From an uncultured Rhodospirillaceae bacterium (GTDB lineage: Bacteria; Pseudomonadota; Alphaproteobacteria; Rhodospirillales; UBA2165): a stretch of DNA of 64,000 bases. The first letter of the stretch is position 1. The number at the start of each line of letters is the position of its first letter. Both the position numbers and the translations under genes were made by a program. Location of the stretch: positions 25,851-89,850 of the forward strand of contig CAZMHI010000011.1 in assembly GCA_964566055.1 (NCBI GenBank). The letters are read 5' to 3'. Positions 1 to 64,000 of this stretch are shown here, in pieces. Under the pieces are notes generated by a model. The model did not search any database. It was given only the letters and a program-made list of their open reading frames with translations, and had not been told where the DNA came from.

Positions 1-20
1 AGTGACTGTCACTTAATTAA

Positions 21-488
21 CTATTTGGGATGGCGGCAGTAGATAACGTTGACGTTTTTTGTGCTCATGACCACGACCTCATCCTGATTTAGAATTTCGG
101 TAAAGGTTTTGACAATTCCCCGGTCAGGTTTGGTTTGTGAGCGGCGGGTATCCGTCGTCGTAACGCGAAAGGTTAACGTATCTCCAGGGCGAACCGGCGC
201 CAACCAGCGCACTTCGTCTAATCCCGGTGAGGCAATACTTGAAACTTCAGATAAAAAATTCTGGGCAAAAAATCGCATCATCAAGCTGCCGGTGAGCCAG
301 CCACTGGCAATAAGGCCATTGAACGGCCCATTTTTCGCTTTTTCCCGATCGATATGAATGCTTTGCGGATCGTAAGACTGCGCGAAGCTGATCATTTCCT
401 CTTCATCAACTTCAACACTGCCTATAATTTTAACATCACCGGCCTCGTAATCTTCGAAATATCGCTCATCATCTTTATTTTCCGCCAT
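21..488 (-). CDS. MaoC-like hotdog-fold (R)-hydratase/dehydratase
   Basis: 155-aa ORF. Segment ...SYDPQSIHIDREKAKNGPFNGLIASGW... matches the MaoC dehydratase signature region. Confidence 0.7.
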   Translation of the reverse strand: MAENKDDERYFEDYEAGDVKIIGSVEVDEEEMISFAQSYDPQSIHIDREKAKNGPFNGLIASGWLTGSLMMRFFAQNFLSEVSSIASPGLDEVRWLAPVRPGDTLTFRVTTTDTRRSQTKPDRGIVKTFTEILNQDEVVVMSTKNVNVIYCRHPK

Positions 489-512
489 ACTCTATCCAAT
501 ACTTCGAAATTT

Positions 513-1385
513 TTAATTAAATACAATGGTGCGATGGCCGTTGAGTAATACCCGGTCTTCAAGCGCTGCCCGCAACCCCCGCGATAGCACCTGGCTTTCA
601 ACATCGCGGCCCACCGCAGCCAAGTCATCCGGTGTCTGGGTGTGATCTACCCGCTCGACCGCTTGGGCAATAATCGGCCCTTCATCCAAATCTTCCGTAA
701 CAAAATGAGCCGTCGCGCCAATGATTTTAACACCTCTCGCATGGGCTTGATGGTAGGGCTTGGCGCCCTTGAAGCCGGGCAGGAAAGAATGGTGAATATT
801 GATCACACGGGGGTACAATTTGGCAATAAACTCAGGTGTCAAAATCTGCATATAGCGCGCCAGCACAATCAAATCCGTGCCCGTGTCCTCGATGATCTTC
901 AGCAAGGCGGCTTCCTGATCCTGCTTGGTTTCTGGAGAGATCGGTAAATGATGATAAGGAATGTCATGCCAATCAGCGAGCGGCTTCAAATCCGGATGAT
1001 TGGAGACAATTGCCGTTATTTCCATCGGCATGGCGCCGATGCGATAACGGTAGAGGATGTCGTTGAGACAGTGCTCCGGCTTAGAGACCATAATCAAGAC
1101 ACGCTTTTGCTTGGCCTTATTACGCAACTGCCATTCCATCTCAAAACGATCAGCAATTGCCTGAAAGGCCGAGCGCACATCATCAGCGGACAGCCCCTGC
1201 CGATCAATGCGGAATACCATCCGGCCAAAAAAACGCGCTGTTTCACTATCGGCAAAATGCGCGGTCTTGGTGATAAAACAATCAAGCTCGGCCAAACAGC
1301 CGGTCGTCGCAGCGACGATCCCAGCTTTATCGGGACAGCTCATGGTCAAAACGTATTCAGGTGTCACGGCAACCTCAAAGCTCAA
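513..1385 (-). CDS. purU: Formyltetrahydrofolate deformylase
   Basis: 290 aa. N-terminal ACT-like regulatory domain followed by a formyltransferase core (VLARYMQIL, INIHHSFLPGFKGAKPY, HFVTEDLDEGPII), as in PurU. Confidence 0.9.
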   Translation of the reverse strand: MSFEVAVTPEYVLTMSCPDKAGIVAATTGCLAELDCFITKTAHFADSETARFFGRMVFRIDRQGLSADDVRSAFQAIADRFEMEWQLRNKAKQKRVLIMVSKPEHCLNDILYRYRIGAMPMEITAIVSNHPDLKPLADWHDIPYHHLPISPETKQDQEAALLKIIEDTGTDLIVLARYMQILTPEFIAKLYPRVINIHHSFLPGFKGAKPYHQAHARGVKIIGATAHFVTEDLDEGPIIAQAVERVDHTQTPDDLAAVGRDVESQVLSRGLRAALEDRVLLNGHRTIVFN

Positions 1386-1528
1386 AAACTAAAACTATGC
1401 GCCTTATTGAGGTTGAGCCGAGCCACTTTTCATACGGCTCGAGCGGGACCCCACGGCGGCGGGCATCATGGCAAAACTTTCGCTTAGGTCAATAGCCGTT
1501 TTGCCACAAGGTCTTTTAGGTCAGGCAG

Positions 1529-2251
1529 TTAAGCCGCCTCACGTTTTTCGACCGGTTTGATCGCAGGTACATTTTGCCCGGATGAGGCTTTGGGCGAGGC
1601 TTTCCAATATCCGAAGCCCATGAACATGGCACCGGCCACTGCATTGCCAAGCGTTACCCAGAGCAAGTTATGGCCCATACCGGCCAGCGACACGGATTCA
1701 GGATGCTCGCCAAGCAAAGCAATGACGAAGATCGTCATATTGGCGATCGAGTGTTCATACCCACTGGCAATAAAGGCGAGCAGACACCAGAAAATGACAA
1801 TACATTTCGCCACATCGTTCTCGGTTCTGGCCGCCATCCACAAGGCGAGACATACCAGCCAATTACAAAGGATCCCTAGAGCGAACAACTGCAGGGCAGG
1901 TTTGCCCATCTTGGCGGCAGCGATAGTGTTAAGCAGATCAGCGCCGGTTCCTAATAGAGGTCCGTGGCCGACAAAGTAAACCGCACTCAGCACCACCACA
2001 CCGGCAAGATTACCCAGCCAGGACATTGACCATGACCGGGCCAGATCTTTGCCACCGGTCTTACCGCGCAGCCAGCCGATGGTCATGAACATGGTGTGGC
2101 CAGTGAACAATTCCGAGCCGGCGAAGACCACCAGGGTCAAGGCGATACCGAACGTGCCACCCATGACGAGCTTGCGGATCGACGGATCGACGAAGGCGCC
2201 AAGGGTGAAAATCAGGATAATTCCGAGACCAACATAGGCACCCGCCATCAT
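1529..2251 (-). CDS. nirC: Formate/nitrite transporter family, nitrite channel NirC
   Basis: Near-colinear by eye with E. coli NirC (AGAYVGLGIILIFTLG, FIASGYEHSIANMT, GHNLLWVTLGN) and lies directly downstream of nirBD. Coordinates are the ATG-supported ORF; the conserved N-terminus continues upstream without a canonical start (see findings). Confidence 0.85.
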   Translation of the reverse strand: MMAGAYVGLGIILIFTLGAFVDPSIRKLVMGGTFGIALTLVVFAGSELFTGHTMFMTIGWLRGKTGGKDLARSWSMSWLGNLAGVVVLSAVYFVGHGPLLGTGADLLNTIAAAKMGKPALQLFALGILCNWLVCLALWMAARTENDVAKCIVIFWCLLAFIASGYEHSIANMTIFVIALLGEHPESVSLAGMGHNLLWVTLGNAVAGAMFMGFGYWKASPKASSGQNVPAIKPVEKREAA

Positions 2252-2395
2252 CGCTCCGATAAAGAATGAAGTCGGGTTGTGCTTTAAGATATCGGCTTTT
2301 TTTCTGGCGACATCAGCAAAATGATCAAGTGTATCAATATAAATTTGAGTAATCCCGTCATTGAAGCTGATCCTATATGTCTAGATCAGCAAAGC

Positions 2396-2755
2396 TTAGG
2401 CGGAAACTACTTTTAAAAACGGAGTGGCGTAATGACTTTGGTCAAGTTGCAGGGAAATCACCCCATCCTTGATGCGCGCCGGATATTTAGTGGCACAGCC
2501 TTTGTCCGGGGCCACAGCTGTGCCGTTGGCCAGTTCAATAGCCCAATTGTGCAGGGGACACGTAACTTTCCAGCCATGAACAATGCCTTGTGACAGCGGG
2601 CCGCCGCGGTGCGGGCATTTATCTTCGATGGCAAATATCCGGTCATCGGCGCTGCGAAATACTGCAATGTCGCAAACTTCTGTTTTAAGCACACGGGCAC
2701 CACGCCGGGGAATATCCTCAAGGCGGCCAATTTCTATCCATTCAGTCATAATCAC
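2396..2755 (-). CDS. nirD: Assimilatory NAD(P)H nitrite reductase small (Rieske-like) subunit
   Basis: 119 aa with CPHRGGPLSQG...CPLHNW. The GTG start overlaps the nirB stop (GTGA); an alternative ATG lies at 2749. Confidence 0.85.
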   Translation of the reverse strand: MIMTEWIEIGRLEDIPRRGARVLKTEVCDIAVFRSADDRIFAIEDKCPHRGGPLSQGIVHGWKVTCPLHNWAIELANGTAVAPDKGCATKYPARIKDGVISLQLDQSHYATPFLKVVSA

Positions 2756-5202
2756 ACTGCCATTTTTAAAGGCGTAAATTCATGAGCAGCCACTTGTTCT
2801 TCAGCCCGCTCTTTCCAGGGATCTTCTTGCGCAAAGCTCTGAGAATGCTGGAACCGTGCGGCGAGTTCCTTCCGCCCGGCCTCATCCTCAACGATCCGCT
2901 TTTTGACATAGGATAAGCCAACCCGCTCAATCCAATGGGCGGTGCGATTGAGATATTGAGCCTCTTCACGGTAGAGCTGGAGAAAGGCAAAACAATATTC
3001 GAGAACCTCTTCTTCGGTTTCGACTTTACACAACAGATCGGTAGCCCGGATTTTGACGCCGCCATTACCGCCAACGTGAAGTTCCCAGCCTGAATCCACA
3101 GCGACCACACCGAAATCCTTAATCGTTGCTTCCGCGCAGTTGCGGGGGCACCCGGAGACCGCCATTTTAAACTTGTGCGGGGTTCCTGATCCCCAGCAGG
3201 CTTTCTCAATCTTGATTCCCATCTCCATCGCGGCTTGCGTGCCGAAACGGCACCATTCGGAGCCGACACAAGTCTTTACCGTGCGCACACCTTTTGCGTA
3301 GGCGTGACCGGAAACCATGCCGGCTTTGTTCAAATCATGCCAAACTGCCGGCAAATCCTCTTTCTCAATACCCAGCAGATCTATCCGCTGCCCCCCTGTG
3401 ACATGAACGGTGGGAACGGCAAATTTTTCAGCCACGTCAGCAATGGCGCGAAGTTCCGTTGGATTGGTTAGCCCACCCCACATCCTGGGCACCACCGAAT
3501 AGGTGCCGTCTTTTTGAATATTGGCGTGCACCCGTTCATTGATGAAGCGGGATTGGCTGTCATCTTCATACTCACCTGGCCAAGCGCAAAGCAGGTAATA
3601 GTTAAGCGCTGGGCGGCAACTCGCACAGCCATCCTGGGAGAGCCACTCCAAAAAGCCCATTACTTCAGGAATGGTTTTAAGTTCGTTATCGGCAATCGCT
3701 TGCCGGACTTCGTCATGACTGAACTCGGTGCAAGTGCAGAGAGGCTTTTTGGCCGGAGTTTTGGAATAATCTCCTCCCAAGGTGAAAGCCAGAATTTGCT
3801 CAACCTGCCCGGTACAGGAACCGCAAGAGGAAGAGGCTTTGGTGTGGGCGCGCACATCATCCAGAGTAAATAGTTTCTGGTCGGTAATTGCGCTGGTGAT
3901 GTCGCCTTTGCAAACCCCGTTACAGCCACAAACTTCGGTGGCATCACTCATGGCGAGAATGGCATTTTCTGAACTGTTCCCGGAATCACCAGGCATTGAT
4001 TGCCCCATTAACAGCCGGTCACGGTCATCTGAAACATCAACCTGATCACGCATCAACTGAAAATGCCGGGCAGCGTCTACAGTATCACCGAGGGAAACAG
4101 CGCCTTGGATTTTATTGTCTTTGAGCACCAGTTTTTTATAGATATTCCGGCCGGCATCCTGGAACAGTAAGGTCTCTGTGCCCTCACAATCTTCAAAATC
4201 TCCCGCCGAAAACAAATCAATCCCGGTGACTTTGAGGCGTGTGGAAAGCACAGTGCCTTTGTAGGATTTGTGGCCGTAATCAGCCAGATGATTGGCGCAG
4301 ACCTTGGCCTGCTCGTAAAGCGGGGCGACCAGACCGTAAGTCTGACCCCGGTGCTGGACACATTCGCCAACAGCGAAAACAGCCGGATCATATGTCAGCA
4401 TGGAATCATTGACGACGATGCCTCGTTCGCAGTAAATGCCAACATCGCTGGCCAAAGATTTGCGCGGGCGAATTCCAACAGCCATAACGACAATATCCGC
4501 CGGCAACTCGGTGCCGTCTTTTAGTTTTACACCGGTGACCCGCTTGGTTTCGCTATTCTCACCGAGGATGGCTTCAGTTTCCGCCGACAAGAGAAAGTTC
4601 ATACCGGCTTTCTCCAGGGAGCGGCGCAGCATGCCTGCCGCCACATCGTCTAATTGACGTTCCATCAGCCGGTCCATTAAATGGACCACGGTCACTTTCA
4701 TGCCCTGCTTCATCAGGCCATGGGCAGCTTCCAGACCAAGCAAACCGCCACCGATAATAATCGCGTTTTTGTGTTCCTGAGCTGCCGCAAGCATCACTTC
4801 GACGTCCTGGATACCGCGAAAGCCGACCACACCATCGAGATCATGACCGGGGACCGGCAAAATAATAGGTTCGGACCCCGTTGCCAAAAGCAGGCGGTCA
4901 TAAGGCGTGGCTTCACCGTCTTCGGTTTTTACCAGTTTGTTTTTACGGTCTATGCCAATGATTTTTTCGCCTTTCCGCAGGGTGATATCATTGTCGGCAT
5001 ACCATTGCTCATCGTTGAGCATAATCTCGTCAAGGGTCTGCTCACCGGCGAGAACTGGTGACAGCATTATCCGGTTATAATTACCGTGAGGCTCGGCGCC
5101 AAAAACAGTGATGTCGTAAAGGTCGGGTGCGAGTTCGAGCAATTCCTCGACTGTGCGCATGCCTGCCATGCCATTTCCAACGACAACCAGTCTCTTTTTC
5201 AT
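2752..5202 (-). CDS. nirB: Assimilatory NAD(P)H nitrite reductase large subunit
   Basis: 816 aa. N-terminal FAD/NAD Rossmann fold (VVVGNGMAG), central BFD-like Cys pairs, and a C-terminal sirohaem/4Fe-4S nitrite-sulfite reductase half (CVGSEWCRFG, SGCPRNCAEA). Confidence 0.92.
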   Translation of the reverse strand: MKKRLVVVGNGMAGMRTVEELLELAPDLYDITVFGAEPHGNYNRIMLSPVLAGEQTLDEIMLNDEQWYADNDITLRKGEKIIGIDRKNKLVKTEDGEATPYDRLLLATGSEPIILPVPGHDLDGVVGFRGIQDVEVMLAAAQEHKNAIIIGGGLLGLEAAHGLMKQGMKVTVVHLMDRLMERQLDDVAAGMLRRSLEKAGMNFLLSAETEAILGENSETKRVTGVKLKDGTELPADIVVMAVGIRPRKSLASDVGIYCERGIVVNDSMLTYDPAVFAVGECVQHRGQTYGLVAPLYEQAKVCANHLADYGHKSYKGTVLSTRLKVTGIDLFSAGDFEDCEGTETLLFQDAGRNIYKKLVLKDNKIQGAVSLGDTVDAARHFQLMRDQVDVSDDRDRLLMGQSMPGDSGNSSENAILAMSDATEVCGCNGVCKGDITSAITDQKLFTLDDVRAHTKASSSCGSCTGQVEQILAFTLGGDYSKTPAKKPLCTCTEFSHDEVRQAIADNELKTIPEVMGFLEWLSQDGCASCRPALNYYLLCAWPGEYEDDSQSRFINERVHANIQKDGTYSVVPRMWGGLTNPTELRAIADVAEKFAVPTVHVTGGQRIDLLGIEKEDLPAVWHDLNKAGMVSGHAYAKGVRTVKTCVGSEWCRFGTQAAMEMGIKIEKACWGSGTPHKFKMAVSGCPRNCAEATIKDFGVVAVDSGWELHVGGNGGVKIRATDLLCKVETEEEVLEYCFAFLQLYREEAQYLNRTAHWIERVGLSYVKKRIVEDEAGRKELAARFQHSQSFAQEDPWKERAEEQVAAHEFTPLKMAV

Positions 5203-5448
5203 GGGTCAAATTCCTTTTATTACTCAGGGGCTAAACGGAATGATCGCCGGAATGCCGCCCCAGGGGCCTTCCCTAACAACCCACAACGCAATCGGCGTGC
5301 CAAACAGAGAATTCTGATGGATTTCTAAAATTATTCTATTAGTTACAGTACGTTATGAGATTTTATATGAAATGCAGCGCAGTGCCCTTGAACAAGGCCT
5401 TGACATAATATGCCTAATTTATAATCATTAAATATATGTGACTATTTT

Positions 5449-10048
<4,600 letters not shown>

Positions 10049-10975
10049 CTAATTCTTTATACCGAGCCAAAGAGCAACCGTCAGCTGCCCTCCCGGCAGA
10101 TGCACCGGCGACTTAAACTGCAGCCCATTTCTTTGAAACCAGTGGACTATTTCTCCATCAGAGAAGCCAAGCCGGCGGTGATGATATTTTTGTCTAAGCT
10201 CTTCTAAATTATGTGGCGCCAAATCAATAACGAGCAATTTGCCACCTGGCCTGAGGACCCGCGCCGCGTCGGCGATTACTTTAGCTGGCTCATCGGCAAA
10301 ATGCAGAACCATATGCAGACTCGCCGCATCGTAACTTTGATCCGGAAATGGCAATTGATACATATCACCCTGACGCAGCTGGCAATTTCTGATCTTTGCC
10401 CGGTCCAAATTATCGCGGGCGATGGCCAGCATCTCATGCGATTGGTCAATACCTGCAGCCGCTTTAAATTGCGGTGCAATCAGCTCCAGCATGCGCCCGG
10501 TTCCGGTACCAATATCGAGAAATTTTTCACCTGGGTTTTTGAGCAATATTGCTGCGACGGCTTGCTCAACCTCTTTGGCATCAACATGGAGCGCTCTGAT
10601 TTTATCCCAGTGTTGCGCATTCCGGCGAAAATAGTCTGTGGCGGCTTTGCTTCTCTCCGCCTTTACTTCTTCCAGGCGAGATTGATCTAATTTGATCATC
10701 GCATCATCTTCGGGAATGAGTGACAGCAACTGATCGGCCAGAGTTGCCGCCTTTTCATCCGGGGCAAAGCGATAGAACATCCAGCTCCCTTCACGCAATT
10801 TTTGCAGCAAGCCGGCATCACACAATAATTTTAAATGGCGGGAGACTCGAGGCTGGGACTGACCGAGAATTTGCACAAGTTCACTCACCGTAAACTCGCC
10901 TTGCGAACACAACGCCAATAACCTGAGCCGCGTCGGCTCAGCCACCGCTTTCAAAGTTGAAATCAATTCGTCCAT
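10049..10975 (-). CDS. ArsR/SmtB-family HTH fused to a class I SAM-dependent methyltransferase
   Basis: The ArsR wHTH (LKAVAEPTRLRLLALC...VSELV...QPRVSRHLKLL) begins at the ATG at 10975, followed by a methyltransferase motif I (FLDIGTGTG). The 76-codon upstream extension of the track ORF (to 11203) looks non-coding. Confidence 0.75.
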   Translation of the reverse strand: MDELISTLKAVAEPTRLRLLALCSQGEFTVSELVQILGQSQPRVSRHLKLLCDAGLLQKLREGSWMFYRFAPDEKAATLADQLLSLIPEDDAMIKLDQSRLEEVKAERSKAATDYFRRNAQHWDKIRALHVDAKEVEQAVAAILLKNPGEKFLDIGTGTGRMLELIAPQFKAAAGIDQSHEMLAIARDNLDRAKIRNCQLRQGDMYQLPFPDQSYDAASLHMVLHFADEPAKVIADAARVLRPGGKLLVIDLAPHNLEELRQKYHHRRLGFSDGEIVHWFQRNGLQFKSPVHLPGGQLTVALWLGIKN

Positions 10976-11003
10976 AATCGACCCATTCACAAAATACAGG
11001 ACA

Positions 11004-11031
11004 ATATAAGGATATAATGATTTCTTTATAT
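11004..11031 (-). promoter_or_regulatory. Imperfect inverted repeat (ATATAAGGA-N10-TCTTTATAT), candidate ArsR-type operator
   Basis: 8/9 complementary arms, 29-56 nt upstream of the ArsR-methyltransferase ATG in an AT-rich leader. Confidence 0.25.
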
Positions 11032-11446
11032 GAAAACAAGCTTTAAAACTGACGCCACAATTCCCATGTATAGAGGGTAACAATTCAACATGAGAGGCAA
11101 TTTCAAAGGCAGGGAAAGATCTAATCTTAAAATTGAATACTCTAGGTGATTGACTGAAAGTTAGCTGAGAGTGTTGCGGAAATACAACATACTCCCCAAA
11201 CACTCGATTAAATTGGCTTTTTAGAAGTGTTTTTTTAACTTGAACGCTGTAATTTCTGTTTAGAGTGTTTAAGATTAGCCGAAATAGGGTGGAAAGATGT
11301 AATCCGTTGTTAAGACTATTTCCTCTATATGTTGGGTATTAAATTATTTTTGCACTAGGTTTAGTGTATAAGCTTGGTGGAATGAAAATTTGGTTTTTAA
11401 GTTGCTCGGCTCTTGGAAGCAACAAATAACAGGATGAAAAAAAACG

Positions 11447-12301
11447 GTGCGCGGAAACATAAAATCATTCCTACGGATTTCAGTGCTTTTGTTAGCAGTT
11501 ATCACTTTGGCAAGCTGTGCCTCGGCGCCGAGGGATGATGCTGAAGCTTTAGCGGAATACAACAAGATTAACGACCCTATTGAGCCGACCAACCGCTTCA
11601 TTTTCAGCTTTAACCAGGGGTTGGATAAAGGCATCATCAAACCGGTCACTTCAGTTTATCGTGCACTCTTCCCGGATGTTGTTCGTAATGGTGTACATAA
11701 TTTTCTCAGCAATTTGAAAACGCCGGTCGTGTTAATCAACGATATTCTGCAAGGTGAATCCGAGCGCGCCGGCGATACGATCATAAGATTTGCTATTAAT
11801 TCAACAGTCGGCATCGCCGGCTTCCGGGATCAGGCGGCTGATTGGGGCTGGGAGCCCCATGATGAAGACTTTGGTCAAACCCTGGCAGTCTGGGGCGTTG
11901 GTGAGGGCCCTTATATCATGCTGCCGCTCTTTGGACCGTCCAATCCGCGTGATGCCATTGGCAAAGTGGTCGACTTTTTCTTAGATCCAATAAATTGGTG
12001 GGCCGAGAATTCTGATAATGATTGGGTTCCTTTAACCCGCACGATCATCAGCGGCATTGATACCCGCGACCAGCTTTGGGATGTTCTCGACGACCTCGAA
12101 AAATCTTCGATCGATTTCTATGCCGCCATTCGAAGCCTCTACCGTCAACGCCGCAATGAGGATATTTCCAACGGCGCCGGTTCAAAAAATAACGAGACAC
12201 CGAATTTCTCCGATAATTTTGAGTTGGATGATCCTAACGATCAACCCGCTGACAACAGTACTAAAAATAGTTCTGGGAAAAAATCCGGTACTGAAAAATG
12301 A
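11447..12301 (+). CDS. mlaA: MlaA/VacJ family outer-membrane lipoprotein
   Basis: GTG start. Lipobox LASC. Conserved VacJ core (NDPIEPTNRFIFSFNQGLDKGIIKP..., LPLFGPSNPRD). Confidence 0.8.
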   Translation: MRGNIKSFLRISVLLLAVITLASCASAPRDDAEALAEYNKINDPIEPTNRFIFSFNQGLDKGIIKPVTSVYRALFPDVVRNGVHNFLSNLKTPVVLINDILQGESERAGDTIIRFAINSTVGIAGFRDQAADWGWEPHDEDFGQTLAVWGVGEGPYIMLPLFGPSNPRDAIGKVVDFFLDPINWWAENSDNDWVPLTRTIISGIDTRDQLWDVLDDLEKSSIDFYAAIRSLYRQRRNEDISNGAGSKNNETPNFSDNFELDDPNDQPADNSTKNSSGKKSGTEK

Positions 12302-12930
12302 GCACCAGACGTCGCGGTTTTATTGCCGCTGCAATTGGGTTTTGGGTGTGCGTTACCCTGCAAACCCCACCTGTCCAAGCTGATGAATTTACCGAAGGTG
12401 CTCAAAAATTTATCAGTGGCCTCGCTGATCGGGCACAAACATCTCTGCTTGTTGAGAATTTACCGCTCAAAGAGCGGCAAAACCGCTTTCGCGCTTTGAT
12501 GCTCGAGACCTTCGATCTAAATGGCGTCGGCAAGTGGGTCTTAGGGCGATATTGGCGCCGCGCTTCCCGTCAAGAGCGCCAACAATATCTGCAATTGTTC
12601 GAAGAGTTTATAATCGCGACTTTCACCAAACGCTTTAAAGCCTACACCAATGCCAAATTACAGATTAGCGAAACAACCAGCCGTAAAAGTTCAGCCTTTG
12701 TAAAAACCCGGATCAACCGAACCAGCGCCAAGCCAATACGTATTATCTGGCGGGTTAAATTTACCGACGGCAAATATCGGATCATTGATATTGTCGTTGA
12801 AGGTGTGAGCTGGATTCAGACCCAACGCTCTGAATTTGTATCCGTTATTCGTAATAGCGGTGGCAAAGTTTCCGGCTTAATCGACGCGCTAAATAAAAAG
12901 ATCAACTTTTTAAAATCTTCTGCCAGCTAG
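12298..12930 (+). CDS. MlaC/Ttg2D-like periplasmic phospholipid-binding protein
   Basis: 210 aa with a signal peptide. ATGA overlap with mlaA. Family-typical motifs (LGRYWR..., [10 protein letters not shown]). Confidence 0.6.
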
Positions 12931-14609
12931 TCTCTCGTCAGCGGTCGATATTTAATTCGATGAGGCTGATCCGCCAGAGCGCCGAGCCGATTATGGCGAT
13001 CGGCTTCATAATCATCATAATTACCTTCAAACCAAACGACCTGGCTATCACCTTCAAAGGCAATGATATGGGTGGCGATACGATCCAGGAACCAGCGATC
13101 ATGGCTGGTGATAAGCACGCAGCCTGGAAAAGCCAACAAGGCTTCTTCAAGGGCACGCAAGGTATCGACATCAAGATCATTGGTCGGCTCATCGAGCATA
13201 ATGACATTGGCGCCGGACTTCATTACCTTGGCAAGATGGACCCGGTTGCGCTCACCGCCGGAAAGCTGCCCAACCTTTTTTTGCTGGTCAGGGCCCTTGA
13301 AATTAAACTGCGATACATAGGCCCGGCTTTGCATCGTCCGGTGACCAAGCTCAACTTCATCCAAGCCTTCGGAGATTTCCTCCCAAACGGTTTTACCCGC
13401 GTCCAGCTCTTCGCGGGATTGATCAACGTAGCCAAGCTTGACCGTATCGCCGAGACGAATAGAGCCGCTGTCTTTGTCCTCATCACCTGAGAGCATCTTA
13501 AACAACGTCGTTTTACCGGCACCGTTGGCGCCAATGATACCGACAATCGCGCCGGGTGGGATTTTGAAACTCAAATCTTCAAATAACAGACGTTCTTCAA
13601 AGCCTTTGGCGAGGTCCGCTGCTTCGATCACCAAATCACCAAGACGAGGCCCCTGCGGAATAATAATTTGCGCGGTATCCGGCGTCTTTTCGTCAGCTTC
13701 GGATTTGAGTTTTTCGTAAGCTGTAATACGAGCTTTGCTTTTGGCCTGACGCGCCCGCGGTGATTGCCTGATCCATTCCAATTCGTTTGAAAGCGTTCGT
13801 TGACGCGCCTGTTCGGTTTTTTCTTCCTGGGCAAGGCGTTTCTGTTTTTGCTCCAGCCAGGCGGAATAATTGCCCTCATAAGGAATGCCCCGGCCGCGGT
13901 CGAGCTCTAGAATCCAGCCGGCGACATTATCCAGGAAATAGCGGTCGTGAGTAATCGCCACCACGGTGCCCGGATATTCCTGCAGATGCAGCTCCAGCCA
14001 AGCAACGGATTCCGCATCCAAATGGTTGGTCGGTTCATCAAGCAACAGTAAATCCGGCTTTTGCAACAGTAACCGACAGAGTGCCACCCGGCGCTTTTCA
14101 CCACCTGACAACGTCGACACGTCCGCATCACCGGGCGGGCAGCGCAGTGCATCCATCGCCATCTCGACGGTGCGCTCAATCTCCCAGCCATTGACCGCAT
14201 CAATCTGCTCTTGCAAGGCCCCCTGCTCTTCCAACAGCGTGTTCATTTCGTCATCATCCATCGGCTCAGCGAATTTGGCGCTGACGTCGTTGAAGCGATC
14301 GATTAAATCCTTGATCTCACCGACACCTTCCATGGCATTGCCTTCGACGTCCTTGGAGGGATCAAGCTCCGGCTCCTGCGGCAAAAAACCGACCCGCGCA
14401 CCTTCGGCTGCCCAAGCCTCACCATTATATTCAGTTTCAATCCCCGCCATTATTTTAAGCAAAGTTGATTTACCAGCACCGTTAGCACCGAGCACACCGA
14501 TTTTCGCACCGGGCAGAAACGACAAGGAAATATCCTTCATCAACTCGCGCCCACCCTGGAACGTTTTACTGAGTTGTTTCATTACGTAAATATATTGGTA
14601 GGACGCCAT
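12927..14609 (-). CDS. ettA: ABC-F translational throttle ATPase EttA
   Basis: 560 aa. Two ABC cassettes (GANGAGKST twice, LSGGE twice). N-terminus closely resembles E. coli EttA. Confidence 0.9.
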
Positions 14610-14694
14610 TAGGTGCTCCGGTTCGATTAATTTTCAATTTGTGTTGGCGGTTTATGTAGCCCAGCGGAGGCTCCGATGCAATCTGCATCCACTA

Positions 14695-15792
14695 TCATTT
14701 TGACGGCTCAGAAAATCGCGGATCACTGAGGAAAGTTTTATCGGTTAGTGACGATAAAAAAGAAATGAGATCACCCTTTTCTATTGGGGTTAAAGTGAAG
14801 CCTCTAACAAATACGCTTTTATGCCGATTAGTTCGTCCCGGTCCGCGCCCGCCGGCGGCATAGATATCAATAACGCCGCCAAGAGTTGGCACGCTGCCGT
14901 CATGCATATAGGGAGCCGTCACAGCGACATTTCGTAAGCTCGGTGTGCGGAACCGCCCCATATCTTCCGGCTGTCCTGTATGGCCATAAAGCCCAGTATT
15001 TCCAAGCGGATAGGCGCCTTTGCCGTCCAAATTGTAAAGGCCAGTATTATGAAAGGCGATTTCCTTGAAACCGAGCCCGGCATAAGTGAGCGAATCGGTA
15101 AAAAACGGCGCCGGATGGCAGCGAAAGCAATTTAACCGCGTACCAAAAAATAGCTTTGAGCCACGTTTGGCTGGCGGTGAAAGATTATCCCGGTCATAAG
15201 CTGAATTAGCCGTCACCAAACTACGCTGGAAACTCGCCAAAGCCTTGGCCATATTTTCAAGCGATACCGCTCTACTATCGCCAAAGGCTGTTTGGAACAT
15301 TGAGCGATAGGCCGGATCTCCCTGCAGGTATTTGATAATTTCCTGCTCTTTACCAGCCATGCCCATTTCAACCGGCTCTGTTCCCAACAGCGGAATAAGC
15401 AATTGCTTTTCCAAACGGGTCAGTTGCGGCTGCGCCCAGGTTAGGACTGACAGGTAGGCGACGTTACCGAGGCTTGGCGTGTTGCGAAAATGAAGCTCGC
15501 CCGTGGCACCTTGAGCGGTAACACGGCCATCAGTAAAGGCACGCGCTTGTTGATGGCAGGTCGCACAGGCCATATTGCCGTTAAACGAGAGCTTTTTATC
15601 GTAAAATAAATACCGGCCAAGCTCAACTTTGGCCACTGTTAGCGGATTGCTGGCAGGAATTACGGGTTCAGGCAGCCAGGGCGGCAGATTCCATTTATAG
15701 TCTGCATAAAGATTACGCGCCGATAAAAGAACAATGAGGATAAACAGCGAAAATAGGCTGGCTCTAAAGCATACCTGTGCATTCGACGACAT
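14695..15792 (-). CDS. Di-haem cytochrome c peroxidase-family protein (MbnH/CCP-like)
   Basis: Two CxxCH motifs (CATCH, CFRCH) in CCP-like spacing, with a signal peptide after the ATG at 15792. The track ORF extends to 15873, but that part overlaps the upstream gene. Confidence 0.7.
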   Translation of the reverse strand: MSSNAQVCFRASLFSLFILIVLLSARNLYADYKWNLPPWLPEPVIPASNPLTVAKVELGRYLFYDKKLSFNGNMACATCHQQARAFTDGRVTAQGATGELHFRNTPSLGNVAYLSVLTWAQPQLTRLEKQLLIPLLGTEPVEMGMAGKEQEIIKYLQGDPAYRSMFQTAFGDSRAVSLENMAKALASFQRSLVTANSAYDRDNLSPPAKRGSKLFFGTRLNCFRCHPAPFFTDSLTYAGLGFKEIAFHNTGLYNLDGKGAYPLGNTGLYGHTGQPEDMGRFRTPSLRNVAVTAPYMHDGSVPTLGGVIDIYAAGGRGPGRTNRHKSVFVRGFTLTPIEKGDLISFLSSLTDKTFLSDPRFSEPSK

Positions 15793-16813
15793 CAATTTCG
15801 CCTTTGCCTTTGATTTCCATCTTACCAAGCATCTTACCTTGGCATTCACTTTCGATCTCCAGCCAAGAATCATGGGTCATGGTGACCGCTCCCGGATTGC
15901 CGGCGCCAGCCATGCGGGCGGCGACATTGACCGTATCACCCCAGACATCAAATTGATATTTCTGATCACCAACAATACCGGCAACCAGTGGGCCGGCATG
16001 AACGCCGACACGGACTTTCCAGTCGGCGCTAACTTCAGGGGCGGCGGCGGCCATTTCCAAACCGCATTTTACCACAGTCAATAGAGGCTCATAGTCCGGA
16101 TTGGTCAGACCCGCAGCTGCCATATATTCATCACCGATGGTTTTAATTTTTTCCATTTTGTATTTGCTGGTAATTTCTTCAAACTTAATAAATAGCGCCT
16201 GCAGGCCAGTGACGACTTCTTCGGCTGACCTGCCACTGCAATAATTGGTAAAACCAACAATGTCGCAAAACAACATGCCGATCTTATCATAACCGCGCGG
16301 TTGCACTTTACCGGTGGCTTTAAGTTCACTGGCAATACCCGAAGGTAAAATCACAGTTAGTAATTCATCCGCCTTTTTCTTTTCGGTACGGATTTGCTCG
16401 AGATGAGATTTTTCCTGGTCACGCAATCTCTTTTTTTCAACACAGGCGCCAAGCCGCGCACGCAGGATAGTCGCATTGAAGGGTTTGGCTAGATAATCCT
16501 CGGCTCCTAGCTCGATACATTTTGCAATGCTTTCTGAATCTTCAACGCCCGAAATCATAATCACTGGTATGTGGCGGTGGTTAAGATCAGCCTTGATCGA
16601 ACCCAGGACTTCAAAGCCGTCCAATTCCGGCATTTCAATATCCAGCAACACGATATCGAATTCATTCTCCTGCATCATATCCAGAGCCTGGCGCCCGTTT
16701 TCTGCAAAGGACACGTTGGTATAGCCTTCGGCATCAAGCAGCCGCTTGATTAAGGTGTGATTGAAGGGCTCATCATCGACGACAAGCAGGGAGGATTGAT
16801 CACCTTCGGACAT
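15764..16813 (-). CDS. Response-regulator receiver fused to a class III adenylate/guanylate cyclase
   Basis: REC domain (LLVVDDEPFN...DIVLLDIEMPELDG...KP) plus a cyclase domain (FCDIVGFT, GDEYMAAAG, RVGVHAGPLVAGIVG, WGDTVNVAARM). Confidence 0.85.
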   Translation of the reverse strand: MSEGDQSSLLVVDDEPFNHTLIKRLLDAEGYTNVSFAENGRQALDMMQENEFDIVLLDIEMPELDGFEVLGSIKADLNHRHIPVIMISGVEDSESIAKCIELGAEDYLAKPFNATILRARLGACVEKKRLRDQEKSHLEQIRTEKKKADELLTVILPSGIASELKATGKVQPRGYDKIGMLFCDIVGFTNYCSGRSAEEVVTGLQALFIKFEEITSKYKMEKIKTIGDEYMAAAGLTNPDYEPLLTVVKCGLEMAAAAPEVSADWKVRVGVHAGPLVAGIVGDQKYQFDVWGDTVNVAARMAGAGNPGAVTMTHDSWLEIESECQGKMLGKMEIKGKGEIDVVECTGML

Positions 16814-16853
16814 TCAAATTTCCTGGTATCGGGTTATATATATATGGTTCGGT

Positions 16854-17276
16854 CTAATTGCTTTTCATTGCGGGTGATTTAATTGATTTTAATATTCTGC
16901 CTTCCAGTGACTTTCGCGAAATCGGTTTTATGAGGTAGCCGTTTATACCTAGATTCGCCGCCCCCCGCACAGTTTCTTCATCAGCGTGACCAGTGAGAAT
17001 AAGAATAGGAACGGAGGGATCTAGGCGTTCATCCGTTGAATTTCGAACCTGTTTAACAAATTCAAATCCATTCATCTCAGGCATTTCCAAATCACAGATT
17101 ACCAGATCAACTTTACTTTTAGCTGATAACAATAGGCTCATTCCTTCACGGCCATTGGCGGATTGAGACACCACCCCGACACCAATATCGCTTAAAGTCC
17201 GTTCTATCAATTTACGCATAAAGGCTTCGTCATCAATGATTAGGATATGTAAATATTTAAAATCTTCTTGGTTCAT
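16854..17276 (-). CDS. Single-domain CheY-like response regulator
   Basis: 140 aa. REC signature (ILIIDDEAFMR, DLVICDLEMPEMNG, KP). Confidence 0.85.
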   Translation of the reverse strand: MNQEDFKYLHILIIDDEAFMRKLIERTLSDIGVGVVSQSANGREGMSLLLSAKSKVDLVICDLEMPEMNGFEFVKQVRNSTDERLDPSVPILILTGHADEETVRGAANLGINGYLIKPISRKSLEGRILKSIKSPAMKSN

Positions 17277-17314
17277 AACAATCTCACCCTAAATTCTTTT
17301 GGAGCATTTTATAT

Positions 17315-20245
17315 TTATAAGGCATTTATATATTCGATTACATCGCTGATCGCTGTATCAAGTTTGGGTGCCTCCAGGTCAATGGCATCCCAGTCATCAG
17401 CTTTACCGGCAGTTTCGAGACTTAAGCATAAATCAGCCAGATAGTTGGCACCAATTGCCCGTGACGACGATTTTAATTTATGCGCCGCCGCCGCGACCTG
17501 TTGGGCTGAACGCTCTTCGTAGGCAGCCTTAATTTCTTCGACATTGGAAGATCCCGGCTCGATAAACTCGTTCAATATTTCCTTGAACGTCTCATCATCA
17601 TCTCCGAAAACATCTCTGAGTGCAGCCGGATCAATGGGGCCACCATTGGTCTTGACGTCAACTTCATCCGCTACAGTCTCTGCCGCAGGTTCATCAACAT
17701 CTTCAATTTCCTGGTCCTCTAATGACGGTGGTTCATATTCAATAGGCTGGGCTGTTGCCGAAACTGGCATCCATTTGCTGAGCGCCTGTTTAAGCTTCGG
17801 CATTTCCAGGGGCTTGGACAGATAGTCATCCATACCTGCTTCCAGGCATCTTTCTGCTTCACCTTGCAAGGCATTTGCGGTGATGGCGATGATGGGAAAG
17901 CGTTCATCCAAATCATCTTCCCGATTGCGGATTTCACCGGTCAATTCGTAGCCGTCCATTTCCGGCATGTGACAATCAGTTAGCAAAATTGCATAGTTCT
18001 TTTTTTGCCACGCTTCTAATGCCAGTTGGCCGTTATCATACATCTCAACTGCATAGCCGAGCATATTCAACTGCCGTTGAATAACATCCTGGTTGGTAAG
18101 ATTGTCTTCGGCGACCAAAATAAGCTGGCCCATTTCTTCTGCTTGTTCCACGGTCGGCGCCACTTTTTTTGCCGTATCGGTTTTTTCCTCTTCTTTTTTG
18201 ACTTCGGGACTGGCCCGTCCCGCGGCCACTGCCACTGCCGAAATAAAAGAAGGGCGGCGAATGGGCAGGGCATCCAGGGTAACGGTACCCGGATCATCAA
18301 TGCGGGCGCCACGCCGCCAATAGGGCCGCATCATGACAAATTTACTATTTGCATTAGCCTCATATTTTTCGAACATCTGTTTTATTTCAGTTTGCTCGGT
18401 TTCCTCAAAATCGATACCCAGTACAACGACGTCATAGGTTTCATTATTGAACGTCGCTTCGGTAATCTGTGAAGAAATAGTTTCCCGTTCCTCCCAAATT
18501 TCAACATCAGCCTGCCAAAATCTTAGATAATCGGATAGAAATTCGGCATATTCCTCAATTTCAGTAACCAACAATATGGTCAGACCATCGAGATTTTTAT
18601 CTTCGCTATCGGCAGTGTCGCGGTCGCTGGGATCATGGGGAATTACGGTATAAAATTCGGAACCTTCACCAATAGTGCTATTTACCGCCACATCGCCGCC
18701 CATCAAATTGGTCAGGCGCACACAAATGGAAAGACCTAACCCAGTACCGCCATATTTCCGCGTGGTCGAACTTTCCGCTTGGGTAAAGGCTTCGAACAGT
18801 TTTTCCTGGGCTTCCTCAGTAATACCGATACCGTTGTCACCAACCGAATAGCGAATGTAAATCTTACCGTCGTCATCATCGGCGTCATTTTCAACCCGAT
18901 CCGCCCGGATAATCACTTTGCCACGCTTTTCATCCGTGCTTTCGGTAAATTTTATTGCATTACCGGCGATGTTAAACAAAATCTGGCGCAATCTGACCTG
19001 ATCAGCCATGACGAATTCCGGAATATTGGGATCTATATAGGGAATAACCAGTAAATCTTTTTTGCTGGCATTCGGCACGAGCGTATCGACAACACCTTGC
19101 ATCATATCGCGGATAGAAACCGGGATTATATCCAGTTCCATTTTGCCTGCTTCAATTTTAGAGAAATCAAGAATATCGTTGATAATCTGTAGCAACGAGA
19201 AAGCTGAATCTCGGACGGTCTGCATCATTTGACTTTGATCGGTGTTGAGCTTGGTTTCGCGCAGCAGATCGATCATGCCGACAATGCCGTTCATCGGCGT
19301 CCGTATCTCGTGGCTCATGGCTGCCAGGAAGGAAGATTTGGCATTGGTGGCGGCTTCAGCTTCTTCTCTTAGTTCCTCTGCTTTCTTTCGGGAATCTTCA
19401 GCATCCGCCATCATGTTAAGAGTGGCGCGGCGGGCTTCCGCCAAATCATCTACCCGGCTGGCTAACTCGGCACTGGCGTTTTCGGCGACGTCTTTTGATT
19501 TTTCCAATTCCTGGGTGCGCTCAGCAATCGAATCTTCCAGGTGATCCTGATGGCGTTTGAGCTCATCTTCGGCAATCGCCTGACTCATTTGCATTTCGTT
19601 ATAAGCCTGAACAACTTCGCCAAGCTCGTCGGAGCTTTCCCAATTCACCTGTTCACGGATATTATCATTGCGTAGTTTTTCAATCGATTCCCGCAATCGT
19701 CCAACCGGTCGGCCAATCACTATTCGCGTGGTAAAAACTGTCACGCCAGCCAAGGTAACCGCCATGACGATTAAGATTAGAAAATCCAACAACAGCCGGT
19801 CTGCAACTTCTTCCTTAATGCGTTTGCTGTGAACCGTTAGAACCAATTTACCGACAGCTTCGGTAACTTTGCTGGTTTTATAGACCAAGGGACGATCGAC
19901 CCGGAACTCTTTGACCTCCGGCGGCGCCTTGGTATCACCAACGCTGCCAAGCTTTTCTCCAGAAGTATCAAACACCTCGGCACTTTGAATATTAGGCAGA
20001 CGGCCAATCTCAGCCAACAAGGCATTAATTTGATCGGTGTCGATTTCCCAAACGGCCGAAGCAAAGGCAGAGTCCTGGACCGATACCAGCTGCTTTAATT
20101 CATCAATAAGTTCGGACCGGCTGGACAGATAAAAACGCGCCTCAAGCACACCAAAGAGAATGACCACGCTCAAGCTGACCAACGGCAAATAAATCGCCAG
20201 CAACTTAGCAATTAGTGAATTTGGCTTGAAAAATAATGTTTTCAA
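17315..20245 (-). CDS. Hybrid sensor histidine kinase (periplasmic sensor-HAMP-HisKA-HATPase-REC-Hpt)
   Basis: 976 aa. Two N-terminal TM segments, H-box (FLAAMSHEIRTPMNG), G-boxes (GTGLGLSI), a receiver (LVAEDNLTNQ...DCHMPEMDG...KP) and a C-terminal Hpt (AAHKLKSSS). Confidence 0.9.
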   Translation of the reverse strand: MKTLFFKPNSLIAKLLAIYLPLVSLSVVILFGVLEARFYLSSRSELIDELKQLVSVQDSAFASAVWEIDTDQINALLAEIGRLPNIQSAEVFDTSGEKLGSVGDTKAPPEVKEFRVDRPLVYKTSKVTEAVGKLVLTVHSKRIKEEVADRLLLDFLILIVMAVTLAGVTVFTTRIVIGRPVGRLRESIEKLRNDNIREQVNWESSDELGEVVQAYNEMQMSQAIAEDELKRHQDHLEDSIAERTQELEKSKDVAENASAELASRVDDLAEARRATLNMMADAEDSRKKAEELREEAEAATNAKSSFLAAMSHEIRTPMNGIVGMIDLLRETKLNTDQSQMMQTVRDSAFSLLQIINDILDFSKIEAGKMELDIIPVSIRDMMQGVVDTLVPNASKKDLLVIPYIDPNIPEFVMADQVRLRQILFNIAGNAIKFTESTDEKRGKVIIRADRVENDADDDDGKIYIRYSVGDNGIGITEEAQEKLFEAFTQAESSTTRKYGGTGLGLSICVRLTNLMGGDVAVNSTIGEGSEFYTVIPHDPSDRDTADSEDKNLDGLTILLVTEIEEYAEFLSDYLRFWQADVEIWEERETISSQITEATFNNETYDVVVLGIDFEETEQTEIKQMFEKYEANANSKFVMMRPYWRRGARIDDPGTVTLDALPIRRPSFISAVAVAAGRASPEVKKEEEKTDTAKKVAPTVEQAEEMGQLILVAEDNLTNQDVIQRQLNMLGYAVEMYDNGQLALEAWQKKNYAILLTDCHMPEMDGYELTGEIRNREDDLDERFPIIAITANALQGEAERCLEAGMDDYLSKPLEMPKLKQALSKWMPVSATAQPIEYEPPSLEDQEIEDVDEPAAETVADEVDVKTNGGPIDPAALRDVFGDDDETFKEILNEFIEPGSSNVEEIKAAYEERSAQQVAAAAHKLKSSSRAIGANYLADLCLSLETAGKADDWDAIDLEAPKLDTAISDVIEYINAL

Positions 20246-20389
20246 ATTCTTACCCGAATCTACTTATCGACCGACGTGTTAATTTTACCCGTAATCCCTA
20301 TTTTATAGATTGGTATTATTTCCGTTTAACAAAGAAATTACCATTATTTTTGATAGGTTAGCCCGAATCGGCTAATAATTCAAAGCAGC

Positions 20390-21082
20390 TTAATCTTTGC
20401 CGATATCAATAGCATAGCCACCCCGGCGCACGGTTCTAATTAAATCAGCCTCGCCATCCGCATTGAGTGTCTTACGCAAACGGCGGATATGCACATCGAC
20501 TGTTCGTTCTTCAACATATATTTCGCGCCCCCAAACCAGATCCAATAACTGTTCGCGGGAAAAAACGCGGGTCGGCCGCTCCATTAAAACCTGTAACAGG
20601 CGATACTCGGTTGGGCCGAGATGAACAGCGCGGCCATTTCTTGAAGCTTTATGGGCAACCAAATCCAGAGAGATATCTGCATATTCGATTTTTTCTTCAC
20701 CAAACTCAGGATCGGCCCGGCGCAGCACTGCACGCACCCGGGCAATTAACTCCGAAGGTGAAAATGGCTTAACAACGTAATCATCAGCGCCGGCATCAAG
20801 ACCAGAAATTTTGTCGCTCTCTTCACCACGAGCGGTCAGCATGATAATCGGAATTGTTTTAAATTTCTTGGTTTCTCGCAAACGCCGGCAGACGTCGATG
20901 CCGGATAGTTCAGGCAGCATCCAATCAAGTATAATCAAGTCCGGGTCCTCTTCTTCGACCAGCAGAAGGGCTTCCTCACCATCGGTCGCCACCAAGGTCA
21001 AAAATCCTTCGCTTTCCAGATTATAGCGCAGCACTTCAATCAGAGGCGGTTCATCTTCAACAATGAGAATTCGTGTGCTCAA
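20390..21082 (-). CDS. phoB: Phosphate regulon response regulator PhoB (OmpR family)
   Basis: 230 aa with a TTG start. ILDWMLP...MLTARGEE...GADDYVVKPFSP closely matches E. coli PhoB. Winged-helix C-terminal domain. Confidence 0.85.
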   Translation of the reverse strand: MSTRILIVEDEPPLIEVLRYNLESEGFLTLVATDGEEALLLVEEEDPDLIILDWMLPELSGIDVCRRLRETKKFKTIPIIMLTARGEESDKISGLDAGADDYVVKPFSPSELIARVRAVLRRADPEFGEEKIEYADISLDLVAHKASRNGRAVHLGPTEYRLLQVLMERPTRVFSREQLLDLVWGREIYVEERTVDVHIRRLRKTLNADGEADLIRTVRRGGYAIDIGKD

Positions 21083-21132
21083 TAGCTTTAACTTTCTTTT
21101 TCATCAACGCCAATTAATTTAGGTTACTACTT

Positions 21133-22188
21133 TCAAAGCGGTAAATAGACCGTGAAAGTGGCGCCCTCGCCGACCGTACTATCAATACTTAGATGACCAC
21201 GATGGTGGCTGACAATGTGCTTTACAATCGCCAGACCGAGACCGGTACCACCAAGTTTACGCGAGCGGCCTTTATCAACCCGGTAAAAACGCTCGGTCAG
21301 CCGGGGCAATTGGTCAGGTGCAATCCCATCGCCTCTATTCTCGATCGCCACAGCGATACCGGCACCACCGATTTCCGGGATGCGCTCAACCGTTCCGGTG
21401 GTAATACGAACGGCTGAGGCTTCACGGCCATATTTAATAGCGTTGTCGATAAGATTCTGGAAAACCTCCATTAACTCGTCACGATCACCGGCCAAAATCG
21501 GAATGGTGGCAGCAAAATCAAACACCAGTTCCATTTTTCGTTCTTCCGCCCGGCCAATTAAAAGTTCCCTGGTCATTTCAAGCAAATCGATAACATTGAC
21601 CTGTTCTTGAGGACGCAATCTTTCACTGGACTCGACGCGGGAAAGTGACAATAGATCATCAATCATCCGCGCCATCCGCTGGGATTCATCTCCCATGATT
21701 GATAGAAATCTCTCGCGCCCTTCCGGATCATCTTTGGCTGGACCCTGCAAGGTTTCGATTATGCCAATGAGCGAGGCTATGGGCGAGCGCAGTTCATGGC
21801 TGACATTGGCAACAAAATCCTGGCGCATTTGTTCGGCCAAGGTCTCAGAGCTGACATCTTGAAAAACCATCAGAGCAACAGTTCCTTCTGCCGTAGCGGC
21901 GGCATCCGCAATACGAACAATGCGAATTTTTAAATTGCGCGGTACCGGAACAGAAAGGGAAATATCGACTTCCCGCATAGCTTCACCGTCCACCACTGCT
22001 TTGGCAGCCGCCAGCACATCAGGCACTTGAAAAGACAGCGCCAAATCTCGGCCATCATAATTTGCCTCGAGAACTTCTAGTGCGGCCTGATTGGCAAACA
22101 CCACTTCCCGTGCCCGGTTCAATAAAATGACCGGGTCGGGAAAAGCTTCAAGCAGATGGGCATTTAAATTGTCAATTGCTGTTGCCAA
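21133..22188 (-). CDS. PAS-containing histidine kinase, PhoR-like, without TM segments
   Basis: 351 aa. N-terminal PAS, H-box (SHELRSPI), HATPase (GGTGLGLAIVKHIV). Adjacent to phoB. Confidence 0.6.
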   Translation of the reverse strand: MATAIDNLNAHLLEAFPDPVILLNRAREVVFANQAALEVLEANYDGRDLALSFQVPDVLAAAKAVVDGEAMREVDISLSVPVPRNLKIRIVRIADAAATAEGTVALMVFQDVSSETLAEQMRQDFVANVSHELRSPIASLIGIIETLQGPAKDDPEGRERFLSIMGDESQRMARMIDDLLSLSRVESSERLRPQEQVNVIDLLEMTRELLIGRAEERKMELVFDFAATIPILAGDRDELMEVFQNLIDNAIKYGREASAVRITTGTVERIPEIGGAGIAVAIENRGDGIAPDQLPRLTERFYRVDKGRSRKLGGTGLGLAIVKHIVSHHRGHLSIDSTVGEGATFTVYLPL

Positions 22189-22281
22189 TTTCGGCCAACT
22201 CCCGATTAGTGTTCTATATCAATCCTCTACGGACTGTCCTACTCTGCCGACGGGGTGTCTGTCAAAACCTACCAGCACATG

Positions 22282-22313
22282 AAAAAACCCCCGGATCGAA
22301 AGATCCAGGGGTG
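22282..22313 (-). terminator. Rho-independent terminator downstream of the DUF1127 gene
   Basis: Minus strand reads CCCCTGGATC-TTTC-GATCCGGGGG followed by TTTTTT. Confidence 0.55.
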
Positions 22314-22378
22314 TGAAAATTAATTGGTTATTTAAATGGGTATTTAACAGGGTATTTAGGGAGGTATTCTAAGGCAGA

Positions 22379-22801
22379 TTAGGCTGCGATGTGATCAACC
22401 CAATCATTAGTTGGCCGGGCGACTTTCATGCCACCGCGATAAACCGGAAAGGTTGTTTCAGTGGAACGCACTGCCATATCGTCAAAGGCGACGCGGGCAA
22501 TTTGATCACGATTGATACCGATATCGGCAAGTTCACGGTCAGACAAACGGGCGAGTTCATCATAAGTCGTAGCGGCACTCATGCCTTGGCTGATACTGGA
22601 AAAAATTTTTCCAACAAATTTGCCAATAAAATTAAATGCGGCTTTAAACATTTGACCAAATACTTGAGCCTGAGCGAGCCGTGCATTTCGCACCAGCTGA
22701 TCAATTTCTTCCATGGTCAAACGTTCGGCTTCGTCAAAATTGACAAGCGAAACATATTCTTGAGTAGCCAGTTCAATTTGTTCTTTAGAAAGCTTATTCA
22801 T
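22379..22801 (-). CDS. DUF1127-domain protein (extended form)
   Basis: 140 aa with good SD (GGAGAA). Internal LARLSDRELADIGINRDQI matches the DUF1127 signature. Confidence 0.55.
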   Translation of the reverse strand: MNKLSKEQIELATQEYVSLVNFDEAERLTMEEIDQLVRNARLAQAQVFGQMFKAAFNFIGKFVGKIFSSISQGMSAATTYDELARLSDRELADIGINRDQIARVAFDDMAVRSTETTFPVYRGGMKVARPTNDWVDHIAA

Positions 22802-23016
22802 ATTATTCTCCTACTTTCTTGTACCCGGCTCTGATGGCCGGATCGTTGTTGCTTAGATGAGGAGTATATAGGCCTTTTAATCAGGCTCAGTTAGGGGGTA
22901 TACCGCAAAACAGCCATGCGTTAATTGCATAAGTTTAATTTTAATGTAGCAAAATCAATATGTTACAAATTTTTATAGAGCTATAATAAAATTAATAATT
23001 TTAGATTTGTATCCAA

Positions 23017-25275
23017 TTAAACCCAACGCGGCGTGTAGTCTTCAACCGCTTTATATTGCACGGGCATGGCTAAATCGTAGTCCAGTTCCTTGGCAGCATG
23101 GCGTGTCCAATAGGGGTCAAACAGATGCATACGCGCGATCACGCAGATATCGCCTCGACCGCTGGCGATAATCGAATTTGCATCGGCATAGGATTGAATA
23201 TTTCCGACAGTCATGGTCGGCATATCGGCTTCCAGTCTGATCCGATCAGAGAAAGGCAGCTGGAATAAACGGCCATATTCCGGCTCTTCCTCAGATACTA
23301 CCTGCCCCGAAGACACATCCAGAATGTCGCAGCCCGCCTTTTTGAATGCTTTAGCGATTTCAACGGCATCTTCCGCCGTAATACCGTTTTCGATCCAATC
23401 AGTCGCGGAAATACGAACCGAGATCGGTTTTTCATCCGGCCAGATAGCACGAATGGCGGCAAACACTTCCAGCGGATAGCGCAAGCGGTTTTCCACTGAG
23501 CCGCCATACTCATCTTCCCGGATATTGGTTTTAGGGGAAATAAAGGTGTTCAGCAGATAGCCATGCGCACAATGCAACTCAAGCATATCAAAACCGGCTT
23601 CCTGAGCGCGCCCGGCGGCAGTGACAAAATCATCCCGCACCTGATCCATATCATCTCGCGTCATTTCCCTGGGTGTCGGATTGTCGGCCGAGTAAGCAAT
23701 CGGTGAGGCTGCCATAATGGGCCAATCCCCCTTGGTTAAAGGCGCCATATCGCCACCTTCCCATTGCACATGGGTCGAAGCCTTGCGGCCGGCATGGCTG
23801 AGTTGCATGCCAATTTTGGTGTAAGAGTTCTGATGGATGTAATCAACAACGCGCTTCCAGGCCGCGACATGCTCATCCTTATAAATACCGGCACAACCGG
23901 GCGAAATCCGGCCTTCGGCACTGATCGCCGTACTCTCGGACATAATTAATCCGGCGCCACCCATGGCCCGGCTGCCGAGATGAACGAGATGAAAATCACC
24001 GATTAAGCCGTCTTCGGCTGAATACATGCACATCGGCGAGACCGCGATGCGGTTCTGCAACACCATTTCACGCAGTTTATAAGGTGTGAACATTGGTGGC
24101 GGCGCCTCTTTTTCACGCGCTACACCTGACTGTTCAGCCGCTTTATCAGCTACCCAGTTGTCAACTTGATCGACCAGCCCCTGATCCCGCAGACGGAGGT
24201 TCTCATGATTGATACGCAAGCTGCGGGTCAGCAATGAATAAGAAAACTGCAGCGGCTCCATATCATCGTGATAACGCTCAACGTTTTCAAACCACTCCAT
24301 ACTCACCTGGGCGGCACGTTGCAGCGAATCCACATCGGGCTCACGTTTTTCCTGAAAGGCCGGCAATGCCTTCGCAAAATCACCCGGATTTTCCTGGATG
24401 CTTTCATGCAGCGCCACAGCGTCTTCCATTGCCAGTTTGGTACCGGAGCCAATGGAGAAATGCGCGGTATGGAGCGCATCACCGAGCAGCACAATATTAT
24501 TATGATAATATTTGCCGTTTTTAACCCGGGGAAATGTGCGCCACACTGAGTTATTGGTGATCAGCTGGTCATCGCCCAATTCTTTTTCAAAAACCTTGGA
24601 GCAGTATGCAACGGTTTCCGGCTCAGTGGCATTTTCAAGACCGGCACGGCGCCAGGTATCTTCGGTCGTTTCAATAATAAAAGTCGAATTGCCGGGCATA
24701 TATTGATAGCAATGCGCCCGCCACAAACCATGCTCATTTTGATTAAAATAGAATGTGAACGTATCAAATGCCTTGGTTGAGCCGAGCCAGGTAAATTTAT
24801 TTGGCCGCATGACAACGTCAGCGGCAAATTCATCTACATGCTGGTCGCGAATAAACGAGGCGATGCCATCACCGGCGACAATTAAATCAGCATCCTGGTG
24901 GTCCTCAAGACTATCAACAATCACATCATGGATCATGGTGACGCCAAGCTCTTTCGCGCGCGCCTCTAAAATCTGCAGCAGCTTGAGGCGTTGCATACCC
25001 GCAAAGCCATGGCCGCCGGAAACTATTTTGTGGCCTTTGTGAAAAATATCGATTTCATCCCAATGGACAAAACTGTCGGTAATGGCTTTATAGGTCTCGA
25101 AATCGGCATCTTTAAAATTGTCCATCGTTTCATCTGAAAAGACGACGCCAAAACCCCAGGTGACATTATCCGGGTTCTGTTCGTAAACCGTAATATCCCA
25201 ATCCGGATTGGTCTTTTTAGCCAACAACGAAAAATAAAGCGACGCTGGACCGCCGCCAATACACGCGATTTTCAT
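23017..25275 (-). CDS. FAD-monooxygenase fused to an Old-Yellow-Enzyme-type FMN oxidoreductase (salicylyl-CoA 5-hydroxylase-like)
   Basis: 752 aa. N-terminal half has GxGxxG (IACIGGGPAS) and a GD motif (LLGDALHTAHFSIGSGT). C-terminal half is an OYE TIM barrel (VSPMCMY, ELHCAHGYLL). Confidence 0.75.
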   Translation of the reverse strand: MKIACIGGGPASLYFSLLAKKTNPDWDITVYEQNPDNVTWGFGVVFSDETMDNFKDADFETYKAITDSFVHWDEIDIFHKGHKIVSGGHGFAGMQRLKLLQILEARAKELGVTMIHDVIVDSLEDHQDADLIVAGDGIASFIRDQHVDEFAADVVMRPNKFTWLGSTKAFDTFTFYFNQNEHGLWRAHCYQYMPGNSTFIIETTEDTWRRAGLENATEPETVAYCSKVFEKELGDDQLITNNSVWRTFPRVKNGKYYHNNIVLLGDALHTAHFSIGSGTKLAMEDAVALHESIQENPGDFAKALPAFQEKREPDVDSLQRAAQVSMEWFENVERYHDDMEPLQFSYSLLTRSLRINHENLRLRDQGLVDQVDNWVADKAAEQSGVAREKEAPPPMFTPYKLREMVLQNRIAVSPMCMYSAEDGLIGDFHLVHLGSRAMGGAGLIMSESTAISAEGRISPGCAGIYKDEHVAAWKRVVDYIHQNSYTKIGMQLSHAGRKASTHVQWEGGDMAPLTKGDWPIMAASPIAYSADNPTPREMTRDDMDQVRDDFVTAAGRAQEAGFDMLELHCAHGYLLNTFISPKTNIREDEYGGSVENRLRYPLEVFAAIRAIWPDEKPISVRISATDWIENGITAEDAVEIAKAFKKAGCDILDVSSGQVVSEEEPEYGRLFQLPFSDRIRLEADMPTMTVGNIQSYADANSIIASGRGDICVIARMHLFDPYWTRHAAKELDYDLAMPVQYKAVEDYTPRWV

Positions 25276-25298
25276 CTACCGATTCCTATCTAAAACCA

Positions 25299-25316
25299 CT
25301 GGCAAAAGCTTGCCAG
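25299..25316. promoter_or_regulatory. Perfect 7-bp-arm palindrome CTGGCAA-AAGC-TTGCCAG in a divergent promoter region
   Basis: Read directly from the sequence. Lies 24 nt upstream of the 23017..25275 start codon. Confidence 0.3.
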
Positions 25317-25431
25317 AACAGTTCCCTTAGTTTAATAATTTTAATTAGTTTATCCTTAAACAGTTTAAGTCTAAACTAATTTTTAAAATCATTCAAGAGC
25401 GCAGTTTTTAAACACAGAGGAAGTCACGATC

Positions 25432-25824
25432 ATGGAAATTTTACAACCACCAGGCTGGCCCCGCCCCAAGGGATATAGCAACGGCATCAAAGTCACAGGC
25501 ACGATGGTTTTCATCGCCGGTCAAGTTGGCTGGAACGAGCAGGAAGAGTTTGAAACCGACAGTCTACCCGGCCAAGCGCGCCAAGCCTTGCAGAATATCC
25601 TGGCGATTATGACCGAAGGCGGCGCCAAGCCAGAACACATGACACGTATGACTTGGTATCTCGGTGACAAGGATGAATACAACGCCTCGCTCGGAGAATT
25701 GGGCAAAGTCTATCAGGAAGTCATGGGTAAAGTATTCCCTGTCATGACCGGCATTCAGGTCGCTGGATTTGTCGAAGAAGGCGCCAAGCTTGAGATTGAA
25801 GTAACCTGCGTTATTCCTGATTAA
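25432..25824 (+). CDS. RidA/YjgF family reactive-intermediate deaminase
   Basis: 130 aa. YjgF-family pattern (FIAGQVG..., ...EIEV). Confidence 0.8.
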   Translation: MEILQPPGWPRPKGYSNGIKVTGTMVFIAGQVGWNEQEEFETDSLPGQARQALQNILAIMTEGGAKPEHMTRMTWYLGDKDEYNASLGELGKVYQEVMGKVFPVMTGIQVAGFVEEGAKLEIEVTCVIPD

Positions 25825-25892
25825 GCAGTGTAACTAAACTTTTATCGTTCATTTACGCTGCCAAATTTGCAACACTGACTCCCAAATCATAA

Positions 25893-27086
<1,194 letters not shown>

Positions 27087-27109
27087 ATGTGTGATTATAG
27101 GAGACGACA

Positions 27110-27478
27110 ATGACTAAAATTCAACGGGGACCCGGCAATGTTCCGACCCGCCGCTGGGGCTCGGCCTATAAGGATTTGGTTTGGGCGATCGGCTTAAGCG
27201 ATGATTTCTCACTTTCCGCCGAAGATCAAGTTACCCGGGCCTACGACAACCTCGACAAAGTGCTGGCAGACCTAGGCACCGACAAAACCAAAATTTTGTC
27301 GGCGACCGTTATCCTTAACGATATCGAGAACAAGCCGATGGCCGATAAAGTCTGGGCGGATTGGATGAGCGATGATCCGGATCACTGGCCGGAACGCTCT
27401 TGTCATGGAGTTGACCTACATGCCGGTAATGAAATTGAGATCAGAGTTGTTGCCGTCAGAGACGATCCCGAGGCCTAA
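27110..27478 (+). CDS. RidA/YjgF-like family protein
   Basis: 122 aa. Size and C-terminal EIEIRVVA pattern fit the family, but similarity is weaker than for 25432..25824. Confidence 0.5.
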   Translation: MTKIQRGPGNVPTRRWGSAYKDLVWAIGLSDDFSLSAEDQVTRAYDNLDKVLADLGTDKTKILSATVILNDIENKPMADKVWADWMSDDPDHWPERSCHGVDLHAGNEIEIRVVAVRDDPEA

Positions 27479-27481
27479 TCT

Positions 27482-28606
27482 CTAAGTATTTCCCCAAACC
27501 TCACGAGCCGTCTCGACCACCAGTTCCAGCTTGGCCATTTGATCATCAAAAGCGATGATATTGCCGATGTCGAGGCTGGCAAAACCGCATTGCGGGCTCA
27601 AGCCCAGATGTTCCAAGGCGACATATTGCGCCGCTTCATCGATGCGCCGTTTGAGATCATCCTTGTTTTCGATCTCGCCAAATTTTGACGTCACCAAACC
27701 AAGAACAACGTTTTTATCATCCGGCATGACCTTCAACGGTTCAAAATCACCCGAACGGTCATCATCATATTCAAGAAACCAAGTATCAACATTCACCACC
27801 GGGAATATGGCTTCGGCCAAGCGCATATAACCACCGGACACAATCCAGGAACTTTGGGCATTGCCGCGGCAGAGGTGCATCGACAGATGAGTATCGGTGT
27901 GGCGATTTTCTATACACTGGTTCAGCACTTTGGCGTAGGTATGGATGAGCTGATCCGGGTCTTCACCGATATCACGCAAATTCTCCCGCGTGCGGCTATC
28001 GAGAAAATAAGTCAACACCGGATCATCAATCTGAATATAGCGGCAGCCCAACTCCTCCAAGGCGGCAATTTCAGCTTGATAAAAAGCCGCAATATCAGCC
28101 CAAAACTGATCCATATCGGGATAGGCCTCTTCGCTCACCTTGGGGCGGCCGCTGTGAAAATGAATGCGGGTCGGTGACGGGATGGTTATTTTCGGCGTTT
28201 TGGATGTGCAACCGGCAAGAAAAGTGTAATCCCGTTCCATAAGTGCGCGATCGTGATGGATTTTATCAACAGTTTCGACGATCAGGGGAATATAGCCTGA
28301 GCCTTCATCCTTACTGGTTTTAAATTCGGCATGAGTGTCAGGCTCGGAAATTTTGATGCCGTTGATCTGACTGATAAAATCGATCCACCAATTTTCCCGG
28401 CGGAATTCTCCATCCGTAATGGCCGGCAAGCCAACGTCTTCCTGGATACGAACAGCATCGCGAATGGCATCATCTTCCAAAGCCTGCAATTCGTCTCGGC
28501 TCAACTCGCCAGCCTTCCATTTCAGCCGGGCATCCAACAATTTTTTGGGGCGCAGCAGGCTGCCGACTTGGTCCGCATGATAGAAAGATTTGCCGCTGGT
28601 ACTCAT
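27482..28606 (-). CDS. Cobalamin-independent methionine synthase (MetE C-terminal domain)-like protein
   Basis: 374 aa. UROD/MetE-like barrel features (ITDGEFRR, IQIDDP, HLCRGN, SPQCGF). Confidence 0.7.
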   Translation of the reverse strand: MSTSGKSFYHADQVGSLLRPKKLLDARLKWKAGELSRDELQALEDDAIRDAVRIQEDVGLPAITDGEFRRENWWIDFISQINGIKISEPDTHAEFKTSKDEGSGYIPLIVETVDKIHHDRALMERDYTFLAGCTSKTPKITIPSPTRIHFHSGRPKVSEEAYPDMDQFWADIAAFYQAEIAALEELGCRYIQIDDPVLTYFLDSRTRENLRDIGEDPDQLIHTYAKVLNQCIENRHTDTHLSMHLCRGNAQSSWIVSGGYMRLAEAIFPVVNVDTWFLEYDDDRSGDFEPLKVMPDDKNVVLGLVTSKFGEIENKDDLKRRIDEAAQYVALEHLGLSPQCGFASLDIGNIIAFDDQMAKLELVVETAREVWGNT

Positions 28607-28639
28607 GTGATCCTACTCCTGATAGATTTAGTGCTGAGT

Positions 28640-29209
28640 TTAAATTTCTTCGACCCAATATTGAAACTGTAAACTCCGACTCAAAACTAGGTCTTCGATC
28701 TCAATTTGGAAATGATTGCCGGAAATGGCCTTAAGATCTGGCAGTCCGGTGCACAAGACTGCGCTGCCCACCGGGACATCATCGACCGGCAATTCAAGCC
28801 ATTCGCCGACAACTCCTTCTTGTATGATTGCCGCTGCACCCTCATTGACTGACGCCGCGCGCAGAATAAGCTGCCCTGCATGACCGGCAACATCGCTGAA
28901 CCGCCAGGCTTGGCGACACAGAGGTTTGACACATTCCAGCCGGCCAGGATTGCTCTCTGGATTGCCATTGTTCGAGGCGATGCTCAAAAGAGTTCCGGCC
29001 CCAGCCCCGATCATCGCCAGCGCGGCATCAGGCACAGAACTTGATCCTGCGACCTGAATTTCAACATCCGTGGTTAAGCGGTCAATCGGTACCGGAATAG
29101 AAGTGGTGCTTCCCTTTGCCGCAATCGTCAGATGATCGATCAAGACGTCAGGCGTAATGACATCATCCAAATTATGAACATGAGGCCGGTATATGAAGCT
29201 GCTTGCCAT
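28640..29209 (-). CDS. Hypothetical protein
   Basis: 189-aa ORF in an operon-like position between the isochorismatase and MetE-like genes. No motif I can name. Confidence 0.4.
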   Translation of the reverse strand: MASSFIYRPHVHNLDDVITPDVLIDHLTIAAKGSTTSIPVPIDRLTTDVEIQVAGSSSVPDAALAMIGAGAGTLLSIASNNGNPESNPGRLECVKPLCRQAWRFSDVAGHAGQLILRAASVNEGAAAIIQEGVVGEWLELPVDDVPVGSAVLCTGLPDLKAISGNHFQIEIEDLVLSRSLQFQYWVEEI

Positions 29210-29215
29210 TACATC

Positions 29216-29893
29216 TCAATCCGCCAGTAAATTTTCAATGCAATCATCAACACTGCGCACGTCGCCAAAGCTCTGCCAGATGGTCGTTAGGCCAACAATA
29301 TGATCCTCGTCATAACGAGCTGCATTGGCATCTGAGATCATGACCGTGCGATAGCCGATCATCATGGCATCGCGCGCTGTCGTTTCGCAGCAAAAATTCG
29401 TTGCCGTGCCGGCCACCAGGAGATTTTCAATTCCTTTCTCCTGCAAACGGTCATGCAGATCGGAAGAGCCTTGAACGAAGGCACTGAACCTGGATTTAAG
29501 CGAAATGATGTCTTCGTCTTTTATCACCAGATCGGAAAACATGGCATGACCCTCACTGCTTTTGGTTAAACCGTCCTTATGCGCTTTCATTTTTTCTGGC
29601 GTAAAAAAGTAGTCGTGATAGATCGGCCAAAGGCTGGGACCATCCATCTCATCGGCGACCGTCAATTGCACCCAGGCAACAACACCGCCTTTATCTCTCA
29701 CCGCATCAGCAAGTCTGTTGATATTGGGACAAATACTGATAGCGGTCTCAACCTCAGCGACAAAAAAGTTTTGCATATCGATGACCACCAACGCCGTCTT
29801 CTCCGGCTCAAAATGATCAAAGACATTTAATTTGCCGCGCTTTGCCATGATGCGTTCAATGACATAATCCGGCACCTCTACATTGTGTGGCAT
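29216..29893 (-). CDS. Isochorismatase-family cysteine hydrolase
   Basis: 225 aa. ALVVIDMQNFF and GTATNFCCETTARDA motifs. Confidence 0.8.
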   Translation of the reverse strand: MPHNVEVPDYVIERIMAKRGKLNVFDHFEPEKTALVVIDMQNFFVAEVETAISICPNINRLADAVRDKGGVVAWVQLTVADEMDGPSLWPIYHDYFFTPEKMKAHKDGLTKSSEGHAMFSDLVIKDEDIISLKSRFSAFVQGSSDLHDRLQEKGIENLLVAGTATNFCCETTARDAMMIGYRTVMISDANAARYDEDHIVGLTTIWQSFGDVRSVDDCIENLLAD

Positions 29894-29911
29894 TAAATAA
29901 TTCTCCCTAGG

Positions 29912-30913
29912 TCAATGCGCCGGCGTTTCCTGCCAGGCCATCATTCTAATTTCACCAAGCTCCCGCTGCATTTTTTGCCATGTCTCACCGCCATCTATTG
30001 AGCGATAAATCTGCCCCAAAATAGTATGACAAAATATGAGATTGGGATCAGACGGATTGGTGGCAATCCACCAGATCGTACTATTCACATGCCCAGGCAA
30101 TCCGGCGTCTTCCCAGGTTTCACCAAAATCCCGGCTCCGCAGCAGCAGCCCGGTTTCACCCGACGGCTTATCGCCAACCGATAAGAACATCACACCGGAA
30201 TCGTCAGCGCGCTTCTTGATACAGCGCATATAAAGCCAGGGTGCTTGGGGAATTTCATGGTGCTGCCAAGTGGCGCCATTATCAATACTGCGGTGAAGAC
30301 CCTCTTCGGTCGAACACCACATTTTACGGCCACCCTCGACATTATCGAAAAAGACCAGATTATGGGTATCGTCAGAAACCAGACCGTCGTTGCATTTTTC
30401 CCAGGTCTCACCGAGATCGGTGGTTTTAAACACACCATCGATTTCAATCGTTACCCAAACCGTTGCCTCTTCGACCGGATCAAATTGGATCGAGGTGATG
30501 CGCGGCGTATTGATGAACCAGCATTCTTTTGAATTACCGAGTTCGCATTTATTCCAGCTATCACCGCCATCGAGTGATCTAAATATTTCGGCTGGCCGGG
30601 TGCCGGCAAAAATAATGTCAGGATCGTTGGGGGCTTGAGTAATTTGCTGGATATGCAGCTCGTCCATCGGCGAGGCGACATAATTCCAGCGCGCATCTTG
30701 AGGCGCCCAGCGATAGACGCCTAGGTCTGTGCCGGATAATACTTCTCCCGGTCGGTCTGGGTGCACGGATACCGACCAGCACCTCGATTCGTTATAGATA
30801 CCCCCCGTTGGCGTAACCGCCCGGTTCCAGCTTTCGCCTAAATCATGACTGAACCAAACCGAGTGCCCTACCGTCGCGGCATAGGCAGTAATTTCCATAC
30901 TTTCCGATCCCAC
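29912..30913 (-). CDS. BNR/Asp-box repeat beta-propeller protein
   Basis: Six SxDxGxTW-type Asp-boxes (SHDLGESW, SLDGGDSW, TTDLGETW, SIDNGATW, SRDFGETW, SIDGGETW). Alternative ATG at 30898. Confidence 0.75.
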   Translation of the reverse strand: MGSESMEITAYAATVGHSVWFSHDLGESWNRAVTPTGGIYNESRCWSVSVHPDRPGEVLSGTDLGVYRWAPQDARWNYVASPMDELHIQQITQAPNDPDIIFAGTRPAEIFRSLDGGDSWNKCELGNSKECWFINTPRITSIQFDPVEEATVWVTIEIDGVFKTTDLGETWEKCNDGLVSDDTHNLVFFDNVEGGRKMWCSTEEGLHRSIDNGATWQHHEIPQAPWLYMRCIKKRADDSGVMFLSVGDKPSGETGLLLRSRDFGETWEDAGLPGHVNSTIWWIATNPSDPNLIFCHTILGQIYRSIDGGETWQKMQRELGEIRMMAWQETPAH

Positions 30914-31037
30914 ATTCCCTGTTGCCGTTAAATCTTAGCGTCAATCGGCGCTTAATCAATAGGGTGTGCAGAAATTGGTGCAAAGGCTCGCTACCACTAT
31001 TTAAGCAATTGAGCCCCACTGAGGGGATTAGTTTGGA

Positions 31038-31634
31038 TTACGGGGTGATGTATCGCTTGATGTCGGCGACGATATCTTTGGCGGTAATGCCGTGGGGGAA
31101 CAGGCTAAGGCCGCCGCCATTGGGTCCTATGAGCACAGTCGCCGCCGAATGATCGATAAGATATTCACCGGGCTCAGCATCTTGCGATACCGACCTACGG
31201 GACTGCATACGATATATTTTTGCCGCCGAAGCGACTTGTTGCTTGGTCCCGGTTAGGCCAATCAGCCGGGGATGAAAGTGTTTTACATACCTAGCCATGA
31301 CTTTGACCGTATCCCGCTTAGGATCAACGGTTACAAAAAGCGGCTGAATTTTGTCACCATCTTTGCCCAACATATCCACTGCCTCACTGACAATCTGCAA
31401 ATCAATTGGGCAGACGTCCGGACAATGGGTATAGCCGAAATAAACCAGCATATATTTGCCGAGAAAATCCCGGTCGGTCACAGTTTTGCCGGTGTGGGTG
31501 ACCAGCTCGAACGGGCCCCGATTACTGGCAAGCGAGGCGGTTTCTTTATTCTTTAATTTCGGCCCATGGGCGTCGGCATTGGTGCCGATAAAAAAGGCCG
31601 AGACCAAAAGTAGGAGGGCCGCCAGCTGTCTCAT
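31038..31634 (-). CDS. SCO1/SenC copper chaperone/thiol-disulfide oxidoreductase
   Basis: 198 aa with a signal/anchor and the CPDVCP motif in YFGYTHCPDVCP. The ATG overlaps the upstream stop (TAATG). Confidence 0.85.
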   Translation of the reverse strand: MRQLAALLLLVSAFFIGTNADAHGPKLKNKETASLASNRGPFELVTHTGKTVTDRDFLGKYMLVYFGYTHCPDVCPIDLQIVSEAVDMLGKDGDKIQPLFVTVDPKRDTVKVMARYVKHFHPRLIGLTGTKQQVASAAKIYRMQSRRSVSQDAEPGEYLIDHSAATVLIGPNGGGLSLFPHGITAKDIVADIKRYITP

Positions 31635-33031
31635 TACATCACCATTTCCTGGCGTTGATCTAACTCCGTCTCAAGGCGACCGTCAAGATAACGCCAAACG
31701 CCATCAGCTGTTTTGGCGGCCTGATCGACACAGACGGCGACTGACGGACCGCTGATGTAATTGCCGGTCAAAAATAGTCCTGGTACGCGATTATTTGCTT
31801 CCAACATTGTTTGAACCCGGTCATTGTGACCGATTTTGTATTGTGGTAATCCGCGGGGCCAATGGCGGACGCGGGTAACTACCGGCTCACCCGTTGCACC
31901 CACGAGATCTTTAAATTCAGCCCGCGCGATAGCCGTTAATTCATCAGCCGGCAATAGAGCAATTTCAGGGGCGCGGGCACCGCCAAAATAACCCGCCATT
32001 GAAACACAGTCTTCAGGTGCCCGGCCCGGGAACATGGTTGAATGAAACTGTGAGCCTGACATAGATAGTTTTTCACTTTCGGGCGCTAAGAACCCAAGTC
32101 CATCCAGTGGATGCTCGACATCTTTTCTTTTGTAGCCGAGATAAACCACAGCCAAAGGCGGTGCCTCGATCTCACTGGCGGCAAATGATGACCTGACATC
32201 AATATCTTCCAGTAAATCAGCGGCAACATGGGGTTGCGTTGCGACGACAATAGAGCGCGTTGAGATTTTGCCTTTATCTCCAGCATCGATACTGAAGCCT
32301 TGCGAGGATTTTGTAATACGTCTGACCGTAACACCTGTTTTGACACGATTACCAAGTGCCGCCGCCAGCGACTTTGGCAAAGAGCCAATGCCGTCTTTAA
32401 ATGAAAACAGCCGGCTTGAGGGCATGTTTTTAGCGCCTTGGCGGTGATGCTGAACCAAGCCTAAGGCAATCGAGCCATATTTTTGCTCTAACCCATGGAG
32501 TTTCGGAAAGCCCGCCTCAACCGACAATTCCCCTGCCCGGCCCGCATAAATTCCAGCAACCAGAGGATCGATAACTTTTTCAGCAAACTCTTTACCAAAG
32601 CGGCGGCCGGCAAATTCAGCAATGGTTTCTTCCGTCTCTTTCCGATTGCGGGGAATGGCGAATTCCGTCATCAGACGGAGGCGGCCTTTGAGGCTGAGAT
32701 AGTTCGAAAGCAAGAAACCAAGCGGGTGAACCGGGATGCCCTGCAGCGAACCTTTACCGACAAGATAACGGCTTTTAACTCCTTCACCGAGATCACACTT
32801 ATCCTCGCCAAGCTCGAGACGCCGCGTAATATCATTGGCGGCAATCGATTGAGCGTTAACAGTGCTCGGTCCATGCTCCATCAGGAATCCACCAATGCGT
32901 TCTGAGATTGCATTACCTCCGGCATGGACTTGACGTTCCAGCACCACAACATCCAAACCCCGCCCGGCAAGCTCATAAGCCGTGGCTAGGCCGGAAATAC
33001 CGCCGCCGATGATGGCTACATCATGCGTCAT
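31634..33031 (-). CDS. HemY-type protoporphyrinogen/coproporphyrinogen oxidase-like FAD oxidoreductase
   Basis: Starts at MTHDVAIIGGGISGLATAYEL (ATG 33031; the track ORF extends to 33154). GGNA...GFLMEHGPS and C-terminal FLTGNY..G.SV.. patterns resemble HemY. Confidence 0.6.
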   Translation of the reverse strand: MTHDVAIIGGGISGLATAYELAGRGLDVVVLERQVHAGGNAISERIGGFLMEHGPSTVNAQSIAANDITRRLELGEDKCDLGEGVKSRYLVGKGSLQGIPVHPLGFLLSNYLSLKGRLRLMTEFAIPRNRKETEETIAEFAGRRFGKEFAEKVIDPLVAGIYAGRAGELSVEAGFPKLHGLEQKYGSIALGLVQHHRQGAKNMPSSRLFSFKDGIGSLPKSLAAALGNRVKTGVTVRRITKSSQGFSIDAGDKGKISTRSIVVATQPHVAADLLEDIDVRSSFAASEIEAPPLAVVYLGYKRKDVEHPLDGLGFLAPESEKLSMSGSQFHSTMFPGRAPEDCVSMAGYFGGARAPEIALLPADELTAIARAEFKDLVGATGEPVVTRVRHWPRGLPQYKIGHNDRVQTMLEANNRVPGLFLTGNYISGPSVAVCVDQAAKTADGVWRYLDGRLETELDQRQEMVM

Positions 33032-34346
33032 CGCGTGCCGCCTCTTTGTTGGCCGTGAAATCAGGCTTGAACGGCATCGCGCCACCGAACTTTTTAGCCG
33101 CCAGGAAATGCAGATCATCAGCGGTGACTTGGCTGCGGCCTTCGCCCCGAACATAGTCTTCGGCCCGCCGGCGGATCATACGGCGCAAAAAGCCTGGAAT
33201 TCTGGTCAGCCGGGCTTCGGCGTCACCGGTCCACATCAGCGCCGATTGTTGTTCAGGCAAGGGCTGGATAACGGCTCCACCCACGGGCTCATAGCCGCAA
33301 AGGAAGTCTTCGCCCATCAAATTATCATCCCGTGCCAAAGGACGGGCGCGGCAACCGCCACACAGTTTGCTGTATTCGCACTCTCCACAGCGGCCTTCAA
33401 GTACAGGCTGGCGCAGCGCTTTAAACATCGGCGCATCCTGCCAAATCTCGGTAAATTTCCGATCGCGGATGGAGCCGACACTATCCTCGATATAGGGGCA
33501 GGCCGTGACCTCGCCTTCCGGTGTCACCCGGCAATAGCGGGAACCGGCAAGACAGCCGCCGGCTTCATAACCTTGCGCCAACGTAATCGGCCATTCGGGA
33601 TCAAGCTCCATCGCCATGCGTTTAAAGTGCGGTGCACATTTAGCCCGGATCAATAATTCAGGTTCGTCATGAGCCGCTTGAGTTACTTTACGCAAAACCT
33701 CTTCGTAAGTTTCTTGCGAGATATTGGTGACTTTTTCACCGCGTCCGGTACAGACCAAAAAGAATATGTTGAGCACCAAAGCACCTGAGGACCGAGCAAA
33801 AGCAATCATCTCATCCAGTTCTCCGGCATTGTCATCGGTGACCGAAAAATGCAGCTGGTGCGCGAGACCACCCTTACGGCAGGCATCAATACCGGCCATG
33901 GTTTTTTCCCAGGCTCCCAGAAATCCACGGAAATTGTCGTGATAAACAGGATCAAGCGAATCGAGGCTGATACCGACCCCGGCAACCCCGGCTTCTTTTA
34001 GCCGAGCCACGCGCTCTTCTGTCAGCATCATGCCGTTGGTGCCGATCACCGTCATCAGGCCGAGATTAACAGCGTGCTCGGCCAACTCGTCCAAATCTGG
34101 GCGGACCAGCGGCTCTCCACCGGTCAGCACAACCATGGTTTCGCCGCCGAGTGCATTGATCTCATCCAGACAGGCTTTAACTTCATCGGTGGTGAGTTCA
34201 CCCGCCTCGCCGGCCTGCCGGATACCGGCATCAAGATAACAATGGGCGCAGGCTTGATTACAGCGCCGCGTTAAGTTAAGCGCGACCAGAAACGGCTGCT
34301 CTGCCTTAACGTCTTTCACATTATCTTTGGTGCGGAGCAGGTTCAC
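33021..34346 (-). CDS. Radical SAM/SPASM protein (NirJ/AhbD-like) with a C-terminal PCP_red-like domain
   Basis: CNQACAHC radical-SAM cluster motif, GGEPL, and a SPASM Cys cluster (CGECEYSKLCGGCRARP). The tail WTGDAEARLTRIPGFLRRMIRRRAEDYV is PCP_red-like. Likely GTG start at 34346 with a GAGG SD; the track ORF runs to 34424. Confidence 0.8.
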   Translation of the reverse strand: MNLLRTKDNVKDVKAEQPFLVALNLTRRCNQACAHCYLDAGIRQAGEAGELTTDEVKACLDEINALGGETMVVLTGGEPLVRPDLDELAEHAVNLGLMTVIGTNGMMLTEERVARLKEAGVAGVGISLDSLDPVYHDNFRGFLGAWEKTMAGIDACRKGGLAHQLHFSVTDDNAGELDEMIAFARSSGALVLNIFFLVCTGRGEKVTNISQETYEEVLRKVTQAAHDEPELLIRAKCAPHFKRMAMELDPEWPITLAQGYEAGGCLAGSRYCRVTPEGEVTACPYIEDSVGSIRDRKFTEIWQDAPMFKALRQPVLEGRCGECEYSKLCGGCRARPLARDDNLMGEDFLCGYEPVGGAVIQPLPEQQSALMWTGDAEARLTRIPGFLRRMIRRRAEDYVRGEGRSQVTADDLHFLAAKKFGGAMPFKPDFTANKEAARDDA

Positions 34347-34356
34347 GGACGTCGCC

Positions 34357-36510
34357 TCAGTCTTTCTTATAGAGGTCTGGATTGCTGTCGGAGTGGAAAT
34401 CACCCATGCCTTCCCAGGCTTCACTGGCCATATCGACAGCTGCCGTGGTGACCCGGTCTAATTCCAGTTCACGGGCGCAGCGTTCGATCTCAAGCTCAAC
34501 CATGCCGCGGACAAAATCCGGAATGCGCTGGACGCGTTCGAGGGCGTCCTCATCCCAGTCCATCTTGCGTTTTTGCTTGGCGGAACCTTTGGCCCATTCG
34601 GCATATTTTTCTTCGACCAGGGCTTCAGTGATGGTTTCTATCTCGTGCTTTTCGGCATAGACCTCGACCCGCTGGCGGGTCATATCACGCATAAAGCCTG
34701 CCGGGATTTTAGCCATCCGCGCTTCAGCATCTTCGGCCCAGACCAAAGCTGGCTTATCTTCGGTTTCATCTTTGGCTTTAGATTTCGTCGCAAAAGGGCA
34801 AACAAAGCCTTGTTTTTCTTCAGCTTCTTCCGGCTCGTCATCTTTCGTCGCAATAGCCTCATTCATGGCAGCGCGCGCTTTTTCAAGCCCGGCTTCAACC
34901 ACTTCGAGGGTCACTTCCGTGGTGCCGCGTTCTTGCGCCACGCCTTCAATCCGGGTCCGCGTGGCGTCCCGCATGGCATCCGGCACTCGGGATAATCTCG
35001 CCAAAGCGGCGGCAGCCCAGACAAATTCACCTTCAACACCGGCTTCGACATTGACGTTGGTATCGATAAACGGCAGCACATGCTCATCCAGCACTTCTTT
35101 GGAGGAATTCCGGCGCGCTCGTTTTTCAGCCCGCAGCTTAATGTTAGCCGCCATCGGCAATTCGACATGGCGCTTGATCAATTCATTGGCAGAGTCGGAC
35201 CAGGTAACCGTTTGCTCTTTCTCAAGCTGTTCCTCTGACCGTCCGCCGCCCGGCATCATCTCATTGGCGACAATTTCAACGATGTCCTGAGTAATAAACG
35301 TGTGACCCTTTTCCTGGGCATAGCGGTTAACCGCTTTTCTGGCCATATCCTGAACAAAGCTCGGAGCGCGTTTCAAGAACTCTTCCGCTTCATTGCTCCA
35401 GGAAATGGTTTCTTCGGCCACGACTTCCATCGGCGGCACATGTTCTGTTTGACCGAGCCAGATGTGACAGGGTGACATGCGCAAAAGGTTTTCCGCATTA
35501 CCGCCAATATCGAGGCTGCGATCCGCATGCACACCGGTCATGCCGACCATTAACAGGCTGGCGTTTACTTCTTCCAGATAATCACAGATGACTTTGAAGG
35601 CTTTGCCTTCAAGCAGTTTGCTGACAACTTCGAAGCCTTCCTCATCGGCAATCTTATTAGCGATTTCGAGGTTGGATTGATAAATTTTAGCGATACCATC
35701 ATCGATCAGCTCTTCATGCAGGGCTTCTTGCTCGCGGAAGCGGAAGACCTTGCCGGCTTCATCACTGAGCACGCTGGCGATTTTATTAAAGGCTACATAG
35801 TGGTAATAGGGATCGTAGGACGAGACGATATGCACTTCCGCCTCAATTCGCCGGGCGATTTCAAAAGCTCGTTTTAAGACACCATATGATTTTGCCGAGC
35901 CATCAATCGCCACAACGATGGGGCCATCACCAATCTCTTTTTGAGTATCGCGGATGACCAGACAATCAATGGGGCTGCGCCGGACCACACGCTCACAAAC
36001 GGTGCCGATCAAACTGCCGGGCACTGCGCCCAGGCCAAGCGAGCCCAAAGCCAATACATCATGGTCACCGGTCTCAGCTGCTTCAATAATTTTAGTGTAG
36101 TTTTTACCTTCTGGGCTCAAGCGCTGAAACTTGAGGCCGCGCGCATCGCATTCGGCTTTGGCGACATCGTGATAGCTATCGGTAATGATCGAGAGCCCGT
36201 CGGTGATCAGATCGTCATGCACATCCCGCTGATACTGCATTTCCTCTTCATCGAGATAACGATCCGGCAGACCGCCTTCCATTTGGCGAAAGCGCGCATC
36301 GTGCAAACGGGCTGCATAAGCGTGAATACCGGTAATCTGGCCGTCCGCCGAGGGAACGAGTTTCAATATTTGAGCAAGTGCGTGATCAGCATATTCCGAG
36401 GCGTCAAGCGCCACTAAGAACCGTGAGAAAGTTTCTTGATTTTCCCCTGTAGATTCTGGCGTGGATACAGGGCTGGCGTCGGCCTGTTTGGCCGCTTGTG
36501 TCACATTCAT
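34357..36510 (-). CDS. Tandem universal-stress-protein domains fused to five PCP_red-like repeats
   Basis: 717 aa. Two USP modules (aa ~28-190 and ~195-345), then five copies of the pattern W..(D/E)A...L.R(I/V/A)P.F(V/M)(R/Q)...... spanning aa 369-700. Confidence 0.7.
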   Translation of the reverse strand: MNVTQAAKQADASPVSTPESTGENQETFSRFLVALDASEYADHALAQILKLVPSADGQITGIHAYAARLHDARFRQMEGGLPDRYLDEEEMQYQRDVHDDLITDGLSIITDSYHDVAKAECDARGLKFQRLSPEGKNYTKIIEAAETGDHDVLALGSLGLGAVPGSLIGTVCERVVRRSPIDCLVIRDTQKEIGDGPIVVAIDGSAKSYGVLKRAFEIARRIEAEVHIVSSYDPYYHYVAFNKIASVLSDEAGKVFRFREQEALHEELIDDGIAKIYQSNLEIANKIADEEGFEVVSKLLEGKAFKVICDYLEEVNASLLMVGMTGVHADRSLDIGGNAENLLRMSPCHIWLGQTEHVPPMEVVAEETISWSNEAEEFLKRAPSFVQDMARKAVNRYAQEKGHTFITQDIVEIVANEMMPGGGRSEEQLEKEQTVTWSDSANELIKRHVELPMAANIKLRAEKRARRNSSKEVLDEHVLPFIDTNVNVEAGVEGEFVWAAAALARLSRVPDAMRDATRTRIEGVAQERGTTEVTLEVVEAGLEKARAAMNEAIATKDDEPEEAEEKQGFVCPFATKSKAKDETEDKPALVWAEDAEARMAKIPAGFMRDMTRQRVEVYAEKHEIETITEALVEEKYAEWAKGSAKQKRKMDWDEDALERVQRIPDFVRGMVELEIERCARELELDRVTTAAVDMASEAWEGMGDFHSDSNPDLYKKD
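34411..35406 (-). repeat. Five tandem PCP_red-like (protochlorophyllide reductase B C-terminal-like) domain repeats at protein level
   Basis: ISWSNEAEEFLKRAPSFVQDMARK / VTWSDSANELIKRHVELPMAANIK / FVWAAAALARLSRVPDAMRDATR / LVWAEDAEARMAKIPAGFMRDMTR / MDWDEDALERVQRIPDFVRGMVE. Confidence 0.6.
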
Positions 36511-36564
36511 TTAATTAACTCCTACCTTAGAAGTTAAAATTAGCTGGATTTAATCAGGTTTGCC

Positions 36565-36578
36565 TTGATGTGGATCAA
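36565..36578 (-). promoter_or_regulatory. Perfect FNR/CRP-family box TTGAT-GTGG-ATCAA
   Basis: Read directly. Box centre is 61 nt upstream of the ATG at 36510, with a TAATTT hexamer 32 bp downstream of the centre (class II geometry). Confidence 0.6.
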
Positions 36579-36826
36579 ACCTGCAAATTAGAGCTATTCT
36601 GATCTTTGCTGATTTTGGGCCGGTTATTGGACCGAATTTGGCCGATGACCAGAAAGAACAGTCCTGTGGCAATTAAAAAAATGTAGAAATTGTCGATCGC
36701 GTTGCCGGCCCGCCAGGACAGCATGGCATCCAAAGCACCGACAAAGATTAGCGCCACGCCAAACATCCGCGGAATAACACCACGCCTTGGGGTAACTTCC
36801 TGTTCCGTGTTTGACGCTGCCTGCAT
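36575..36826 (-). CDS. Small two-TM membrane protein
   Basis: 83 aa. Two hydrophobic helices (MFGVALIFVGALDAML, FYIFLIATGLFFLVIG). Starts 3 nt after the upstream stop. Confidence 0.5.
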   Translation of the reverse strand: MQAASNTEQEVTPRRGVIPRMFGVALIFVGALDAMLSWRAGNAIDNFYIFLIATGLFFLVIGQIRSNNRPKISKDQNSSNLQV

Positions 36827-36829
36827 TTT

Positions 36830-38353
36830 CTAGCCCTCCCGCTTGGCCGCCGCGTTGCGCGCCCACCAGCCTAAAAGGCCGAGAAGCAGAAGTGCAACAA
36901 TCACGCCGGAAATAATCGGCTTGGTGCTGGTTGGCGGCTTGAGCAACAGCCAGTACCAGGTGGTCAGAGTGTAGCTCCGCGCTTTTTCAGAGTTGCTGCC
37001 ATCCCAGGCGGCAAAAGCGATGGGCGTGAAACGGCCTTCTTCAAATTGAATATCGCTGCCGGTTTCAGCCGTCTTAAGTGCACGCTTAACCACGACCCGC
37101 CAGGAGCCGTTTTTGTAAACGCCTTTTGCCGTCAGGCCGGCTGCTTTGCCATCGCGGGCCTCAAGATTTTCAAGCCCCTGGCCATCGGCGAGTTCAACTT
37201 TAGCCGGCGACTTGGTTGTACCGGCGCTCCATTTCCAGATATTGACCGGCTTGGCGCCGTCACCGGCAACAAAATAGGGTTTCTCTAGACCTTCCGGTGC
37301 TATGACCGGCAACTGAACAGCAACCGCATCTTCAGTCATATTTTCATCAGCGATTTTGGCCGCGGCTTCGTCACCCGGAATACTTTTGGTGCGGTCATCC
37401 CATTCGAGCAAAAAGGCGACTTCTTTGTCGCTATAAAGCGCCTGAGCTGTAATGGTGTCATTGGCCATTTTAAAGAAACGCGGCTTGAGAATGATTTGCG
37501 GCACCATGGCAAAGGTCGTTGGTTGCGCGACCTCCCAAGCTTTGTCATCGGGTCCTGTCGGCAAATCACCTTCTACTTTTTCGGCAATCACCACAGTATT
37601 TTCAGCGCGCACGGTACGTTTTGTTTTGGCCAAAGACTGCACATAGTTGGCAACATGCCAGCGTTCTTCGATCGAAAGTTTTTTGGCGCTTTTCTCATCG
37701 GCAAATGTCGGCATTTGTGTGCCGGGAATACCGACGGTCACACGGGCAAAGATGTCTTTTGGATCATTACTGCCTCTGAAAGTCCAAGGCTTGGTCAGAT
37801 TGCGCGGCCAGGTGCGCGCACCTGCATCGTCTTTTAAGCGCTTAACTGCATCACCTTTACCGTCCTCACCATGGCACTCGGAACAACGCTCCTTGTCATG
37901 GAATAGCTTTTTACCTTGAGCGATACTTTCCGGCGAGGTGGCAACTTGGGTGCCATAATCCAATTGTTCTTCCGGCTTTTCGTCTTCAAGCTCAGCAAAC
38001 ATTTTGAGATAGAGCACGAGGTCCCACATTTCCTGCTCTTTGAGGATATCGGCCCAGCCCGGCATGGCAGTGCCCGGCATACCATCTTTAATCATGCGGT
38101 AGATATCATCATCATTCGGTACCGGATCTTCTTCACCGGTGGTTTTGATCTTATAACCGGCTTCGGTGAAATCACGCGGTGGCGGGTTGAGACGCTCGGC
38201 GCCAGGGCCGTCACCATCACCTTCTTCGCCGTGACACATCAGACAGCGTTTTTCATAAATTTTCTTACCGTTCTCGGCATTACCCGGGGCGGCAATTACT
38301 GGTGAGCCCAGCAATATGGTCAGAAGCGCAGTTAAGGAAATTAACAATTTCAT
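36830..38353 (-). CDS. Di-haem cytochrome c fused to an EB_dh/DOMON-like domain and a C-terminal TM anchor (module 1)
   Basis: Signal peptide. CLMCH and CSECH. C-terminal half has EB_dh-like motifs (DAVAVQLP, VNIWKW, NGSWRVVVKRAL, FAAWDGSN). Terminal TM helix IISGVIVALLLLGLLGWW. Confidence 0.75.
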   Translation of the reverse strand: MKLLISLTALLTILLGSPVIAAPGNAENGKKIYEKRCLMCHGEEGDGDGPGAERLNPPPRDFTEAGYKIKTTGEEDPVPNDDDIYRMIKDGMPGTAMPGWADILKEQEMWDLVLYLKMFAELEDEKPEEQLDYGTQVATSPESIAQGKKLFHDKERCSECHGEDGKGDAVKRLKDDAGARTWPRNLTKPWTFRGSNDPKDIFARVTVGIPGTQMPTFADEKSAKKLSIEERWHVANYVQSLAKTKRTVRAENTVVIAEKVEGDLPTGPDDKAWEVAQPTTFAMVPQIILKPRFFKMANDTITAQALYSDKEVAFLLEWDDRTKSIPGDEAAAKIADENMTEDAVAVQLPVIAPEGLEKPYFVAGDGAKPVNIWKWSAGTTKSPAKVELADGQGLENLEARDGKAAGLTAKGVYKNGSWRVVVKRALKTAETGSDIQFEEGRFTPIAFAAWDGSNSEKARSYTLTTWYWLLLKPPTSTKPIISGVIVALLLLGLLGWWARNAAAKREG

Positions 38354-38365
38354 CAGTTCAGCCCC

Positions 38366-39133
38366 CTACTCGTGTCCAAAACTTCGGGGCTGATACCCGG
38401 TGTAGTCATAAAGAAATAAGATAACCTGCCAGATTTCCTCTTCGCTGAGAAAGTCCTGCCAGATCGGCATGGAAGAGATCCAAGGCGCGGCCTCTTTCGG
38501 CAGGCCCGGCCCGCCGGTAGCAATACGCCAGAACAGGTAAGATTCCTGGAGCTGTGCGATGGTGCCGACATCCTGGAAATTGGCCGGTGTCGGATTGAGC
38601 CCAGCCGCATAAGGGCCTTTGCCATCGAGCTTGTCACCGTGACAGAAATGACAGTTCTGGATATAGACCTTGGCGCCCTCGGCGACGTGTTCTTTGAATT
38701 TTTTGGGGTCTTCTTTCTCCAGCTTTCGCAGAGGATTCTCAAGCTTGATGACATCGTAGCGTTTACCATAGGCCTTCATCGAGGTTGGCGGCGCTGGATG
38801 AATGGTGCGGAGCTCAACCGGTGCTTCAAAGCTTAAGCTGGTTTTCTCGTACGTGTACCAGCCCGCCAAGACAGGCAGGATGATGAACACGACGTTGCGG
38901 ATCATCTTTTTATTGGGGTCTTCGACCAAGGCTTTGATCGGCCCGACAAGTTCGCGGGTACTTTCTTCGGTCGCGGTGAACACCATAAAGACGCCGGCCA
39001 CCACAAAGAACATATACATCGTCAGCAGGCTCGACGGGATAACGTGGTCAAGCATAACATCGAAGACCAGGACGAAGCCGTAATAGACAATGGCCAGAAC
39101 GAGAACGGCTTGAAGTAACTTAGGTATTTTCAT
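38366..39133 (-). CDS. Three-TM-anchored mono-haem cytochrome c (module 1)
   Basis: 255 aa with a strong SD (GGGAGGGG). Three N-terminal TM helices, then CHFCHGDKLDGKGP in a class I cytochrome c domain. Confidence 0.75.
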   Translation of the reverse strand: MKIPKLLQAVLVLAIVYYGFVLVFDVMLDHVIPSSLLTMYMFFVVAGVFMVFTATEESTRELVGPIKALVEDPNKKMIRNVVFIILPVLAGWYTYEKTSLSFEAPVELRTIHPAPPTSMKAYGKRYDVIKLENPLRKLEKEDPKKFKEHVAEGAKVYIQNCHFCHGDKLDGKGPYAAGLNPTPANFQDVGTIAQLQESYLFWRIATGGPGLPKEAAPWISSMPIWQDFLSEEEIWQVILFLYDYTGYQPRSFGHE

Positions 39134-39145
39134 CTCAGCCCCTCC

Positions 39146-39958
39146 CTATTTCAACTTGGCCAAATAATCGACCAGCATTTCAAGCTCGCTGGCATAGAGC
39201 TGAGTGCCGTAATCTTTCGGCATTAAGTCTTTTTCATAGCCTTTGGTCAGTTCTGCATTCGGATCAAGGATCGATATTCTGATATGAGCGGCGGAACGAA
39301 GTGCGCCGATTTTTGTCAGATCAGGTCCTTGCTCGCCTTCATCTTCACCGACTTTGTGACAAGCGCCGCAGCCGACCTCTGAAAGGATATCTTCAACGCT
39401 TTCATACGGTTTGCGTTGCTCCTCTTCCTCGTCATCCGCAGCATCACCGGCGTCTTCCGGAATTTCGACCGTAACCTCGACACCACCCAATTGTTGGAGG
39501 TAAGCGGTAACAGCGGCAAGCTCGACTTCGTTGAGACCGATACTGCCGGTTGAAGCATCCGGCATCGGGCTGACCGCATCATTGGTGCCTTTTTTACCGA
39601 AGCCAGCGACCACAAAAGCCGACGGTTTGACCATCGATTCCATGACGTAGCTTTCAACATCTGTTGCTTCGCCCTTATAGCGTGGGTCTTTGAGACGCGC
39701 TGCGGTGACGGCCGCTGTTTTTTCAAGCAATGGGGCACGGCCGCCAAGCGCATTGTGGCAGAGCGTACAGGTGCCCTTGCCTTTATATAATTTTTCACCG
39801 AGCGCCAGGAATTGATCCATGGTCAAAGAGCTGAGATCGACTTTCTCCTCGGTCGGCGGTGGCGCGGGCTCGATCCGGGGAATACCGAAATTAGCAAATC
39901 CGGCAAATAGGCCAACGACCAGCACGCTAAAGAAAGCGACTTTCAGGAAATTTTTCAT
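39146..39958 (-). CDS. Membrane-anchored di-haem cytochrome c (module 1)
   Basis: 270 aa with an N-terminal anchor and CTLCH and CGACH motifs. ATGA overlap with the upstream CydA-like gene. Confidence 0.75.
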   Translation of the reverse strand: MKNFLKVAFFSVLVVGLFAGFANFGIPRIEPAPPPTEEKVDLSSLTMDQFLALGEKLYKGKGTCTLCHNALGGRAPLLEKTAAVTAARLKDPRYKGEATDVESYVMESMVKPSAFVVAGFGKKGTNDAVSPMPDASTGSIGLNEVELAAVTAYLQQLGGVEVTVEIPEDAGDAADDEEEEQRKPYESVEDILSEVGCGACHKVGEDEGEQGPDLTKIGALRSAAHIRISILDPNAELTKGYEKDLMPKDYGTQLYASELEMLVDYLAKLK

Positions 39959-41850
39959 CCCTTACCTCCTGCCGCGGCGATATTGTCGACCGCTTCAGGC
40001 GCCCAGTAATTCTGAGGCTCGGTTTTCTTGGCGCTGATCTGGCTGAGCCAGAAAACAAAGATCACCATGGAGAGGAAAATAATCGTGCCGATGGAAACCA
40101 CATTGGCGGCAAAGCCCATGGTCGGCGTGAAGGCATCGGCGGAATTATCCCGCATGATATCGACGACATGCCAGTGTTGGCGGATACCGGAGCGGATATA
40201 CCCCATCAAACCCATCAGCCAGGTGAAGGAGACAGCCAGCAGGAACAGCGCATATTGCGAACGTTCGGGTACACGGCCCCATTTCAGCGGCGCCACTTCC
40301 TTGGCATTTTTATACATAAAGCTGTCGATGAGAATACTGATGACAATTATCACCAGGGTCGTACAAACTTGCGGGATTGAAGCGGCGATCTTATAGACCG
40401 TATTGGTGAAGTAGCCGTAATAGGTACCAAGAATGAAAATATTAATGACGCCGGTGACAAATAGCGCCACTTGCGCGGCATTACCGGCATTGACCCAGCT
40501 TACCGTCGCAACTTTATTGGCGCGCCGGTAGAACAGAAAGCTGACAAAGGTCGCGAGGATCATTAAATTCACAGCCGTGTTCTTGGCCGGCATAATACCA
40601 AAGGGTCCAAGATATTTGTGATAGGGCCCGCCAAGCGCTTTCAGCTCTTCGTTGGTCAACACCAGGGTATGCGGTGTGAACCAGACCAAGAAGGCACCGA
40701 CAATCACAATGGCGATATATTTAATATATTTGTAATAGCGCACCGCGCCATCGCTCCGGCCCATGCAGCACCAGAGATAATAGTTTGCTGACAGGAACAG
40801 TGCGCCGATCAGCACGGCCTGAATGATAAATAGCCAGGCGAAAATACCACCCATCAAAGTGATGCCCATTTGCTGGCTGAAAGCATAAATTTCTGTGGTC
40901 AGGTAATAGCCGGCAAAGGGTAGAGGCAGCAGCGCCGAAATAGCGATAAAGTTGGCGGTATAGCCCATCCAATCGTAATGCGCGCGGTCTTCGGCTCGGC
41001 TTGAGCTTAAGAACTTGAAAGCTGCATAGGCGCCGACGATGGAGCCGCCAAAGGCCACATTGGCCACCACCCGATGCAAATTGATCGGGTTCCAGAGATG
41101 GTTCTGAATGGCCGGCCAGATATCACCGGCAAAGACACCTGCCGCATCGACGCCTTCCGGGCTCATCATGAATGTCAGCCAGGAATTGGCGAGCAGCATC
41201 AGCATGGTGCCGACAGCATTGAGCAACAGGCCGATCGTCAGATGGACCCATTTGCGGTCGCCACCCTGCAGCCAGTGCCAGCCATAATAATAGAGATAGA
41301 GGCAGGCGCTTTCGGCGAAGAACAGTACGGCATACCAGAACATACTGTCTTTAAAGATGGTCGCGAGGTAGCTCCAGAGATCGGGATAGAACAGCATCAG
41401 GGAGAACGACAACAAGCCGCCCAAGATAGCCGTCAGGGAATAGGCCGTAATACTGACTTTAATAAACTCATAAGCCATATTGTCGTAGCGCCGGTCGCGC
41501 GTGCGCATACCAATAGCTTCAATAATGAAAACAAAAATCGGCACAGCAAGGACAAAGGCCGCAAACCAGAGATGCAATTGGGCCACCAGCCAGATAACAA
41601 CCCGGCTGTTGACGCCTTTGACGGTCGGATAGCTGGCGAGCGTGGTTTGAGGGGCTGGACCATATGGCGAGGTGGCTTCTGTATCACTGTCAGTGTTTTC
41701 AGCTGCCGGTTCTGCCGCTTGCTCAGCAGCCTGCACCGCTACATCAAAAAATTCACCGCTAAAATTTACCGGTGACAGAAATAACATCAAAGCCAGGAAA
41801 GCTATACCGGCTATTTTAAGTCCCCACCTGTTTTCATTTTTAAACTTCAT
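39955..41850 (-). CDS. Cytochrome bd subunit I (CydA)-like polytopic membrane protein lacking a Q-loop (module 1)
   Basis: CydA-like helix 1 (AQLHLWFAAFVLAVPIFVFIIEAIG), ANSWLTFMMSPEGVD, and NLHRVVANVAFGG. There is only a short loop where canonical CydA has the Q-loop. ATG at 41850; the track TTG start is at 41868. Confidence 0.7.
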   Translation of the reverse strand: MKFKNENRWGLKIAGIAFLALMLFLSPVNFSGEFFDVAVQAAEQAAEPAAENTDSDTEATSPYGPAPQTTLASYPTVKGVNSRVVIWLVAQLHLWFAAFVLAVPIFVFIIEAIGMRTRDRRYDNMAYEFIKVSITAYSLTAILGGLLSFSLMLFYPDLWSYLATIFKDSMFWYAVLFFAESACLYLYYYGWHWLQGGDRKWVHLTIGLLLNAVGTMLMLLANSWLTFMMSPEGVDAAGVFAGDIWPAIQNHLWNPINLHRVVANVAFGGSIVGAYAAFKFLSSSRAEDRAHYDWMGYTANFIAISALLPLPFAGYYLTTEIYAFSQQMGITLMGGIFAWLFIIQAVLIGALFLSANYYLWCCMGRSDGAVRYYKYIKYIAIVIVGAFLVWFTPHTLVLTNEELKALGGPYHKYLGPFGIMPAKNTAVNLMILATFVSFLFYRRANKVATVSWVNAGNAAQVALFVTGVINIFILGTYYGYFTNTVYKIAASIPQVCTTLVIIVISILIDSFMYKNAKEVAPLKWGRVPERSQYALFLLAVSFTWLMGLMGYIRSGIRQHWHVVDIMRDNSADAFTPTMGFAANVVSIGTIIFLSMVIFVFWLSQISAKKTEPQNYWAPEAVDNIAAAGGKG

Positions 41851-41872
41851 TCTGCTACGCGCCTTCAAATCT

Positions 41873-41989
41873 TTACTGGTGGTAGAACAGGGATATGCCC
41901 TGCAAATTCATGAGGCCCCAATCGAGCACGAAAAAGCCGACGCCGCAGATTGCGAGCGAAACAATAAATGGTACAAGATAGTCTTTCAC
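41873..41989 (-). CDS. Candidate 38-aa single-TM mini-protein
   Basis: My own translation: GTG start preceded by GGGAGAA, product (M)KDYLVPFIVSLAICGVGFFVLDWGLMNLQGISLFYHQ. Immediately upstream of the CydA-like gene. Confidence 0.4.
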   Translation of the reverse strand: MKDYLVPFIVSLAICGVGFFVLDWGLMNLQGISLFYHQ

Positions 41990-42014
41990 CGGTGGTTCTC
42001 CCTCTCTGCCCGGC

Positions 42015-42122
42015 CTAAAACAATACGACCCAAAAGGCCGCACAAGTGGCGATCAGCACGGCGATAAACAGCGCCGGGCCAAACCAGGTAGCTTCGTTAT
42101 TTTGTGGAGCCTCTGTATTCAT
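42015..42122 (-). CDS. Candidate 35-aa single-TM mini-protein
   Basis: My own translation: ATG at 42122, product MNTEAPQNNEATWFGPALFIAVLIATCAAFWVVLF. Weak SD. Confidence 0.35.
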   Translation of the reverse strand: MNTEAPQNNEATWFGPALFIAVLIATCAAFWVVLF

Positions 42123-42318
42123 GTTTTTAAACCGTCTCAATTACTTGTTTTTTTGCTGGCATTGAACAACCTGGATTCGAAGGATAAAATGGGGCCAGAA
42201 ACCAGTGAGAAAGAAGCATGATCAATTTTAAAAATTTACGGCCCATTGACTGGGTCATCTTTGTCGGCGCCGCCGTTAATTTCGTGGTGATCGTGCTGAT
42301 CCTCGCTTTTTTTGTTTT

Positions 42319-42708
42319 CTAGCCTGCCTTACCTTTACACTTACACAGACCACGCAAATACTTGATCAAGCCATTGGCATCGGCGTCTGAGATCGTCTTA
42401 CCCCAGGGCGGCATCAATGGTGATTTACTTTGCGACGGGCCGCCATCCATGACGATGCCGCGGATATAATTATCTGTGAGCTTGCTCATCTCTTTAGCAT
42501 TGGTGAAATCCCGCGGTGTAACCGGGAAATCCTTGGTCACATTGGGGCCCTTGCCTTTGCCTTCGAGGCCATGACATTGGGCGCAGTAGAATCTAAAAGT
42601 TTCTTCGGCTCCCGCTGCTTTTGCAGTTTCAGTGTTAATAAACCAGGCCAAGCCAAATACGGCGGCCAGGAGAGAAATTTTGCTTAGTTTTTTCATTGCT
42701 CTAGCCAT
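42319..42708 (-). CDS. Periplasmic mono-haem cytochrome c
   Basis: 129 aa. Signal peptide and CAQCHGLEGKGKGP. Alternative ATG at 42696 with better SD spacing. Confidence 0.8.
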   Translation of the reverse strand: MARAMKKLSKISLLAAVFGLAWFINTETAKAAGAEETFRFYCAQCHGLEGKGKGPNVTKDFPVTPRDFTNAKEMSKLTDNYIRGIVMDGGPSQSKSPLMPPWGKTISDADANGLIKYLRGLCKCKGKAG

Positions 42709-42710
42709 CC

Positions 42711-43373
42711 TTATTTGAGGTTGCTGACATGTTTAGCGACGTTTTTGAGATCCTTATCCTTCAAAATACCCGCGAAGGTCGGCATCGCTTTGAACGGTTT
42801 GAAGTGAGTGGGATTTTTCAAATAGGCGTAAATCCAATCGGGGTTGAGCCGTTTGCCGACGCCAACCAAGGTTGGGCCGCTGAAGCCACCGGTAATCTTG
42901 CCTTTTTTGCTGGCCGATTGATGACAGCCGGTGCAGGGCATTTTCTTGGTGAAAATCTTTTTACCTTTAAGACTTTTCTTTGGCTTAATAACACCCGCTT
43001 TAACTTCGCCGGTGGTTTTACTCATCAGGAAGTCAGCAACATTGGCGGCATCGCCACCGGATAATTTCGGATGGTCGCCCGCGTTCTTTTTGGTCAGCGA
43101 GTTATAAGCCAAATGGCGGATCGGTTTTGGGTCCTGGAGCCAGCCCTTGAGCCAGGCTGCCTGGAACTTAGATCCTGCATACCAGAGTTCAGGGCCTTTT
43201 TTGGCCATTTGGTCGGCAATGCTTTTTTCTTTAGCCGGACCCTCGGTATAGTGGCAACCGGTACATTTTTGAGCTTCGAAGGCAGCTTTACCAGCGCCTG
43301 CGTCAGCATGTGCCGCACCAGCGACAAAGCCGAAGAGGCTCATTGCTGCAATTGCAGATATGATAATTTTCAT
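42711..43373 (-). CDS. Periplasmic di-haem cytochrome c
   Basis: 220 aa. Signal peptide and two CTGCH motifs. Confidence 0.8.
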   Translation of the reverse strand: MKIIISAIAAMSLFGFVAGAAHADAGAGKAAFEAQKCTGCHYTEGPAKEKSIADQMAKKGPELWYAGSKFQAAWLKGWLQDPKPIRHLAYNSLTKKNAGDHPKLSGGDAANVADFLMSKTTGEVKAGVIKPKKSLKGKKIFTKKMPCTGCHQSASKKGKITGGFSGPTLVGVGKRLNPDWIYAYLKNPTHFKPFKAMPTFAGILKDKDLKNVAKHVSNLK

Positions 43374-43410
43374 TTTCCTACTCCTTTTTTTTGCTGGCCA
43401 AGCGGCTTAT

Positions 43411-45075
43411 TTATGCCGGTTTAGCCTGCGCCTTTTTCATCAGCCAGAACCCTAATCCGCCTGTGATCAGGAAGGCCAAAATCGCATAGACATAAACTTC
43501 CATCGGCGTCGGCGCTTCAAGAAAGACGAAATGCCACGTCGACAAACTCATAATTTTGCCATGCTCACCGTTCGAACCATCCCAGGCATTGATCGACATG
43601 GGAATGAACTTACCGGCACTAAATTGAATATCGTTACTGTCTTCGGTAACCAGCGGACGCTTCATGACAACGCGCCAGCGGCCGTCTTTCCACTCCGAAG
43701 TGGATGTAACCTGTTGCTGATCTTTGGCTTGCGCCCGGGCTGGTTGCTGGTAGCCGCGTGCGGTTGCTTCCTCAGCACCCGATTTAGCTTTTTCCGCCAG
43801 ATCAGCTTTCCAAACCCAGAGATTAACCGCATTGGAAGAACTGCCGCGGAGGAAATGGGGCTTCTTGGTGCCGGGCTTAAACTTGGCCGGGAATTGCAAA
43901 GCCACCGAATCCCGGAAGGTTTCAAGAGCACGCGGGATCATATCATTGGCGGCAACATAAGAATTATAGGCGCCAACTTTGCTGATATCCGCAGTCTTGA
44001 ACTCCTTGTCCTTTTTGTGAGTGATGTCCTTGAAGGGATCATCCCACTCCATCAGGAAAGAGATTTCTTTGTCGTTGAAGGCCGCCTTGATAGTGACCAG
44101 TTCAATGCCCGGATTCTGCCAGCGGGGAGCCGCAACAACCTGGCCGGCCAGACGCATATCCATCGGCTCGGCTGTCTGCCAGGCCTCATCATCCGGTTTA
44201 GCGGGTACGTCACCTTCAACTTTTTTGGCTTTGAGCACTTGATGAGAGGTCGGATTATGCTGCAGTGATTTGATGAAATTAGCCAACGCCCAGCGGTCTT
44301 CATTAGAGAGCGCCTTAGCGAAGGACGGCATCGGCGTGCCGTTAATACCGGTCGAGAAGCGCATATAAATATCTTCGACGTTGCTGCCGCCTTTAATCTT
44401 CCAGGGCAGCGTGACGTTACGAATACGGATCGGGAAACCCCAATCATCTTTACGGTCAAAAGCTTTCTGGCCATTACCCCGGCCTTGCTTGCCGTGACAT
44501 TCCCAGCATTTTGCTTTGAGGAAAATTTCTTTACCCTTGGCGACAAGCTCTTCGCTATAGGGCGGCAGATTTGATGGCAGCGTGACCAGCTTATTGGTCT
44601 TAATCGGATCAAGCTCTTCGTCATCAAATTCCTGAGCGAAAGTTTTGATATATGCAATAACCTGCCAGCGCTTCTCTTCGCTCAAGCCATTTTTAATAAT
44701 ATCGCTATCAAACGCCTGCATACCGGTGCCTTGGAGGCCACGGCTGACAGTGCGGAACAGATCAGCATCGGTCGGCAGTTCACCCGACTGGGTTTTCCGG
44801 AACTTAAAGGTACCGAGGGTGAAATCGCGGGGCCGTGGATCCATATAATCGGCAGCCGGTCCGTTGCCATCGCCCAACAGGCCGTGGCACATGACGCAGC
44901 GGCGGGAGTAGATTTCCCGGCCTTTTTCAACAAAAGCTTCTGTCGCTTCCGGCATTGGCTTGGCGGCAACATCGGCTGCTGAAACCGGCGTGGCAATAGA
45001 GGCCGATAAGGTAAGCACTGCAGCAGCGAAAGTGAATTTCAAAAATGTCACTATATTTCTTAAAGTTCCTCGCAT
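43411..45075 (-). CDS. Di-haem cytochrome c fused to an EB_dh/DOMON-like domain and a C-terminal TM anchor (module 2)
   Basis: 554 aa. CVMCH and CWECH. EB_dh-like motifs (DSVALQFP, VNLWVWKA, DGRWRVVMKRPL, INAWDGSNGEHGK). C-terminal TM. Paralogue of 36830..38353. Confidence 0.75.
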   Translation of the reverse strand: MRGTLRNIVTFLKFTFAAAVLTLSASIATPVSAADVAAKPMPEATEAFVEKGREIYSRRCVMCHGLLGDGNGPAADYMDPRPRDFTLGTFKFRKTQSGELPTDADLFRTVSRGLQGTGMQAFDSDIIKNGLSEEKRWQVIAYIKTFAQEFDDEELDPIKTNKLVTLPSNLPPYSEELVAKGKEIFLKAKCWECHGKQGRGNGQKAFDRKDDWGFPIRIRNVTLPWKIKGGSNVEDIYMRFSTGINGTPMPSFAKALSNEDRWALANFIKSLQHNPTSHQVLKAKKVEGDVPAKPDDEAWQTAEPMDMRLAGQVVAAPRWQNPGIELVTIKAAFNDKEISFLMEWDDPFKDITHKKDKEFKTADISKVGAYNSYVAANDMIPRALETFRDSVALQFPAKFKPGTKKPHFLRGSSSNAVNLWVWKADLAEKAKSGAEEATARGYQQPARAQAKDQQQVTSTSEWKDGRWRVVMKRPLVTEDSNDIQFSAGKFIPMSINAWDGSNGEHGKIMSLSTWHFVFLEAPTPMEVYVYAILAFLITGGLGFWLMKKAQAKPA

Positions 45076-46040
45076 TATTCAGACTCCGGAATTCGGGGAG
45101 TCTTTTCGGCGAGGTCGTATTCCGCCAAAATAATCTTCCACCGTTCTTCATCGGTGAGGTTTTTCTTCCATTCCGGCATGGCCGAATCCCAAGGCGTTGC
45201 CTCGGTTGGCAGGCCTGGGCCGCCATTCATAACCCGCCAGAAGGTGTAACCTTCGACGATGGTTTCAATGGTGCCGTTATCGGTGAAGTTGATCGGGCGC
45301 AGTTTAAAGCCGTCAGCCATCGGGCCGTCACCGGCAACGCTGTCGCCATGGCAGGGGCGGCAGTTCATGGCGTAGAGTGTGCGGCCTTCATAGAGATCGA
45401 TTTGATGCAGCACTTCCTTGGCAGACGCTTCGGTGATTTTTTCAGCTTTTAATTCAGCCAGCAGTTTCTTAACTGATTCACCCGGCAAAAAATCTAAGGT
45501 ATGATCCGGATCAGCCTCTTCTTTCCAGGCATCGATGTCTTTCTGCACTTGCGGAATGAAGGTGATTTCATCCTCCTTAACCTGTTCGATAAAGGCCTTA
45601 ACCCGGTCTGGGGTCGGCTCGTTGTAAGGATTTTTCATGCTTTCAAATTTCTTGGGAAAATTTGATGATGGATGCTGGATGCGGAGACTCGACGGCAATT
45701 GCACTTTCGGCACGGTAATGTCATAGACCTGCCAGCCGATGACGGCCGGCACCGCGACCAGAACTGCCAAGCGAAAGGCCTTGGTGTACTCGCCCCGCAG
45801 CATTTTCCGGATCGGACCCCAGAACTCTTCCATGAATTCATCAGAAAATGTGACCAAAGCAAACAGTGCCACGCACGTTAGGGTCATATAGATAAAGACC
45901 AAGGTGCCCGGCACGGTCAGCGGAAAGGGCAACGCGGTAATACTGCGGGAAACCGCCGGGATTACCCATTTAACAATGCCGTAGAACACCAAAATAGTCG
46001 CGACGACAGACCAAAAACGATTTATTTTAAATTTACTCAT
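45075..46040 (-). CDS. Three-TM-anchored mono-haem cytochrome c (module 2)
   Basis: 321 aa. N-terminal TM helices and CRPCHGDSVAGDGP. Paralogue of 38366..39133. 1-nt stop/start overlap with the downstream gene. Confidence 0.75.
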   Translation of the reverse strand: MSKFKINRFWSVVATILVFYGIVKWVIPAVSRSITALPFPLTVPGTLVFIYMTLTCVALFALVTFSDEFMEEFWGPIRKMLRGEYTKAFRLAVLVAVPAVIGWQVYDITVPKVQLPSSLRIQHPSSNFPKKFESMKNPYNEPTPDRVKAFIEQVKEDEITFIPQVQKDIDAWKEEADPDHTLDFLPGESVKKLLAELKAEKITEASAKEVLHQIDLYEGRTLYAMNCRPCHGDSVAGDGPMADGFKLRPINFTDNGTIETIVEGYTFWRVMNGGPGLPTEATPWDSAMPEWKKNLTDEERWKIILAEYDLAEKTPRIPESE

Positions 46041-46055
46041 CTTTGTTCATCCGCC

Positions 46056-47039
46056 CTATTTTTTCTTGCCTTTTTGCATCAACATGAAGGAAAGAACATC
46101 TTGATAGTCCTTCACCGTCATTTCTTCCGATAGATCATCCGGCATGATGCTTAAAAGTTTGTCTTGAGTGATTTCCTTGATGTCGGATTTCTTAATTGAA
46201 ACTTCGTCGCCATCTTTGGTAACGAGTTCAACGGCGCCGTCTTCTTCACCCGCTTTGAGGCCGACGACTTTGCGGCCATCTTTTTTAACTACGACAAACG
46301 TCTCAAAGCCTTTTGTGATACTTTTTGCCGGCTCAAGGATGGCTTCAGAAATAAACTTGAGCCCCTTAGTTCCAACTGTTGAGAGATCAGGTCCGACATC
46401 ACCCGGCTCACCTTCAAGCGAATGACAATCGCCGCAAGTTTCTTCATAGACTTCCTTGCCATGCGCCGGATCACCACCACCAGCCGCCGAGGCGACAGCG
46501 ATTTTACCGTAAAACCCTTGCGTGATTTCGCTCGGATTGTTGATCTCAGCGATATCAAATTCACCGCCTTGCGCTTGCATATAAGCGGCTGTCGCCTTGA
46601 TCTCATCCAGGCTCAGGGAGATCGGCGGGGCATAGACCACCGCCATTTCATTTTTGTATCCTTTGACGACGTAGGCACCGGGATCACTCAGGCTTTCAAC
46701 TATGTAATCAAGCGCCGTATACTTCTTGCCGGTTTTTTCCGAGCGTTCCTTAGCACGTTCAACCGCACGGGCACCCATCGGCAGCGGGAATTTTTCACCG
46801 AACTGACCGTGATTGGGACCACGCACCGCACTGCCCCGGTCACCAACTGAGTGGCAGGTGAAGCAGCGGCCTTTGCCCCAGTAAATCGCTTCGCCGCCTT
46901 CCGGTGTAACTTCAACTGCACCGGTCGCAGCAGCTTTTTTCTCGCCGCCCGTTAATTTGGTGACGGAATGGCCGACCCAGTTAAAGACGCCGAAAACCAC
47001 CAACAAGAAGATAAATACTTTTCCAACAGCTTTTGCCAT
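46056..47039 (-). CDS. Membrane-anchored di-haem cytochrome c with a Planctomycete/Verrucomicrobia-type haem-binding C-terminal domain (module 2)
   Basis: 327 aa. Anchor, CFTCH and CGDCH. The tail ILEPAKSITKGFETF...LSIMPDDL...DVLSFML resembles the PVC-type CxxCH domain. Confidence 0.7.
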   Translation of the reverse strand: MAKAVGKVFIFLLVVFGVFNWVGHSVTKLTGGEKKAAATGAVEVTPEGGEAIYWGKGRCFTCHSVGDRGSAVRGPNHGQFGEKFPLPMGARAVERAKERSEKTGKKYTALDYIVESLSDPGAYVVKGYKNEMAVVYAPPISLSLDEIKATAAYMQAQGGEFDIAEINNPSEITQGFYGKIAVASAAGGGDPAHGKEVYEETCGDCHSLEGEPGDVGPDLSTVGTKGLKFISEAILEPAKSITKGFETFVVVKKDGRKVVGLKAGEEDGAVELVTKDGDEVSIKKSDIKEITQDKLLSIMPDDLSEEMTVKDYQDVLSFMLMQKGKKK

Positions 47040-47050
47040 AGAGTTATTCC

Positions 47051-49243
47051 TTACTCGCCCGGCTGTTCGCTGGCGGTGGGTGATGGTTGGACTTCAAGTT
47101 CATCGTGATCACCCTCATGCTCATGGGCGACCAGGCTGCCGATCCAGAACATAAAGGCAATGCCGATCATAAAGACGACGAAACTCATGCCGACCATTTG
47201 GGTCATGGTGAAATTGCTTGGGGTAAAGGACCATTCCGAGGTATCGCGCATGATGCCAAAGATGTGCCAATCACCGCGGAGACCTGAGCGAATAAAGCCC
47301 ATCAGGCCCATATTCAGCGTGATCACAAAGGTCAGCAGCAAGAGTGCAAATTGGCTGCGGGTGGTCATCTTGCCCCATTCCATGGGACCGATTTCCTTGG
47401 CAGATCTAAAGAGGTAAAGATCAATCGCAGTGACCAGGATCAAGCAGGCAATCAATTGCAGGAACTGAGCAACAGCAACGTTCCTCAAGAACGGTGAAGC
47501 CTGTTCCATCACCACAAAGCCATAGACACCTAAGAATATCGTCACATTAAAGGCCGTTACCGCCATATAGAGGTATTGCGCAAATTTACCCCGGTCGCGT
47601 AGCGCCAGCAGCACCGATATCACGGCTACAACACAGTTAAAGATCAAGAGATAGCCGACGGTACGGAAAAACTCAGCCCGGTCAGCCGGCAGATCGAGAT
47701 GCGCCGGATCCATGGTGATCAACGTCACCGCATACTGGCCGACGATAAAGACCGCCAAGGCGCCAGCCAGGGAAATTACTACTGCCGGCGCGCGGCCTTG
47801 CTGTGAAATCGGCACAATGTCGCTTTTATTGCCACGCCGGTACAGCAGGAAACTGAAGAAGGTCGCCAGAATAATCAAATTGATCACGGCGTTCTTAGCC
47901 GGCATCAGGCCTAAGAATTTAAGTGTCGGATGATATTGCGAGCCGCCCATTTCACTCACTTCCTGACCGGTCAACGGCAGGTTGTGCGGAGTCAGCCAGA
48001 CGGCGAAGGAGACACAAAGCGCAAACAATATATATTTGATGTATTTGTAATAGCGATCAGAGCCCGGAATACGGGTCATACCACTCCAAAGATAGTAGTT
48101 GGTGATCAGGAAGATCGAGCCCACCAGCAGCGCCTGAATGATAAAGGTCCAGGAAAAGTCGCCGCCCATCATATTGTTACCCATGACGGCACTGTTGGAA
48201 TAAACCTCGCGACCGAGATAATAACCGGCAAAGGGCAGCGGGATCAGGGCGGCAATAGCAACCAGATTGGCGATATAGCCCATCCAGTCGTAATGGGCTT
48301 TGTCCGCCTGATTCTTGGAGCCGATAAATTTCACGGCGGCATAGGAGCCTGCGACCAACCCACCAAAGGCCAAATTGCCAAGCATGCGGTGGACGGCAAT
48401 CGGTGTCGCCAGGATATTTTCAAAAGCCACCCAAACATGACCGGTTAAGCGGCCGGCCTCATCAACACCAGCCGGGCTCATCATGAAACCAGCCATTGAG
48501 TTGGCGGCCATCATGATTGCCGTACCGACAACGTTCAACATGATACCGATGAAGATGTGCGTACTTTTGAGGTCCTTCATTATATAGAAACCGATGGACA
48601 TCGGCAGCAGATACAAGAGCGCCATAAACACCCGAGTATCACTGCGCATTTCCCAGCCGATAACATCGAAGAAGAACAGGACAGTTACAATAAACAGCGC
48701 CACGCCAATGGCTTTGAAAATCATCTGCAAACGCGCGCTATAGGGCGCACGGTTCTTCATGGCGTTCCAGCCATAGTAATAAATATAGAGCGCAAAAGTT
48801 TCAAAGAAGAACAGTATTGCGTAGACAAACATGACGTCTTTGAAAGTGCCCGCCATATAGCCCATGAATGTCGGGTAGAGCGAGAATAAGGCAAAAGCCA
48901 GCATACCGCCAAAGGCCGCCGTGGTTGCGTAAGCAACGCTTAGCAAGCTGGTAAATTCATACGCCAGCTTGTCGTAACGCTGGTCATTACTGCGCCAGCC
49001 GACAATTTCGATGATGACAGCGAACAACGGTACACCCAGCACGAAAGCACCGAAAAACAGATGCATTTGCGCCAGGAACCAGACAACTTTCCGGGAATCT
49101 AGTCCCAGAACCTGGCGGTAGACATTGGCTTCCTGCGCCAGGGCTGGAAAAGCGAAGAATACAATCGCAATGAGTGCGCCGGCTATGATGGCCCGGCGAC
49201 GCCTCGCATTGGTCAAGAAAATGGGTTCACGAGATGACTGCAA
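47051..49243 (-). CDS. Cytochrome bd subunit I (CydA)-like polytopic membrane protein lacking a Q-loop (module 2)
   Basis: 730 aa. TTG start with a GGAGTAGG SD. AQMHLFFGAFVLGVPLFAVIIEIVG, ANSMAGFMMSPAGVD, AVHRMLGNLAFGG. Paralogue of 39955..41850 with long shared stretches (YYKYIKYI, NL.ILATF.SFL.YRR.NK). Confidence 0.7.
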   Translation of the reverse strand: MQSSREPIFLTNARRRRAIIAGALIAIVFFAFPALAQEANVYRQVLGLDSRKVVWFLAQMHLFFGAFVLGVPLFAVIIEIVGWRSNDQRYDKLAYEFTSLLSVAYATTAAFGGMLAFALFSLYPTFMGYMAGTFKDVMFVYAILFFFETFALYIYYYGWNAMKNRAPYSARLQMIFKAIGVALFIVTVLFFFDVIGWEMRSDTRVFMALLYLLPMSIGFYIMKDLKSTHIFIGIMLNVVGTAIMMAANSMAGFMMSPAGVDEAGRLTGHVWVAFENILATPIAVHRMLGNLAFGGLVAGSYAAVKFIGSKNQADKAHYDWMGYIANLVAIAALIPLPFAGYYLGREVYSNSAVMGNNMMGGDFSWTFIIQALLVGSIFLITNYYLWSGMTRIPGSDRYYKYIKYILFALCVSFAVWLTPHNLPLTGQEVSEMGGSQYHPTLKFLGLMPAKNAVINLIILATFFSFLLYRRGNKSDIVPISQQGRAPAVVISLAGALAVFIVGQYAVTLITMDPAHLDLPADRAEFFRTVGYLLIFNCVVAVISVLLALRDRGKFAQYLYMAVTAFNVTIFLGVYGFVVMEQASPFLRNVAVAQFLQLIACLILVTAIDLYLFRSAKEIGPMEWGKMTTRSQFALLLLTFVITLNMGLMGFIRSGLRGDWHIFGIMRDTSEWSFTPSNFTMTQMVGMSFVVFMIGIAFMFWIGSLVAHEHEGDHDELEVQPSPTASEQPGE

Positions 49244-49286
49244 TTACCTACTCCGCTTTACGTATTGAATTAGCCGAAACTGATTG

Positions 49287-50069
49287 TTACTTGGCCTTAA
49301 AGGAGAAATTTGCAGCTGCTTTGCCGCCTCCCTTGACGGTGACTTTTGATTTAATGACACCGAGACGCGGATGCCATGCCTTGACCGTGTATTTGCCCGC
49401 TGGAACGTTATCCAATGAATACGATCCATCATCTTTAACAACAACAGCATAGGGATTTTTTGGAGCCATCATGTAACCGAACATGAAGTTGTGAGCTTCA
49501 CAGTTAATGGCAATGTAAGGAGAGCGGCGCGGTTTCAAATCTTGTTTGATGTCGCCTGGATCAGGCTGGCCAAAATTGAACATTGTGCGTTTGACGACGC
49601 GTTTCTTTTCAACGCCAATCATTTCGCGCGTGTTGATATTGTGCAGTACGCCTTTGTCACTGTTGCGGATAATTACCGGACCGGGCTGAATAACTTGCGC
49701 CCAGGGAGTGAAACGGCATTTTTCCTGATTGATCAGATAATTACCGCCTTTGGGCTTACCCCATTTTTTACCGGCTTTGATTTTATGAATAAAGACGAAA
49801 GTGCCGCGAAGGGCACCATCTTTAACATCAATCCAAACCACTTCCCGCTCACCTTTACCGCAGACTTCGGGGTTTTTAGTGATCAGGATTTTTTCGACAC
49901 CGTCAGCAGGCACGGCGCCACTGAAAGTAACTTTACCAGCGATGCTGCCGCCATTTGATACGGCACCTGCTTTATATTTGGATTTGGCCGCCAAGGCATC
50001 TGTGGCAAGAGCAGCAGTAATTAACGCGCCGGCTGCAGCTACAACTGCTATTTTCGATGAGAATTTCAT
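49287..50069 (-). CDS. Periplasmic cupredoxin-like (type-1 Cu ligand pattern) protein with a CarboxypepD_reg-like C-terminal domain
   Basis: Signal peptide. GVLHNIN ... INCEAHNFM gives the H...C-x2-H-x2-M ligand pattern seen in amicyanin. The C-terminal segment DDGSYSLDNVPAGKYTVKAWHP is CarboxypepD_reg-like. Confidence 0.55.
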   Translation of the reverse strand: MKFSSKIAVVAAAGALITAALATDALAAKSKYKAGAVSNGGSIAGKVTFSGAVPADGVEKILITKNPEVCGKGEREVVWIDVKDGALRGTFVFIHKIKAGKKWGKPKGGNYLINQEKCRFTPWAQVIQPGPVIIRNSDKGVLHNINTREMIGVEKKRVVKRTMFNFGQPDPGDIKQDLKPRRSPYIAINCEAHNFMFGYMMAPKNPYAVVVKDDGSYSLDNVPAGKYTVKAWHPRLGVIKSKVTVKGGGKAAANFSFKAK

Positions 50070-50140
50070 GTTTTCCTACCTCTTTTAAGAACTATTCAAA
50101 ATTCATAGGGCAAATTAGACGGTTTCAAATGAAACGGTCC

Positions 50141-50154
50141 TTGATCTAGATCAG
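50141..50154 (-). promoter_or_regulatory. Near-perfect FNR/CRP-family box TTGAT-CTAG-ATCAG
   Basis: 9/10 match to TTGAT-N4-ATCAA. Lies in the 120-nt gap upstream of the cupredoxin gene, with a TAATTT hexamer 33 bp downstream of the centre. Confidence 0.5.
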
Positions 50155-50189
50155 ATTTGATTTAAGAAATTGACGTTTTCACGATTATG

Positions 50190-52520
50190 TTACTGCGCAA
50201 TATTCCCTGAATTTATGACCCCGAGAATTTCAATCGCGACCTGCCATTCACGGCGGCGGTTTTCATCTTCAATCACGGCAATAAGCGGGGGATTTGCTTT
50301 CTCAGCACCAATTTTGCGCATTAATTGAGCCGCCTCCAGCCGGTTATAACCTTCCTTGGCGAAAGCAAAGTTGAGAATTTGCTCTAACGCGGCATCACCT
50401 TTTAAAGCAACGAGCGCTTCGGCGGCGGCGAGGCGAACAGAACGTTCGTCATCGTTAATCAATTGGTCGAGCTGCTTAATTTCAACGCCCATATTGCTAA
50501 GGGCATTGATAACTTCGGTTTTGACGAAACTGTCACCGTCTTCGAGACGATGCGCCAGAAATCCGGCACCATCTGCAGCTTTGGCAGCGCCGAGAGCCCG
50601 CACGGCCAACAACCGGCAATCGCGCTCTGAATTCGCCACGACCCGCATCAGAGCAGCAACTGCGTCTTTCGGCAATGCATCTAAGCTTTCACCGATTTGC
50701 ACCAGCGAATCAAGGGCTGCCAAACGAATTTGCTCACTGCCATCTTCGATATTTTGCGCCAGCGCGGAAGCGACGTCGTCGCCCGGCACTTCACCCAGCA
50801 CCCGGGCAGCAAATTGCGGTACATCCTTATACGCAGGTGTTTCTTCAGCCAGCCGGACCCGGCCTTTGCGCGGTGTTTGCGCCGACAGCGCCAGCATTTC
50901 CATATCTGTATCGGTCAGATGAATGCGGTTTTTCTTTGAGTCACTTAGCTCCGCCATGCGGCCTTCTTTGGGACCATCCTCGCCCATGATGGCGCCCCAG
51001 GTCGAGGTTGGAAACTCTTCGTCTTGTTCTTCAGCCAGCTCTTCGCCTAATTCTTCGCTTGGCTCTTCTTCAGTAATTTCTTCAGAATTTTCGGCATCGT
51101 CGTCGGTTTCGATTTCCTCGTCATAAGGCGCCAAAGAGTCTTTCTGATCAACCGGTTCTTCCGGCAGCGGGGTGATTTCGGCGTTTAACGCAGCGATCAA
51201 AATATCACGGGCTTGATCCGCAGTTTCTTTAGAAACAGCGAGTTCACCCAAAGCGGCTATAGCATCGAAGCGAATTTGGCGATCTGGCGCCGTTAGAGTC
51301 TGGCCGATTGCCGCAACAGCTTCTTCGGTAGCGATCATTTTGAGCCCTCGCAAGGCACCCAGGCGCACCGCTTCAGGCTGTTCTTGATTGGCAAGAATTT
51401 CCAGCAATGTCGCACCGGCAATGGCACCACCTAAAGCAGCATAGGCTTCCAAGGTGACAGCAACCACTGCTGGCTCATTGCTACCAATTATGGTTTGGAG
51501 TTTCGCGCTTAGATCATCATCAGTTTCAACGCCCTGGATCGTCATCAAGCGCTTGAGGACAGCAATTTTGACCTCACCCGCCGGATCATCCAGCCATGAT
51601 TTCAACTGATCCACATCGTTTTCATCGACCTGCGATATAGCGAGAGCGCGAAGCTCCGGTTCTTTGTCGTTGAGCAGAGTTTCGCAAATTTGATCATTGA
51701 AACTATTGCTGTTCAGCGCCTCGGCGATGGCCAGGCGAACGTCTTTTGCCGGGTCTTTGAGACCATGGAGCACGGCTTTCCGCGCCGCGTCATGATCAAT
51801 ACCGGCAAGCACAACAGCTGCCCGGCGGCGGCGGCGGGAATCTTTATCTCCTAAGTAATCAACCAAAGCGCCGGCACCTGCCGCACCCATGCGGGCAAAG
51901 GCAGCAAAAGCAAACTCGGTCAAATCTTGCGCATCTTCTTCATTGATAGCGGTTACAATTTCGGGCACGGCATCTTCGACACCGAATTCTGCCAGGGCCT
52001 TGATCGCCGCGACCTGCAGATCAACCCAGCTGTCCCAGCCGCCTTCATAAAATTCATCTTCGTCCCAGGCAATCTCTTCATCGTGCCATTTTAGCAGGCG
52101 CTTTAGCCAAGGGATAACTTCGGCGGATTTCATTTTGGTCAAAGCGTCGACCGCCGCCATTTTTACTTCGCTGCACGGATCGCCAATAAGATTTTCAAGC
52201 AGCTGTTGCGAAGCCCGCCTATCACCAATTACCGCAAGTGCTTCGGCAGCGTCGGTGCGTACGTCTTCATCTTCATCCAGCAGAGCTTCAATCAGCACTT
52301 TAGTGGCTTGATCAGATTTAATCTCACCCAGCGCGCGCGCTGCCCCGCAGCGATGCACATCGACACTGTCACGCAATAATGCAGATAAAGCGTCGATCAC
52401 ATCAGATATTTTTTCTTGTTGAATGTTACTCTCCATAATGCCGTCGCAATCAGCCGGTGAACTGTTGTTCACCGGCTGGTTTGACGAAGGTAACATTTCT
52501 TCCGCAGTAAGCGAAGACAT
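50190..52520 (-). CDS. Large HEAT/PBS-lyase-repeat protein with an acidic linker
   Basis: 776 aa and no signal peptide. Reiterated ...VR..AA.ALG.IGD..A...L...L.D... repeats. Acidic stretch EEIETDDDAENSEEITEEEPSEELGEELAEEQDEE. Starts 2 nt after the molybdoenzyme stop. Confidence 0.7.
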   Translation of the reverse strand: MSSLTAEEMLPSSNQPVNNSSPADCDGIMESNIQQEKISDVIDALSALLRDSVDVHRCGAARALGEIKSDQATKVLIEALLDEDEDVRTDAAEALAVIGDRRASQQLLENLIGDPCSEVKMAAVDALTKMKSAEVIPWLKRLLKWHDEEIAWDEDEFYEGGWDSWVDLQVAAIKALAEFGVEDAVPEIVTAINEEDAQDLTEFAFAAFARMGAAGAGALVDYLGDKDSRRRRRAAVVLAGIDHDAARKAVLHGLKDPAKDVRLAIAEALNSNSFNDQICETLLNDKEPELRALAISQVDENDVDQLKSWLDDPAGEVKIAVLKRLMTIQGVETDDDLSAKLQTIIGSNEPAVVAVTLEAYAALGGAIAGATLLEILANQEQPEAVRLGALRGLKMIATEEAVAAIGQTLTAPDRQIRFDAIAALGELAVSKETADQARDILIAALNAEITPLPEEPVDQKDSLAPYDEEIETDDDAENSEEITEEEPSEELGEELAEEQDEEFPTSTWGAIMGEDGPKEGRMAELSDSKKNRIHLTDTDMEMLALSAQTPRKGRVRLAEETPAYKDVPQFAARVLGEVPGDDVASALAQNIEDGSEQIRLAALDSLVQIGESLDALPKDAVAALMRVVANSERDCRLLAVRALGAAKAADGAGFLAHRLEDGDSFVKTEVINALSNMGVEIKQLDQLINDDERSVRLAAAEALVALKGDAALEQILNFAFAKEGYNRLEAAQLMRKIGAEKANPPLIAVIEDENRRREWQVAIEILGVINSGNIAQ

Positions 52521-52522
52521 CG

Positions 52523-55195
52523 TTAGATGATATCCCGCGGTGCGAAGGACATAGTCCGGAAGGTTTTCTTATATGGCGATTCGCCGATCTTCTTAACTTT
52601 TGCGGTACCCATTTTGTAATTGTAGTTACCACTAATCCAATCGACAATCCGTCCCTCCAAAGCATTCGCAGGTTGTTGCGTATGCAGGAAATCCATATAA
52701 AGCATGCCTTTTTTGATATGACGCGTGACCATGGCGACACCGGTAACGGCGGCACGGGTCAGCTCGATATTTCCGGCTTTCATCTGACCTGAGAAGGAAT
52801 AGTCAGAACCTTCAACGCCAAGTATCGTCTCTTTAAGACTTGGTACCCGGTCAGAGTAGACCATCAACATATCACCGTTTTCGATGCCGCGTTTCTTGGC
52901 ATCATCGGGATGGATTTCGACATAGTTGTCAGGCCAGCGTTGAACGATATAAGGCCGGCGGCGGTCATCAAAGCCGGATTGCCAACGTTCATTGGTCCGT
53001 CCTGAAGAACACCACATCTCATCACCGCGCGGTTTCATCCATTCCCAATAATCCGAGAACAGATTCCACGGCGACTTCTGAATGTTGCACTTACCGGTTT
53101 GGCTGTTGAAATGGGTCAACTTCTTGTTGAACACATTGCTGGCCTCCGGACCGGTTGCACTCAGCTTGCGAGTCGTATCATGCAGGCGCTTGGTACCGAC
53201 CAGTTTTCCTTCTTCGGTTAAGAATACAGGTCCCTGGATACCGTTAGTGCCAAACTCCCGCATTTTCTGATGCAAGGTTTTGCCTTCACGTTGGGCGACC
53301 ACTTTGATCTGATGGAAGTCTTTGCGGCTGCCCCGCGAGAAGCGTGACATTTCCTCAGCAACCTCATTGGAGTTTTTCCAATCAAAGCCTTCAAAGCCCA
53401 TCCGTTTGGACAATTGGGCAATGATCCACCAATCCGGTCTCGCTTCGCCCGGTGCATCATAAAATTTCTGATACAGGCGCAAACGGCGTTCGCCATTAGC
53501 CCGCATGAAATCTTCTTCGCCCCAGGTTGCTGCCGGGAAGATGATATCGGCATACCGGTTACCAATCGGATCGACCAGATAAATTTCCTGGTTGATTACG
53601 ACCATACCACCGGAATCAGCGCGTTTTTTCAAGGTATCAATGATATCCTGCTTATCGTAGGACCGAACCTGATTTGGATTGGCGACGGTTAGTTCATGGA
53701 ACCGCTTGGCCAATTGCTGCGAGCCGCACATGGATTGGATCCACGTCGTACCGATGACATGAGCCAAACGGGTGTGACCCGACATGGTGTAGGTATCAGT
53801 ATCCAAGGCGCGACGACGGCGACCTGGCAACTTCATTGGCGATTTGTTACGCGGATATTTACCGCCACGTTGACCACCACGCTGGTGTCCACCGGCCCGG
53901 CCAATAACCTGACCCGGACGGCCACCGGCACCAACGATGATACCAAGAGCGGAAATCGCCTGGGTGTTACCGGTATTGTTCGACCAGTAGAAACCTTTCT
54001 CGATCATGATCGAGGTTTTCGGGCGCTTATTGCCTTTAGGTTTCGCCATCCATTCAGCGGCTTTTTGGATTTTCTTGGCATCAACACCGGAAACTTTAGC
54101 TGCATTGGCAAGTTTGAACTCGTCCTGCTTGAGCAGCCATTTTTTCCAATCTTCATAGCCATTGGTCTGGAACTTGCCCCAGGTCGTCCGCCATTGCCAC
54201 GGTGTATTACGCGTGCCTTGGCCGAAGCCCGAAGATGAGCCCCACTTGTTGTTGACCCAGTTTTTGATCCACTCTTTATCCTGCCAATTATTTTCAGCAA
54301 TGATCCGAGCAATCGCATTAACCACCAAGAGGTCGGTGCCTGGATTTACGTCGAGCCAGAGACCGCCATTCTTTTCAGCATAAGCGACACCGGCAGTTCG
54401 GCGCGGCACCATAAAGATGGCTTTCTGGCCGTTTTGGATACCTTGCATGATCCATTGAGTGAACAAGATGGTCTTGGTCTCATAGGGATCAGTACCGCAA
54501 ATCAGCAATGTTTCGGCGTTCATCCAATCTTCGTAGGCCGGACCGAAGTTATCAAAGCCCGCATCCCGGAAACCAGGTGTAGAGCTCACATCTGATGGCG
54601 TATCATGGAAGGTAAAGTTCGCGGTGTTGACGTGACGCAGCGCGTATTTGGTAATCGCGTAGGTGTTTTCCAGATACTGATAGGAATAGGTTTTAACACC
54701 ATAAGCATTAGCGCCGTGATTATCGATGACATGCTTGCCAACCTCGGCAGCGATATCGAGAGCGAAATCCCACGGTACCGGTTGCAAGATACCGAAAATC
54801 CGCACCATCGGTGATTTCAAACGATCACGTGTCGGTGTCTGCGGATTGTAGACCTTCTGCGCAATACAGCCGCCACGAAGACTTGAATCACCGCCTTTAT
54901 TAACGAACTTTGCGTCTTTATCCGGGATCACTACGACGTGGTGCGGCTTATCATTATGCAGCACGATATTGTGCTGGTTCGGTGCCACCCAAGGACCCAG
55001 CGGATTGACCGGGAAGTCTTCACCAAAAGCGTTTTCGCTCGCCTTGGCGCCGCCTTTGCCATTGCCGGCTACCGGCCAGCGGTAAACTTTAAGACCGCAA
55101 GCGACAATACAATAGTCGCAAGCCGTGGTAATGACCTCAGCTCCCTTAGGAGGAAGAGGGACATTGGTTTCTGGAATGTAATATGGAGTAGCCAT
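52523..55195 (-). CDS. Molybdopterin (bis-PGD) catalytic subunit of the arsenite oxidase AioA / iodate reductase IdrA clade
   Basis: 890 aa. N-terminal C-x2-C-x3-C (TTACDYCIVACGLKVYRWP) as in the AioA 3Fe-4S site, with no own Tat signal. AioA-like segments (VVIPDK, SSLRGG, AYEDW...CGTDPYETKT). Confidence 0.8.
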   Translation of the reverse strand: MATPYYIPETNVPLPPKGAEVITTACDYCIVACGLKVYRWPVAGNGKGGAKASENAFGEDFPVNPLGPWVAPNQHNIVLHNDKPHHVVVIPDKDAKFVNKGGDSSLRGGCIAQKVYNPQTPTRDRLKSPMVRIFGILQPVPWDFALDIAAEVGKHVIDNHGANAYGVKTYSYQYLENTYAITKYALRHVNTANFTFHDTPSDVSSTPGFRDAGFDNFGPAYEDWMNAETLLICGTDPYETKTILFTQWIMQGIQNGQKAIFMVPRRTAGVAYAEKNGGLWLDVNPGTDLLVVNAIARIIAENNWQDKEWIKNWVNNKWGSSSGFGQGTRNTPWQWRTTWGKFQTNGYEDWKKWLLKQDEFKLANAAKVSGVDAKKIQKAAEWMAKPKGNKRPKTSIMIEKGFYWSNNTGNTQAISALGIIVGAGGRPGQVIGRAGGHQRGGQRGGKYPRNKSPMKLPGRRRRALDTDTYTMSGHTRLAHVIGTTWIQSMCGSQQLAKRFHELTVANPNQVRSYDKQDIIDTLKKRADSGGMVVINQEIYLVDPIGNRYADIIFPAATWGEEDFMRANGERRLRLYQKFYDAPGEARPDWWIIAQLSKRMGFEGFDWKNSNEVAEEMSRFSRGSRKDFHQIKVVAQREGKTLHQKMREFGTNGIQGPVFLTEEGKLVGTKRLHDTTRKLSATGPEASNVFNKKLTHFNSQTGKCNIQKSPWNLFSDYWEWMKPRGDEMWCSSGRTNERWQSGFDDRRRPYIVQRWPDNYVEIHPDDAKKRGIENGDMLMVYSDRVPSLKETILGVEGSDYSFSGQMKAGNIELTRAAVTGVAMVTRHIKKGMLYMDFLHTQQPANALEGRIVDWISGNYNYKMGTAKVKKIGESPYKKTFRTMSFAPRDII

Positions 55196-55207
55196 TAGTC
55201 GTCTCTC

Positions 55208-55810
55208 CTAACCTTGTAGATTATCTAAACGGCCATAAATCAGGCCGAATATGGCGACAGCGTAGATATTGTCGCCTTGAATTTCGAGCAGCACCTGTGG
55301 CAGGCTTTGATAGGCCTGACCGGAAATCAGAATACCGTGTCGCGTCAGATCATAGGTCGACAGGTGCAAGTTGCAGGCACCAAGCGATTTGGTATCCCCC
55401 TTATAGGAGCCCGTCATGTCACCGCCCTGATGGGTACAGGTATAATTGAAGGCAACAATGTCCTTATTCGGTCCAATACCGCCACCGGCTTCAACACCAA
55501 GCTTGACGATCATCGATTCTGAATAGGCACCGCTATCGGGATAGCTGAAATCAATCGGCTTATCCGTTTTCAACTGGCTCAGTTTAGCCACCAGCTTGCG
55601 GGGATAAGTTGCGACCATCGCCGGTACCTTGGCCATGCCGGGACCGGCACTGACCATGGCGACTGTCGTAACACCCGAGGCAAACAGGAAGTCACGGCGG
55701 GACATCAGGCATTTGCCATGACCCTTTTCTTTTTTCACCACACTGCCTTTACTCTCAGGAGCCTCAGCGATCTCTGGGGTGATTAGTTCGGTTTTAGTTT
55801 CTTTATTCAT
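55208..55810 (-). CDS. Tat-exported Rieske 2Fe-2S small subunit (AioB/IdrB-like)
   Basis: 200 aa. Twin-arginine motif SRRDFLF. Rieske ligands CTH-(18 aa)-CNLH. Good SD (GGAGTGAGGA). Confidence 0.8.
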   Translation of the reverse strand: MNKETKTELITPEIAEAPESKGSVVKKEKGHGKCLMSRRDFLFASGVTTVAMVSAGPGMAKVPAMVATYPRKLVAKLSQLKTDKPIDFSYPDSGAYSESMIVKLGVEAGGGIGPNKDIVAFNYTCTHQGGDMTGSYKGDTKSLGACNLHLSTYDLTRHGILISGQAYQSLPQVLLEIQGDNIYAVAIFGLIYGRLDNLQG

Positions 55811-55834
55811 GATTTTATCCTCACTCCTAGCCCA

Positions 55835-56953
55835 TTAATCGAGGGGCGCATAAGGTGGAATTTTAGGCGTCGCCATTTTGATCTCATCACCGCTCAGAGA
55901 TTCGAGAAAAGCCACGAGGTCTTCCTTTTCTTCATCCGAGAGATTCAGAGGTTTCAAAAGCTTGGTCTTGGTTGCGAACTCGTTCTTGCCGCCACCATCG
56001 TTGTAGAAATCAACCAGCTCTTCCAAATCAAAAAACGATCCGTTGTGCATATAAGGCGCTGTGTAAGCGATATAGCGCAGCGGCGGTGTCCGGAATTTAC
56101 CCTTATCGGCTTTTTCTTTAGTCCGATAATAGAGGCCAGCATCATCCTTGATCGAACGATACATTTTTTCCGTCGTGCCTTTGCCATATTGCTGATAGCG
56201 GAAGGTAATTTGCGCCAAGCCGCGCGTCAGCCATTCTTCAGCCCGCGGCACACCGAGATTGTAATATTTCTGGTCGGTGAGTTGCGGTCCGTTATGACAT
56301 TCAATGCAATTGGCTTTGCCTTTGAACAATTTTAGGCCGCGTACCTGTTGTTCGGAGAGCGCTTTTTTGTCGCCACGCATATATTTGTCAAACGGCGTAT
56401 TGTTATGGATCAAAGTCCGTTCAAACGCCGCCATGGCACGCCAGACATTGTTTACCCGCGGCCAGCGGTCGCCGAAGATTTCACGGAAGGCTTTGACATA
56501 TTCCGGCACGAAAGCTAAGCGAGCTTCGATGACGTCGCGTTCACCGTTACCGGAAAGCGCGCCCAAGGCCGCAGATGGCGCTTGGTTTTCAAGCGATTTC
56601 GCCGAGCCCGTCCAGAACAACTTGCCGAGATAGGCGGAATTGACCACGGTTTGGCTGTTGCGCCAGTGGATGGCGCCGGGATAGCCGCGTGAAATCGGAT
56701 CATTAAAGCCCCAGCCTTGGGTCGGAGAATGACAATCGGCACAGGATACCGACGCATCGCCACCAATCCGGGGATCGAAGAACAGTAGTTTACCGAGAGC
56801 AGCTTTGGCGGCGGTCTGCGGGTTGTCCGCCGGGATCGGCGGTTTGCCTAAGGCAGCCAAAGGTGCGTTTTTATCAGCCATGGCGCTACCGGCGAAGCCG
56901 ATCAATGCCAAACCTACAATGAGTGCAAAAGTAATTTTTTTCATGGTTTTCAT
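55835..56953 (-). CDS. Di-haem bacterial cytochrome c peroxidase (IdrP-like)
   Basis: Signal peptide after the ATG at 56953 (AGGAG SD). CADCH and CIECH in CCP/MauG spacing. The track ORF extension to 57031 overlaps the upstream gene. Confidence 0.8.
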   Translation of the reverse strand: MKTMKKITFALIVGLALIGFAGSAMADKNAPLAALGKPPIPADNPQTAAKAALGKLLFFDPRIGGDASVSCADCHSPTQGWGFNDPISRGYPGAIHWRNSQTVVNSAYLGKLFWTGSAKSLENQAPSAALGALSGNGERDVIEARLAFVPEYVKAFREIFGDRWPRVNNVWRAMAAFERTLIHNNTPFDKYMRGDKKALSEQQVRGLKLFKGKANCIECHNGPQLTDQKYYNLGVPRAEEWLTRGLAQITFRYQQYGKGTTEKMYRSIKDDAGLYYRTKEKADKGKFRTPPLRYIAYTAPYMHNGSFFDLEELVDFYNDGGGKNEFATKTKLLKPLNLSDEEKEDLVAFLESLSGDEIKMATPKIPPYAPLD

Positions 56954-56963
56954 CTCACGGCTC

Positions 56964-58091
56964 CTAATTGCGCTGCTTGAGCCAATTTTTGATGGGTTTA
57001 TAATTGACGTCGATTTTATCTTTCCAGACATGCTGGGCGCCGGTTAACGGCTTACCAGACAGCGATTCGAGGAAAGCAACCAAATTGGAGCGCTCTTCTT
57101 TACTGAGGCCCAAAGGCTTGATCCGGGGATCTTTATTGACGTCGTTGCCACCGCCATTGTTGTAGAACTCAACAACACCTTTCAGAGTTTTGATCATGCC
57201 GTTATGCATGTAAGGTGCAGTTTGCTTAAGTTCCCTCAAGGTCGGGGTCATGAACTTGCCGATATCTGAGCCATCGGCTTTGTGCGTGCGCACATGAGCG
57301 CCAACGTCACGGCGGATATTCATGATATTTTCTATGCCCATAAAGAGGCCAAAAGCCACATAGGTCATATGACGCAAAGGTTTCCGCCAAATATCAGGAT
57401 TGTTCGGCACGCCGGTGTTGTACGGCTGATCATCGGTAAAGCGATTACCGGAATGACAAGAGACACAGCCGGCTTTGCCTTTAAACAATTCAAAGCCACG
57501 CTTAGCGGCATCGGTCATTTTACCTGCATCGAAAGCTGAACCACGGGAGGTTAAGGTTTTCAGATATTCCGGAATGGCTTTACGAATTGAACCGTTTGAG
57601 GGTTCGCCATAGCCGGCATCTTTAAACATCTTCACATAGATCGGATCTTGTTTGACGCGTTCCTGCATCAACCGCATATCCATGTTCATGTTATAAGTCT
57701 CGGTAATAGATTCACGCGTCACATCGTTCAGGTTGGTACCTAAACGGCCATCGTGAAACCATGCTGCCCGCTGCGCCGTATTGATAAGTGTCGGCGTATT
57801 ACGAAAGCCGGCACTGCCGGGATAGGCTTTTGATAACTCAAGCCCGTCAGCAAAACCTTTTGAGGGAATATGGCAGGTGGAACAGCTGATAGCAGCATCT
57901 CCAGAAAGGCGCGGATCAAAAAACAGCCGCTTACCCAAAGCTGCTTTTTTAGCGTCGACTTTCGGCGCCTTAACGGGGCCAAACCCGTTAGCCGAAGCAG
58001 ATGATGCATTAACAATAAGACCGAGCGTAAAAACGCTGGCCGCGAAAACACTTAGTAGTTTTCCAATTGAATGGATACGTCGATAGATCAT
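56964..58091 (-). CDS. Di-haem bacterial cytochrome c peroxidase (IdrP-like), paralogue of 55835..56953
   Basis: ATG at 58091 with a GGAGG SD. Signal peptide. CSTCH and CVSCH. First gene of the cluster. Confidence 0.8.
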   Translation of the reverse strand: MIYRRIHSIGKLLSVFAASVFTLGLIVNASSASANGFGPVKAPKVDAKKAALGKRLFFDPRLSGDAAISCSTCHIPSKGFADGLELSKAYPGSAGFRNTPTLINTAQRAAWFHDGRLGTNLNDVTRESITETYNMNMDMRLMQERVKQDPIYVKMFKDAGYGEPSNGSIRKAIPEYLKTLTSRGSAFDAGKMTDAAKRGFELFKGKAGCVSCHSGNRFTDDQPYNTGVPNNPDIWRKPLRHMTYVAFGLFMGIENIMNIRRDVGAHVRTHKADGSDIGKFMTPTLRELKQTAPYMHNGMIKTLKGVVEFYNNGGGNDVNKDPRIKPLGLSKEERSNLVAFLESLSGKPLTGAQHVWKDKIDVNYKPIKNWLKQRN

Positions 58092-58387
58092 AGACGGTTT
58101 CCTCCGTCGTGCGAAACACACTGAAGTTTTGTGGGAAATTTAAAAGTTTGAGAAATAGGGTTGGCAAACACAAAAAAACCGCCGGTTAATTTTCTTTTTT
58201 CACCAGCGATTGGAAAGAAATAGGAATCGGATATGGATATAGACTTATCCGTATAGCAGCCGCGATTATGGCAACTCTCTTCCACTTATTTATCCCTCCC
58301 CATAAATCAACTACCGGCCCGCAGAAATTTTCTACTAACGGTCCGGTATTCTTTGAATAGGTATAATTAAATTGTGGGAAATGGGCA

Positions 58388-58401
58388 TTGATCCAAATCA
58401 A
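58388..58401 (-). promoter_or_regulatory. Perfect FNR/CRP-family box TTGAT-CCAA-ATCAA
   Basis: Read directly. Located in the 377-nt intergenic region upstream of the first peroxidase gene, about 300 nt from its ATG. Confidence 0.5.
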
Positions 58402-58468
58402 ATTAGAAAAATATGGTATGTGTTTTGTGATAACAAAAGCGTGAGGTCAGAAATATTTGCAATATTTA

Positions 58469-59299
58469 TCACTTGGCTTCATGGGTGGGCTCAAACCCAG
58501 CTAGCTGATAAGCGCCTTCCGGATGAGACGACTCACCACCGGCGCCGCGCCGAACCATTTCGGTAATCCAAATTTCGTCCCATTCGACATTGGCTAAATT
58601 TACGTTGGTGCCCAACTCGGCGACCATCCAGCCGGTGACTTTGTGTTTAAATTCACGGTTAATGCCCGGCAGGATAACGACTGGCAGTTCAAAAATAACG
58701 TCTTCCATCGGAAATCGGTCAACAATTGCTGCAATGAGTTCTCCCCTGATTTTATCGCCTGAGAAAAGCTCATAAGCTTCGAGAAAAACTTTAGAAGAAC
58801 CCGCCTCAAAACAGGCTTCAAGGTCGGCTAGAAATTCATCATCATCCAAAACCCCTTCTTTTTTGCCCACTTCTCCCAATACCCGGAGACCAAACTCGTC
58901 AACCGCGCGTCTAATGGTCTTTTTCTTTTCGGTGAGGCTCCAGTTCAACAAATTGTCTGAAATCTCTACCGCCGAAAACCCAAGCGCCACCATCTCTTCA
59001 AAGAAGGGGTCAATGTTGCCCTGCATAAAGGCAAGCTCGGTAAAGAGCCCCCCTTGTGAGGTGCTGATATCGCGATCGCGATAAATTGCCAGTTTTTTCT
59101 CAATGGTTGTTTTGGGCATTAGACCAACAATCGAACCGGCAATCTTGGCCATATCGATATAGTGCCCTGCCGTTTCAACCACATCCGCCTGCAGACCAAC
59201 CGGCAACCCCCAATCGATCATCATGGTAATTCCCTTGCTGCGCGGTTTGGCTTCACGGTCCGGCAGTGGAATGGCTGAAAACGCTGTCTCGATACCCAT
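58469..59299 (-). CDS. Phosphosulfolactate synthase (ComA) family protein
   Basis: Starts MGIETAF (AGGAG SD). KPRSKGITMMIDWGLP..., YIDMAKIAGS and SQGGLFTE resemble the ComA family. Confidence 0.6.
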   Translation of the reverse strand: MGIETAFSAIPLPDREAKPRSKGITMMIDWGLPVGLQADVVETAGHYIDMAKIAGSIVGLMPKTTIEKKLAIYRDRDISTSQGGLFTELAFMQGNIDPFFEEMVALGFSAVEISDNLLNWSLTEKKKTIRRAVDEFGLRVLGEVGKKEGVLDDDEFLADLEACFEAGSSKVFLEAYELFSGDKIRGELIAAIVDRFPMEDVIFELPVVILPGINREFKHKVTGWMVAELGTNVNLANVEWDEIWITEMVRRGAGGESSHPEGAYQLAGFEPTHEAK

Positions 59300-59356
59300 A
59301 ACAATCTCCTTTAAAAAATAGGTTGTCAGAACAAGCATTTTTTGTCAAGCTCCACC

Positions 59357-59818
59357 ATGGCAAAAAAATTCGACATCAGGGACCGGCTGGGTTACCGCGT
59401 TCAAATCCTCGCCAACAAAATGATTTTGTGGTCAGCCCGGACTTATGCCCGCAAATTTAATGTCGGCGTCCAGGAATGGCGGGTGCTATCTATTCTAACT
59501 CGGGAAGGTAAAGGAACCGCCAAACTAATCTGCAATTTAAGTTTGATGGATAAAGGCAATGTAAGCCGCGCGGTGAAAAAACTCGTTAAGGATAACTGTC
59601 TTGAAGAACGGCCAGATGCCAATGACAAGCGCAGCACCCTGTTGTTTCTGACACCTAAGGGAGTTGAACTCTATAAACGCATAAAACAAGTGTCGGATGC
59701 ACGTGAAAAGAAATTTATGGCCGCACTTTCGGCTTCAGAACGAGTAGCGCTGCCCTCAATAATGACCAAGCTGGAAGGTGTGATCGAAGAACTTTTACAG
59801 GATTCGGAAAAGGTATAA
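59357..59818 (+). CDS. MarR-family transcriptional regulator
   Basis: Winged HTH (VQEWRVLSILTREG...TAKLICNLSLMDKGNVSRAVKKLV...DKRSTLLFLTPKG). Divergent from the comA-like gene with a 57-nt spacer. Confidence 0.8.
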   Translation: MAKKFDIRDRLGYRVQILANKMILWSARTYARKFNVGVQEWRVLSILTREGKGTAKLICNLSLMDKGNVSRAVKKLVKDNCLEERPDANDKRSTLLFLTPKGVELYKRIKQVSDAREKKFMAALSASERVALPSIMTKLEGVIEELLQDSEKV

Positions 59819-59824
59819 TCGGAG

Positions 59825-62122
59825 ATGTCAGGCGAAAATACAAATATCGTAGATTCGAAGCTTGTCGGTGAAGTTTGGCCGGCTGCCGCTCCGGCCGAAG
59901 ACCCGGTGTTGTACGGCCAGGCCGAGTTATCGCCGGAAGGTGCCTTTGAGGTGCGCTCGTATCAGACCTTTACACTTAAATATACCGTTGGGCGTTTCGG
60001 GCTTGATGACAATGGCAGCATTCGGGTGGTGTTCCGATTTTTCGGTGATTGGGGCGGCTTGCAAATGGATGACCCGGCTGCCCCCAACTATGTCACCGCT
60101 ATCACCAGTCTCGGCACCAAGCCGTCTTTGAACTTTCAACGAGTTGGCCATTCCCGGCCCTGGATGAAGGCTCTAACGGCCGGAATATCAGGCGGCTATT
60201 TATCCGAAGGTGATACCATCACTATTACTTTTGGCGATACCAGCAGCGGCTCGCCGGGCTTTAAGATGCAAACTTTTGTTGAGAGCGGATTTGAATTTAA
60301 AGTATTGGTCGATGCCTGTGCGGTTGGTCATTACGTGCCGATCCTGGATAAGCCGGCAATTTCGATTGTGCCGGGACCACCTGCCGAATGGCGGGCGGCA
60401 GTTTCGACCTTACGCCGCCCAGGTGAAACGTTTCAGCTTGGCATCAAGGCCGAAGACGAATGGGGCAATCCCTCAGATCAGGTTGAAGCCAAGCTGCGAA
60501 TTGAGCCCAGCCTGCCGGTCAAGAATTTACCTGAAACAGCCACCTTCAACAAAGGCCAGAAATCACTGGTGTTTGAAGACCTGTCCGCCACCGAAGAAAG
60601 TGAGCTGCGCATCAAAATCTTTGACGGCGACGAGCTGCTCTGTGAAGCGGGTCCGTTAATCATCGAAGACGGGCCATATGGCGGCTATTGGGGTGATCTC
60701 CATGGTCAAAGCGGTGAAACTATCGGAATCACCAATTCCCGGGAGTATTTTGATTTCGCCCGTGATCTGGCTTTTCTGGATGTCATCAGCCACCAAGCCA
60801 ACGACTTCCAAGTCAATAATGCCTTTTGGGAATTTCTCAACGAATTGACGGCCGCTTATAATAATGAGGGCCGGTTTGTCACTTTTCCGGGCTTTGAATG
60901 GTCGGGCAATACGTCGGTTGGTGGTGACCGCAATATCTATTTTCGCGAAGAAGGCCGCCAGATCAGACGCTCCTCCCACGCGCTCTTGCCGGATCAATCT
61001 GACATTCATACTGATGCCAATGATGCACGTATTTTATTTGATGCCCTCAAGGATGAAGATTGTCTGGCCTATGCTCATGTCGGCGGACGCTATGCGGATA
61101 TCGAATTTGCTCATGATGCCAAGATCGAAACCGCGATGGAAATCCACTCGGCCTGGGGCACCTTCGAGTGGCTGCTGACAGATGGTTTCCCGCTCGGCCA
61201 CCGCTCGGGCGTCGTCTGCAACAGTGATGGCCACAAGGGCCGGCCGGGCGCCAGCTATCCCGGAGCTTCGATGTTTGGGGCTTATGGCGGACTGACCTGT
61301 TTCTATACCGAAGAACTCACCCGCGACGGCATATTTGATTGCCTGAGAAAGCGCCACCATTATGGCACCACCGGCAACCGGCTGCATTTGACCGTAGACA
61401 CTGAATTTAAGGGCAGCGGCAAGCTGTTTAATCTTGATCCGAACGTCTATGACGACGCCAAATCGAGCGAAGTGAACTCAGCGATGATGGGCGATATTGT
61501 GCAGACCAGCGACACCAGCGTCACCCTTAAAGTCGTGGCGAATTCACCAACCCCGATTGAACGCATCGAAATACGCAATGGCATGGATGTCGTTGAAACT
61601 TTGCGCGGCTATAGCGAAGCCGATCTCGGAGATCGCTACAGGGTGATCTGGAGCGGCGCCGAGTATCGTGGCCGGGGCCGCAATACCAGCTGGATTGGCG
61701 AAGCAGTCTTTAAAAACGCCAAAATCACGCGGATGGAAAAAATCAATGCTTGGAACCATGAGAGATTGCTCGAAGTTGACGGTGACAACAAAGTCAAATG
61801 GGATGCCATCACCACCGGTAATTATGGCGGCTTTGATGTCTGGCTCGATAATAGTGAAAATGCCGAAATTGATATCGAGACCAATCATGGCTCACTCATA
61901 TGCGCGCTATCCGAAATGGGGATCGAAGATACGGTTCTTGATTGCGGTGGCTTGGAAAGAAGGCTTAGAATACTGCACTTGCCGGAAGTAAACCCACACC
62001 GGGAACTTAGCGGTGAAATTGAGATTAAATTATCAGGATCGGGCGATAACCCATTGTGGGTCTGTGTCACCACTGAAGATGGTTTCCAGGCCTGGAGCAG
62101 TCCGATTTTTGTCTTTAACTAA
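59825..62122 (+). CDS. Large hypothetical protein with a DUF3604/PHP-like metallohydrolase-type core
   Basis: 765 aa. YWGDLHGQSGE...FLDVISHQAND...FPGFEWSGN resembles the DUF3604 layout. The family assignment is uncertain. Confidence 0.4.
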   Translation: MSGENTNIVDSKLVGEVWPAAAPAEDPVLYGQAELSPEGAFEVRSYQTFTLKYTVGRFGLDDNGSIRVVFRFFGDWGGLQMDDPAAPNYVTAITSLGTKPSLNFQRVGHSRPWMKALTAGISGGYLSEGDTITITFGDTSSGSPGFKMQTFVESGFEFKVLVDACAVGHYVPILDKPAISIVPGPPAEWRAAVSTLRRPGETFQLGIKAEDEWGNPSDQVEAKLRIEPSLPVKNLPETATFNKGQKSLVFEDLSATEESELRIKIFDGDELLCEAGPLIIEDGPYGGYWGDLHGQSGETIGITNSREYFDFARDLAFLDVISHQANDFQVNNAFWEFLNELTAAYNNEGRFVTFPGFEWSGNTSVGGDRNIYFREEGRQIRRSSHALLPDQSDIHTDANDARILFDALKDEDCLAYAHVGGRYADIEFAHDAKIETAMEIHSAWGTFEWLLTDGFPLGHRSGVVCNSDGHKGRPGASYPGASMFGAYGGLTCFYTEELTRDGIFDCLRKRHHYGTTGNRLHLTVDTEFKGSGKLFNLDPNVYDDAKSSEVNSAMMGDIVQTSDTSVTLKVVANSPTPIERIEIRNGMDVVETLRGYSEADLGDRYRVIWSGAEYRGRGRNTSWIGEAVFKNAKITRMEKINAWNHERLLEVDGDNKVKWDAITTGNYGGFDVWLDNSENAEIDIETNHGSLICALSEMGIEDTVLDCGGLERRLRILHLPEVNPHRELSGEIEIKLSGSGDNPLWVCVTTEDGFQAWSSPIFVFN

Positions 62123-62194
62123 CTAACAAATTAATGATAAAGTTGTACCAACAACTAAATGAAATTAGCAAACGTCTAACAAGGGAGACTTATA

Positions 62195-63160
62195 ATGAAT
62201 GCACTAACTAAAACAACAACACGTCTGGCAGTGGCCGGTCTGGCTGCTGCGGCTTTTATGACCACAACCACGGCCCAGGCCGAATGGAAACCTAAGGGCC
62301 CAATCAGTGTCATGATCGGCTTTGCTGCCGGTGGCGGCACCGATACCCAGGCGCGGTTGATTGCCGCTGAGCTGGAAAAACGCAAAGGCTGGAAAATGAT
62401 CCCTTCCAATGTTTCCGGTCGTGGCGGCTCGGTAATGGCCCGCAAACTCAAAAACCTGCCTGCCGATGGTTTGAGCATTGGCATGGCGGTAACCGAACCT
62501 TTTGGCTATGGCATGATCGCCACCAAAAAACCCGGTTACAGTCTGAAAGATTTCACCTTTATTGCCACCACCACCAGCTCACAAATGGGCATCGTTGCCA
62601 AAACCGGCAAAGGCTGGAAATCTTTTAAAGATGTTATCGCTGCAGCCAAAAAAGGTAAGGTATTTAAATTTGCCGGTATGAGCCCCAAACATGCCGACAT
62701 CAACTTTCTGATCGAACAGAAATACGGCGTTAAATTTAATACCGTCATTTTACGCGGCGGCCGCAAAGTCATGAACGCGATTACCGCTGGTGATGTCGAT
62801 ATGGGCTACGGCGCCGGTATCCAAACCAAAGCTGTAAAGGCCGGGAAAATGGTCAATCTGGCCTCCGGTCTCGGCGTCCGGCTCAAAGTATCACCAAGCG
62901 CTCCGACCTTGATGGAACTCGGTATCCCGCATGATATCGGTGCTAAGTTTTTGTTTATTGCGCCGGCCGGTATTCCGGCGGATGCCCGCAAAGCCCTGGC
63001 TGATGCAATTGGCGGCGTTATCAACGACCCCAGCACCAAAGCGTCACAATTCGTCAGCAAGAACTATGGCGGCCCGGATGTCATTACCGGCGCCAAGCTG
63101 GATGCTTTGATGCAGGCTAATGTGGACGATTCCAAAGTCCTGATGAAAGTCATGAACTAA
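62195..63160 (+). CDS. tctC: Tripartite tricarboxylate transporter substrate-binding protein (Bug/TctC family)
   Basis: 321 aa. Signal peptide. Bug-family motifs (GFAAGGGTDTQAR, NVSGRGGS). Confidence 0.8.
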   Translation: MNALTKTTTRLAVAGLAAAAFMTTTTAQAEWKPKGPISVMIGFAAGGGTDTQARLIAAELEKRKGWKMIPSNVSGRGGSVMARKLKNLPADGLSIGMAVTEPFGYGMIATKKPGYSLKDFTFIATTTSSQMGIVAKTGKGWKSFKDVIAAAKKGKVFKFAGMSPKHADINFLIEQKYGVKFNTVILRGGRKVMNAITAGDVDMGYGAGIQTKAVKAGKMVNLASGLGVRLKVSPSAPTLMELGIPHDIGAKFLFIAPAGIPADARKALADAIGGVINDPSTKASQFVSKNYGGPDVITGAKLDALMQANVDDSKVLMKVMN

Positions 63161-63167
63161 ATCGACA

Positions 63168-63197
63168 AAAGGGCTGGGTTAAACTCAGCCCTTTTTT
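63168..63197 (+). terminator. Rho-independent terminator/attenuator between tctC and tctB
   Basis: AAAGGGCTG-(9-nt loop)-CAGCCCTTT followed by TTTCT. Confidence 0.55.
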
Positions 63198-63212
63198 CTA
63201 TTTCACTGGCCT

Positions 63213-63794
63213 ATGCAAAAAGCACCATGGACCGTCGGCCTCGCGATCTTTTTTATCGTGGCGTCGTCTCTTACCTTATTTATCTGGATACCTCTCGATA
63301 TTGAAACCGGTGTGATCGAAACCTTTCGCCGCCGGGTGAATATTGGCGATGCGATGGCGCCGACAGTAATGGCAGTCGCGATATTGGTTGTTTCCGTCTT
63401 TATGGGTGTGATGGCGATTGTCCGTCCCGGCGAAAAGGCCGGTGAGGATGCAGAAGGTCTCGACAAGCAAAGTTTTTTATTTTTGTTGCGTCTGATGGCT
63501 GTTCTGGTTGTCGGCCTCATCTTAATGGTCAACCTCGGTCCCCTGGTTGTTGATATGGTTAATACCTTGGGAGGGGAAATCGGCACTTATCGCAATTTGC
63601 GCGCGACTTATCCTTATAAAATAATTGGCTATGTCGTTGGTGGTTTTGTACTTATTTTCGGCATCATCAGCGCTGTCGAGAACCGCTTTACCTTGAACGC
63701 TGCTTTAATTTCCGTCGCCGCTGTTATCGTAATCACATTCCTCTATGACGTGCCCTTTGACAATCTGCTCTTGCCGCCCAATGGAGACAAATAA
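63213..63794 (+). CDS. tctB: Tripartite tricarboxylate transporter small membrane subunit TctB
   Basis: 193 aa with 4-5 hydrophobic helices. Position between tctC and tctA. Confidence 0.7.
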   Translation: MQKAPWTVGLAIFFIVASSLTLFIWIPLDIETGVIETFRRRVNIGDAMAPTVMAVAILVVSVFMGVMAIVRPGEKAGEDAEGLDKQSFLFLLRLMAVLVVGLILMVNLGPLVVDMVNTLGGEIGTYRNLRATYPYKIIGYVVGGFVLIFGIISAVENRFTLNAALISVAAVIVITFLYDVPFDNLLLPPNGDK

Positions 63795-64000
63795 TGGGGC
63801 TGCTTGATCACGTTTGGTTGGGGATCGTCACGGTATTTACCGTTGATCCGATGTTTTCAATTGCCGGCCTGCCGATTTCGACAACCATCGTTATGGTTTT
63901 TTTAGGCCTCATTTTTGGAATTTTCGTTGGCGCAGCTCCCGGCATCGGCGGCCCGGTAGCCATGGCAATTTCGCTGCCGATATTAATCTCTATTTTTGGC
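63794..64000 (+). CDS. tctA: Tripartite tricarboxylate transporter large permease TctA (5' partial, runs off the window)
   Basis: TAATG overlap with tctB. My translation MGLLDHVWLGIVTVF...GAAPGIGGPVAMAISLPIL is typical of a TctA N-terminus. Confidence 0.7.
   Translation, partial: MGLLDHVWLGIVTVFTVDPMFSIAGLPISTTIVMVFLGLIFGIFVGAAPGIGGPVAMAISLPILISIFG

Follow-up and report, generated by a model that had tools for sequence, protein, structure and literature searches.

The block between positions 31038 and 58401 of the window, i.e. the whole 64,000-nucleotide stretch of DNA analysed here, is very probably an extended iodate-reduction island from an oxygen-minimum-zone alphaproteobacterium (Rhodospirillaceae-like). 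We propose, with a probability of about 0.55, that it encodes a branched periplasmic chain induced at low oxygen that would reduce iodate, H2O2 and O2 or a related small oxidant. The sequence-only reading had offered iodate respiration, with peroxidases and bd-family complexes taking up H2O2 and O2, as its first hypothesis; this is essentially the best reading, the activity of the bd-like modules being presumed from homology. The cluster is compact (27 kb, minus strand) and consists of the following features.

58388..58401, unstranded: exact FNR/FixK-type palindrome TTGATCCAAATCAA, ~290 nt upstream of the idrP1 start
56964..58091, minus: idrP1, di-haem cytochrome c peroxidase (Pfam CCP_MauG 3e-38; 2 CxxCH; Sec signal); start ATG 58091 with RBS GGAGGA, the ORF reaching GTG 58121
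55835..56953, minus: idrP2, second di-haem cytochrome c peroxidase (Pfam CCP_MauG 6e-42; ORF to 57031)
55208..55810, minus: idrB, Tat-exported Rieske [2Fe-2S] small subunit (Pfam Rieske and TAT_signal; SRRDFLF motif)
52523..55195, minus: idrA, Mo-bisPGD catalytic subunit with N-terminal 3Fe-4S (Rieske_3) domain (Pfam, identity, NJ tree)
50190..52520, minus: 776-aa cytoplasmic HEAT/PBS-lyase-like repeat protein (Pfam HEAT_2 2e-55)
50141..50154, unstranded: imperfect FNR-type box TTGATCTAGATCAG, one mismatch, centre 78 nt upstream of the cupredoxin start
49287..50069, minus: periplasmic type-1 copper cupredoxin with fused CarboxypepD_reg-like beta-sandwich (residues, profile match)
47051..49243, minus: CydA-like 1, OR-N2 type, ~16 TM (Pfam Cyt_bd_oxida_I, N-terminal part only; PDB CydA match 5e-11; signature H61, Y141, E148, H229, H285)
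46056..47039, minus: membrane-anchored dihaem cytochrome c, module 1 (Pfam, CxxCH)
45075..46040, minus: polytopic (3-4 TM) monohaem cytochrome c, module 1 (Pfam, CxxCH)
43411..45075, minus: dihaem c and EB_dh (EbdC/NxrC-like haem b) subunit, module 1, C-terminal TM anchor (EB_dh 5e-23; TIGR03477)
42711..43373, minus: soluble dihaem cytochrome c, FixO/CcoO-like domain (Pfam, CxxCH)
42319..42708, minus: soluble monohaem cytochrome c (Pfam, CxxCH)
42218..42322, plus: conserved 34-aa single-TM peptide (tblastn)
42015..42122, minus: conserved 35-aa single-TM peptide, W-x-GP-x-LF motif (27 loci)
41873..41989, minus: conserved 38-aa single-TM peptide, LD..MN.QGLSL motif (41 loci)
39955..41850, minus: CydA-like 2, OR-N2 type, ~14 TM (Pfam 2e-18; ORF to TTG 41868; PDB CydA match 4e-10; H99, Y179, E186, H209, H265, M426)
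39146..39958, minus: membrane-anchored dihaem cytochrome c, module 2 (Pfam, CxxCH)
38366..39133, minus: polytopic monohaem cytochrome c, module 2 (Pfam, CxxCH)
36830..38353, minus: dihaem c and EB_dh haem b subunit, module 2 (Pfam, CxxCH)
36575..36826, minus: 83-aa two-TM protein (no family match; homologue in L089 56% identical)
36565..36578, unstranded: exact FNR-type box TTGATGTGGATCAA, centre 61 nt upstream of the USP-PCP_red start
34357..36510, minus: tandem USP and five PCP_red repeats (Pfam; repeat count five)
33021..34346, minus: radical SAM/SPASM protein of the AhbD/NirJ2 tetrapyrrole family with one fused PCP_red (Pfam, NCBIfam)
31634..33031, minus: HemY-type protoporphyrinogen/coproporphyrinogen oxidase (TIGR00562 275 bits, cut-off 98; Pfam Amino_oxidase)
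31038..31634, minus: SCO1/SenC copper chaperone (Pfam 2e-50)

In our ORF survey all sizeable ORFs from 58121 down to 31038 lie on the minus strand, and the earlier claim that every gene does so holds but for the 34-aa membrane peptide gene at 42218-42322. Since the co-directional run (27482-59338) exceeds the cluster and the window is mostly minus-strand, strand bias alone is weak evidence; the strong evidence for a cluster is its conserved synteny. Comparison of gene calls and ORFs reproduced the junctions first reported, i.e. the 4-nt ATGA overlap at 39955-39958 between CydA2 and the 270-aa dihaem cytochrome c (39146..39958), the 1-nt overlaps at 45075 and 31634, the 2-nt gap at 52521-52522 and, given the public gene call with a 465-aa HemY, the 11-nt overlap at 33021-33031. 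Except for three gaps (120 nt from HEAT to cupredoxin, 196 nt from the 129-aa soluble cytochrome c to the mini-peptides, 64 nt from the 83-aa protein to USP), the remaining junctions span at most 43 nt. The anatomy in three units, the family assignments and the domains of every gene (Pfam, NCBIfam), as well as the 17 CxxCH motifs in 10 proteins, were also recovered, and no CydB, cld, aioXSR, ars-operon, ccm or moa gene was seen among the scanned ORFs of the window, in agreement with the initial description.

Judging from its sequence, unit 1 corresponds to the known iodate-reduction island. Its genes are ordered idrP1-P2-B-A, and IdrA shares 48.8% identity over its full length with IdrA of Azonexus hydrophilus NCP973, and 67% identity with the Vibrio protein, against 28% with the true arsenite oxidase AioA of NT-26. 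An NJ tree groups the Mo subunit with IdrA and not with AioA, and in the pocket S and R stand where AioA has E207 and E453, so that what had been called an Aio/Idr-clade enzyme can be sharpened to IdrA. The synteny with two peroxidases that defines idr (PMC8692401) is found at this locus, and idrABP1P2 cloned from an OMZ alphaproteobacterial MAG reduced iodate in E. coli (PMC13455634). The HEAT gene is a conserved fifth gene after idrA, which it follows in L080, L081, L086-L088, L090, L045 and L017; its products form one family (full-length identity 25-39%) devoid of signal peptide, for which we infer an assembly or chaperone role. The idr-HEAT set is also found alone, without bd-like modules, and in L087 an integrase lies downstream of it.

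The co-occurrence of the Mo enzyme and the bd-like genes in relatives, on which the sequence-only reading had made its association depend, was strongly borne out. Of the species-level genomes that have a close homologue of CydA1 with sufficient DNA upstream, 36 of 38 carry an idrA-like gene beside the modules, as counted in the best 80 of 248 loci by similarity to the window CydA1 and with the caveat that the taxon labels of MAGs are unreliable. The linkage persists in no fewer than three distinct gene orders and with IdrA diverged down to ~48-57% identity, and dozens of marine genomes share the combination; these data support a non-coincidental linkage. Among distant relatives of the modules (Scalindua, Poribacteria, Nitrospirota), idr occurs in 1 of 14, and L091 carries a related module without idr.

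In each of the two paralogous modules a CydA-like protein is accompanied by two cytochromes c, one dihaem and anchored, the other monohaem and polytopic, and by a dihaem-c/EbdC-like haem b subunit. The pattern His19, Glu99 to Tyr, Glu107, His126, His186 lies no more than 4 residues away from the published numbering of the OR-N2 reference, the count of ~14 TM also fits this type, and the active-site His and proton-channel Glu are invariant in 112 homologues. Neither the Q-loop nor the quinol-binding residues are present, the Pfam match ending at model position 143 or 226 of 418 (Murali et al.), and no NrfD/NapC-type quinol dehydrogenase subunit is present at the locus. The cytochrome c subunits have similarity to CcoO/CcoP from cbb3 oxidases (Pfam, NCBIfam). 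Pfam made no cupredoxin call for the 260-aa protein ahead of module 1; the call, already present in the sequence-only reading, nevertheless stands, because His143-Asn144...Cys190-x2-His193-x2-Met196 is invariant across an alignment of 24 diverse homologues and the protein matches the profiles of a blue copper protein (5fc9, E=2e-4) and of amicyanin. Its Scalindua homologue has a Copper-bind match. As for the mini-peptides, the 34-aa one is kept in 38 loci by tblastn, with its orientation flipped in 6 of these, and a plus-strand promoter-like site lies nearby at 42162-42190. The 35-aa peptide is a possible small subunit of CydX type; in L084, L090 and L091, CydA2-type genes are preceded by gene calls of 35-49 aa. 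For the 38-aa peptide, L089 has a gene call of 38 aa ahead of CydA2.

In unit 3, the USP-PCP_red gene is part of the core that accompanies OR-N2 modules in different phyla, and it lies next to them in Scalindua, 'Delta' MAGs, Arenicellales, Acidiferrobacteraceae, L089, L090 and L091. The radical SAM gene also goes with these modules across phyla; its product scores 304 bits for NirJ2 and 290 bits for AhbD, both below the equivalog cut-off (NCBIfam). SCO1 is translationally coupled to HemY here and not kept in other arrangements, being absent after HemY in L089 and L090 and on the opposite strand in L007.

Exact TTGAT-N4-ATCAA sites were found twice, against 0.12 expected, a number reached in 0 of 100 shuffles, and both fall in gaps between units. 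The third site first described as such (50141-50154) has one mismatch, with an identical copy at the same distance in the close relatives L001 and L002 and a near-identical one in L003; L001 also has a one-mismatch box at the position equivalent to 58388-58401. In other lineages, exact boxes precede CydA2 or the first gene. The shared boxes agree with the proposed co-regulation of the units, and idr expression in marine aerobes requires O2 limitation (PMC11445184). Against FNR control, one can note the ~290 nt between box and idrP1 start codon, the imperfect box and the lack of an FNR-family regulator gene in the window.

In the branched chain that we propose, O2 limitation would lead an FNR/FixK-type regulator to switch the units on, and electrons would pass from the quinol pool through bc1 to periplasmic cytochromes c and the cupredoxin. 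From there, IdrAB would take IO3- to HOI/I-, IdrP1P2 would remove the by-product H2O2 by reduction, and the bd-like complexes would lead electrons along a wire of haem c and haem b to a di-haem site within the first four helices. This site could reduce O2 (trace ambient or reaction-derived) or a related small oxidant with protons from the cytoplasm, a step that would both contribute to the proton-motive force and protect Idr, which is oxygen-sensitive. Unit 3 might supply or tailor haem for these complexes, and SCO1 might serve a copper centre. That the modules would be O2 reductases is assumed from sequence, and we give their step in the mechanism slightly less than an even chance. A reductase is favoured over a wire by the invariant active-site His and proton-channel Glu, which a simple wire would not need, by the CcoO/CcoP-like subunits and by Scalindua, in which the module lies directly downstream of a Rieske/cytochrome b complex. 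Nearly all of the proteobacterial OR-N2 clade stands beside idr, which argues against a general-purpose high-affinity oxidase, for which independent occurrence would be expected. The Tyr in place of Glu99 and the lack of CydB likewise speak against O2 reduction by the modules, and the lack of a cld-like gene in the window leaves an obligatory formation of O2 without support here.

On the other hand, the modules could bring electrons in, as quinol:cytochrome c/cupredoxin oxidoreductases analogous to alternative complex III that feed IdrAB and IdrP1P2. We consider this unlikely, although several points agree with it. In type II loci the cupredoxin travels with idr as first gene ahead of idrP1, and AioB-type Rieske subunits classically pair with cupredoxins (compare the name of the enzyme, 'arsenate reductase (azurin)'). 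The dependence is one-sided, of the module clade on idr, as one would expect if the modules were an accessory feeder. The same cupredoxin/cytochrome c/NxrC-like/bd-like set lies beside periplasmic NXR, including in anaerobic Kuenenia, and in these strictly anaerobic anammox bacteria it has been argued to be a quinone-linked, ACIII-like electron-transfer module and not an oxidase (PMC3578206). However, such a role fits poorly with the missing quinol site and quinol dehydrogenase subunit and with the needlessly invariant His and Glu, and a second quinol oxidase would be redundant in Scalindua, whose module adjoins a complete Rieske/cytochrome b complex.

Another, more doubtful, hypothesis is that the proteobacterial OR-N2 clade reduces the IdrAB products HOI and/or H2O2 at its di-haem site, in which case the six-electron reduction of iodate would be completed enzymatically with conservation of energy. 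In its favour stands contextual evidence, such as the near-obligate linkage of this CydA clade to idr (36/38), and the clade retains a proton channel. The fate of HOI has two competing published models, Cld-like dismutation and abiotic disproportionation (PMC8692401), and the latter should be slow at the ~0.45 uM total dissolved iodine of seawater, since more than one HOI molecule is involved. Catalase activity of canonical bd oxidases is reported in a reference cited in PMC10839748. Yet related modules exist without idr in Scalindua, Poribacteria, Nitrospirota and L091, and H2O2 is already covered by two dedicated peroxidases. We know of no HOI chemistry at bd-type haems.

The second hypothesis of the sequence-only reading, that an arsenite-like substrate is oxidised and its electrons pass via Rieske, cupredoxin and cytochromes c to bd-like terminal oxidases, is very improbable. 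NCBIfam arsenite_ox_L and arsenite_ox_S do exceed their cut-offs (118 bits for IdrB with TIGR02694), a cupredoxin is a typical Aio partner and nitrite oxidisers offer an analogy with NXR and a bd-like oxidase; but an identity of 28% with AioA, compared with 49-67% with members of the IdrA clade, the concordant tree, the lost E207 and E453, the adjacent peroxidases, the absence of aioXSR and ars genes among the scanned ORFs and the iodate reduction by the OMZ cluster in E. coli (PMC13455634) all oppose it. Finally, functionally uncoupled low-oxygen genes gathered or co-transferred on a mobile island are hardly credible, because although idr is horizontally transferred amid otherwise poorly conserved surroundings (PMC8692401), L087 has its integrase and the window is mostly minus-strand anyway, the linkage outlasts rearrangement and IdrA divergence, junctions overlap or span few nucleotides and the units have FNR-type boxes in common.

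The extended iodate-reduction island can be compared with known systems part by part. Unit 1 has the P1-P2-B-A gene order of Azonexus hydrophilus NCP973, whose iodate respiration is verified, and both of the adjacent peroxidases that AioA loci lack. The modules possess the several cytochromes c and the EbdC homologue published for OR-N2 operons, whereas canonical bd oxidases have CydB and use Glu99 as haem ligand, where the window modules have no CydB and a Tyr. The earlier impression that no such system had been described thus applies to the whole and not to its components: idrABP1P2, OR-N2/TO_1 modules and AhbD/HemY are all described, and our literature search found no published account linking idr with bd-like complexes. 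The parts are already known, the composite island appears to be new, and its recurrence offers a new route towards the function of the poorly understood bd-like complexes.

Unit 1 of the cluster, made of idrP1, idrP2, idrB, idrA and a HEAT-repeat gene, is by its sequence a predicted iodate-reduction island. Pfam finds Rieske_3 (3e-32), Molybdopterin (7e-38) and Molydop_binding in idrA, and Rieske plus TAT_signal in idrB, so that the Aio/Idr-type architecture is present, with an N-terminal 3Fe-4S and Mo-bisPGD large subunit and an adjoining Tat-Rieske small subunit. Directly upstream are two CCP_MauG genes, in agreement with the synteny that defines Idr for Reyes-Umana et al., namely a pair of di-haem cytochrome c peroxidase genes within the cluster (PMC8692401). 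The Mo subunit, encoded at 52523-55195, shares 48.8% identity over 99% of its length with IdrA of Azonexus hydrophilus NCP973, one of two strains experimentally shown to respire iodate (PMC13455634), and the idrABP1P2 cluster of an alphaproteobacterial MAG from the oxygen-minimum zone (OMZ) reduced iodate when expressed in E. coli (PMC13455634). Identity rises to 67% with a Vibrio homologue and to 76-88% with many marine alphaproteobacterial proteins mis-named 'arsenite oxidase', versus 28.1% over 87% of the length with AioA of NT-26 (28-30% for AioAs overall). In a neighbour-joining tree of 49 Mo subunits, built with AioA as outgroup and without bootstrap, the protein groups with IdrA.

We also compared the substrate pocket of AioA, which we take to comprise H199, E207, R447 and H451 (NT-26 numbering) plus E453, positions that agree with the NT-26 sequence. 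H199, R447 and H451 are retained in the window protein, with the changes E207 to Ser, N200 to Asp and E453 to Arg. The first and last of these are common to 43-46 of 47 IdrA-clade sequences, and the Asp is found in nearly the whole clade. These changes relative to AioA leave a less acidic pocket that would suit an anionic substrate. The pocket varies within the IdrA clade: in the 49-sequence alignment, the marine clade has Ser/Arg and the verified Azonexus IdrA has Asp/Cys at AioA E207/E453.

The HEAT-repeat gene (736-808 aa) comes after idrA in all alphaproteobacterial loci checked by gene call (compared loci L080, L081, L086-L088 and L090), and the idrA-HEAT loci include the cultured Roseibium album and Rhodovibrionaceae A322. 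It is also found 3' of idrA in more distant type II and Acidiferrobacteraceae loci. Its products belong to a single family with full-length identities of 25-39%, are devoid of a signal peptide and could act as cytoplasmic assembly or chaperone factors. In locus L087, from a genome without bd-like modules, a phage-type integrase (15485-16726) comes right after idr-HEAT, which fits with a mobile unit. We had considered that HEAT might be exclusive to idr. This idea was rejected on locus L091 (ENA SUTE22-1_SAMN10231910 scaffold_178, 221-15871), where HEAT, cupredoxin, USP-PCP_red, a 718-aa radical SAM-PCP_red, HemY and a divergently oriented bd-like module are found with no idr within 10 kb. This locus represents an OMZ population of very high abundance, whose USP-PCP_red protein is present in 93 collection blocks (24 contigs examined).

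Both bd-like modules of unit 2 can be assigned, as far as alignments tell, to the OR-N2 family of the cytochrome bd superfamily. Their CydA-like proteins, encoded at 39955-41850 (CydA2) and 47051-49243 (CydA1), align with CydA over no more than its first four to five helices, with E-values of 4e-10 and 5e-11 against PDB CydA structures and Pfam matches that stop at model position 143 or 226 of 418. The Q-loop region does not align and the quinol site is missing; CydB (Cyt_bd_oxida_II) has no match among the ORFs of the cluster. The equivalents of His19, His126 and His186 (E. coli numbering) are at least 98% conserved in 112 homologues, Glu99 is replaced by Tyr and Glu107 is retained. The corresponding residues are H99, Y179, E186, H209, H265 and M426 in CydA2, and H61, Y141, E148, H229 and H285 in CydA1, so that CydA2 is numbered at most four residues away from the OR-N2 reference (H99, Y183, E190, H213 and H269; Murali, Gennis & Hemp 2021). 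Alignment-averaged hydropathy, a crude method, gives about 14 transmembrane segments for CydA2 and about 16 for CydA1. Each CydA-like gene is then followed by genes for an anchored dihaem cytochrome c, a polytopic monohaem cytochrome c and a fusion of dihaem c with an EbdC/NxrC-like haem b protein. Both modules thus carry the several cytochromes c and the EbdC (EB_dh) homologue by which OR-N2 operons have been described (Murali, Gennis & Hemp 2021). Four extra histidines are invariant in the 112 homologues (CydA2 H297, in a HYDWM motif, H400, H417 and H567). Three of them are predicted to face the periplasm, and they could bind additional haem or copper. Copper-related genes recur nearby, with SCO1 in the window, an FGE/NirV-like gene in locus L090 and a multicopper oxidase in locus L028.

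The association between the two parts is conserved. The sequence-only reading had called for a check of neighbourhood conservation of the AioA/IdrA-like gene together with the CydA-like genes, and the outcome supports it. The scan was anchored on CydA1, with one genome per species and 10 kb on each side; it gave 79 loci from the best 80 of 248 matches, which were annotated by tblastn with the window's proteins. Among informative loci, defined by a CydA1 homologue at least 68% identical and at least 7 kb of upstream DNA, 36 of 38 contain an idrA-like gene, and one of the two exceptions is cut by a contig end. The linkage is found in three gene orders (idr-HEAT-cupredoxin-modules; cupredoxin-idr-HEAT-modules; idr-HEAT-cytochrome c-USP-rSAM-HemY-cupredoxin-modules, rSAM being the radical SAM gene), and it persists across IdrA subclades about 48-57% identical to the window IdrA. 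It is not reciprocal: four idr-HEAT loci lack modules, and idr is present in only 1 of 14 distant module relatives (Scalindua, Poribacteria, Nitrospirota). A tblastn search of 72,556 plasmids gave no match for CydA1, whereas IdrA did match plasmids, the source of reference sequences.

Some loci deserve a separate mention. Those of Arenicellales/Acidiferrobacteraceae, which had been candidates for a 'type III without idr', were rejected as such: one (L045) starts with an IdrA-like C-terminus and the others are cut by contig ends. In a Candidatus Scalindua locus (RBC_AMX3, L060, 831-19166), the bd-like module is directly downstream of cupredoxin, Rieske, cytochrome b, FAD/FeS oxidoreductase, PetD-like and multihaem cytochrome c genes, and is followed on its 3' side by a USP-PCP_red gene. 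Locus L090 (Logan SRR9045848_35556, 110-21716) reads idrP1P2BA-HEAT-cupredoxin-40 aa-FGE-sulfatase-like-USP-PCP_red-rSAM-HemY-two unknowns-PAS kinase-sigma54 regulator-two mini-peptides-CydA-like; its kinase/sigma54 pair also flanks idr in Azonexus (L092), Thiothrix (L096) and L086.

In the window, the cluster is an unbroken series of co-directional minus-strand genes in the ORF map, from 58121 down to 31038, and its packing is as tight as had been claimed. With starts chosen by ribosome-binding sites or public gene calls, we recovered the 4-nt ATGA overlap at 39955-39958, the 1-nt overlaps at 45075 and 31634, the 2-nt gap at 52521-52522 and the 11-nt overlap at 33021-33031; the remaining junctions are all 43 nt or less, except three gaps of 120, 196 and 64 nt. 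The domain list was reproduced gene by gene with Pfam and NCBIfam, and the count of 17 CxxCH motifs in 10 proteins is exact. The claim that every gene is on the minus strand holds for sizeable ORFs but not for one conserved membrane peptide:

42218-42322, plus strand: 34-aa single-helix peptide, with its protein sequence conserved across 38 related loci.

Six loci (L009, L018, L020, L044, L045 and L058) have this peptide on the operon strand, and a sigma70-like site is found just upstream of it in the window (42162-42190, plus strand). It is one of three single-helix peptides in the gap between c129, a soluble cytochrome c gene, and CydA2, conserved in 27, 41 and 38 loci. In other arrangements too, short genes are called ahead of CydA2-type genes, and the peptides recall the CydX/CydS of true bd oxidases.

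Co-directionality alone says little, because the minus-strand run (27482-59338) is longer than the cluster and most of the window is minus-strand. The downstream flank (27482-31037) encodes a BNR/Ycf48-like protein, an isochorismatase, a DUF2848 protein and a MetE-like protein, and the upstream flank (58469-59338) a ComA-like phosphosulfolactate synthase; in other lineages, none of these genes is kept beside the cluster. Outside the cluster is a third di-haem cytochrome c peroxidase gene (14695-15873, minus strand), adjoined at 15764-22188 by a response-regulator guanylate/adenylate cyclase, a CHASE5 hybrid histidine kinase, an OmpR-type regulator and a PAS kinase. Unrelated housekeeping genes occupy 1529-11203 (formate/nitrite transporter, NirB-like assimilatory nitrite reductase, MetH, MTHFR and an ArsR-type HTH-SAM methyltransferase fusion). 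A tRNA scan for island borders found none.

Three TTGAT-N4-ATCAA boxes had been announced, one per larger gap. They are exact at 58388 and 36565, but the box of the 50.1-kb gap carries one mismatch. Two exact boxes compare with 0.12 expected, and none of 100 shuffles reached two; the three closest relatives all retain the imperfect box, in an unchanged position. FNR-type boxes recur in relatives at varying positions. No Crp/Fnr regulator gene is found within the window; one adjoins idr in Roseibium. Neither an Rfam search covering the whole window nor a sensitive riboswitch search (Moco or other) in the idrP1 leader gave a match. Between 41 and 59.5 kb, a scan predicted sigma70 promoters and terminators no more often than in shuffled sequence, and the unit borders showed no terminators.

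The cupredoxin call is borne out by aligned ligands and profile matches. The 260-aa protein carries a signal peptide, and its type-1 copper ligands (His143-Asn144...Cys190-x2-His193-x2-Met196) are invariant across 24 homologues that are 26-89% identical to it. Pfam and NCBIfam gave no cupredoxin match, and the profile search retrieved the blue copper protein 5fc9 (E=2e-4), amicyanin and plastocyanin, the C-terminal part matching CarboxypepD_reg/NOMO-type sandwiches.

The tetrapyrrole set of unit 3 belongs with the bd-like modules and not with idr, since USP-PCP_red adjoins OR-N2 modules in Scalindua, groundwater 'Deltaproteobacteria', Arenicellales, Acidiferrobacteraceae and other Alphaproteobacteria, often together with radical SAM/HemY. 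As had been read from the sequence, the USP protein carries five repeats of PCP_red, the C-terminal domain of protochlorophyllide reductase subunit B, and the radical SAM protein carries one. The best whole-length NCBIfam matches of the radical SAM/SPASM protein are NirJ2 (304 bits) and AhbD (290 bits), below the cut-offs of 500, so that it would be a related paralogue of AhbD/NirJ2 rather than an equivalog. HemY passes the TIGR00562 protoporphyrinogen oxidase model (275 bits for a cut-off of 97.85). No ferrochelatase or other haem pathway gene adjoins the set. The set may either supply haem b independently of oxygen or tailor a special haem. In the window, SCO1 is translationally coupled, but it is not conserved elsewhere.

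The window's host is an abundant uncultured alphaproteobacterium of oxygen-deficient seawater. This follows from the identical USP-PCP_red protein, found with the same neighbours in the 21 contigs examined from marine metagenome assemblies (ENA scaffolds, JGI sample 3300008627), and from the closest genomes, which are Rhodospirillaceae MAGs of Tara Oceans, Saanich Inlet and Arabian Sea assemblies (among the best 80 of 248 CydA1 matches). In marine aerobes, idr is expressed only under oxygen limitation (PMC11445184).

Beside the identity of the parts, their conserved linkage, their tight packing and the FNR-type boxes, which are observed, a scheme of electron flow can be proposed. At low O2, electrons from bc1 would pass to the cytochromes c and the cupredoxin, from which the flow would split three ways. 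A first branch would lead to IdrAB and iodate, and a second to IdrP1P2 and H2O2. The last would lead to the bd-like complexes, whose conserved di-haem site would use cytoplasmic protons in the reduction of O2 or a related small oxidant. We lean towards a catalytic rather than a wire role for the bd-like modules: the active-site His and the channel Glu are invariant, the cytochrome c subunits resemble CcoO/CcoP and the Scalindua module is downstream of a bc-type complex. Three points speak against this role, however. Oxygen reductase activity has been shown for no OR-N member (PMC10839748), the dependence of this clade on idr is odd for a general oxidase, and an ACIII-like function has been argued in the NXR literature (PMC3578206). 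On account of these points, we retain two other functions for the modules. They could be a dedicated electron feeder, which we consider unlikely, or a reductase of the by-products HOI and H2O2, for which we would give rather long odds. The second hypothesis of the sequence-only reading, an arsenite-like oxidation feeding bd-like oxidases, has very little chance of being right given the E207 to Ser and E453 to Arg changes of the AioA pocket, the absence of aioXSR and ars genes from the window and the presence of the peroxidases. Coincidental neighbours are very unlikely.

A bolder version of the catalytic role would make the proteobacterial OR-N2 clade a dedicated partner of IdrAB. The clade would reduce the HOI (and/or O2) that IdrAB releases, with energy conservation, at a di-haem, possibly haem-copper, site built with a specialised tetrapyrrole from rSAM-PCP_red, USP-PCP_red and HemY. 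We regard this proposal as doubtful. If true, it would give the bd-like oxidases their first defined physiological substrate and their first maturation pathway, and would close the disputed last step of iodate respiration. For the fate of HOI, H2O2 and O2 in this respiration, two models compete, and the block bears on this problem. The near-obligate linkage in OMZ Proteobacteria gives an uncharacterised enzyme family a physiological context, iodate and low O2, and points to tractable relatives for studying the modules. It also suggests that the abundant, transcribed idrA populations of OMZs are hybrid iodate/micro-oxic respirers, an idea that bears on models of OMZ iodide accumulation and on iodine-based redox proxies. 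HEAT, with idr, and USP-PCP_red, AhbD-like radical SAM, HemY and the mini-peptides, with OR-N2, are unreported conserved accessories that may be assembly factors.

The claim that no described system has this composition has to be qualified. The parts have all been described (idr island, OMZ IdrA clade, OR-N2/TO_1 modules, AhbD and HemY families), but the composite was not found in the searchable literature. The same goes for its conservation, for HEAT as an idr companion and for the tetrapyrrole set and mini-peptides as OR-N2 companions. Full-text searches found no paper combining idrA with cytochrome bd, or iodate with bd-like, and nothing relevant on PCP_red or on idrA with HEAT, cupredoxin or AhbD.

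A comparison with known systems places the cluster more precisely. With AioAB from NT-26, Alcaligenes faecalis and Thermus, it shares the 3Fe-4S/Mo-bisPGD large subunit and the Tat-Rieske small subunit. Its Mo subunit aligns at the C-terminus with IdrA-type proteins and not with AioA, and the window has two peroxidases and no aioXSR, where the NT-26 locus carries aioX, a kinase and aioR without CCP. The idr cluster of the Azonexus hydrophilus NCP973 plasmid has the same four genes in the same P1-P2-B-A (CCP-CCP-Rieske-Mo) order, but its adjacent moaA, cytochrome c and sigma54 two-component pair are missing in the window. Known idrABP1P2 islands (Pseudomonas sp. SCT, Denitromonas sp. IR-12, Azonexus and the OMZ MAG clade of PMC13455634) share the marine low-oxygen habitat and the Tat-Rieske partner. 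The window's island differs by the HEAT gene after idrA, of which we found no mention in the idr literature, and by its continuation over about 20 kb with cupredoxin, two bd-like modules, cytochromes c, the tetrapyrrole set and SCO1. A parallel can be drawn with the perchlorate reduction island, also a composite, horizontally transferred halogen-oxyanion respiratory island with oxidant-defence and electron-transfer accessories (comparison in PMC8692401). The window differs from it by another reductase family, no chlorite dismutase analogue and accessory membrane complexes of the bd family.

Canonical CydABX shares with the modules the homologous N-terminal four-helix haem site and the small single-TM peptides beside the catalytic gene, and differs in that periplasmic haem c/haem b subunits replace quinol as presumed donor in the modules. 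The radical SAM differs from AhbD/NirJ enzymes by its fusion to PCP_red and its pairing with the USPx2-PCP_redx5 protein. The 'TO_1' of Nitrospirota and Ca. Manganitrophus answers to the same module description. The periplasmic NXR of Nitrospina, Nitrospira and Kuenenia is accompanied by a conserved set that comprises an alternative NxrC, a bd-like protein of 14 helices, two cupredoxins, and mono- and dihaem cytochromes c (PMC3578206). These NXR-cluster bd-like oxidases/OR-N2 resemble the window modules in their roughly 14 TM segments, lack of Q-loop, cytochromes c, EbdC/NxrC-like haem b protein and cupredoxins. The window modules differ from known OR-N2 in being proteobacterial, tandem-duplicated, accompanied by mini-peptides and by USP-PCP_red/radical SAM/HemY, of which we found no mention in the OR-N2 literature, and tied to an iodate reductase instead of NXR or bc-type genes.

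Follow-up and report, generated by a model that had tools for sequence, protein, structure and literature searches.

The genes for a Usp-PCP_red protein, a radical-SAM/SPASM enzyme (rSAM) and a HemY-family oxidase constitute a conserved accessory cassette, which is almost restricted to genomes with an OR-N-type bd-like/cytochrome c/EB_dh respiratory module and usually adjoins that module. In the stretch of alphaproteobacterial DNA analyzed here (the window, 64 kb), a gene for the copper chaperone SCO1 follows the cassette. No paper describing the Usp/rSAM/HemY cassette was found in the literature. The cassette may represent a dedicated low-oxygen module supplying late-stage haem to the bd-like complex; its presumed chemistry is put forward tentatively, as a reading with a little less than an even chance of being correct.

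The sequence of the window places the rSAM, HemY and SCO1 genes on the minus strand at the coordinates of Table 1, and independent public gene calls yield the same three products at the lengths given there. The rSAM frame (from a GTG at 34346 to the stop at 33021) begins 10 nt after the end of the Usp-Usp-4xPCP_red gene. The ATG of HemY at 33031 (MTHDVAIIGGGISGL) produces an 11-nt overlap with the rSAM stop, and the SCO1 ATG has 1 nt in common with the HemY stop. These overlaps, the sequence motifs and the position 3' of the USP-PCP_red gene had been reported in a preliminary description of this DNA, and all are present. As the genes 3' of SCO1 are non-syntenic among loci, the operon ends at SCO1; rSAM, HemY and SCO1 thus form the 3' part of a single operon that lies behind an FNR-type box and has the Usp-PCP_red gene as its first member.

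Table 1. Cassette, regulatory box and neighboring bd-like modules in the 64-kb window
Feature	Position	Strand	Remarks
Usp-Usp-4xPCP_red protein, 717 aa	34357..36510	-	Cassette gene 1; Pfam
Radical-SAM/SPASM enzyme with C-terminal PCP_red, AhbD/NirJ2 clade, 441 aa	33021..34346	-	Pfam, NCBIfam, tree
HemY-family FAD oxidase with PgoX signature, 465 aa	31634..33031	-	TIGR00562, diagnostic residues
SCO1/SenC copper chaperone, 198 aa	31038..31634	-	PF02630; last gene of the operon, lineage-specific
FNR/CRP-family box, perfect	36565..36578	.	TTGATGTGGATCAA, centre ~61 nt 5' of the Usp-PCP_red start codon
Partner module A (bd-like/cytochrome c/EB_dh)	36575..41868	-	Upstream of the cassette
Module A, small 2-TM protein	36575-36826	-	
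Module A, dihaem cytochrome c fused to EB_dh haem b domain	36830-38353	-	
Module A, two cytochromes c	39146-39958, 38366-39133	-	
Module A, bd-like protein	39955-41868	-	
Module B	42319..50069	-	Paralogous to module A, headed by cupredoxin
Module B, bd-like protein, plus cytochromes c and EB_dh	47051-49243 (bd-like)	-	
Module B, 260-aa cupredoxin	49287-50069	-	

Gene order within the cassette is conserved far beyond chance. Usp is located 5' of rSAM in all 55 metagenome loci with enough flank and HemY 3' of it in 66 of 68, while 18 of the 20 species-level genome loci show Usp-rSAM-HemY synteny, with HemY absent only at contig ends or breaks. Among 201 genomes of the order, rSAM occurs in 20 and the bd-like gene in 19 (both in 18, neither in 180), and the three discordant genomes are all fragmentary. 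The bd-like set or its cupredoxin lies directly 5' of the cassette in 36 of 39 long loci. The earlier view that these genes are attached to the respiratory cluster is therefore backed by the co-occurrence of rSAM and the bd-like gene across the 201 genomes.

Profile scores and phylogeny identify the rSAM as a tetrapyrrole-type enzyme, newly recognized here as a PCP_red-fused clade of its own within the AhbD/NirJ2 radiation. The motif CNQACAHC corresponds to CX3CX2C, and Pfam detects Radical_SAM (97 bits) and SPASM (32 bits), followed at the C-terminus by PCP_red (51 bits). The best models are NirJ2 (TIGR04055, 304 bits) and AhbD (TIGR04545, 290 bits), each under its curated NCBIfam cut-off of 500 bits; the top seven NCBIfam matches comprise all six AhbC/AhbD/NirJ-type models and the uncharacterized TIGR04053. 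C29, C33, C36 and eight cysteines of the SPASM region are invariant in 20 orthologues, and the AF2 model (pLDDT 73.5) has a PqqE/SkfB/anSME-type fold. In the tree, the PCP_red-fused sequences form one clade (98% SH-aLRT) nested among AhbD/NirJ2-like sequences; one neighbor (P0154) is a true NirJ2 (533 bits, above the cut-off), and most others are sub-threshold. The NirJ/AhbD-like nature proposed earlier is thus borne out, and the phylogenetic placement suggested at the time falls on the AhbD/NirJ2 side, not with peptide-modifying SPASM enzymes. A peptide maturase of the PqqE, mycofactocin or sactipeptide type was rejected as a candidate, all tree neighbors being of the AhbD/NirJ2 type. The best peptide-maturase model reaches only 143 bits, against 304 for NirJ2, and no conserved small (precursor) peptide gene was found in the cassette across the compared loci.

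With AhbD and NirJ2, the rSAM shares the CX3CX2C core and the full set of SPASM cysteines, and the chemistry to be expected from this resemblance would be the oxidative decarboxylation of propionate to vinyl groups. It differs in scoring far below the 500-bit cut-offs and in forming a PCP_red-fused clade, sometimes with two or three PCP_red copies. Its surroundings contain no partners from AhbA/B/C or the CPD; its neighbors are instead a PgoX-type HemY and the Usp-PCP_red protein.

The latter contains two Usp domains (105 bits) and four PCP_red domains (154 bits) according to Pfam, and is likely a nucleotide-binding scaffold or a tetrapyrrole carrier. In solved DPOR structures, the counterparts of its PCP_red repeats are the C-termini of BchB/ChlB chains (2KRU, 2XDQ_B and 9BUO_B). 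In structural work on DPOR, the helical tail of subunit B covers protochlorophyllide. The homologous domain (PF08369) occurs here once in the rSAM and four times in the Usp protein, yet the nitrogenase-like catalytic body of subunit B is absent and the host has no chlorophyll pathway; unlike in BchB/ChlB, the domains are repeated, free-standing, and fused to Usp or radical-SAM domains.

The HemY-like protein, described earlier as a porphyrinogen oxidase, is a real one by its TIGR00562 score (275 bits, cut-off 97.85) and its PgoX residues. It is the sole HemY of the genome, carries the FAD motif IIGGGISGL at the N-terminus, and matches M. xanthus PgoX (2IVD, 241 bits) more closely than B. subtilis CgoX (3I6D, 177 bits), the former being the closest solved structure. 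MxR95, MxF329 and MxL332 are invariant in PgoX, and Val is among the CgoX residues listed for the MxF329 position (Zamocky et al. 2023, PMC10740692); the criteria applied for CgoX were conservation of BsF227 and BsR364 and a small residue at both MxR95 and MxL332. The diagnostic residues of the HemY studied here are R88, L208, L312, L315 and A346. Its orthologues have Arg at MxR95 (76 of 76) and Leu at MxL332 (75 of 76). The third PgoX residue is only conservatively kept: Leu, Ile, Val or Met, mostly bulky, occupies the MxF329 position, Val accounting for 3 of 76 and Ser and Thr being absent. Leu replaces the CgoX-invariant F227 in 74 of 76, and the BsR364 position holds Ala, Ser or Thr, without any Arg. 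This residue test was validated on one HemY native to Nitrospira, which gives the CgoX pattern. An assignment as CgoX was rejected, both CgoX-invariant residues being absent in 74-76 of the 76 orthologues and R95 being kept; by these residues, all 76 carry a PgoX and not a CgoX signature, which is newly recognized here. The likeness to 2IVD extends to the FAD motif, R95, L332 and the missing CgoX markers F227/R364, but the enzyme has Leu, Ile or Val instead of Phe at MxF329, would be a second protoporphyrinogen oxidase beside the host HemJ, and is encoded within a respiratory cluster, translationally coupled to a radical-SAM enzyme.

The host has a separate, complete protoporphyrin pathway. 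Its genome encodes HemN (460 bits) and adjacent hemE-hemH-hemJ, as well as a true NirJ; with HemN, HemJ, HemH and NirJ located elsewhere in the genome, the cassette is additional. A profile search of the genome found neither ChdC nor HemF, and the only AhbA/B-type genes lie beside the true NirJ (contig C50). Neither an AhbC-like third paralogue nor a second ferrochelatase was found in this genome; a source of coprohaem is not evident, so the substrate of the rSAM may differ from that of AhbD and NirJ2. Of 34 other cassette genomes, 30 encode a HemN scoring above the cut-off, and the same holds for HemJ in 15 of 16; G007 alone among the cassette genomes has neither HemN nor HemF, about the rate expected from assembly gaps. 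The six cassette genomes checked (this one and five others) each contain one ferrochelatase gene, always by hemJ (hemE upstream was seen in this genome), and no ChdC.

These data bear on a coproporphyrin-type hybrid branch, in which HemY would act as CgoX, the ferrochelatase would produce coprohaem and the rSAM, as a true AhbD, would convert it to haem b, an arrangement known from Gram-positive bacteria that combine CPD and AhbD. The nearest named families of the rSAM are indeed coprohaem decarboxylases, and AhbD has been found in CPD organisms without the rest of the Ahb set (Chem Rev 2026, PMC13564367). In two Nitrospira genomes, moreover, the cassette has no adjacent HemY but a DUF4149/CopD-like membrane protein in its place. 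Both hosts contain Chlor_dismutase-family genes and no true HemN, and a CgoX-type HemY was found in one of them and none in the other. A cassette without HemY in this coproporphyrin-type background is consistent with an alphaproteobacterial cassette that supplies an oxidase absent from its host; the Nitrospira rSAM could simply be AhbD, which also counts against the supply of late-stage haem as proposed above. Nevertheless, the branch appears improbable: the PgoX signature of HemY, with its missing CgoX residues and the opposite pattern in native Nitrospira HemY, argues against a coproporphyrin-type route, as do the single ferrochelatase by hemJ and the lack of ChdC in the six genomes. Protoporphyrin ferrochelatases, besides, use coproporphyrin poorly.

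The FNR-type box is a putative low-oxygen switch of the cassette. The window contains only two perfect matches, against ~0.06 expected from base odds, and the whole genome 25, against ~4. Upstream of the Usp gene, the box is kept at the same position, with a variable spacer, in four related genome loci (L010, L011, L013 and L014), and it is found there in 15 of 56 metagenome loci, compared with ~0.4 expected. FNR-like boxes with one mismatch are located upstream of the host hemN and, by the cupredoxin gene of module B, at 50141-50154.

If the cassette serves to supply late-stage haem, it would do so at low oxygen for a very haem-rich bd-like complex. In the present host, with its protoporphyrin pathway, the rSAM might convert coproporphyrinogen III to protoporphyrinogen IX, from which HemY, translationally coupled to the rSAM, would form protoporphyrin IX by oxidation; haem b would then be completed by the housekeeping ferrochelatase. 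The PCP_red domains potentially act as tetrapyrrole caps, as hand-over modules or as docking modules that connect the Usp scaffold to the enzyme. In many proteobacteria, hemN paralogues lie beside cbb3 oxidase genes and are co-regulated with them. By analogy with HemN (CgdH) and these paralogues, the proposed role would be the same, radical-SAM decarboxylation feeding a protoporphyrinogen oxidase under FNR-type control and beside a low-oxygen respiratory complex; the presumed equivalent, however, belongs to the SPASM/AhbD class and not to the HemN class, and a real HemN is encoded elsewhere in the genome. Other points weigh against this scheme. HemY-type oxidases are normally O2-dependent, whereas the FNR box implies low oxygen. 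To our knowledge, all characterized members of the AhbC/AhbD/NirJ clade use an iron tetrapyrrole and none a metal-free porphyrinogen. Finally, the host HemN and HemJ make the proposed chemistry redundant, which leaves the strict tracking of the bd-like module unaccounted for.

That strict co-occurrence, although the hosts already make haem b, would be expected if the cassette turned an ordinary intermediate or haem b into a modified haem bound only by OR-N bd-like complexes or EB_dh, with the rSAM changing side chains after, or parallel to, HemY. The separate clade of the rSAM, its scores under the AhbD/NirJ2 cut-offs and its unique PCP_red fusion are compatible with such tailoring. The bd-like protein of module A keeps equivalents of CydA His19, Glu99 and His186; of the seven histidines invariant in the bd-like proteins, only H99 and H265 aligned with the haem-ligand histidines of canonical CydA, and no cofactor assignment for OR-N bd-like complexes was found in the literature. 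Special-haem tailoring is nonetheless unlikely. HemY is PgoX-type and would have its place in the ordinary pathway ahead of metal insertion, and no further methyltransferase, hydroxylase or dehydrogenase is conserved in the cassette across the compared loci. Of the 201 genomes, 64 carry canonical CydB and 20 the cassette, and none carries both; the cassette therefore does not provide haem d synthesis in general. The connection with haem d suggested in the preliminary description is weakened by this result, since ordinary, haem d-containing bd oxidases manage without the cassette. Of the tetrapyrrole-tailoring route proposed there, the tetrapyrrole-type rSAM stands, but HemY as a tailoring enzyme does not, its signature pointing to the pre-iron step of the haem b route. 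There is likewise a small chance that the cassette leads to a novel haem species or an unusual loading state in OR-N bd-like/EB_dh complexes or, in a milder variant, that it adds to the coproporphyrinogen III decarboxylases a third class, of the AhbD type. The former would imply a side-chain reaction new to science, performed by the PCP_red-fused AhbD-like enzyme; in the latter, the decarboxylase product would be channeled via the PCP_red caps to PgoX.

SCO1 is a sporadic, lineage-specific addition and no core member of the cassette. The protein matches PF02630 (170 bits, cut-off 22.8) and contains CPDVCP, a downstream DHS histidine (YLIDHS) and an N-terminal signal (MRQLAALLLLVSAFFIGTNADA). 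Its gene accompanies the cassette in the five closest genome loci (L010-L014) and in 9 of 56 metagenome loci, so that of the three-gene unit envisaged earlier SCO1 has to be dropped from the core, while Usp, rSAM and HemY are conserved. SCO1 resembles the SCO1/SenC/PrrC proteins of haem-copper oxidases in its Pfam domain, CxxxC and His copper ligands and N-terminal signal or anchor, but it ends a haem-type operon in a cluster without a CuA subunit, where a type-1 cupredoxin comes nearest to being a client. This is the 260-aa protein of module B, newly recognized as such here: H143, C190, H193 and M196 are invariant, with an amicyanin-like C-x2-H-x2-M spacing, and the AF2 model (pLDDT 83) has amicyanin, pseudoazurin and plastocyanin as top Foldseek matches. 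The cupredoxin is a plausible client of SCO1, which would most plausibly be an add-on periplasmic copper chaperone for it; copper insertion into the cupredoxin, as proposed earlier, thus has a possible target in the cluster. It is rather unlikely that SCO1 is unconnected to the cassette and the bd-like module, being one of several paralogues for haem-copper oxidases that landed at the end of the operon. The genome does encode four SCO1 paralogues above the cut-off, one adjoining a COX1 gene (contig C6), and four to five haem-copper oxidase genes on other contigs, with no COX1 or COX2 gene in the 64-kb window, and 47 of the 56 cassette loci lack SCO1. The 1-nt start/stop overlap with HemY speaks against mere coincidence, as do the type-1 cupredoxin conserved in the same supercluster and the recurrence of SCO1 in divergent cassette lineages (40-56% identity) at differing positions: after HemY, before Usp or directly after rSAM.

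Cytochrome bd-like (OR-N) proteins occur in nitrite oxidizers, anammox bacteria and manganese oxidizers, and here also in oxygen-minimum-zone Alphaproteobacteria. A co-travelling three-gene cassette with recognizable enzymology provides an experimental handle on the haem need and assembly of bd-like complexes, and the link between SCO1 and the cupredoxin suggests that copper delivery also belongs to the assembly of the module. If true, the proposed scheme would represent a fourth arrangement of the terminal haem steps, combining an AhbD-clade rSAM with a protoporphyrinogen oxidase in a protoporphyrin-pathway organism, and the first non-photosynthetic role for the BchB tail domain (PCP_red).

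The genes for the radical-SAM/SPASM enzyme (rSAM), the HemY oxidase and SCO1 follow a Usp-Usp-4xPCP_red gene, and their coordinates, domain scores and public gene calls (441, 465 and 198 aa on identical contigs) agree exactly with the overlapping three-gene arrangement noted in the preliminary description. The rSAM contains Radical_SAM (97 bits), SPASM (32 bits) and C-terminal PCP_red (51 bits) domains in Pfam; HemY matches the NCBIfam model TIGR00562 with 275 bits (cut-off 98), and SCO1 matches PF02630 with 170 bits and has both the CPDVCP motif and the distal His. The Usp-rSAM-HemY order is kept in 18/20 species-level alphaproteobacterial loci at 48-92% identity. Among 80 metagenome loci, Usp lies upstream of rSAM wherever there is room (55/55) and HemY directly downstream of it in 66/68. 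Genes past HemY or SCO1 are not conserved; the unit therefore ends with HemY/SCO1.

Positions of the cassette genes, their surroundings and the comparison loci
Feature	Sequence	Position	Strand	Remark
SCO1	window	31038-31634	-	ATG shares 1 base with HemY stop
HemY	window	31634-33031	-	11-nt overlap with rSAM stop
rSAM	window	33021-34346	-	GTG start, 10 nt after Usp-PCP_red gene; CNQACAHC
Usp-Usp-4xPCP_red	window	34357-36510	-	first of four tightly packed head-to-tail genes
83-aa two-helix membrane protein	window	36575-36826	-	between EB_dh cytochrome and Usp gene
bd-like paralogue A	window	39955-41868	-	
bd-like paralogue B	window	47051-49243	-	
260-aa protein (predicted cupredoxin)	window	49287-50069	-	
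FNR-like box, 1 mismatch	window	50141-50154		78 nt upstream of cupredoxin gene
HEAT-repeat protein, 776 aa	window	50190-52520	-	between molybdoenzyme and cupredoxin
AioA/IdrA-family molybdoenzyme, Rieske subunit, two MauG/CCP-type dihaem peroxidases	window	52523-58121	-	further upstream
Perfect FNR-type box, second of window	window	58388-58401		precedes iodate-reductase-like set
NirJ locus (L002)	own genome (G000), contig C50	9821-13852		second AhbD-like match
Cassette of G007	contig C16	212861-214093		
HemY-less cassette	Nitrospira L158	7159-11332		Usp, rSAM-PCP_red, DUF4149/CopD-like 4-TM protein in order
HemY-less cassette	Nitrospira L159	7630-11759		same order

The residue environment of HemY points to a protoporphyrinogen-type oxidase. 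According to Zamocky et al. 2023 (PMC10740692), Arg95, Phe329 and Leu332 (Myxococcus xanthus numbering) are invariant in protoporphyrinogen oxidases (PgoX) and small in coproporphyrinogen oxidases (CgoX), in which Phe227 (Bacillus subtilis numbering) is invariant and Arg364 highly conserved. In 76 unique cassette HemY orthologues, Arg95 is present in all (76/76) and Leu332 in 75/76, while position 329 is occupied by Leu, Ile, Val or Met; position 227 is Leu in 74/76, and position 364 is Ala, Ser or Thr, never Arg. A native Nitrospira HemY unlinked to the cassette served as the control and gave the expected CgoX pattern (Ala95, Ile332, Phe329, Phe227 and Arg364). The best match among solved structures is M. 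xanthus PgoX (241 bits, versus 177 bits for B. subtilis CgoX). Because of this residue pattern and closest structure, the cassette HemY is assigned as a protoporphyrinogen-type oxidase.

The rSAM belongs among the tetrapyrrole enzymes. Its top seven NCBIfam models comprise all six of the AhbC/AhbD/NirJ type, including NirJ2 (304 bits), AhbD (290 bits), NirJ (176 bits) and AhbC (175 bits), together with the uncharacterised TIGR04053 (240 bits); the best peptide maturase model, mycofactocin, reaches 143 bits. A HMMER search against 1.84 billion representative proteins returned 768 clusters at E < 1e-30, and a tree of 118 full-core representatives was rooted with the host NirJ. All 24 sequences with a recognised PCP_red domain fall in one 32-member clade (SH-aLRT 98%), which is nested among AhbD/NirJ2-type sequences: one neighbour lies above the NirJ2 cut-off (533 bits) and others score best on AhbD. 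The phylogenetic check thus places the enzyme in AhbD/NirJ2 surroundings; a grouping with peptide-modifying SPASM enzymes, which would have refuted the preliminary description, is not seen. Since both the AhbD and NirJ2 cut-offs are missed, the rSAM is no certified AhbD. Its AF2 model (pLDDT 73.5) has a generic SPASM fold, in which the SPASM region is poorly modelled and the place of PCP_red uncertain; Foldseek returns generic SPASM enzymes only, with no indication of substrate, and the PDB holds no AhbD structure for comparison. Solved structures give the BchB/ChlB C-terminal tail of DPOR as a match to the PCP_red repeats. In DPOR, this tail covers the bound protochlorophyllide. By analogy, PCP_red may act as a tetrapyrrole cap, hand-over or docking module.

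The simplest chain that uses rSAM and HemY in succession would lead from coproporphyrinogen III to protoporphyrin IX, and it agrees with the gene order and translational coupling. The rSAM would decarboxylate coproporphyrinogen III to protoporphyrinogen IX, HemY would oxidize the latter to protoporphyrin IX, and the housekeeping ferrochelatase would put in the iron. The chain has three weak points: to our knowledge, no member of the AhbD/AhbC/NirJ clade acts on a metal-free porphyrinogen; the proposed chemistry would duplicate that of HemN and HemJ; and HemY-type enzymes are normally O2-dependent. In Gram-positive bacteria, a branch from CgoX through ferrochelatase to AhbD is known (PMC13564367). 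An analogous coproporphyrin-type branch, with the rSAM as AhbD, is disfavoured here, since the cassette oxidase is of the PgoX type, a coproporphyrin ferrochelatase or second ferrochelatase is absent and a coprohaem route is not evident.

The host genome (93% complete) encodes a true HemN (460 bits, cut-off 325) and adjacent hemE-hemH-hemJ genes with a single ferrochelatase; HemF, ChdC, a further HemY and an AhbC-like paralogue were not found in it. The second AhbD-like match is, with 611 bits against a cut-off of 515, a true NirJ. Its gene adjoins those for an AhbA/B-type sirohaem decarboxylase and for a fusion of a cytochrome c with a beta-propeller, in our reading a cd1/NirN-like protein. 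The organism therefore has a haem d1 pathway as well, apart from the cassette. In two sets of other cassette genomes, HemN passes the cut-off in 14/16 and 16/18 and HemF occurs in 4/16 and 8/18; HemJ was found in 15/16. Each of five cassette genomes examined has a single ferrochelatase gene next to hemJ and lacks ChdC. The cassette is an addition to normal haem synthesis. The sole case without HemN and HemF among about 34 cassette genomes is G007, a genome of the same order (estimated 100% complete, 50 contigs) with the cassette, HemJ and HemH. If this gap is real, the cassette rSAM would be the only decarboxylation candidate there; as one such genome equals the expectation from assembly gaps, G007 is a lead and not evidence.

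The alignment-based metagenome scan yielded relatives of at least 61% identity only, and spread beyond one phylum rests on two Nitrospira genomes, whose cassettes lack HemY. Their Usp protein has a rubredoxin-like insert along with three PCP_red repeats, the rSAM-PCP_red shares 47-48% identity with the enzyme of the window, and a B12-binding radical-SAM gene lies upstream. In place of HemY, the rSAM gene is followed by one for a DUF4149/CopD-like membrane protein. This protein was considered as a HemJ analogue, which could not be established: it matches Pfam DUF4149 (25 bits) and, weakly, CopD, not UPF0093, and BLASTP against the host HemJ aligns only 15 residues, weakly, around the His of the first helix (E = 0.03). 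Both genomes contain Chlor_dismutase-family genes and lack a true HemN; a CgoX-type HemY is present in one, and none was found in the other. In this coproporphyrin-type background, the Nitrospira rSAM could be an ordinary AhbD, and hosts may therefore differ in the substrate on which the rSAM acts. In Alphaproteobacteria, HemY may be the part that the host requires for completing the branch. The HemY-less variant keeps the rival readings alive and limits confidence in the proposed chain.

The association of these genes with the respiratory cluster, suggested earlier, was borne out in 201 genomes drawn evenly from the same order. The rSAM is present in 20 and the bd-like gene in 19; 18 have both and 180 neither. 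The three discordant genomes are fragmentary, with matches at contig ends and 55-77% completeness. The two genes are mostly on the same contig, 7-16 kb apart, and in 36/39 long metagenome loci the bd-like set, or else the 260-aa partner of that set, lies immediately upstream. The cassette has a patchy distribution (13/91 genera), which fits an accessory module.

The supposed link to haem d is weakened. Canonical CydB is above the cut-off in 64/201 genomes, none of which is among the 20 with the cassette; the cassette is therefore dispensable for ordinary bd oxidases. The bd-like proteins may nevertheless have a special cofactor, made via the cassette: seven His residues are invariant across the two paralogues and 25 orthologues (H99, H209, H265, H297, H400, H417 and H567 in paralogue A), of which only H99 and H265 align with haem-ligand His residues of canonical CydA, so that extra haem or metal sites may exist. 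Against such a cofactor, no cassette member apart from the rSAM resembles a tailoring enzyme.

Upstream of the cassette, two paralogous respiratory modules lie on the same strand. Each encodes a 14-helix-type bd-like protein, at least two cytochromes c and a fusion of a dihaem cytochrome c with an EB_dh haem b domain; the modules are headed by the 260-aa protein and a HEAT-repeat protein. The bd-like protein retains equivalents of CydA His19, Glu99 and His186 and seems to fit the OR-N family of Murali et al., which in their scheme is without a quinol site. The molybdoenzyme further upstream matches TIGR02693 with 408 bits (cut-off 359), and its set appears iodate-reductase-like (idrP1P2BA-type), with iodate reductase and arsenite oxidase both candidates. 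The HEAT-repeat protein weakly matches the bilin-lyase-type HEAT proteins NblB and CpcE, and the molybdoenzyme-HEAT-cupredoxin order is seen again in three distant loci (L016, L024 and L028).

The exported 260-aa protein has no Pfam cupredoxin match, and its H143, C190, H193 and M196 are invariant, with an amicyanin-like C-x2-H-x2-M spacing. Its AF2 model is confident (pLDDT 83), with amicyanin, pseudoazurin and plastocyanin as top Foldseek matches. The invariant ligands and the predicted fold identify it as a type-1 cupredoxin, fused to a CarboxypepD_reg-like beta-sandwich. SCO1 is restricted to the five closest genome loci and 9/56 metagenome loci. It turns up in lineages that have diverged to 40-56% identity, either behind HemY, ahead of Usp or immediately behind rSAM; in L099, a GC-rich contig with simple ORF calling, it apparently follows rSAM directly, without HemY. 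Given these divergent lineages and changing positions, SCO1 is a sporadic but recurrent add-on. The likely client of the periplasmic SCO1 is this cupredoxin or some site in the bd-like complex that has gone unrecognised; three further SCO1 paralogues in the genome would serve the host haem-copper oxidases.

A perfect FNR/CRP-type palindrome, TTGATGTGGATCAA, is located upstream of the Usp start, at a distance of 61 nt. Its half-sites are at the same place in close relatives, with a variable spacer, and 15/56 metagenome loci have a box with no more than one mismatch upstream of Usp (about 0.4 expected). The 83-aa membrane protein, whose stop codon overlaps the box, is kept in most type-I loci at 35-82% identity. 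The whole genome contains 25 perfect boxes (about 4 expected), and host hemN and one COX1 locus have 1-mismatch boxes only. A classical FnrL regulon was rejected for the perfect boxes, as the downstream ORFs, inspected by eye, seem to be mixed metabolic genes (including IorA-like and old-yellow-enzyme-like reductases) and not ccoN or nirS; the regulator is therefore named FNR/CRP-family, nothing narrower. The box motif suggests low-oxygen control of the cassette. The nearest genomes are those of marine oxygen-minimum-zone Rhodospirillaceae and other alphaproteobacterial MAGs.

In the literature searched, the cassette is not described, and bd-like proteins, radical SAM and protoporphyrinogen oxidase never appear in one paper; it goes unmentioned in the bd-superfamily preprint and in the papers on Nitrospina and N. 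marina, and PF08369 occurs in unrelated surveys only. New here are the PgoX typing with its control, the absence of any overlap with CydB, the grouping of the PCP_red sequences in one clade, the FNR box statistics, the recurrent yet sporadic SCO1, the cupredoxin fold and the Nitrospira form of the cassette, which lacks HemY and sits in a coproporphyrin-type host. No genome of the sample combines CydB with the bd-like/cassette module; the two systems may stand in for each other ecologically. The cassette is classed as a variant of known late-haem enzymes, of interest because it makes the question of the bd-like cofactor testable.

Follow-up and report, generated by a model that had tools for sequence, protein, structure and literature searches.

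How should two neighbouring copies of a CydA-like gene be read when each lacks a cydB partner and is followed by three genes for membrane-anchored c-type cytochromes? The question is raised by a 64,000-nucleotide stretch of DNA (the window) from an uncultured Rhodospirillaceae bacterium, in which eight uninterrupted minus-strand ORFs form two modules, A and B. Module A encodes CydA-like protein A (730 aa, 47051..49243), an N-terminally anchored di-haem cytochrome c (327 aa, 46056..47039, CxxCH at residues 59 and 202, the second domain matching TIGR02603), a mono-haem cytochrome c with three hydrophobic segments (321 aa, 45075..46040, CxxCH at 227), and a di-haem cytochrome c extended by an EbdC/NxrC-like EB_dh domain and a C-terminal TM anchor (554 aa, 43411..45075). 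Module B contains the corresponding CydA-like protein B (39955..41868; 637 aa from a TTG at 41868, or shorter from an in-frame ATG 18 bases further in), an anchored di-haem cytochrome c (270 aa, 39146..39958), a mono-haem cytochrome c with two hydrophobic segments (255 aa, 38366..39133) and a di-haem c/EB_dh/TM subunit (507 aa, 36830..38353), the di-haem part of which is homologous to PDB 6h5l_B (E = 1.6e-46). The genes within a module are tightly packed, with gaps of -4 to 15 nt.

The initial annotation recognised four paralogue pairs in identical order, and this holds at the level of both ORFs and proteins. The pairs are colinear on the same strand, with an order match far above chance, and pairwise BLASTP gives 45% identity for the CydA-like proteins (E = 5e-129), 28% for the di-haem cytochromes (E = 3e-16), 32% for the mono-haem cytochromes (E = 3e-43) and 35% for the EB_dh subunits (E = 1e-95). 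The three cytochrome subunits of each module carry two, one and two CxxCH motifs, equivalent to five c-haems, while the CydA-like proteins carry none. EB_dh domains are recognised by Pfam in both di-haem c/TM subunits. The EbdC ligand Met108 is missing from them at the aligned position; a conserved histidine and methionine lie nearby in the A-type only, where H407 and M509 are conserved across the orthologues. The absence of a CydB gene was likewise confirmed, as Cyt_bd_oxida_II (PF02322) had no match among the module ORFs and nearly all other window ORFs of at least 200 aa on the coding pattern.

Both CydA-like proteins are members of the cytochrome bd superfamily. The membership first proposed from sequence motifs is borne out by Cyt_bd_oxida_I (PF01654), which scores 44.6 bits for A and 66.3 bits for B against a gathering score of 26.2. 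The match is restricted to the N-terminal region (profile positions 3-143 in A and 2-226 in B, of 418), and single-sequence and profile searches of the PDB returned CydA chains only, over the first helices. The AF2 model of B (pLDDT 70.9, pTM 0.69, with moderate confidence in the C-terminal half) shows 14 long helices after an N-terminal anchor; its ten best Foldseek matches are CydA chains (E = 1e-8 to 4e-5), with CydB chains matching more weakly. Hydropathy analysis of A shows about 15 hydrophobic segments including extra inserted ones, and between TM3 and TM4 the protein carries 58 inserted residues that add two hydrophobic segments.

Alignment of B to the CydA proteins of Geobacillus and Mycobacterium smegmatis equates H99 with H21/H19, Y179 with E101/E99, E186 with E108/E107 and H265 with H186. 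The equivalents of His19, Glu107, His126, His186 and Met393 are all kept in both proteins (H99, E186, H209, H265 and M426/N430 in B; H61, E148, H229, H285 and M447/N451 in A). The helix-1 histidine H61 is invariant in three aligned A-type sequences, and a histidine occupies this position in 30 of 33 full-length cluster representatives. Glu99, however, is replaced by tyrosine (Y179 in B, Y141 in A) and Glu445 by serine (S560 in B, and likewise serine in A), so that the di-haem site may not be built as in bd oxidases. Further invariant histidines (H297, H400, H417 and H567) and the clustered SCO1 gene hint that another metal site replaces or supplements it. The Q-loop is absent from A and B, since the Pfam match ends at the profile positions given above and the B model continues with helices straight after TM6. 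Its place is not simply taken by about 15 residues, as originally described, but by three extra predicted helices and a 28-residue loop ahead of the methionine-bearing helix. Lucker et al. (2013) likewise describe this family as having no Q-loop.

Proteins of this kind have been described before. The OR-N2 signature (H19=H, E99=Y, E107=E, H126=H, H186=H, M393=M/N, E445=S, W441=W; Murali et al. 2021) is present in both B and A. In the reference protein TKS59798.1, the residues H99, Y183, E190, Y197, Y199, H213, H269, M430/N434, S563 and W569 (Murali et al. 2021, Supplementary Table 6) correspond with the same spacing to H99, Y179, E186, Y193, Y195, H209, H265, M426/N430, S560 and W566 of B. OR-N2 operons encode multiple cytochromes c and an ebdC homologue (Murali, Gennis & Hemp 2021), a trait that is found in both modules. 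By residue signature, spacing, helix count and operon content, modules A and B are therefore assigned to the OR-N2 subfamily of the cytochrome bd superfamily, and the four-gene module is one already known (OR-N2; NIDE0901-like in Nitrospira; TO_1) rather than a new kind. According to the OR-N literature, the family is biochemically uncharacterised and no member has been purified, in agreement with the initial annotation, which pointed to uncharacterised Q-loop-less CydA-like families associated with c-type cytochromes.

Among the closest known systems is the OR-N2 subfamily itself, also called the NIDE0901-like 'cyt. bd-like oxidase' of Nitrospira, which shares the 14 TM helices, the lack of a Q-loop, the signature and the operon type. 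The present locus differs from it in its hosts, which are marine Pseudomonadota MAGs, and in its linkage to an Idr-like Mo enzyme instead of NXR. It also differs from the OR-N2 systems of Murali et al. in that two complete OR-N2-type modules stand in tandem, rather than an OR-N1 + OR-N2 pair, and in the 58-aa, two-segment insertion of the A-type. TO_1 of Ca. Manganitrophus noduliformans, expressed at the 98th percentile, has the same subunits by domain description only (a bd-like protein, cytochromes c and a periplasmic CISM-type cytochrome b); it consists of one module only and belongs to a Mn(II) oxidiser of the Nitrospirota, whereas two modules are present here. With canonical CydABX of E. 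coli, Geobacillus and mycobacteria, A and B agree in how the first helices fold, in the equivalents of H19, H186, M393, E107 and H126, and in the N(S/A)W...P.G periplasmic motif. In contrast to the canonical quinol oxidases, which bind quinol in a Q-loop between TM6 and TM7, they have neither Q-loop nor CydB nor CydX homologue, carry Tyr and Ser in place of E99 and E445, and possess five or more extra helices as well as partner c-type cytochromes. The OR-C proteins, in which CydA is fused to haem c domains, also lack a quinol site and have cytochrome c as the presumed donor, but they have about 8 TM helices and a CxxCH inside CydA, as opposed to 14 or more TM helices and no CxxCH in A and B.

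The modules are embedded in a same-strand array that runs from 58121 to 31038 (approx. 27 kb) with no gap above 196 nt, and all genes described below lie on the minus strand. Upstream of A, a secreted 260-aa protein (49287..50069) with a C-terminal beta-sandwich is a constant companion of the A-type module; its invariant H143...C190-x2-H193-x2-M196 pattern resembles a type-1 copper site. Between the modules, a di-haem cytochrome c of 220 aa (c220, 42711..43373) and a mono-haem cytochrome c of 129 aa (c129, 42319..42708) both co-occur with module B, c220 also in the B-only locus L086. Two tiny single-TM ORFs follow. The first, t2 (35 aa, 42015..42122, ...TWFGPALF...), is conserved ahead of the B-type gene in 27 or more loci; the second, t1 (38 aa from a GTG, 41873..41989), begins behind an SD-like GGGAGA, ends in ...LDWGLMNLQGISLFYHQ 4 nt before the B gene and is kept in at least 24 loci. 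Neither matched a known family. The claim that CydX is missing consequently holds by homology only, because these two conserved TM ORFs sit between the modules. On the 3' side of module B, there is an 83-aa protein with two hydrophobic segments (36575..36826); in related loci, module B is also followed by an ORF of about this size. Next in the window come a USP with four PCP_red stretches (34357-36510), an AhbD/NirJ2-like radical SAM/SPASM protein with PCP_red (33021-34424), a HemY-like FAD oxidase (31634-33154) and SCO1/SenC (31038-31634). Module B is mostly accompanied by this haem-modification-like gene set, with SCO1 present in the window and in some of the other loci.

What do these complexes do? 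The reading favoured here, held with somewhat better than even confidence, is that the modules encode OR-N2 membrane complexes acting as cytochrome-c-fed O2 reductases, most likely as two isoenzyme complexes, which are co-inherited with a probable IdrABP1P2 in a 27-kb low-oxygen respiratory island. Each module combines a CydA-like haem protein, whose TM helices number at least 14, with three anchored periplasmic redox subunits, which hold the five c-haems and the EbdC/NxrC-like domain. The proposed electron donors are periplasmic: c220, c129, further c-type cytochromes or the 260-aa protein with its copper-site-like pattern. From them, electrons would pass via the anchored c-haems to a b558-like low-spin haem (H265/M426 in B, H285/M447 in A) and on to the haem or haems of the active site, which would lie within the first four-helix bundle (H99 in B, H61 in A). 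There, O2 would be reduced to water with protons delivered through a channel that is retained in part (residues E186/H209 in B and E148/H229 in A), and energy would be conserved through charge separation, as in bd oxidases.

A cytochrome-c-dependent rather than quinol-dependent reductase, as initially envisaged, remains the leading interpretation, with O2 as the probable substrate. A terminal O2 reductase is the most likely function, if an unproven one; the case for O2 is drawn from the conserved residues and from what is known of the physiology in other phyla. In the Nitrospirales papers, the NIDE0901-like OR-N enzyme is viewed as the main terminal oxidase because most Nitrospirales genomes lack haem-copper oxidases. 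The cbb3-type cytochrome c oxidases can be compared as functional analogues. They are cytochrome-c-fed terminal oxidases for low O2, with anchored mono- and di-haem cytochromes c, small TM subunits and maturation genes that include a copper chaperone. The analogy does not extend to the catalytic subunits, which are unrelated (haem-copper versus bd superfamily).

Whether A and B form one complex or two bears on the same reading. As neither copy shows signs of lost catalytic competence and the partner cytochromes come in separate sets, two distinct isoenzyme complexes are most likely, and the two modules are probably co-expressed. A single heteromeric supercomplex of the CydAA' type, in which each CydA-like protein takes the structural place of CydB for the other, is doubtful. 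In its favour, canonical CydA pairs with the fold-related CydB, in line with the weaker Foldseek matches of the B model, and CydAA' pairs have been proposed for OR-N by Murali et al. and in the Nitrospinota and Nitrospirales papers. In a non-random synteny sample (the 80 closest of at least 571 genomes), A adjoins B in tandem in 45 of the 51 related loci with enough sequence to tell. However, A-only loci (L045, L055, L066, L077 and L080) and the B-only locus exist, all partner cytochromes are duplicated, the haem and channel residues are intact in both copies, unlike in b-type subunits, and a second CydA-like gene is often missing alongside OR-N2 (Murali et al.).

The Mo enzyme next to module A is probably the iodate reductase IdrABP1P2, judging from synteny and sequence identity. 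Two di-haem cytochrome c peroxidases (56964-58121 and 55835-57031), a TAT Rieske subunit (55208-55810) and an AioA-like Mo subunit with a 3Fe-4S Rieske_3 domain (52523-55195) follow each other from 58121 to 52523 in idrP2-P1-B-A order, and a HEAT-repeat protein (50190-52520) comes next. The Mo subunit is 78% identical to a protein of Roseibium (Labrenzia) album, a listed putative iodate reducer with the same idr synteny, and reaches only 240-267 bits against solved AioA structures. The HMM criterion for IdrA is a score of at least 640 (Reyes-Umana et al.). Published idrABP1P2 islands reportedly have poorly conserved surroundings, whereas the cluster is joined here to the HEAT protein, the copper-site-like protein and two OR-N2 modules. 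In 49 of 53 informative loci, from several classes and a Nitrospinota MAG, the A-type gene is preceded by an Idr-like cluster. The supposed functional tie to the Mo enzyme, in whichever direction it may run, gains weight from this linkage and from the idrP2P1BA synteny.

With such near-constant linkage, the modules could serve the Idr-like enzyme instead of O2. An unlikely but more far-reaching reading joins both OR-N2 modules with the copper-site-like 260-aa protein and the Idr-like enzyme in a single dedicated respiratory unit of uncultured OMZ and groundwater bacteria, its bd-like complexes respiring O2, H2O2 or HIO from iodate reduction, or acting as terminal oxidase for Idr-type oxidation of a high-potential donor, for example iodide, with a modified haem made by the radical-SAM/PCP_red/HemY-like genes and possibly a copper site. 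It is distinctly unlikely that the modules are no oxidase at all but the membrane electron input of the Idr-like enzyme, either oxidising quinol at a site not yet recognised and passing the electrons to cytochrome c, like ACIII, or working the other way as a periplasm-to-quinone route. The linkage and the closely spaced array speak for this, and periplasmic Mo reductases commonly have their own membrane electron module. An ACIII-like role for bd-like proteins was raised by Lucker et al. (2013). Against this stand the lack of a Q-loop and of known quinol-site residues, and the family-wide conservation of the O2-site histidine and part of the proton channel. In addition, cultured Roseibium album and Rhodovibrionaceae A322 have the same Idr-HEAT cluster without any OR-N module, which indicates that Idr does not need the module, and OR-N2 modules occur without Idr in L045, L065, L077 and L086.

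These separate occurrences also weaken the proposal that the modules are obligate partners of iodate metabolism, consuming O2, H2O2 or HIO released by Idr in a cryptic oxygen respiration or serving as terminal oxidase for an Idr-type enzyme that oxidises iodide or another high-potential donor. In favour of it, the synteny is statistically strong, the model for Pseudomonas sp. SCT includes a terminal oxidase for O2 formed from HIO, OR-N2 or TO_1 elsewhere accompany the oxidation of high-potential donors (nitrite via NXR, Mn(II)), and many sampled MAGs come from oxygen-minimum zones (Arabian Sea, ETNP, Saanich Inlet). Nevertheless, this evidence is genomic only, O2 is no obligatory intermediate according to Reyes-Umana et al., and shared low-oxygen regulation accounts for the linkage equally well. 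Obligate partnership is decidedly improbable.

The pairing of the OR-N2 modules is itself old. DNA similarity between A and B is limited to 702 nt at 68%, indicating an old duplication, and orthologues of the A-type share 60-93% identity with A but 43-50% with B, with the converse for the B-type. The two types form separate orthologue groups common to many classes; the two-paralogue block is found across Alpha-, Beta- and Gammaproteobacteria and other MAGs, and dozens of uncultured bacteria from marine waters and groundwater have the same island layout. A and B are, by these sequence comparisons, ancient paralogues whose joint architecture has been passed on as a block. A recent lineage-specific tandem duplication, now diverging in this genome, as the initial annotation assumed, is refuted, in spite of the identical gene order, by the low protein identity between the copies, the confined DNA likeness and the class-spanning orthologue groups. 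Subfunctionalisation of the copies, also suggested at the outset, is plausible though unproven: the 58-aa insertion is found in A only, and the conserved EB_dh residues differ between the two types.

The minus strand of the window carries an unbroken same-strand array, which runs from 58121 down to 31038 with every intergenic gap at ≤196 nt and contains all genes named in this paragraph. It starts with two di-haem cytochrome c peroxidases (CCP), followed by a Rieske protein with a TAT signal and an AioA-like molybdoenzyme with a 3Fe-4S Rieske_3 domain (CCP-CCP-Rieske-AioA-like cluster, 52523-58121), a HEAT-repeat protein of 776 aa (50190-52520) and a secreted 260-aa protein (49287-50069), which separates the HEAT protein from module A. 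This module encodes the CydA-like protein A (730 aa; 47051-49243), a di-haem cytochrome c (327 aa), a TM protein with a mono-haem c domain (321 aa) and a 554-aa di-haem c protein with an EB_dh domain and a TM segment (43411-45075). Between the modules lie c220 (di-haem c, 220 aa) and c129 (mono-haem c, 129 aa), and two single-TM ORFs occupy a 450-nt gap ahead of the B gene: t2 (35 aa; 42015-42122) and t1 (38 aa; 41873-41989), which has a GTG start behind an SD-like GGGAGA. Module B has the domain order of module A, with the CydA-like protein B (637 aa; 39955-41868) and cytochromes of 270, 255 and 507 aa, the last at 36830-38353. The array continues with an 83-aa protein containing two hydrophobic segments and ends with a USP protein with four PCP_red stretches, a radical SAM/SPASM protein, a HemY-like FAD oxidase and SCO1/SenC (31038-36510). 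A scan of the whole window with Rfam gave no match, promoter-like sites were no commoner than in shuffled sequence, and the surplus of terminator-like hairpins sits within genes.

A published division of the cytochrome bd superfamily recognises qOR, OR-C and OR-N, and gives OR-N1 and OR-N2 14 TM helices each (Murali, Gennis and Hemp, bioRxiv 10.1101/2021.01.16.426971). The OR-N2 signature in their Supplementary Table 6 comprises H99, Y183, E190, Y197, Y199, H213, H269, M430/N434, S563 and W569. Protein B agrees with it in residue and spacing (H99, Y179, E186, Y193, Y195, H209, H265, M426/N430, S560, W566), and the same residues are present in A. On these residue patterns, both proteins are assigned to OR-N2, a known family that is still uncharacterised. 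Membership in OR-C is ruled out, because the CydA-like proteins contain no CxxCH; within each module, the three cytochrome proteins carry two, one and two such motifs, respectively. Bd-like proteins of 14 TM helices, in which three helices replace the Q-loop, were described by Lucker et al. (2013), and the same subunit composition is named TO_1 in the papers on Ca. Manganitrophus, where it reaches the 98th expression percentile. OR-N proteins are regarded as the principal terminal oxidases in bacteria that oxidise nitrite or manganese, and surveys of Nitrospinota and Nitrospirales treat them as putative cytochrome-c-oxidising terminal oxidases, none of which has been characterised. The reading of the initial annotation, cytochrome-c-dependent bd-type reductases, agrees largely with published hypotheses, while the "tandem duplication" that it described is an old architecture.

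Both A and B exceed the threshold for Pfam Cyt_bd_oxida_I, matching the N-terminal part of the profile only. In alignments of B with solved CydA chains, H99 corresponds to Geobacillus H21 (E. coli H19), Y179 to Geobacillus E101 (E. coli E99) and E186 to Geobacillus E108 (E. coli E107), and H265 falls at the H186 position; M426 and N430 come from the conserved IMPAKN motif. H297, H400, H417 and H567 are invariant in both paralogue families. A PDB profile search with 122 A- and B-type sequences matched CydA chains only, over the first helices (5doq_A, 3e-12; 9r2g_A, 5.5e-8; 6rko_A, 0.005). An AF2 prediction of B from 29 sequences had a pLDDT of 56.7, too low to use; the model from 122 sequences was used instead (pLDDT 70.9, pTM 0.69, residues 80-310 at 78-93). 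It shows an N-terminal anchor plus 14 long helices, and CydA chains account for all ten top Foldseek matches. No extended periplasmic loop lies behind TM6 in this model, and the single sizeable loop, 397-424, which carries the invariant H400 and H417, is located ahead of the Met-bearing helix. A CydB match was found neither among the module ORFs nor among the other scanned ORFs of the window (nearly all of those ≥200 aa). Retention of the haem ligands in both CydA-like proteins and absence of a canonical Q-loop and of cydB from the modules, as initially annotated, are therefore borne out by the alignments and conserved residues, by the N-terminal Pfam match and the model of B, and by the ORF scan, respectively. 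Protein A has a 58-aa insertion (residues ~153-212) with two hydrophobic segments between TM3 and TM4, which is missing from B and, to judge from the residue spacing, from the reference protein of OR-N2 as well. A-type proteins are ~720 aa long, also where Nitrospinota and Nitrospirae MAGs carry a single module. Four cluster representatives of the family (P0362, P0364, P0366, P0369) reach 800-890 aa, a length that suggests fused or further extended variants.

The two modules are colinear, and four homologous pairs in the same order, as first noticed, were recovered at 28-45% protein identity: 45% for A and B (E = 5e-129), 28% for the di-haem c proteins (E = 3e-16), 32% for the TM plus mono-haem c proteins (E = 3e-43) and 35% for the di-haem c-EB_dh-TM proteins (E = 1e-95). 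DNA similarity between the modules is confined to 702 nt at 68%. A-type orthologues share 60-93% identity with A and 43-50% with B, and B-type orthologues share 71-94% with B. These orthologue identities and the limited DNA similarity rule out a recent duplication; together with the synteny of related loci, the identities reveal an old and widely inherited architecture rather than a local event. The duplication of the module is thus ancient.

Database homologues number >7,000 for B and nearly 5,000 for A, many of them 72-85% identical and from marine Alpha- and Gammaproteobacterial MAGs, in which two complete OR-N2 modules are widespread. Among the representatives of 50%-identity clusters, the family accounts for 308 clusters at E ≤ 1e-30. 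With one genome scanned per species, at least 571 genomes carried an A-type relative; the closest is the MAG of an uncultured Rhodospirillaceae bacterium in a Tara sample. In the best 80 of these, used as the synteny sample, a B-type gene lies downstream of the A-type gene in 45 of the 51 loci with ≥8.5 kb of downstream sequence, and an AioA-like gene and peroxidases precede it in 49 of the 53 loci with ≥7.5 kb upstream. MAGs of Nitrospinota, Nitrospirae and 'Deltaproteobacteria' include A-only loci, and in the B-only locus L086, module B is accompanied by c220, c129, one tiny ORF and the accessory genes. The existence of both kinds of loci indicates that the window joins two old units, idr-HEAT-260aa-A and c220-c129-t2-t1-B-83aa-USP/rSAM/HemY-SCO1. 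Of the 80 closest loci (L004-L083), 79 carry the label MAG, with the Arabian Sea, ETNP, Saanich Inlet and groundwater as frequent sources, and no cultured organism was seen among them; the sole non-MAG label, L039 ('Bacterium BMS3Bbin10'), looks like a metagenome bin too.

The neighbouring molybdoenzyme scores 408 bits against the NCBIfam arsenite-oxidase model, narrowly passing the cut-off of 359; with solved AioA structures, it reaches only 240-267 bits. Proteins of the cultured Roseibium album, Rhodovibrionaceae A322 and Polycladidibacter share 76-78% identity with it, and the first two organisms have the gene order CCP-CCP-Rieske-Mo-HEAT of the window. Two peroxidases together with an AioA-like and a Rieske subunit are the defining synteny of the iodate reductase idrABP1P2 (Reyes-Umana et al., PMC8692401), and Table S3 of that study lists Labrenzia alba, i.e. 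Roseibium album. Because the window cluster (52523-58121, minus) has the idrP2P1BA synteny of iodate reductase and Labrenzia alba is listed, the enzyme is best read as a putative iodate reductase (Idr). The cultured Roseibium album and Rhodovibrionaceae A322 contain no OR-N modules, so that Idr can do without them, and the surroundings of idr islands were reported to be poorly conserved (Reyes-Umana et al., PMC8692401). OR-N2 modules are systematically fused to a cluster of the iodate-reductase type and to a dedicated set of maturation genes; in the literature searched, no paper combined iodate, idrA and cytochrome bd, and the linkage in MAGs is to that extent unreported. Two flavours of the Idr-like cluster occur in the window and L004-L083: one with a Mo subunit 81-97% identical to that of the window and the HEAT protein next to it, the other 54-59% identical, lacking the HEAT protein and with the 260-aa gene upstream of the peroxidases. 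The HEAT/PBS-lyase-like repeat protein (~780 aa) directly follows the idrA-like gene (window 50190-52520; L084, L085), as it does in the cultured Roseibium album and Rhodovibrionaceae A322; the portions of the iodate-reduction literature consulted do not mention it.

Family membership, subunit composition, the retained ligand and channel residues and the conserved island follow directly from these comparisons. In the proposed mechanism, periplasmic c-type cytochromes, and possibly the copper-site-like 260-aa protein, would donate electrons; these would pass the anchored c-haems, reach the His/Met haem and move on to the haem at the His99 site, where O2 would be reduced. O2 is the proposed substrate because of the residue conservation and because many Nitrospirales lack any other oxidase; a structure of an OR-N protein was not found in the literature searched. 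A and B could be combined in one heteromer, but this is less likely: each has its own partner cytochromes, each is found alone elsewhere, and neither is degenerate. For the same reasons, two isoenzyme complexes are the more likely arrangement. A role of A or B as a degenerate CydB-like partner is ruled out, as both keep all key residues. The tight linkage to Idr may stem from shared low-oxygen regulation or from functional coupling, through electron supply or the consumption of O2, H2O2 or HIO. The near-constant fusion implies a second ecological context for OR-N, namely oxygen-minimum zones. This concrete and testable link bears on two questions: by which route iodate reduction is connected to the respiratory chain, and whether it truly passes through O2 or peroxide.

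Cofactors and subunits needed to express the complexes are hinted at by the genes that travel with them: those for tetrapyrrole modification, SCO1 and the tiny TM ORFs. The radical SAM protein is AhbD/NirJ2-like, with a SPASM domain, and is fused to PCP_red (protochlorophyllide-reductase C-terminal). Of six loci centred on a B-type gene, five have the USP-PCP_red, radical SAM-PCP_red and HemY-like genes behind module B; in other loci these genes flank A-type modules. SCO1 occurs in the window and in a part of the loci. This set suggests dedicated tetrapyrrole modification and copper delivery. The 260-aa protein is a constant companion of the A-type gene and has the invariant residues C70, C118, H143, C190, H193, M196 and H233, of which H143...C190-x2-H193-x2-M196 resembles the type-1 copper-site pattern His...Cys-x2-His-x2-Met and is kept in homologues at 37-41% identity. 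It matched no cupredoxin family or cupredoxin structure in the PDB; as a profile of the protein had PDB hits in its C-terminal beta-sandwich only, the cupredoxin idea derives solely from the ligand pattern. In A-type EB_dh subunits, the conserved H407 and M509 lie close to where the haem ligands of EbdC, Met108 and Lys201, align; the B-type counterparts are Y360 and a variable residue. Met108 and Lys201 did not map cleanly onto the EB_dh domains in the alignment, and haem b binding by this domain, or its mode, may not be the same in the two modules.

At least 27 loci have a homologue of t2 and at least 24 one of t1, in each case on the operon strand; t1, t2 and the 83-aa protein had no significant match in Pfam or NCBIfam. 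Judged from their position, t1 and t2 may be small subunits. A third tiny hydrophobic ORF (42218-42322, plus; MINFKNLRPIDWVIFVGAAVNFVVIVLILAFFVF) has clear homologues in L012, L014, L030, L034, L042 and L044, on the operon strand in most and antisense in the window and L044. Outside the array, the stretch 14695-20245 (minus) contains a further gene for a di-haem cytochrome c peroxidase (14695-15873, minus), the third in the window; its neighbours encode a response regulator/guanylate cyclase and a CHASE5 hybrid histidine kinase.
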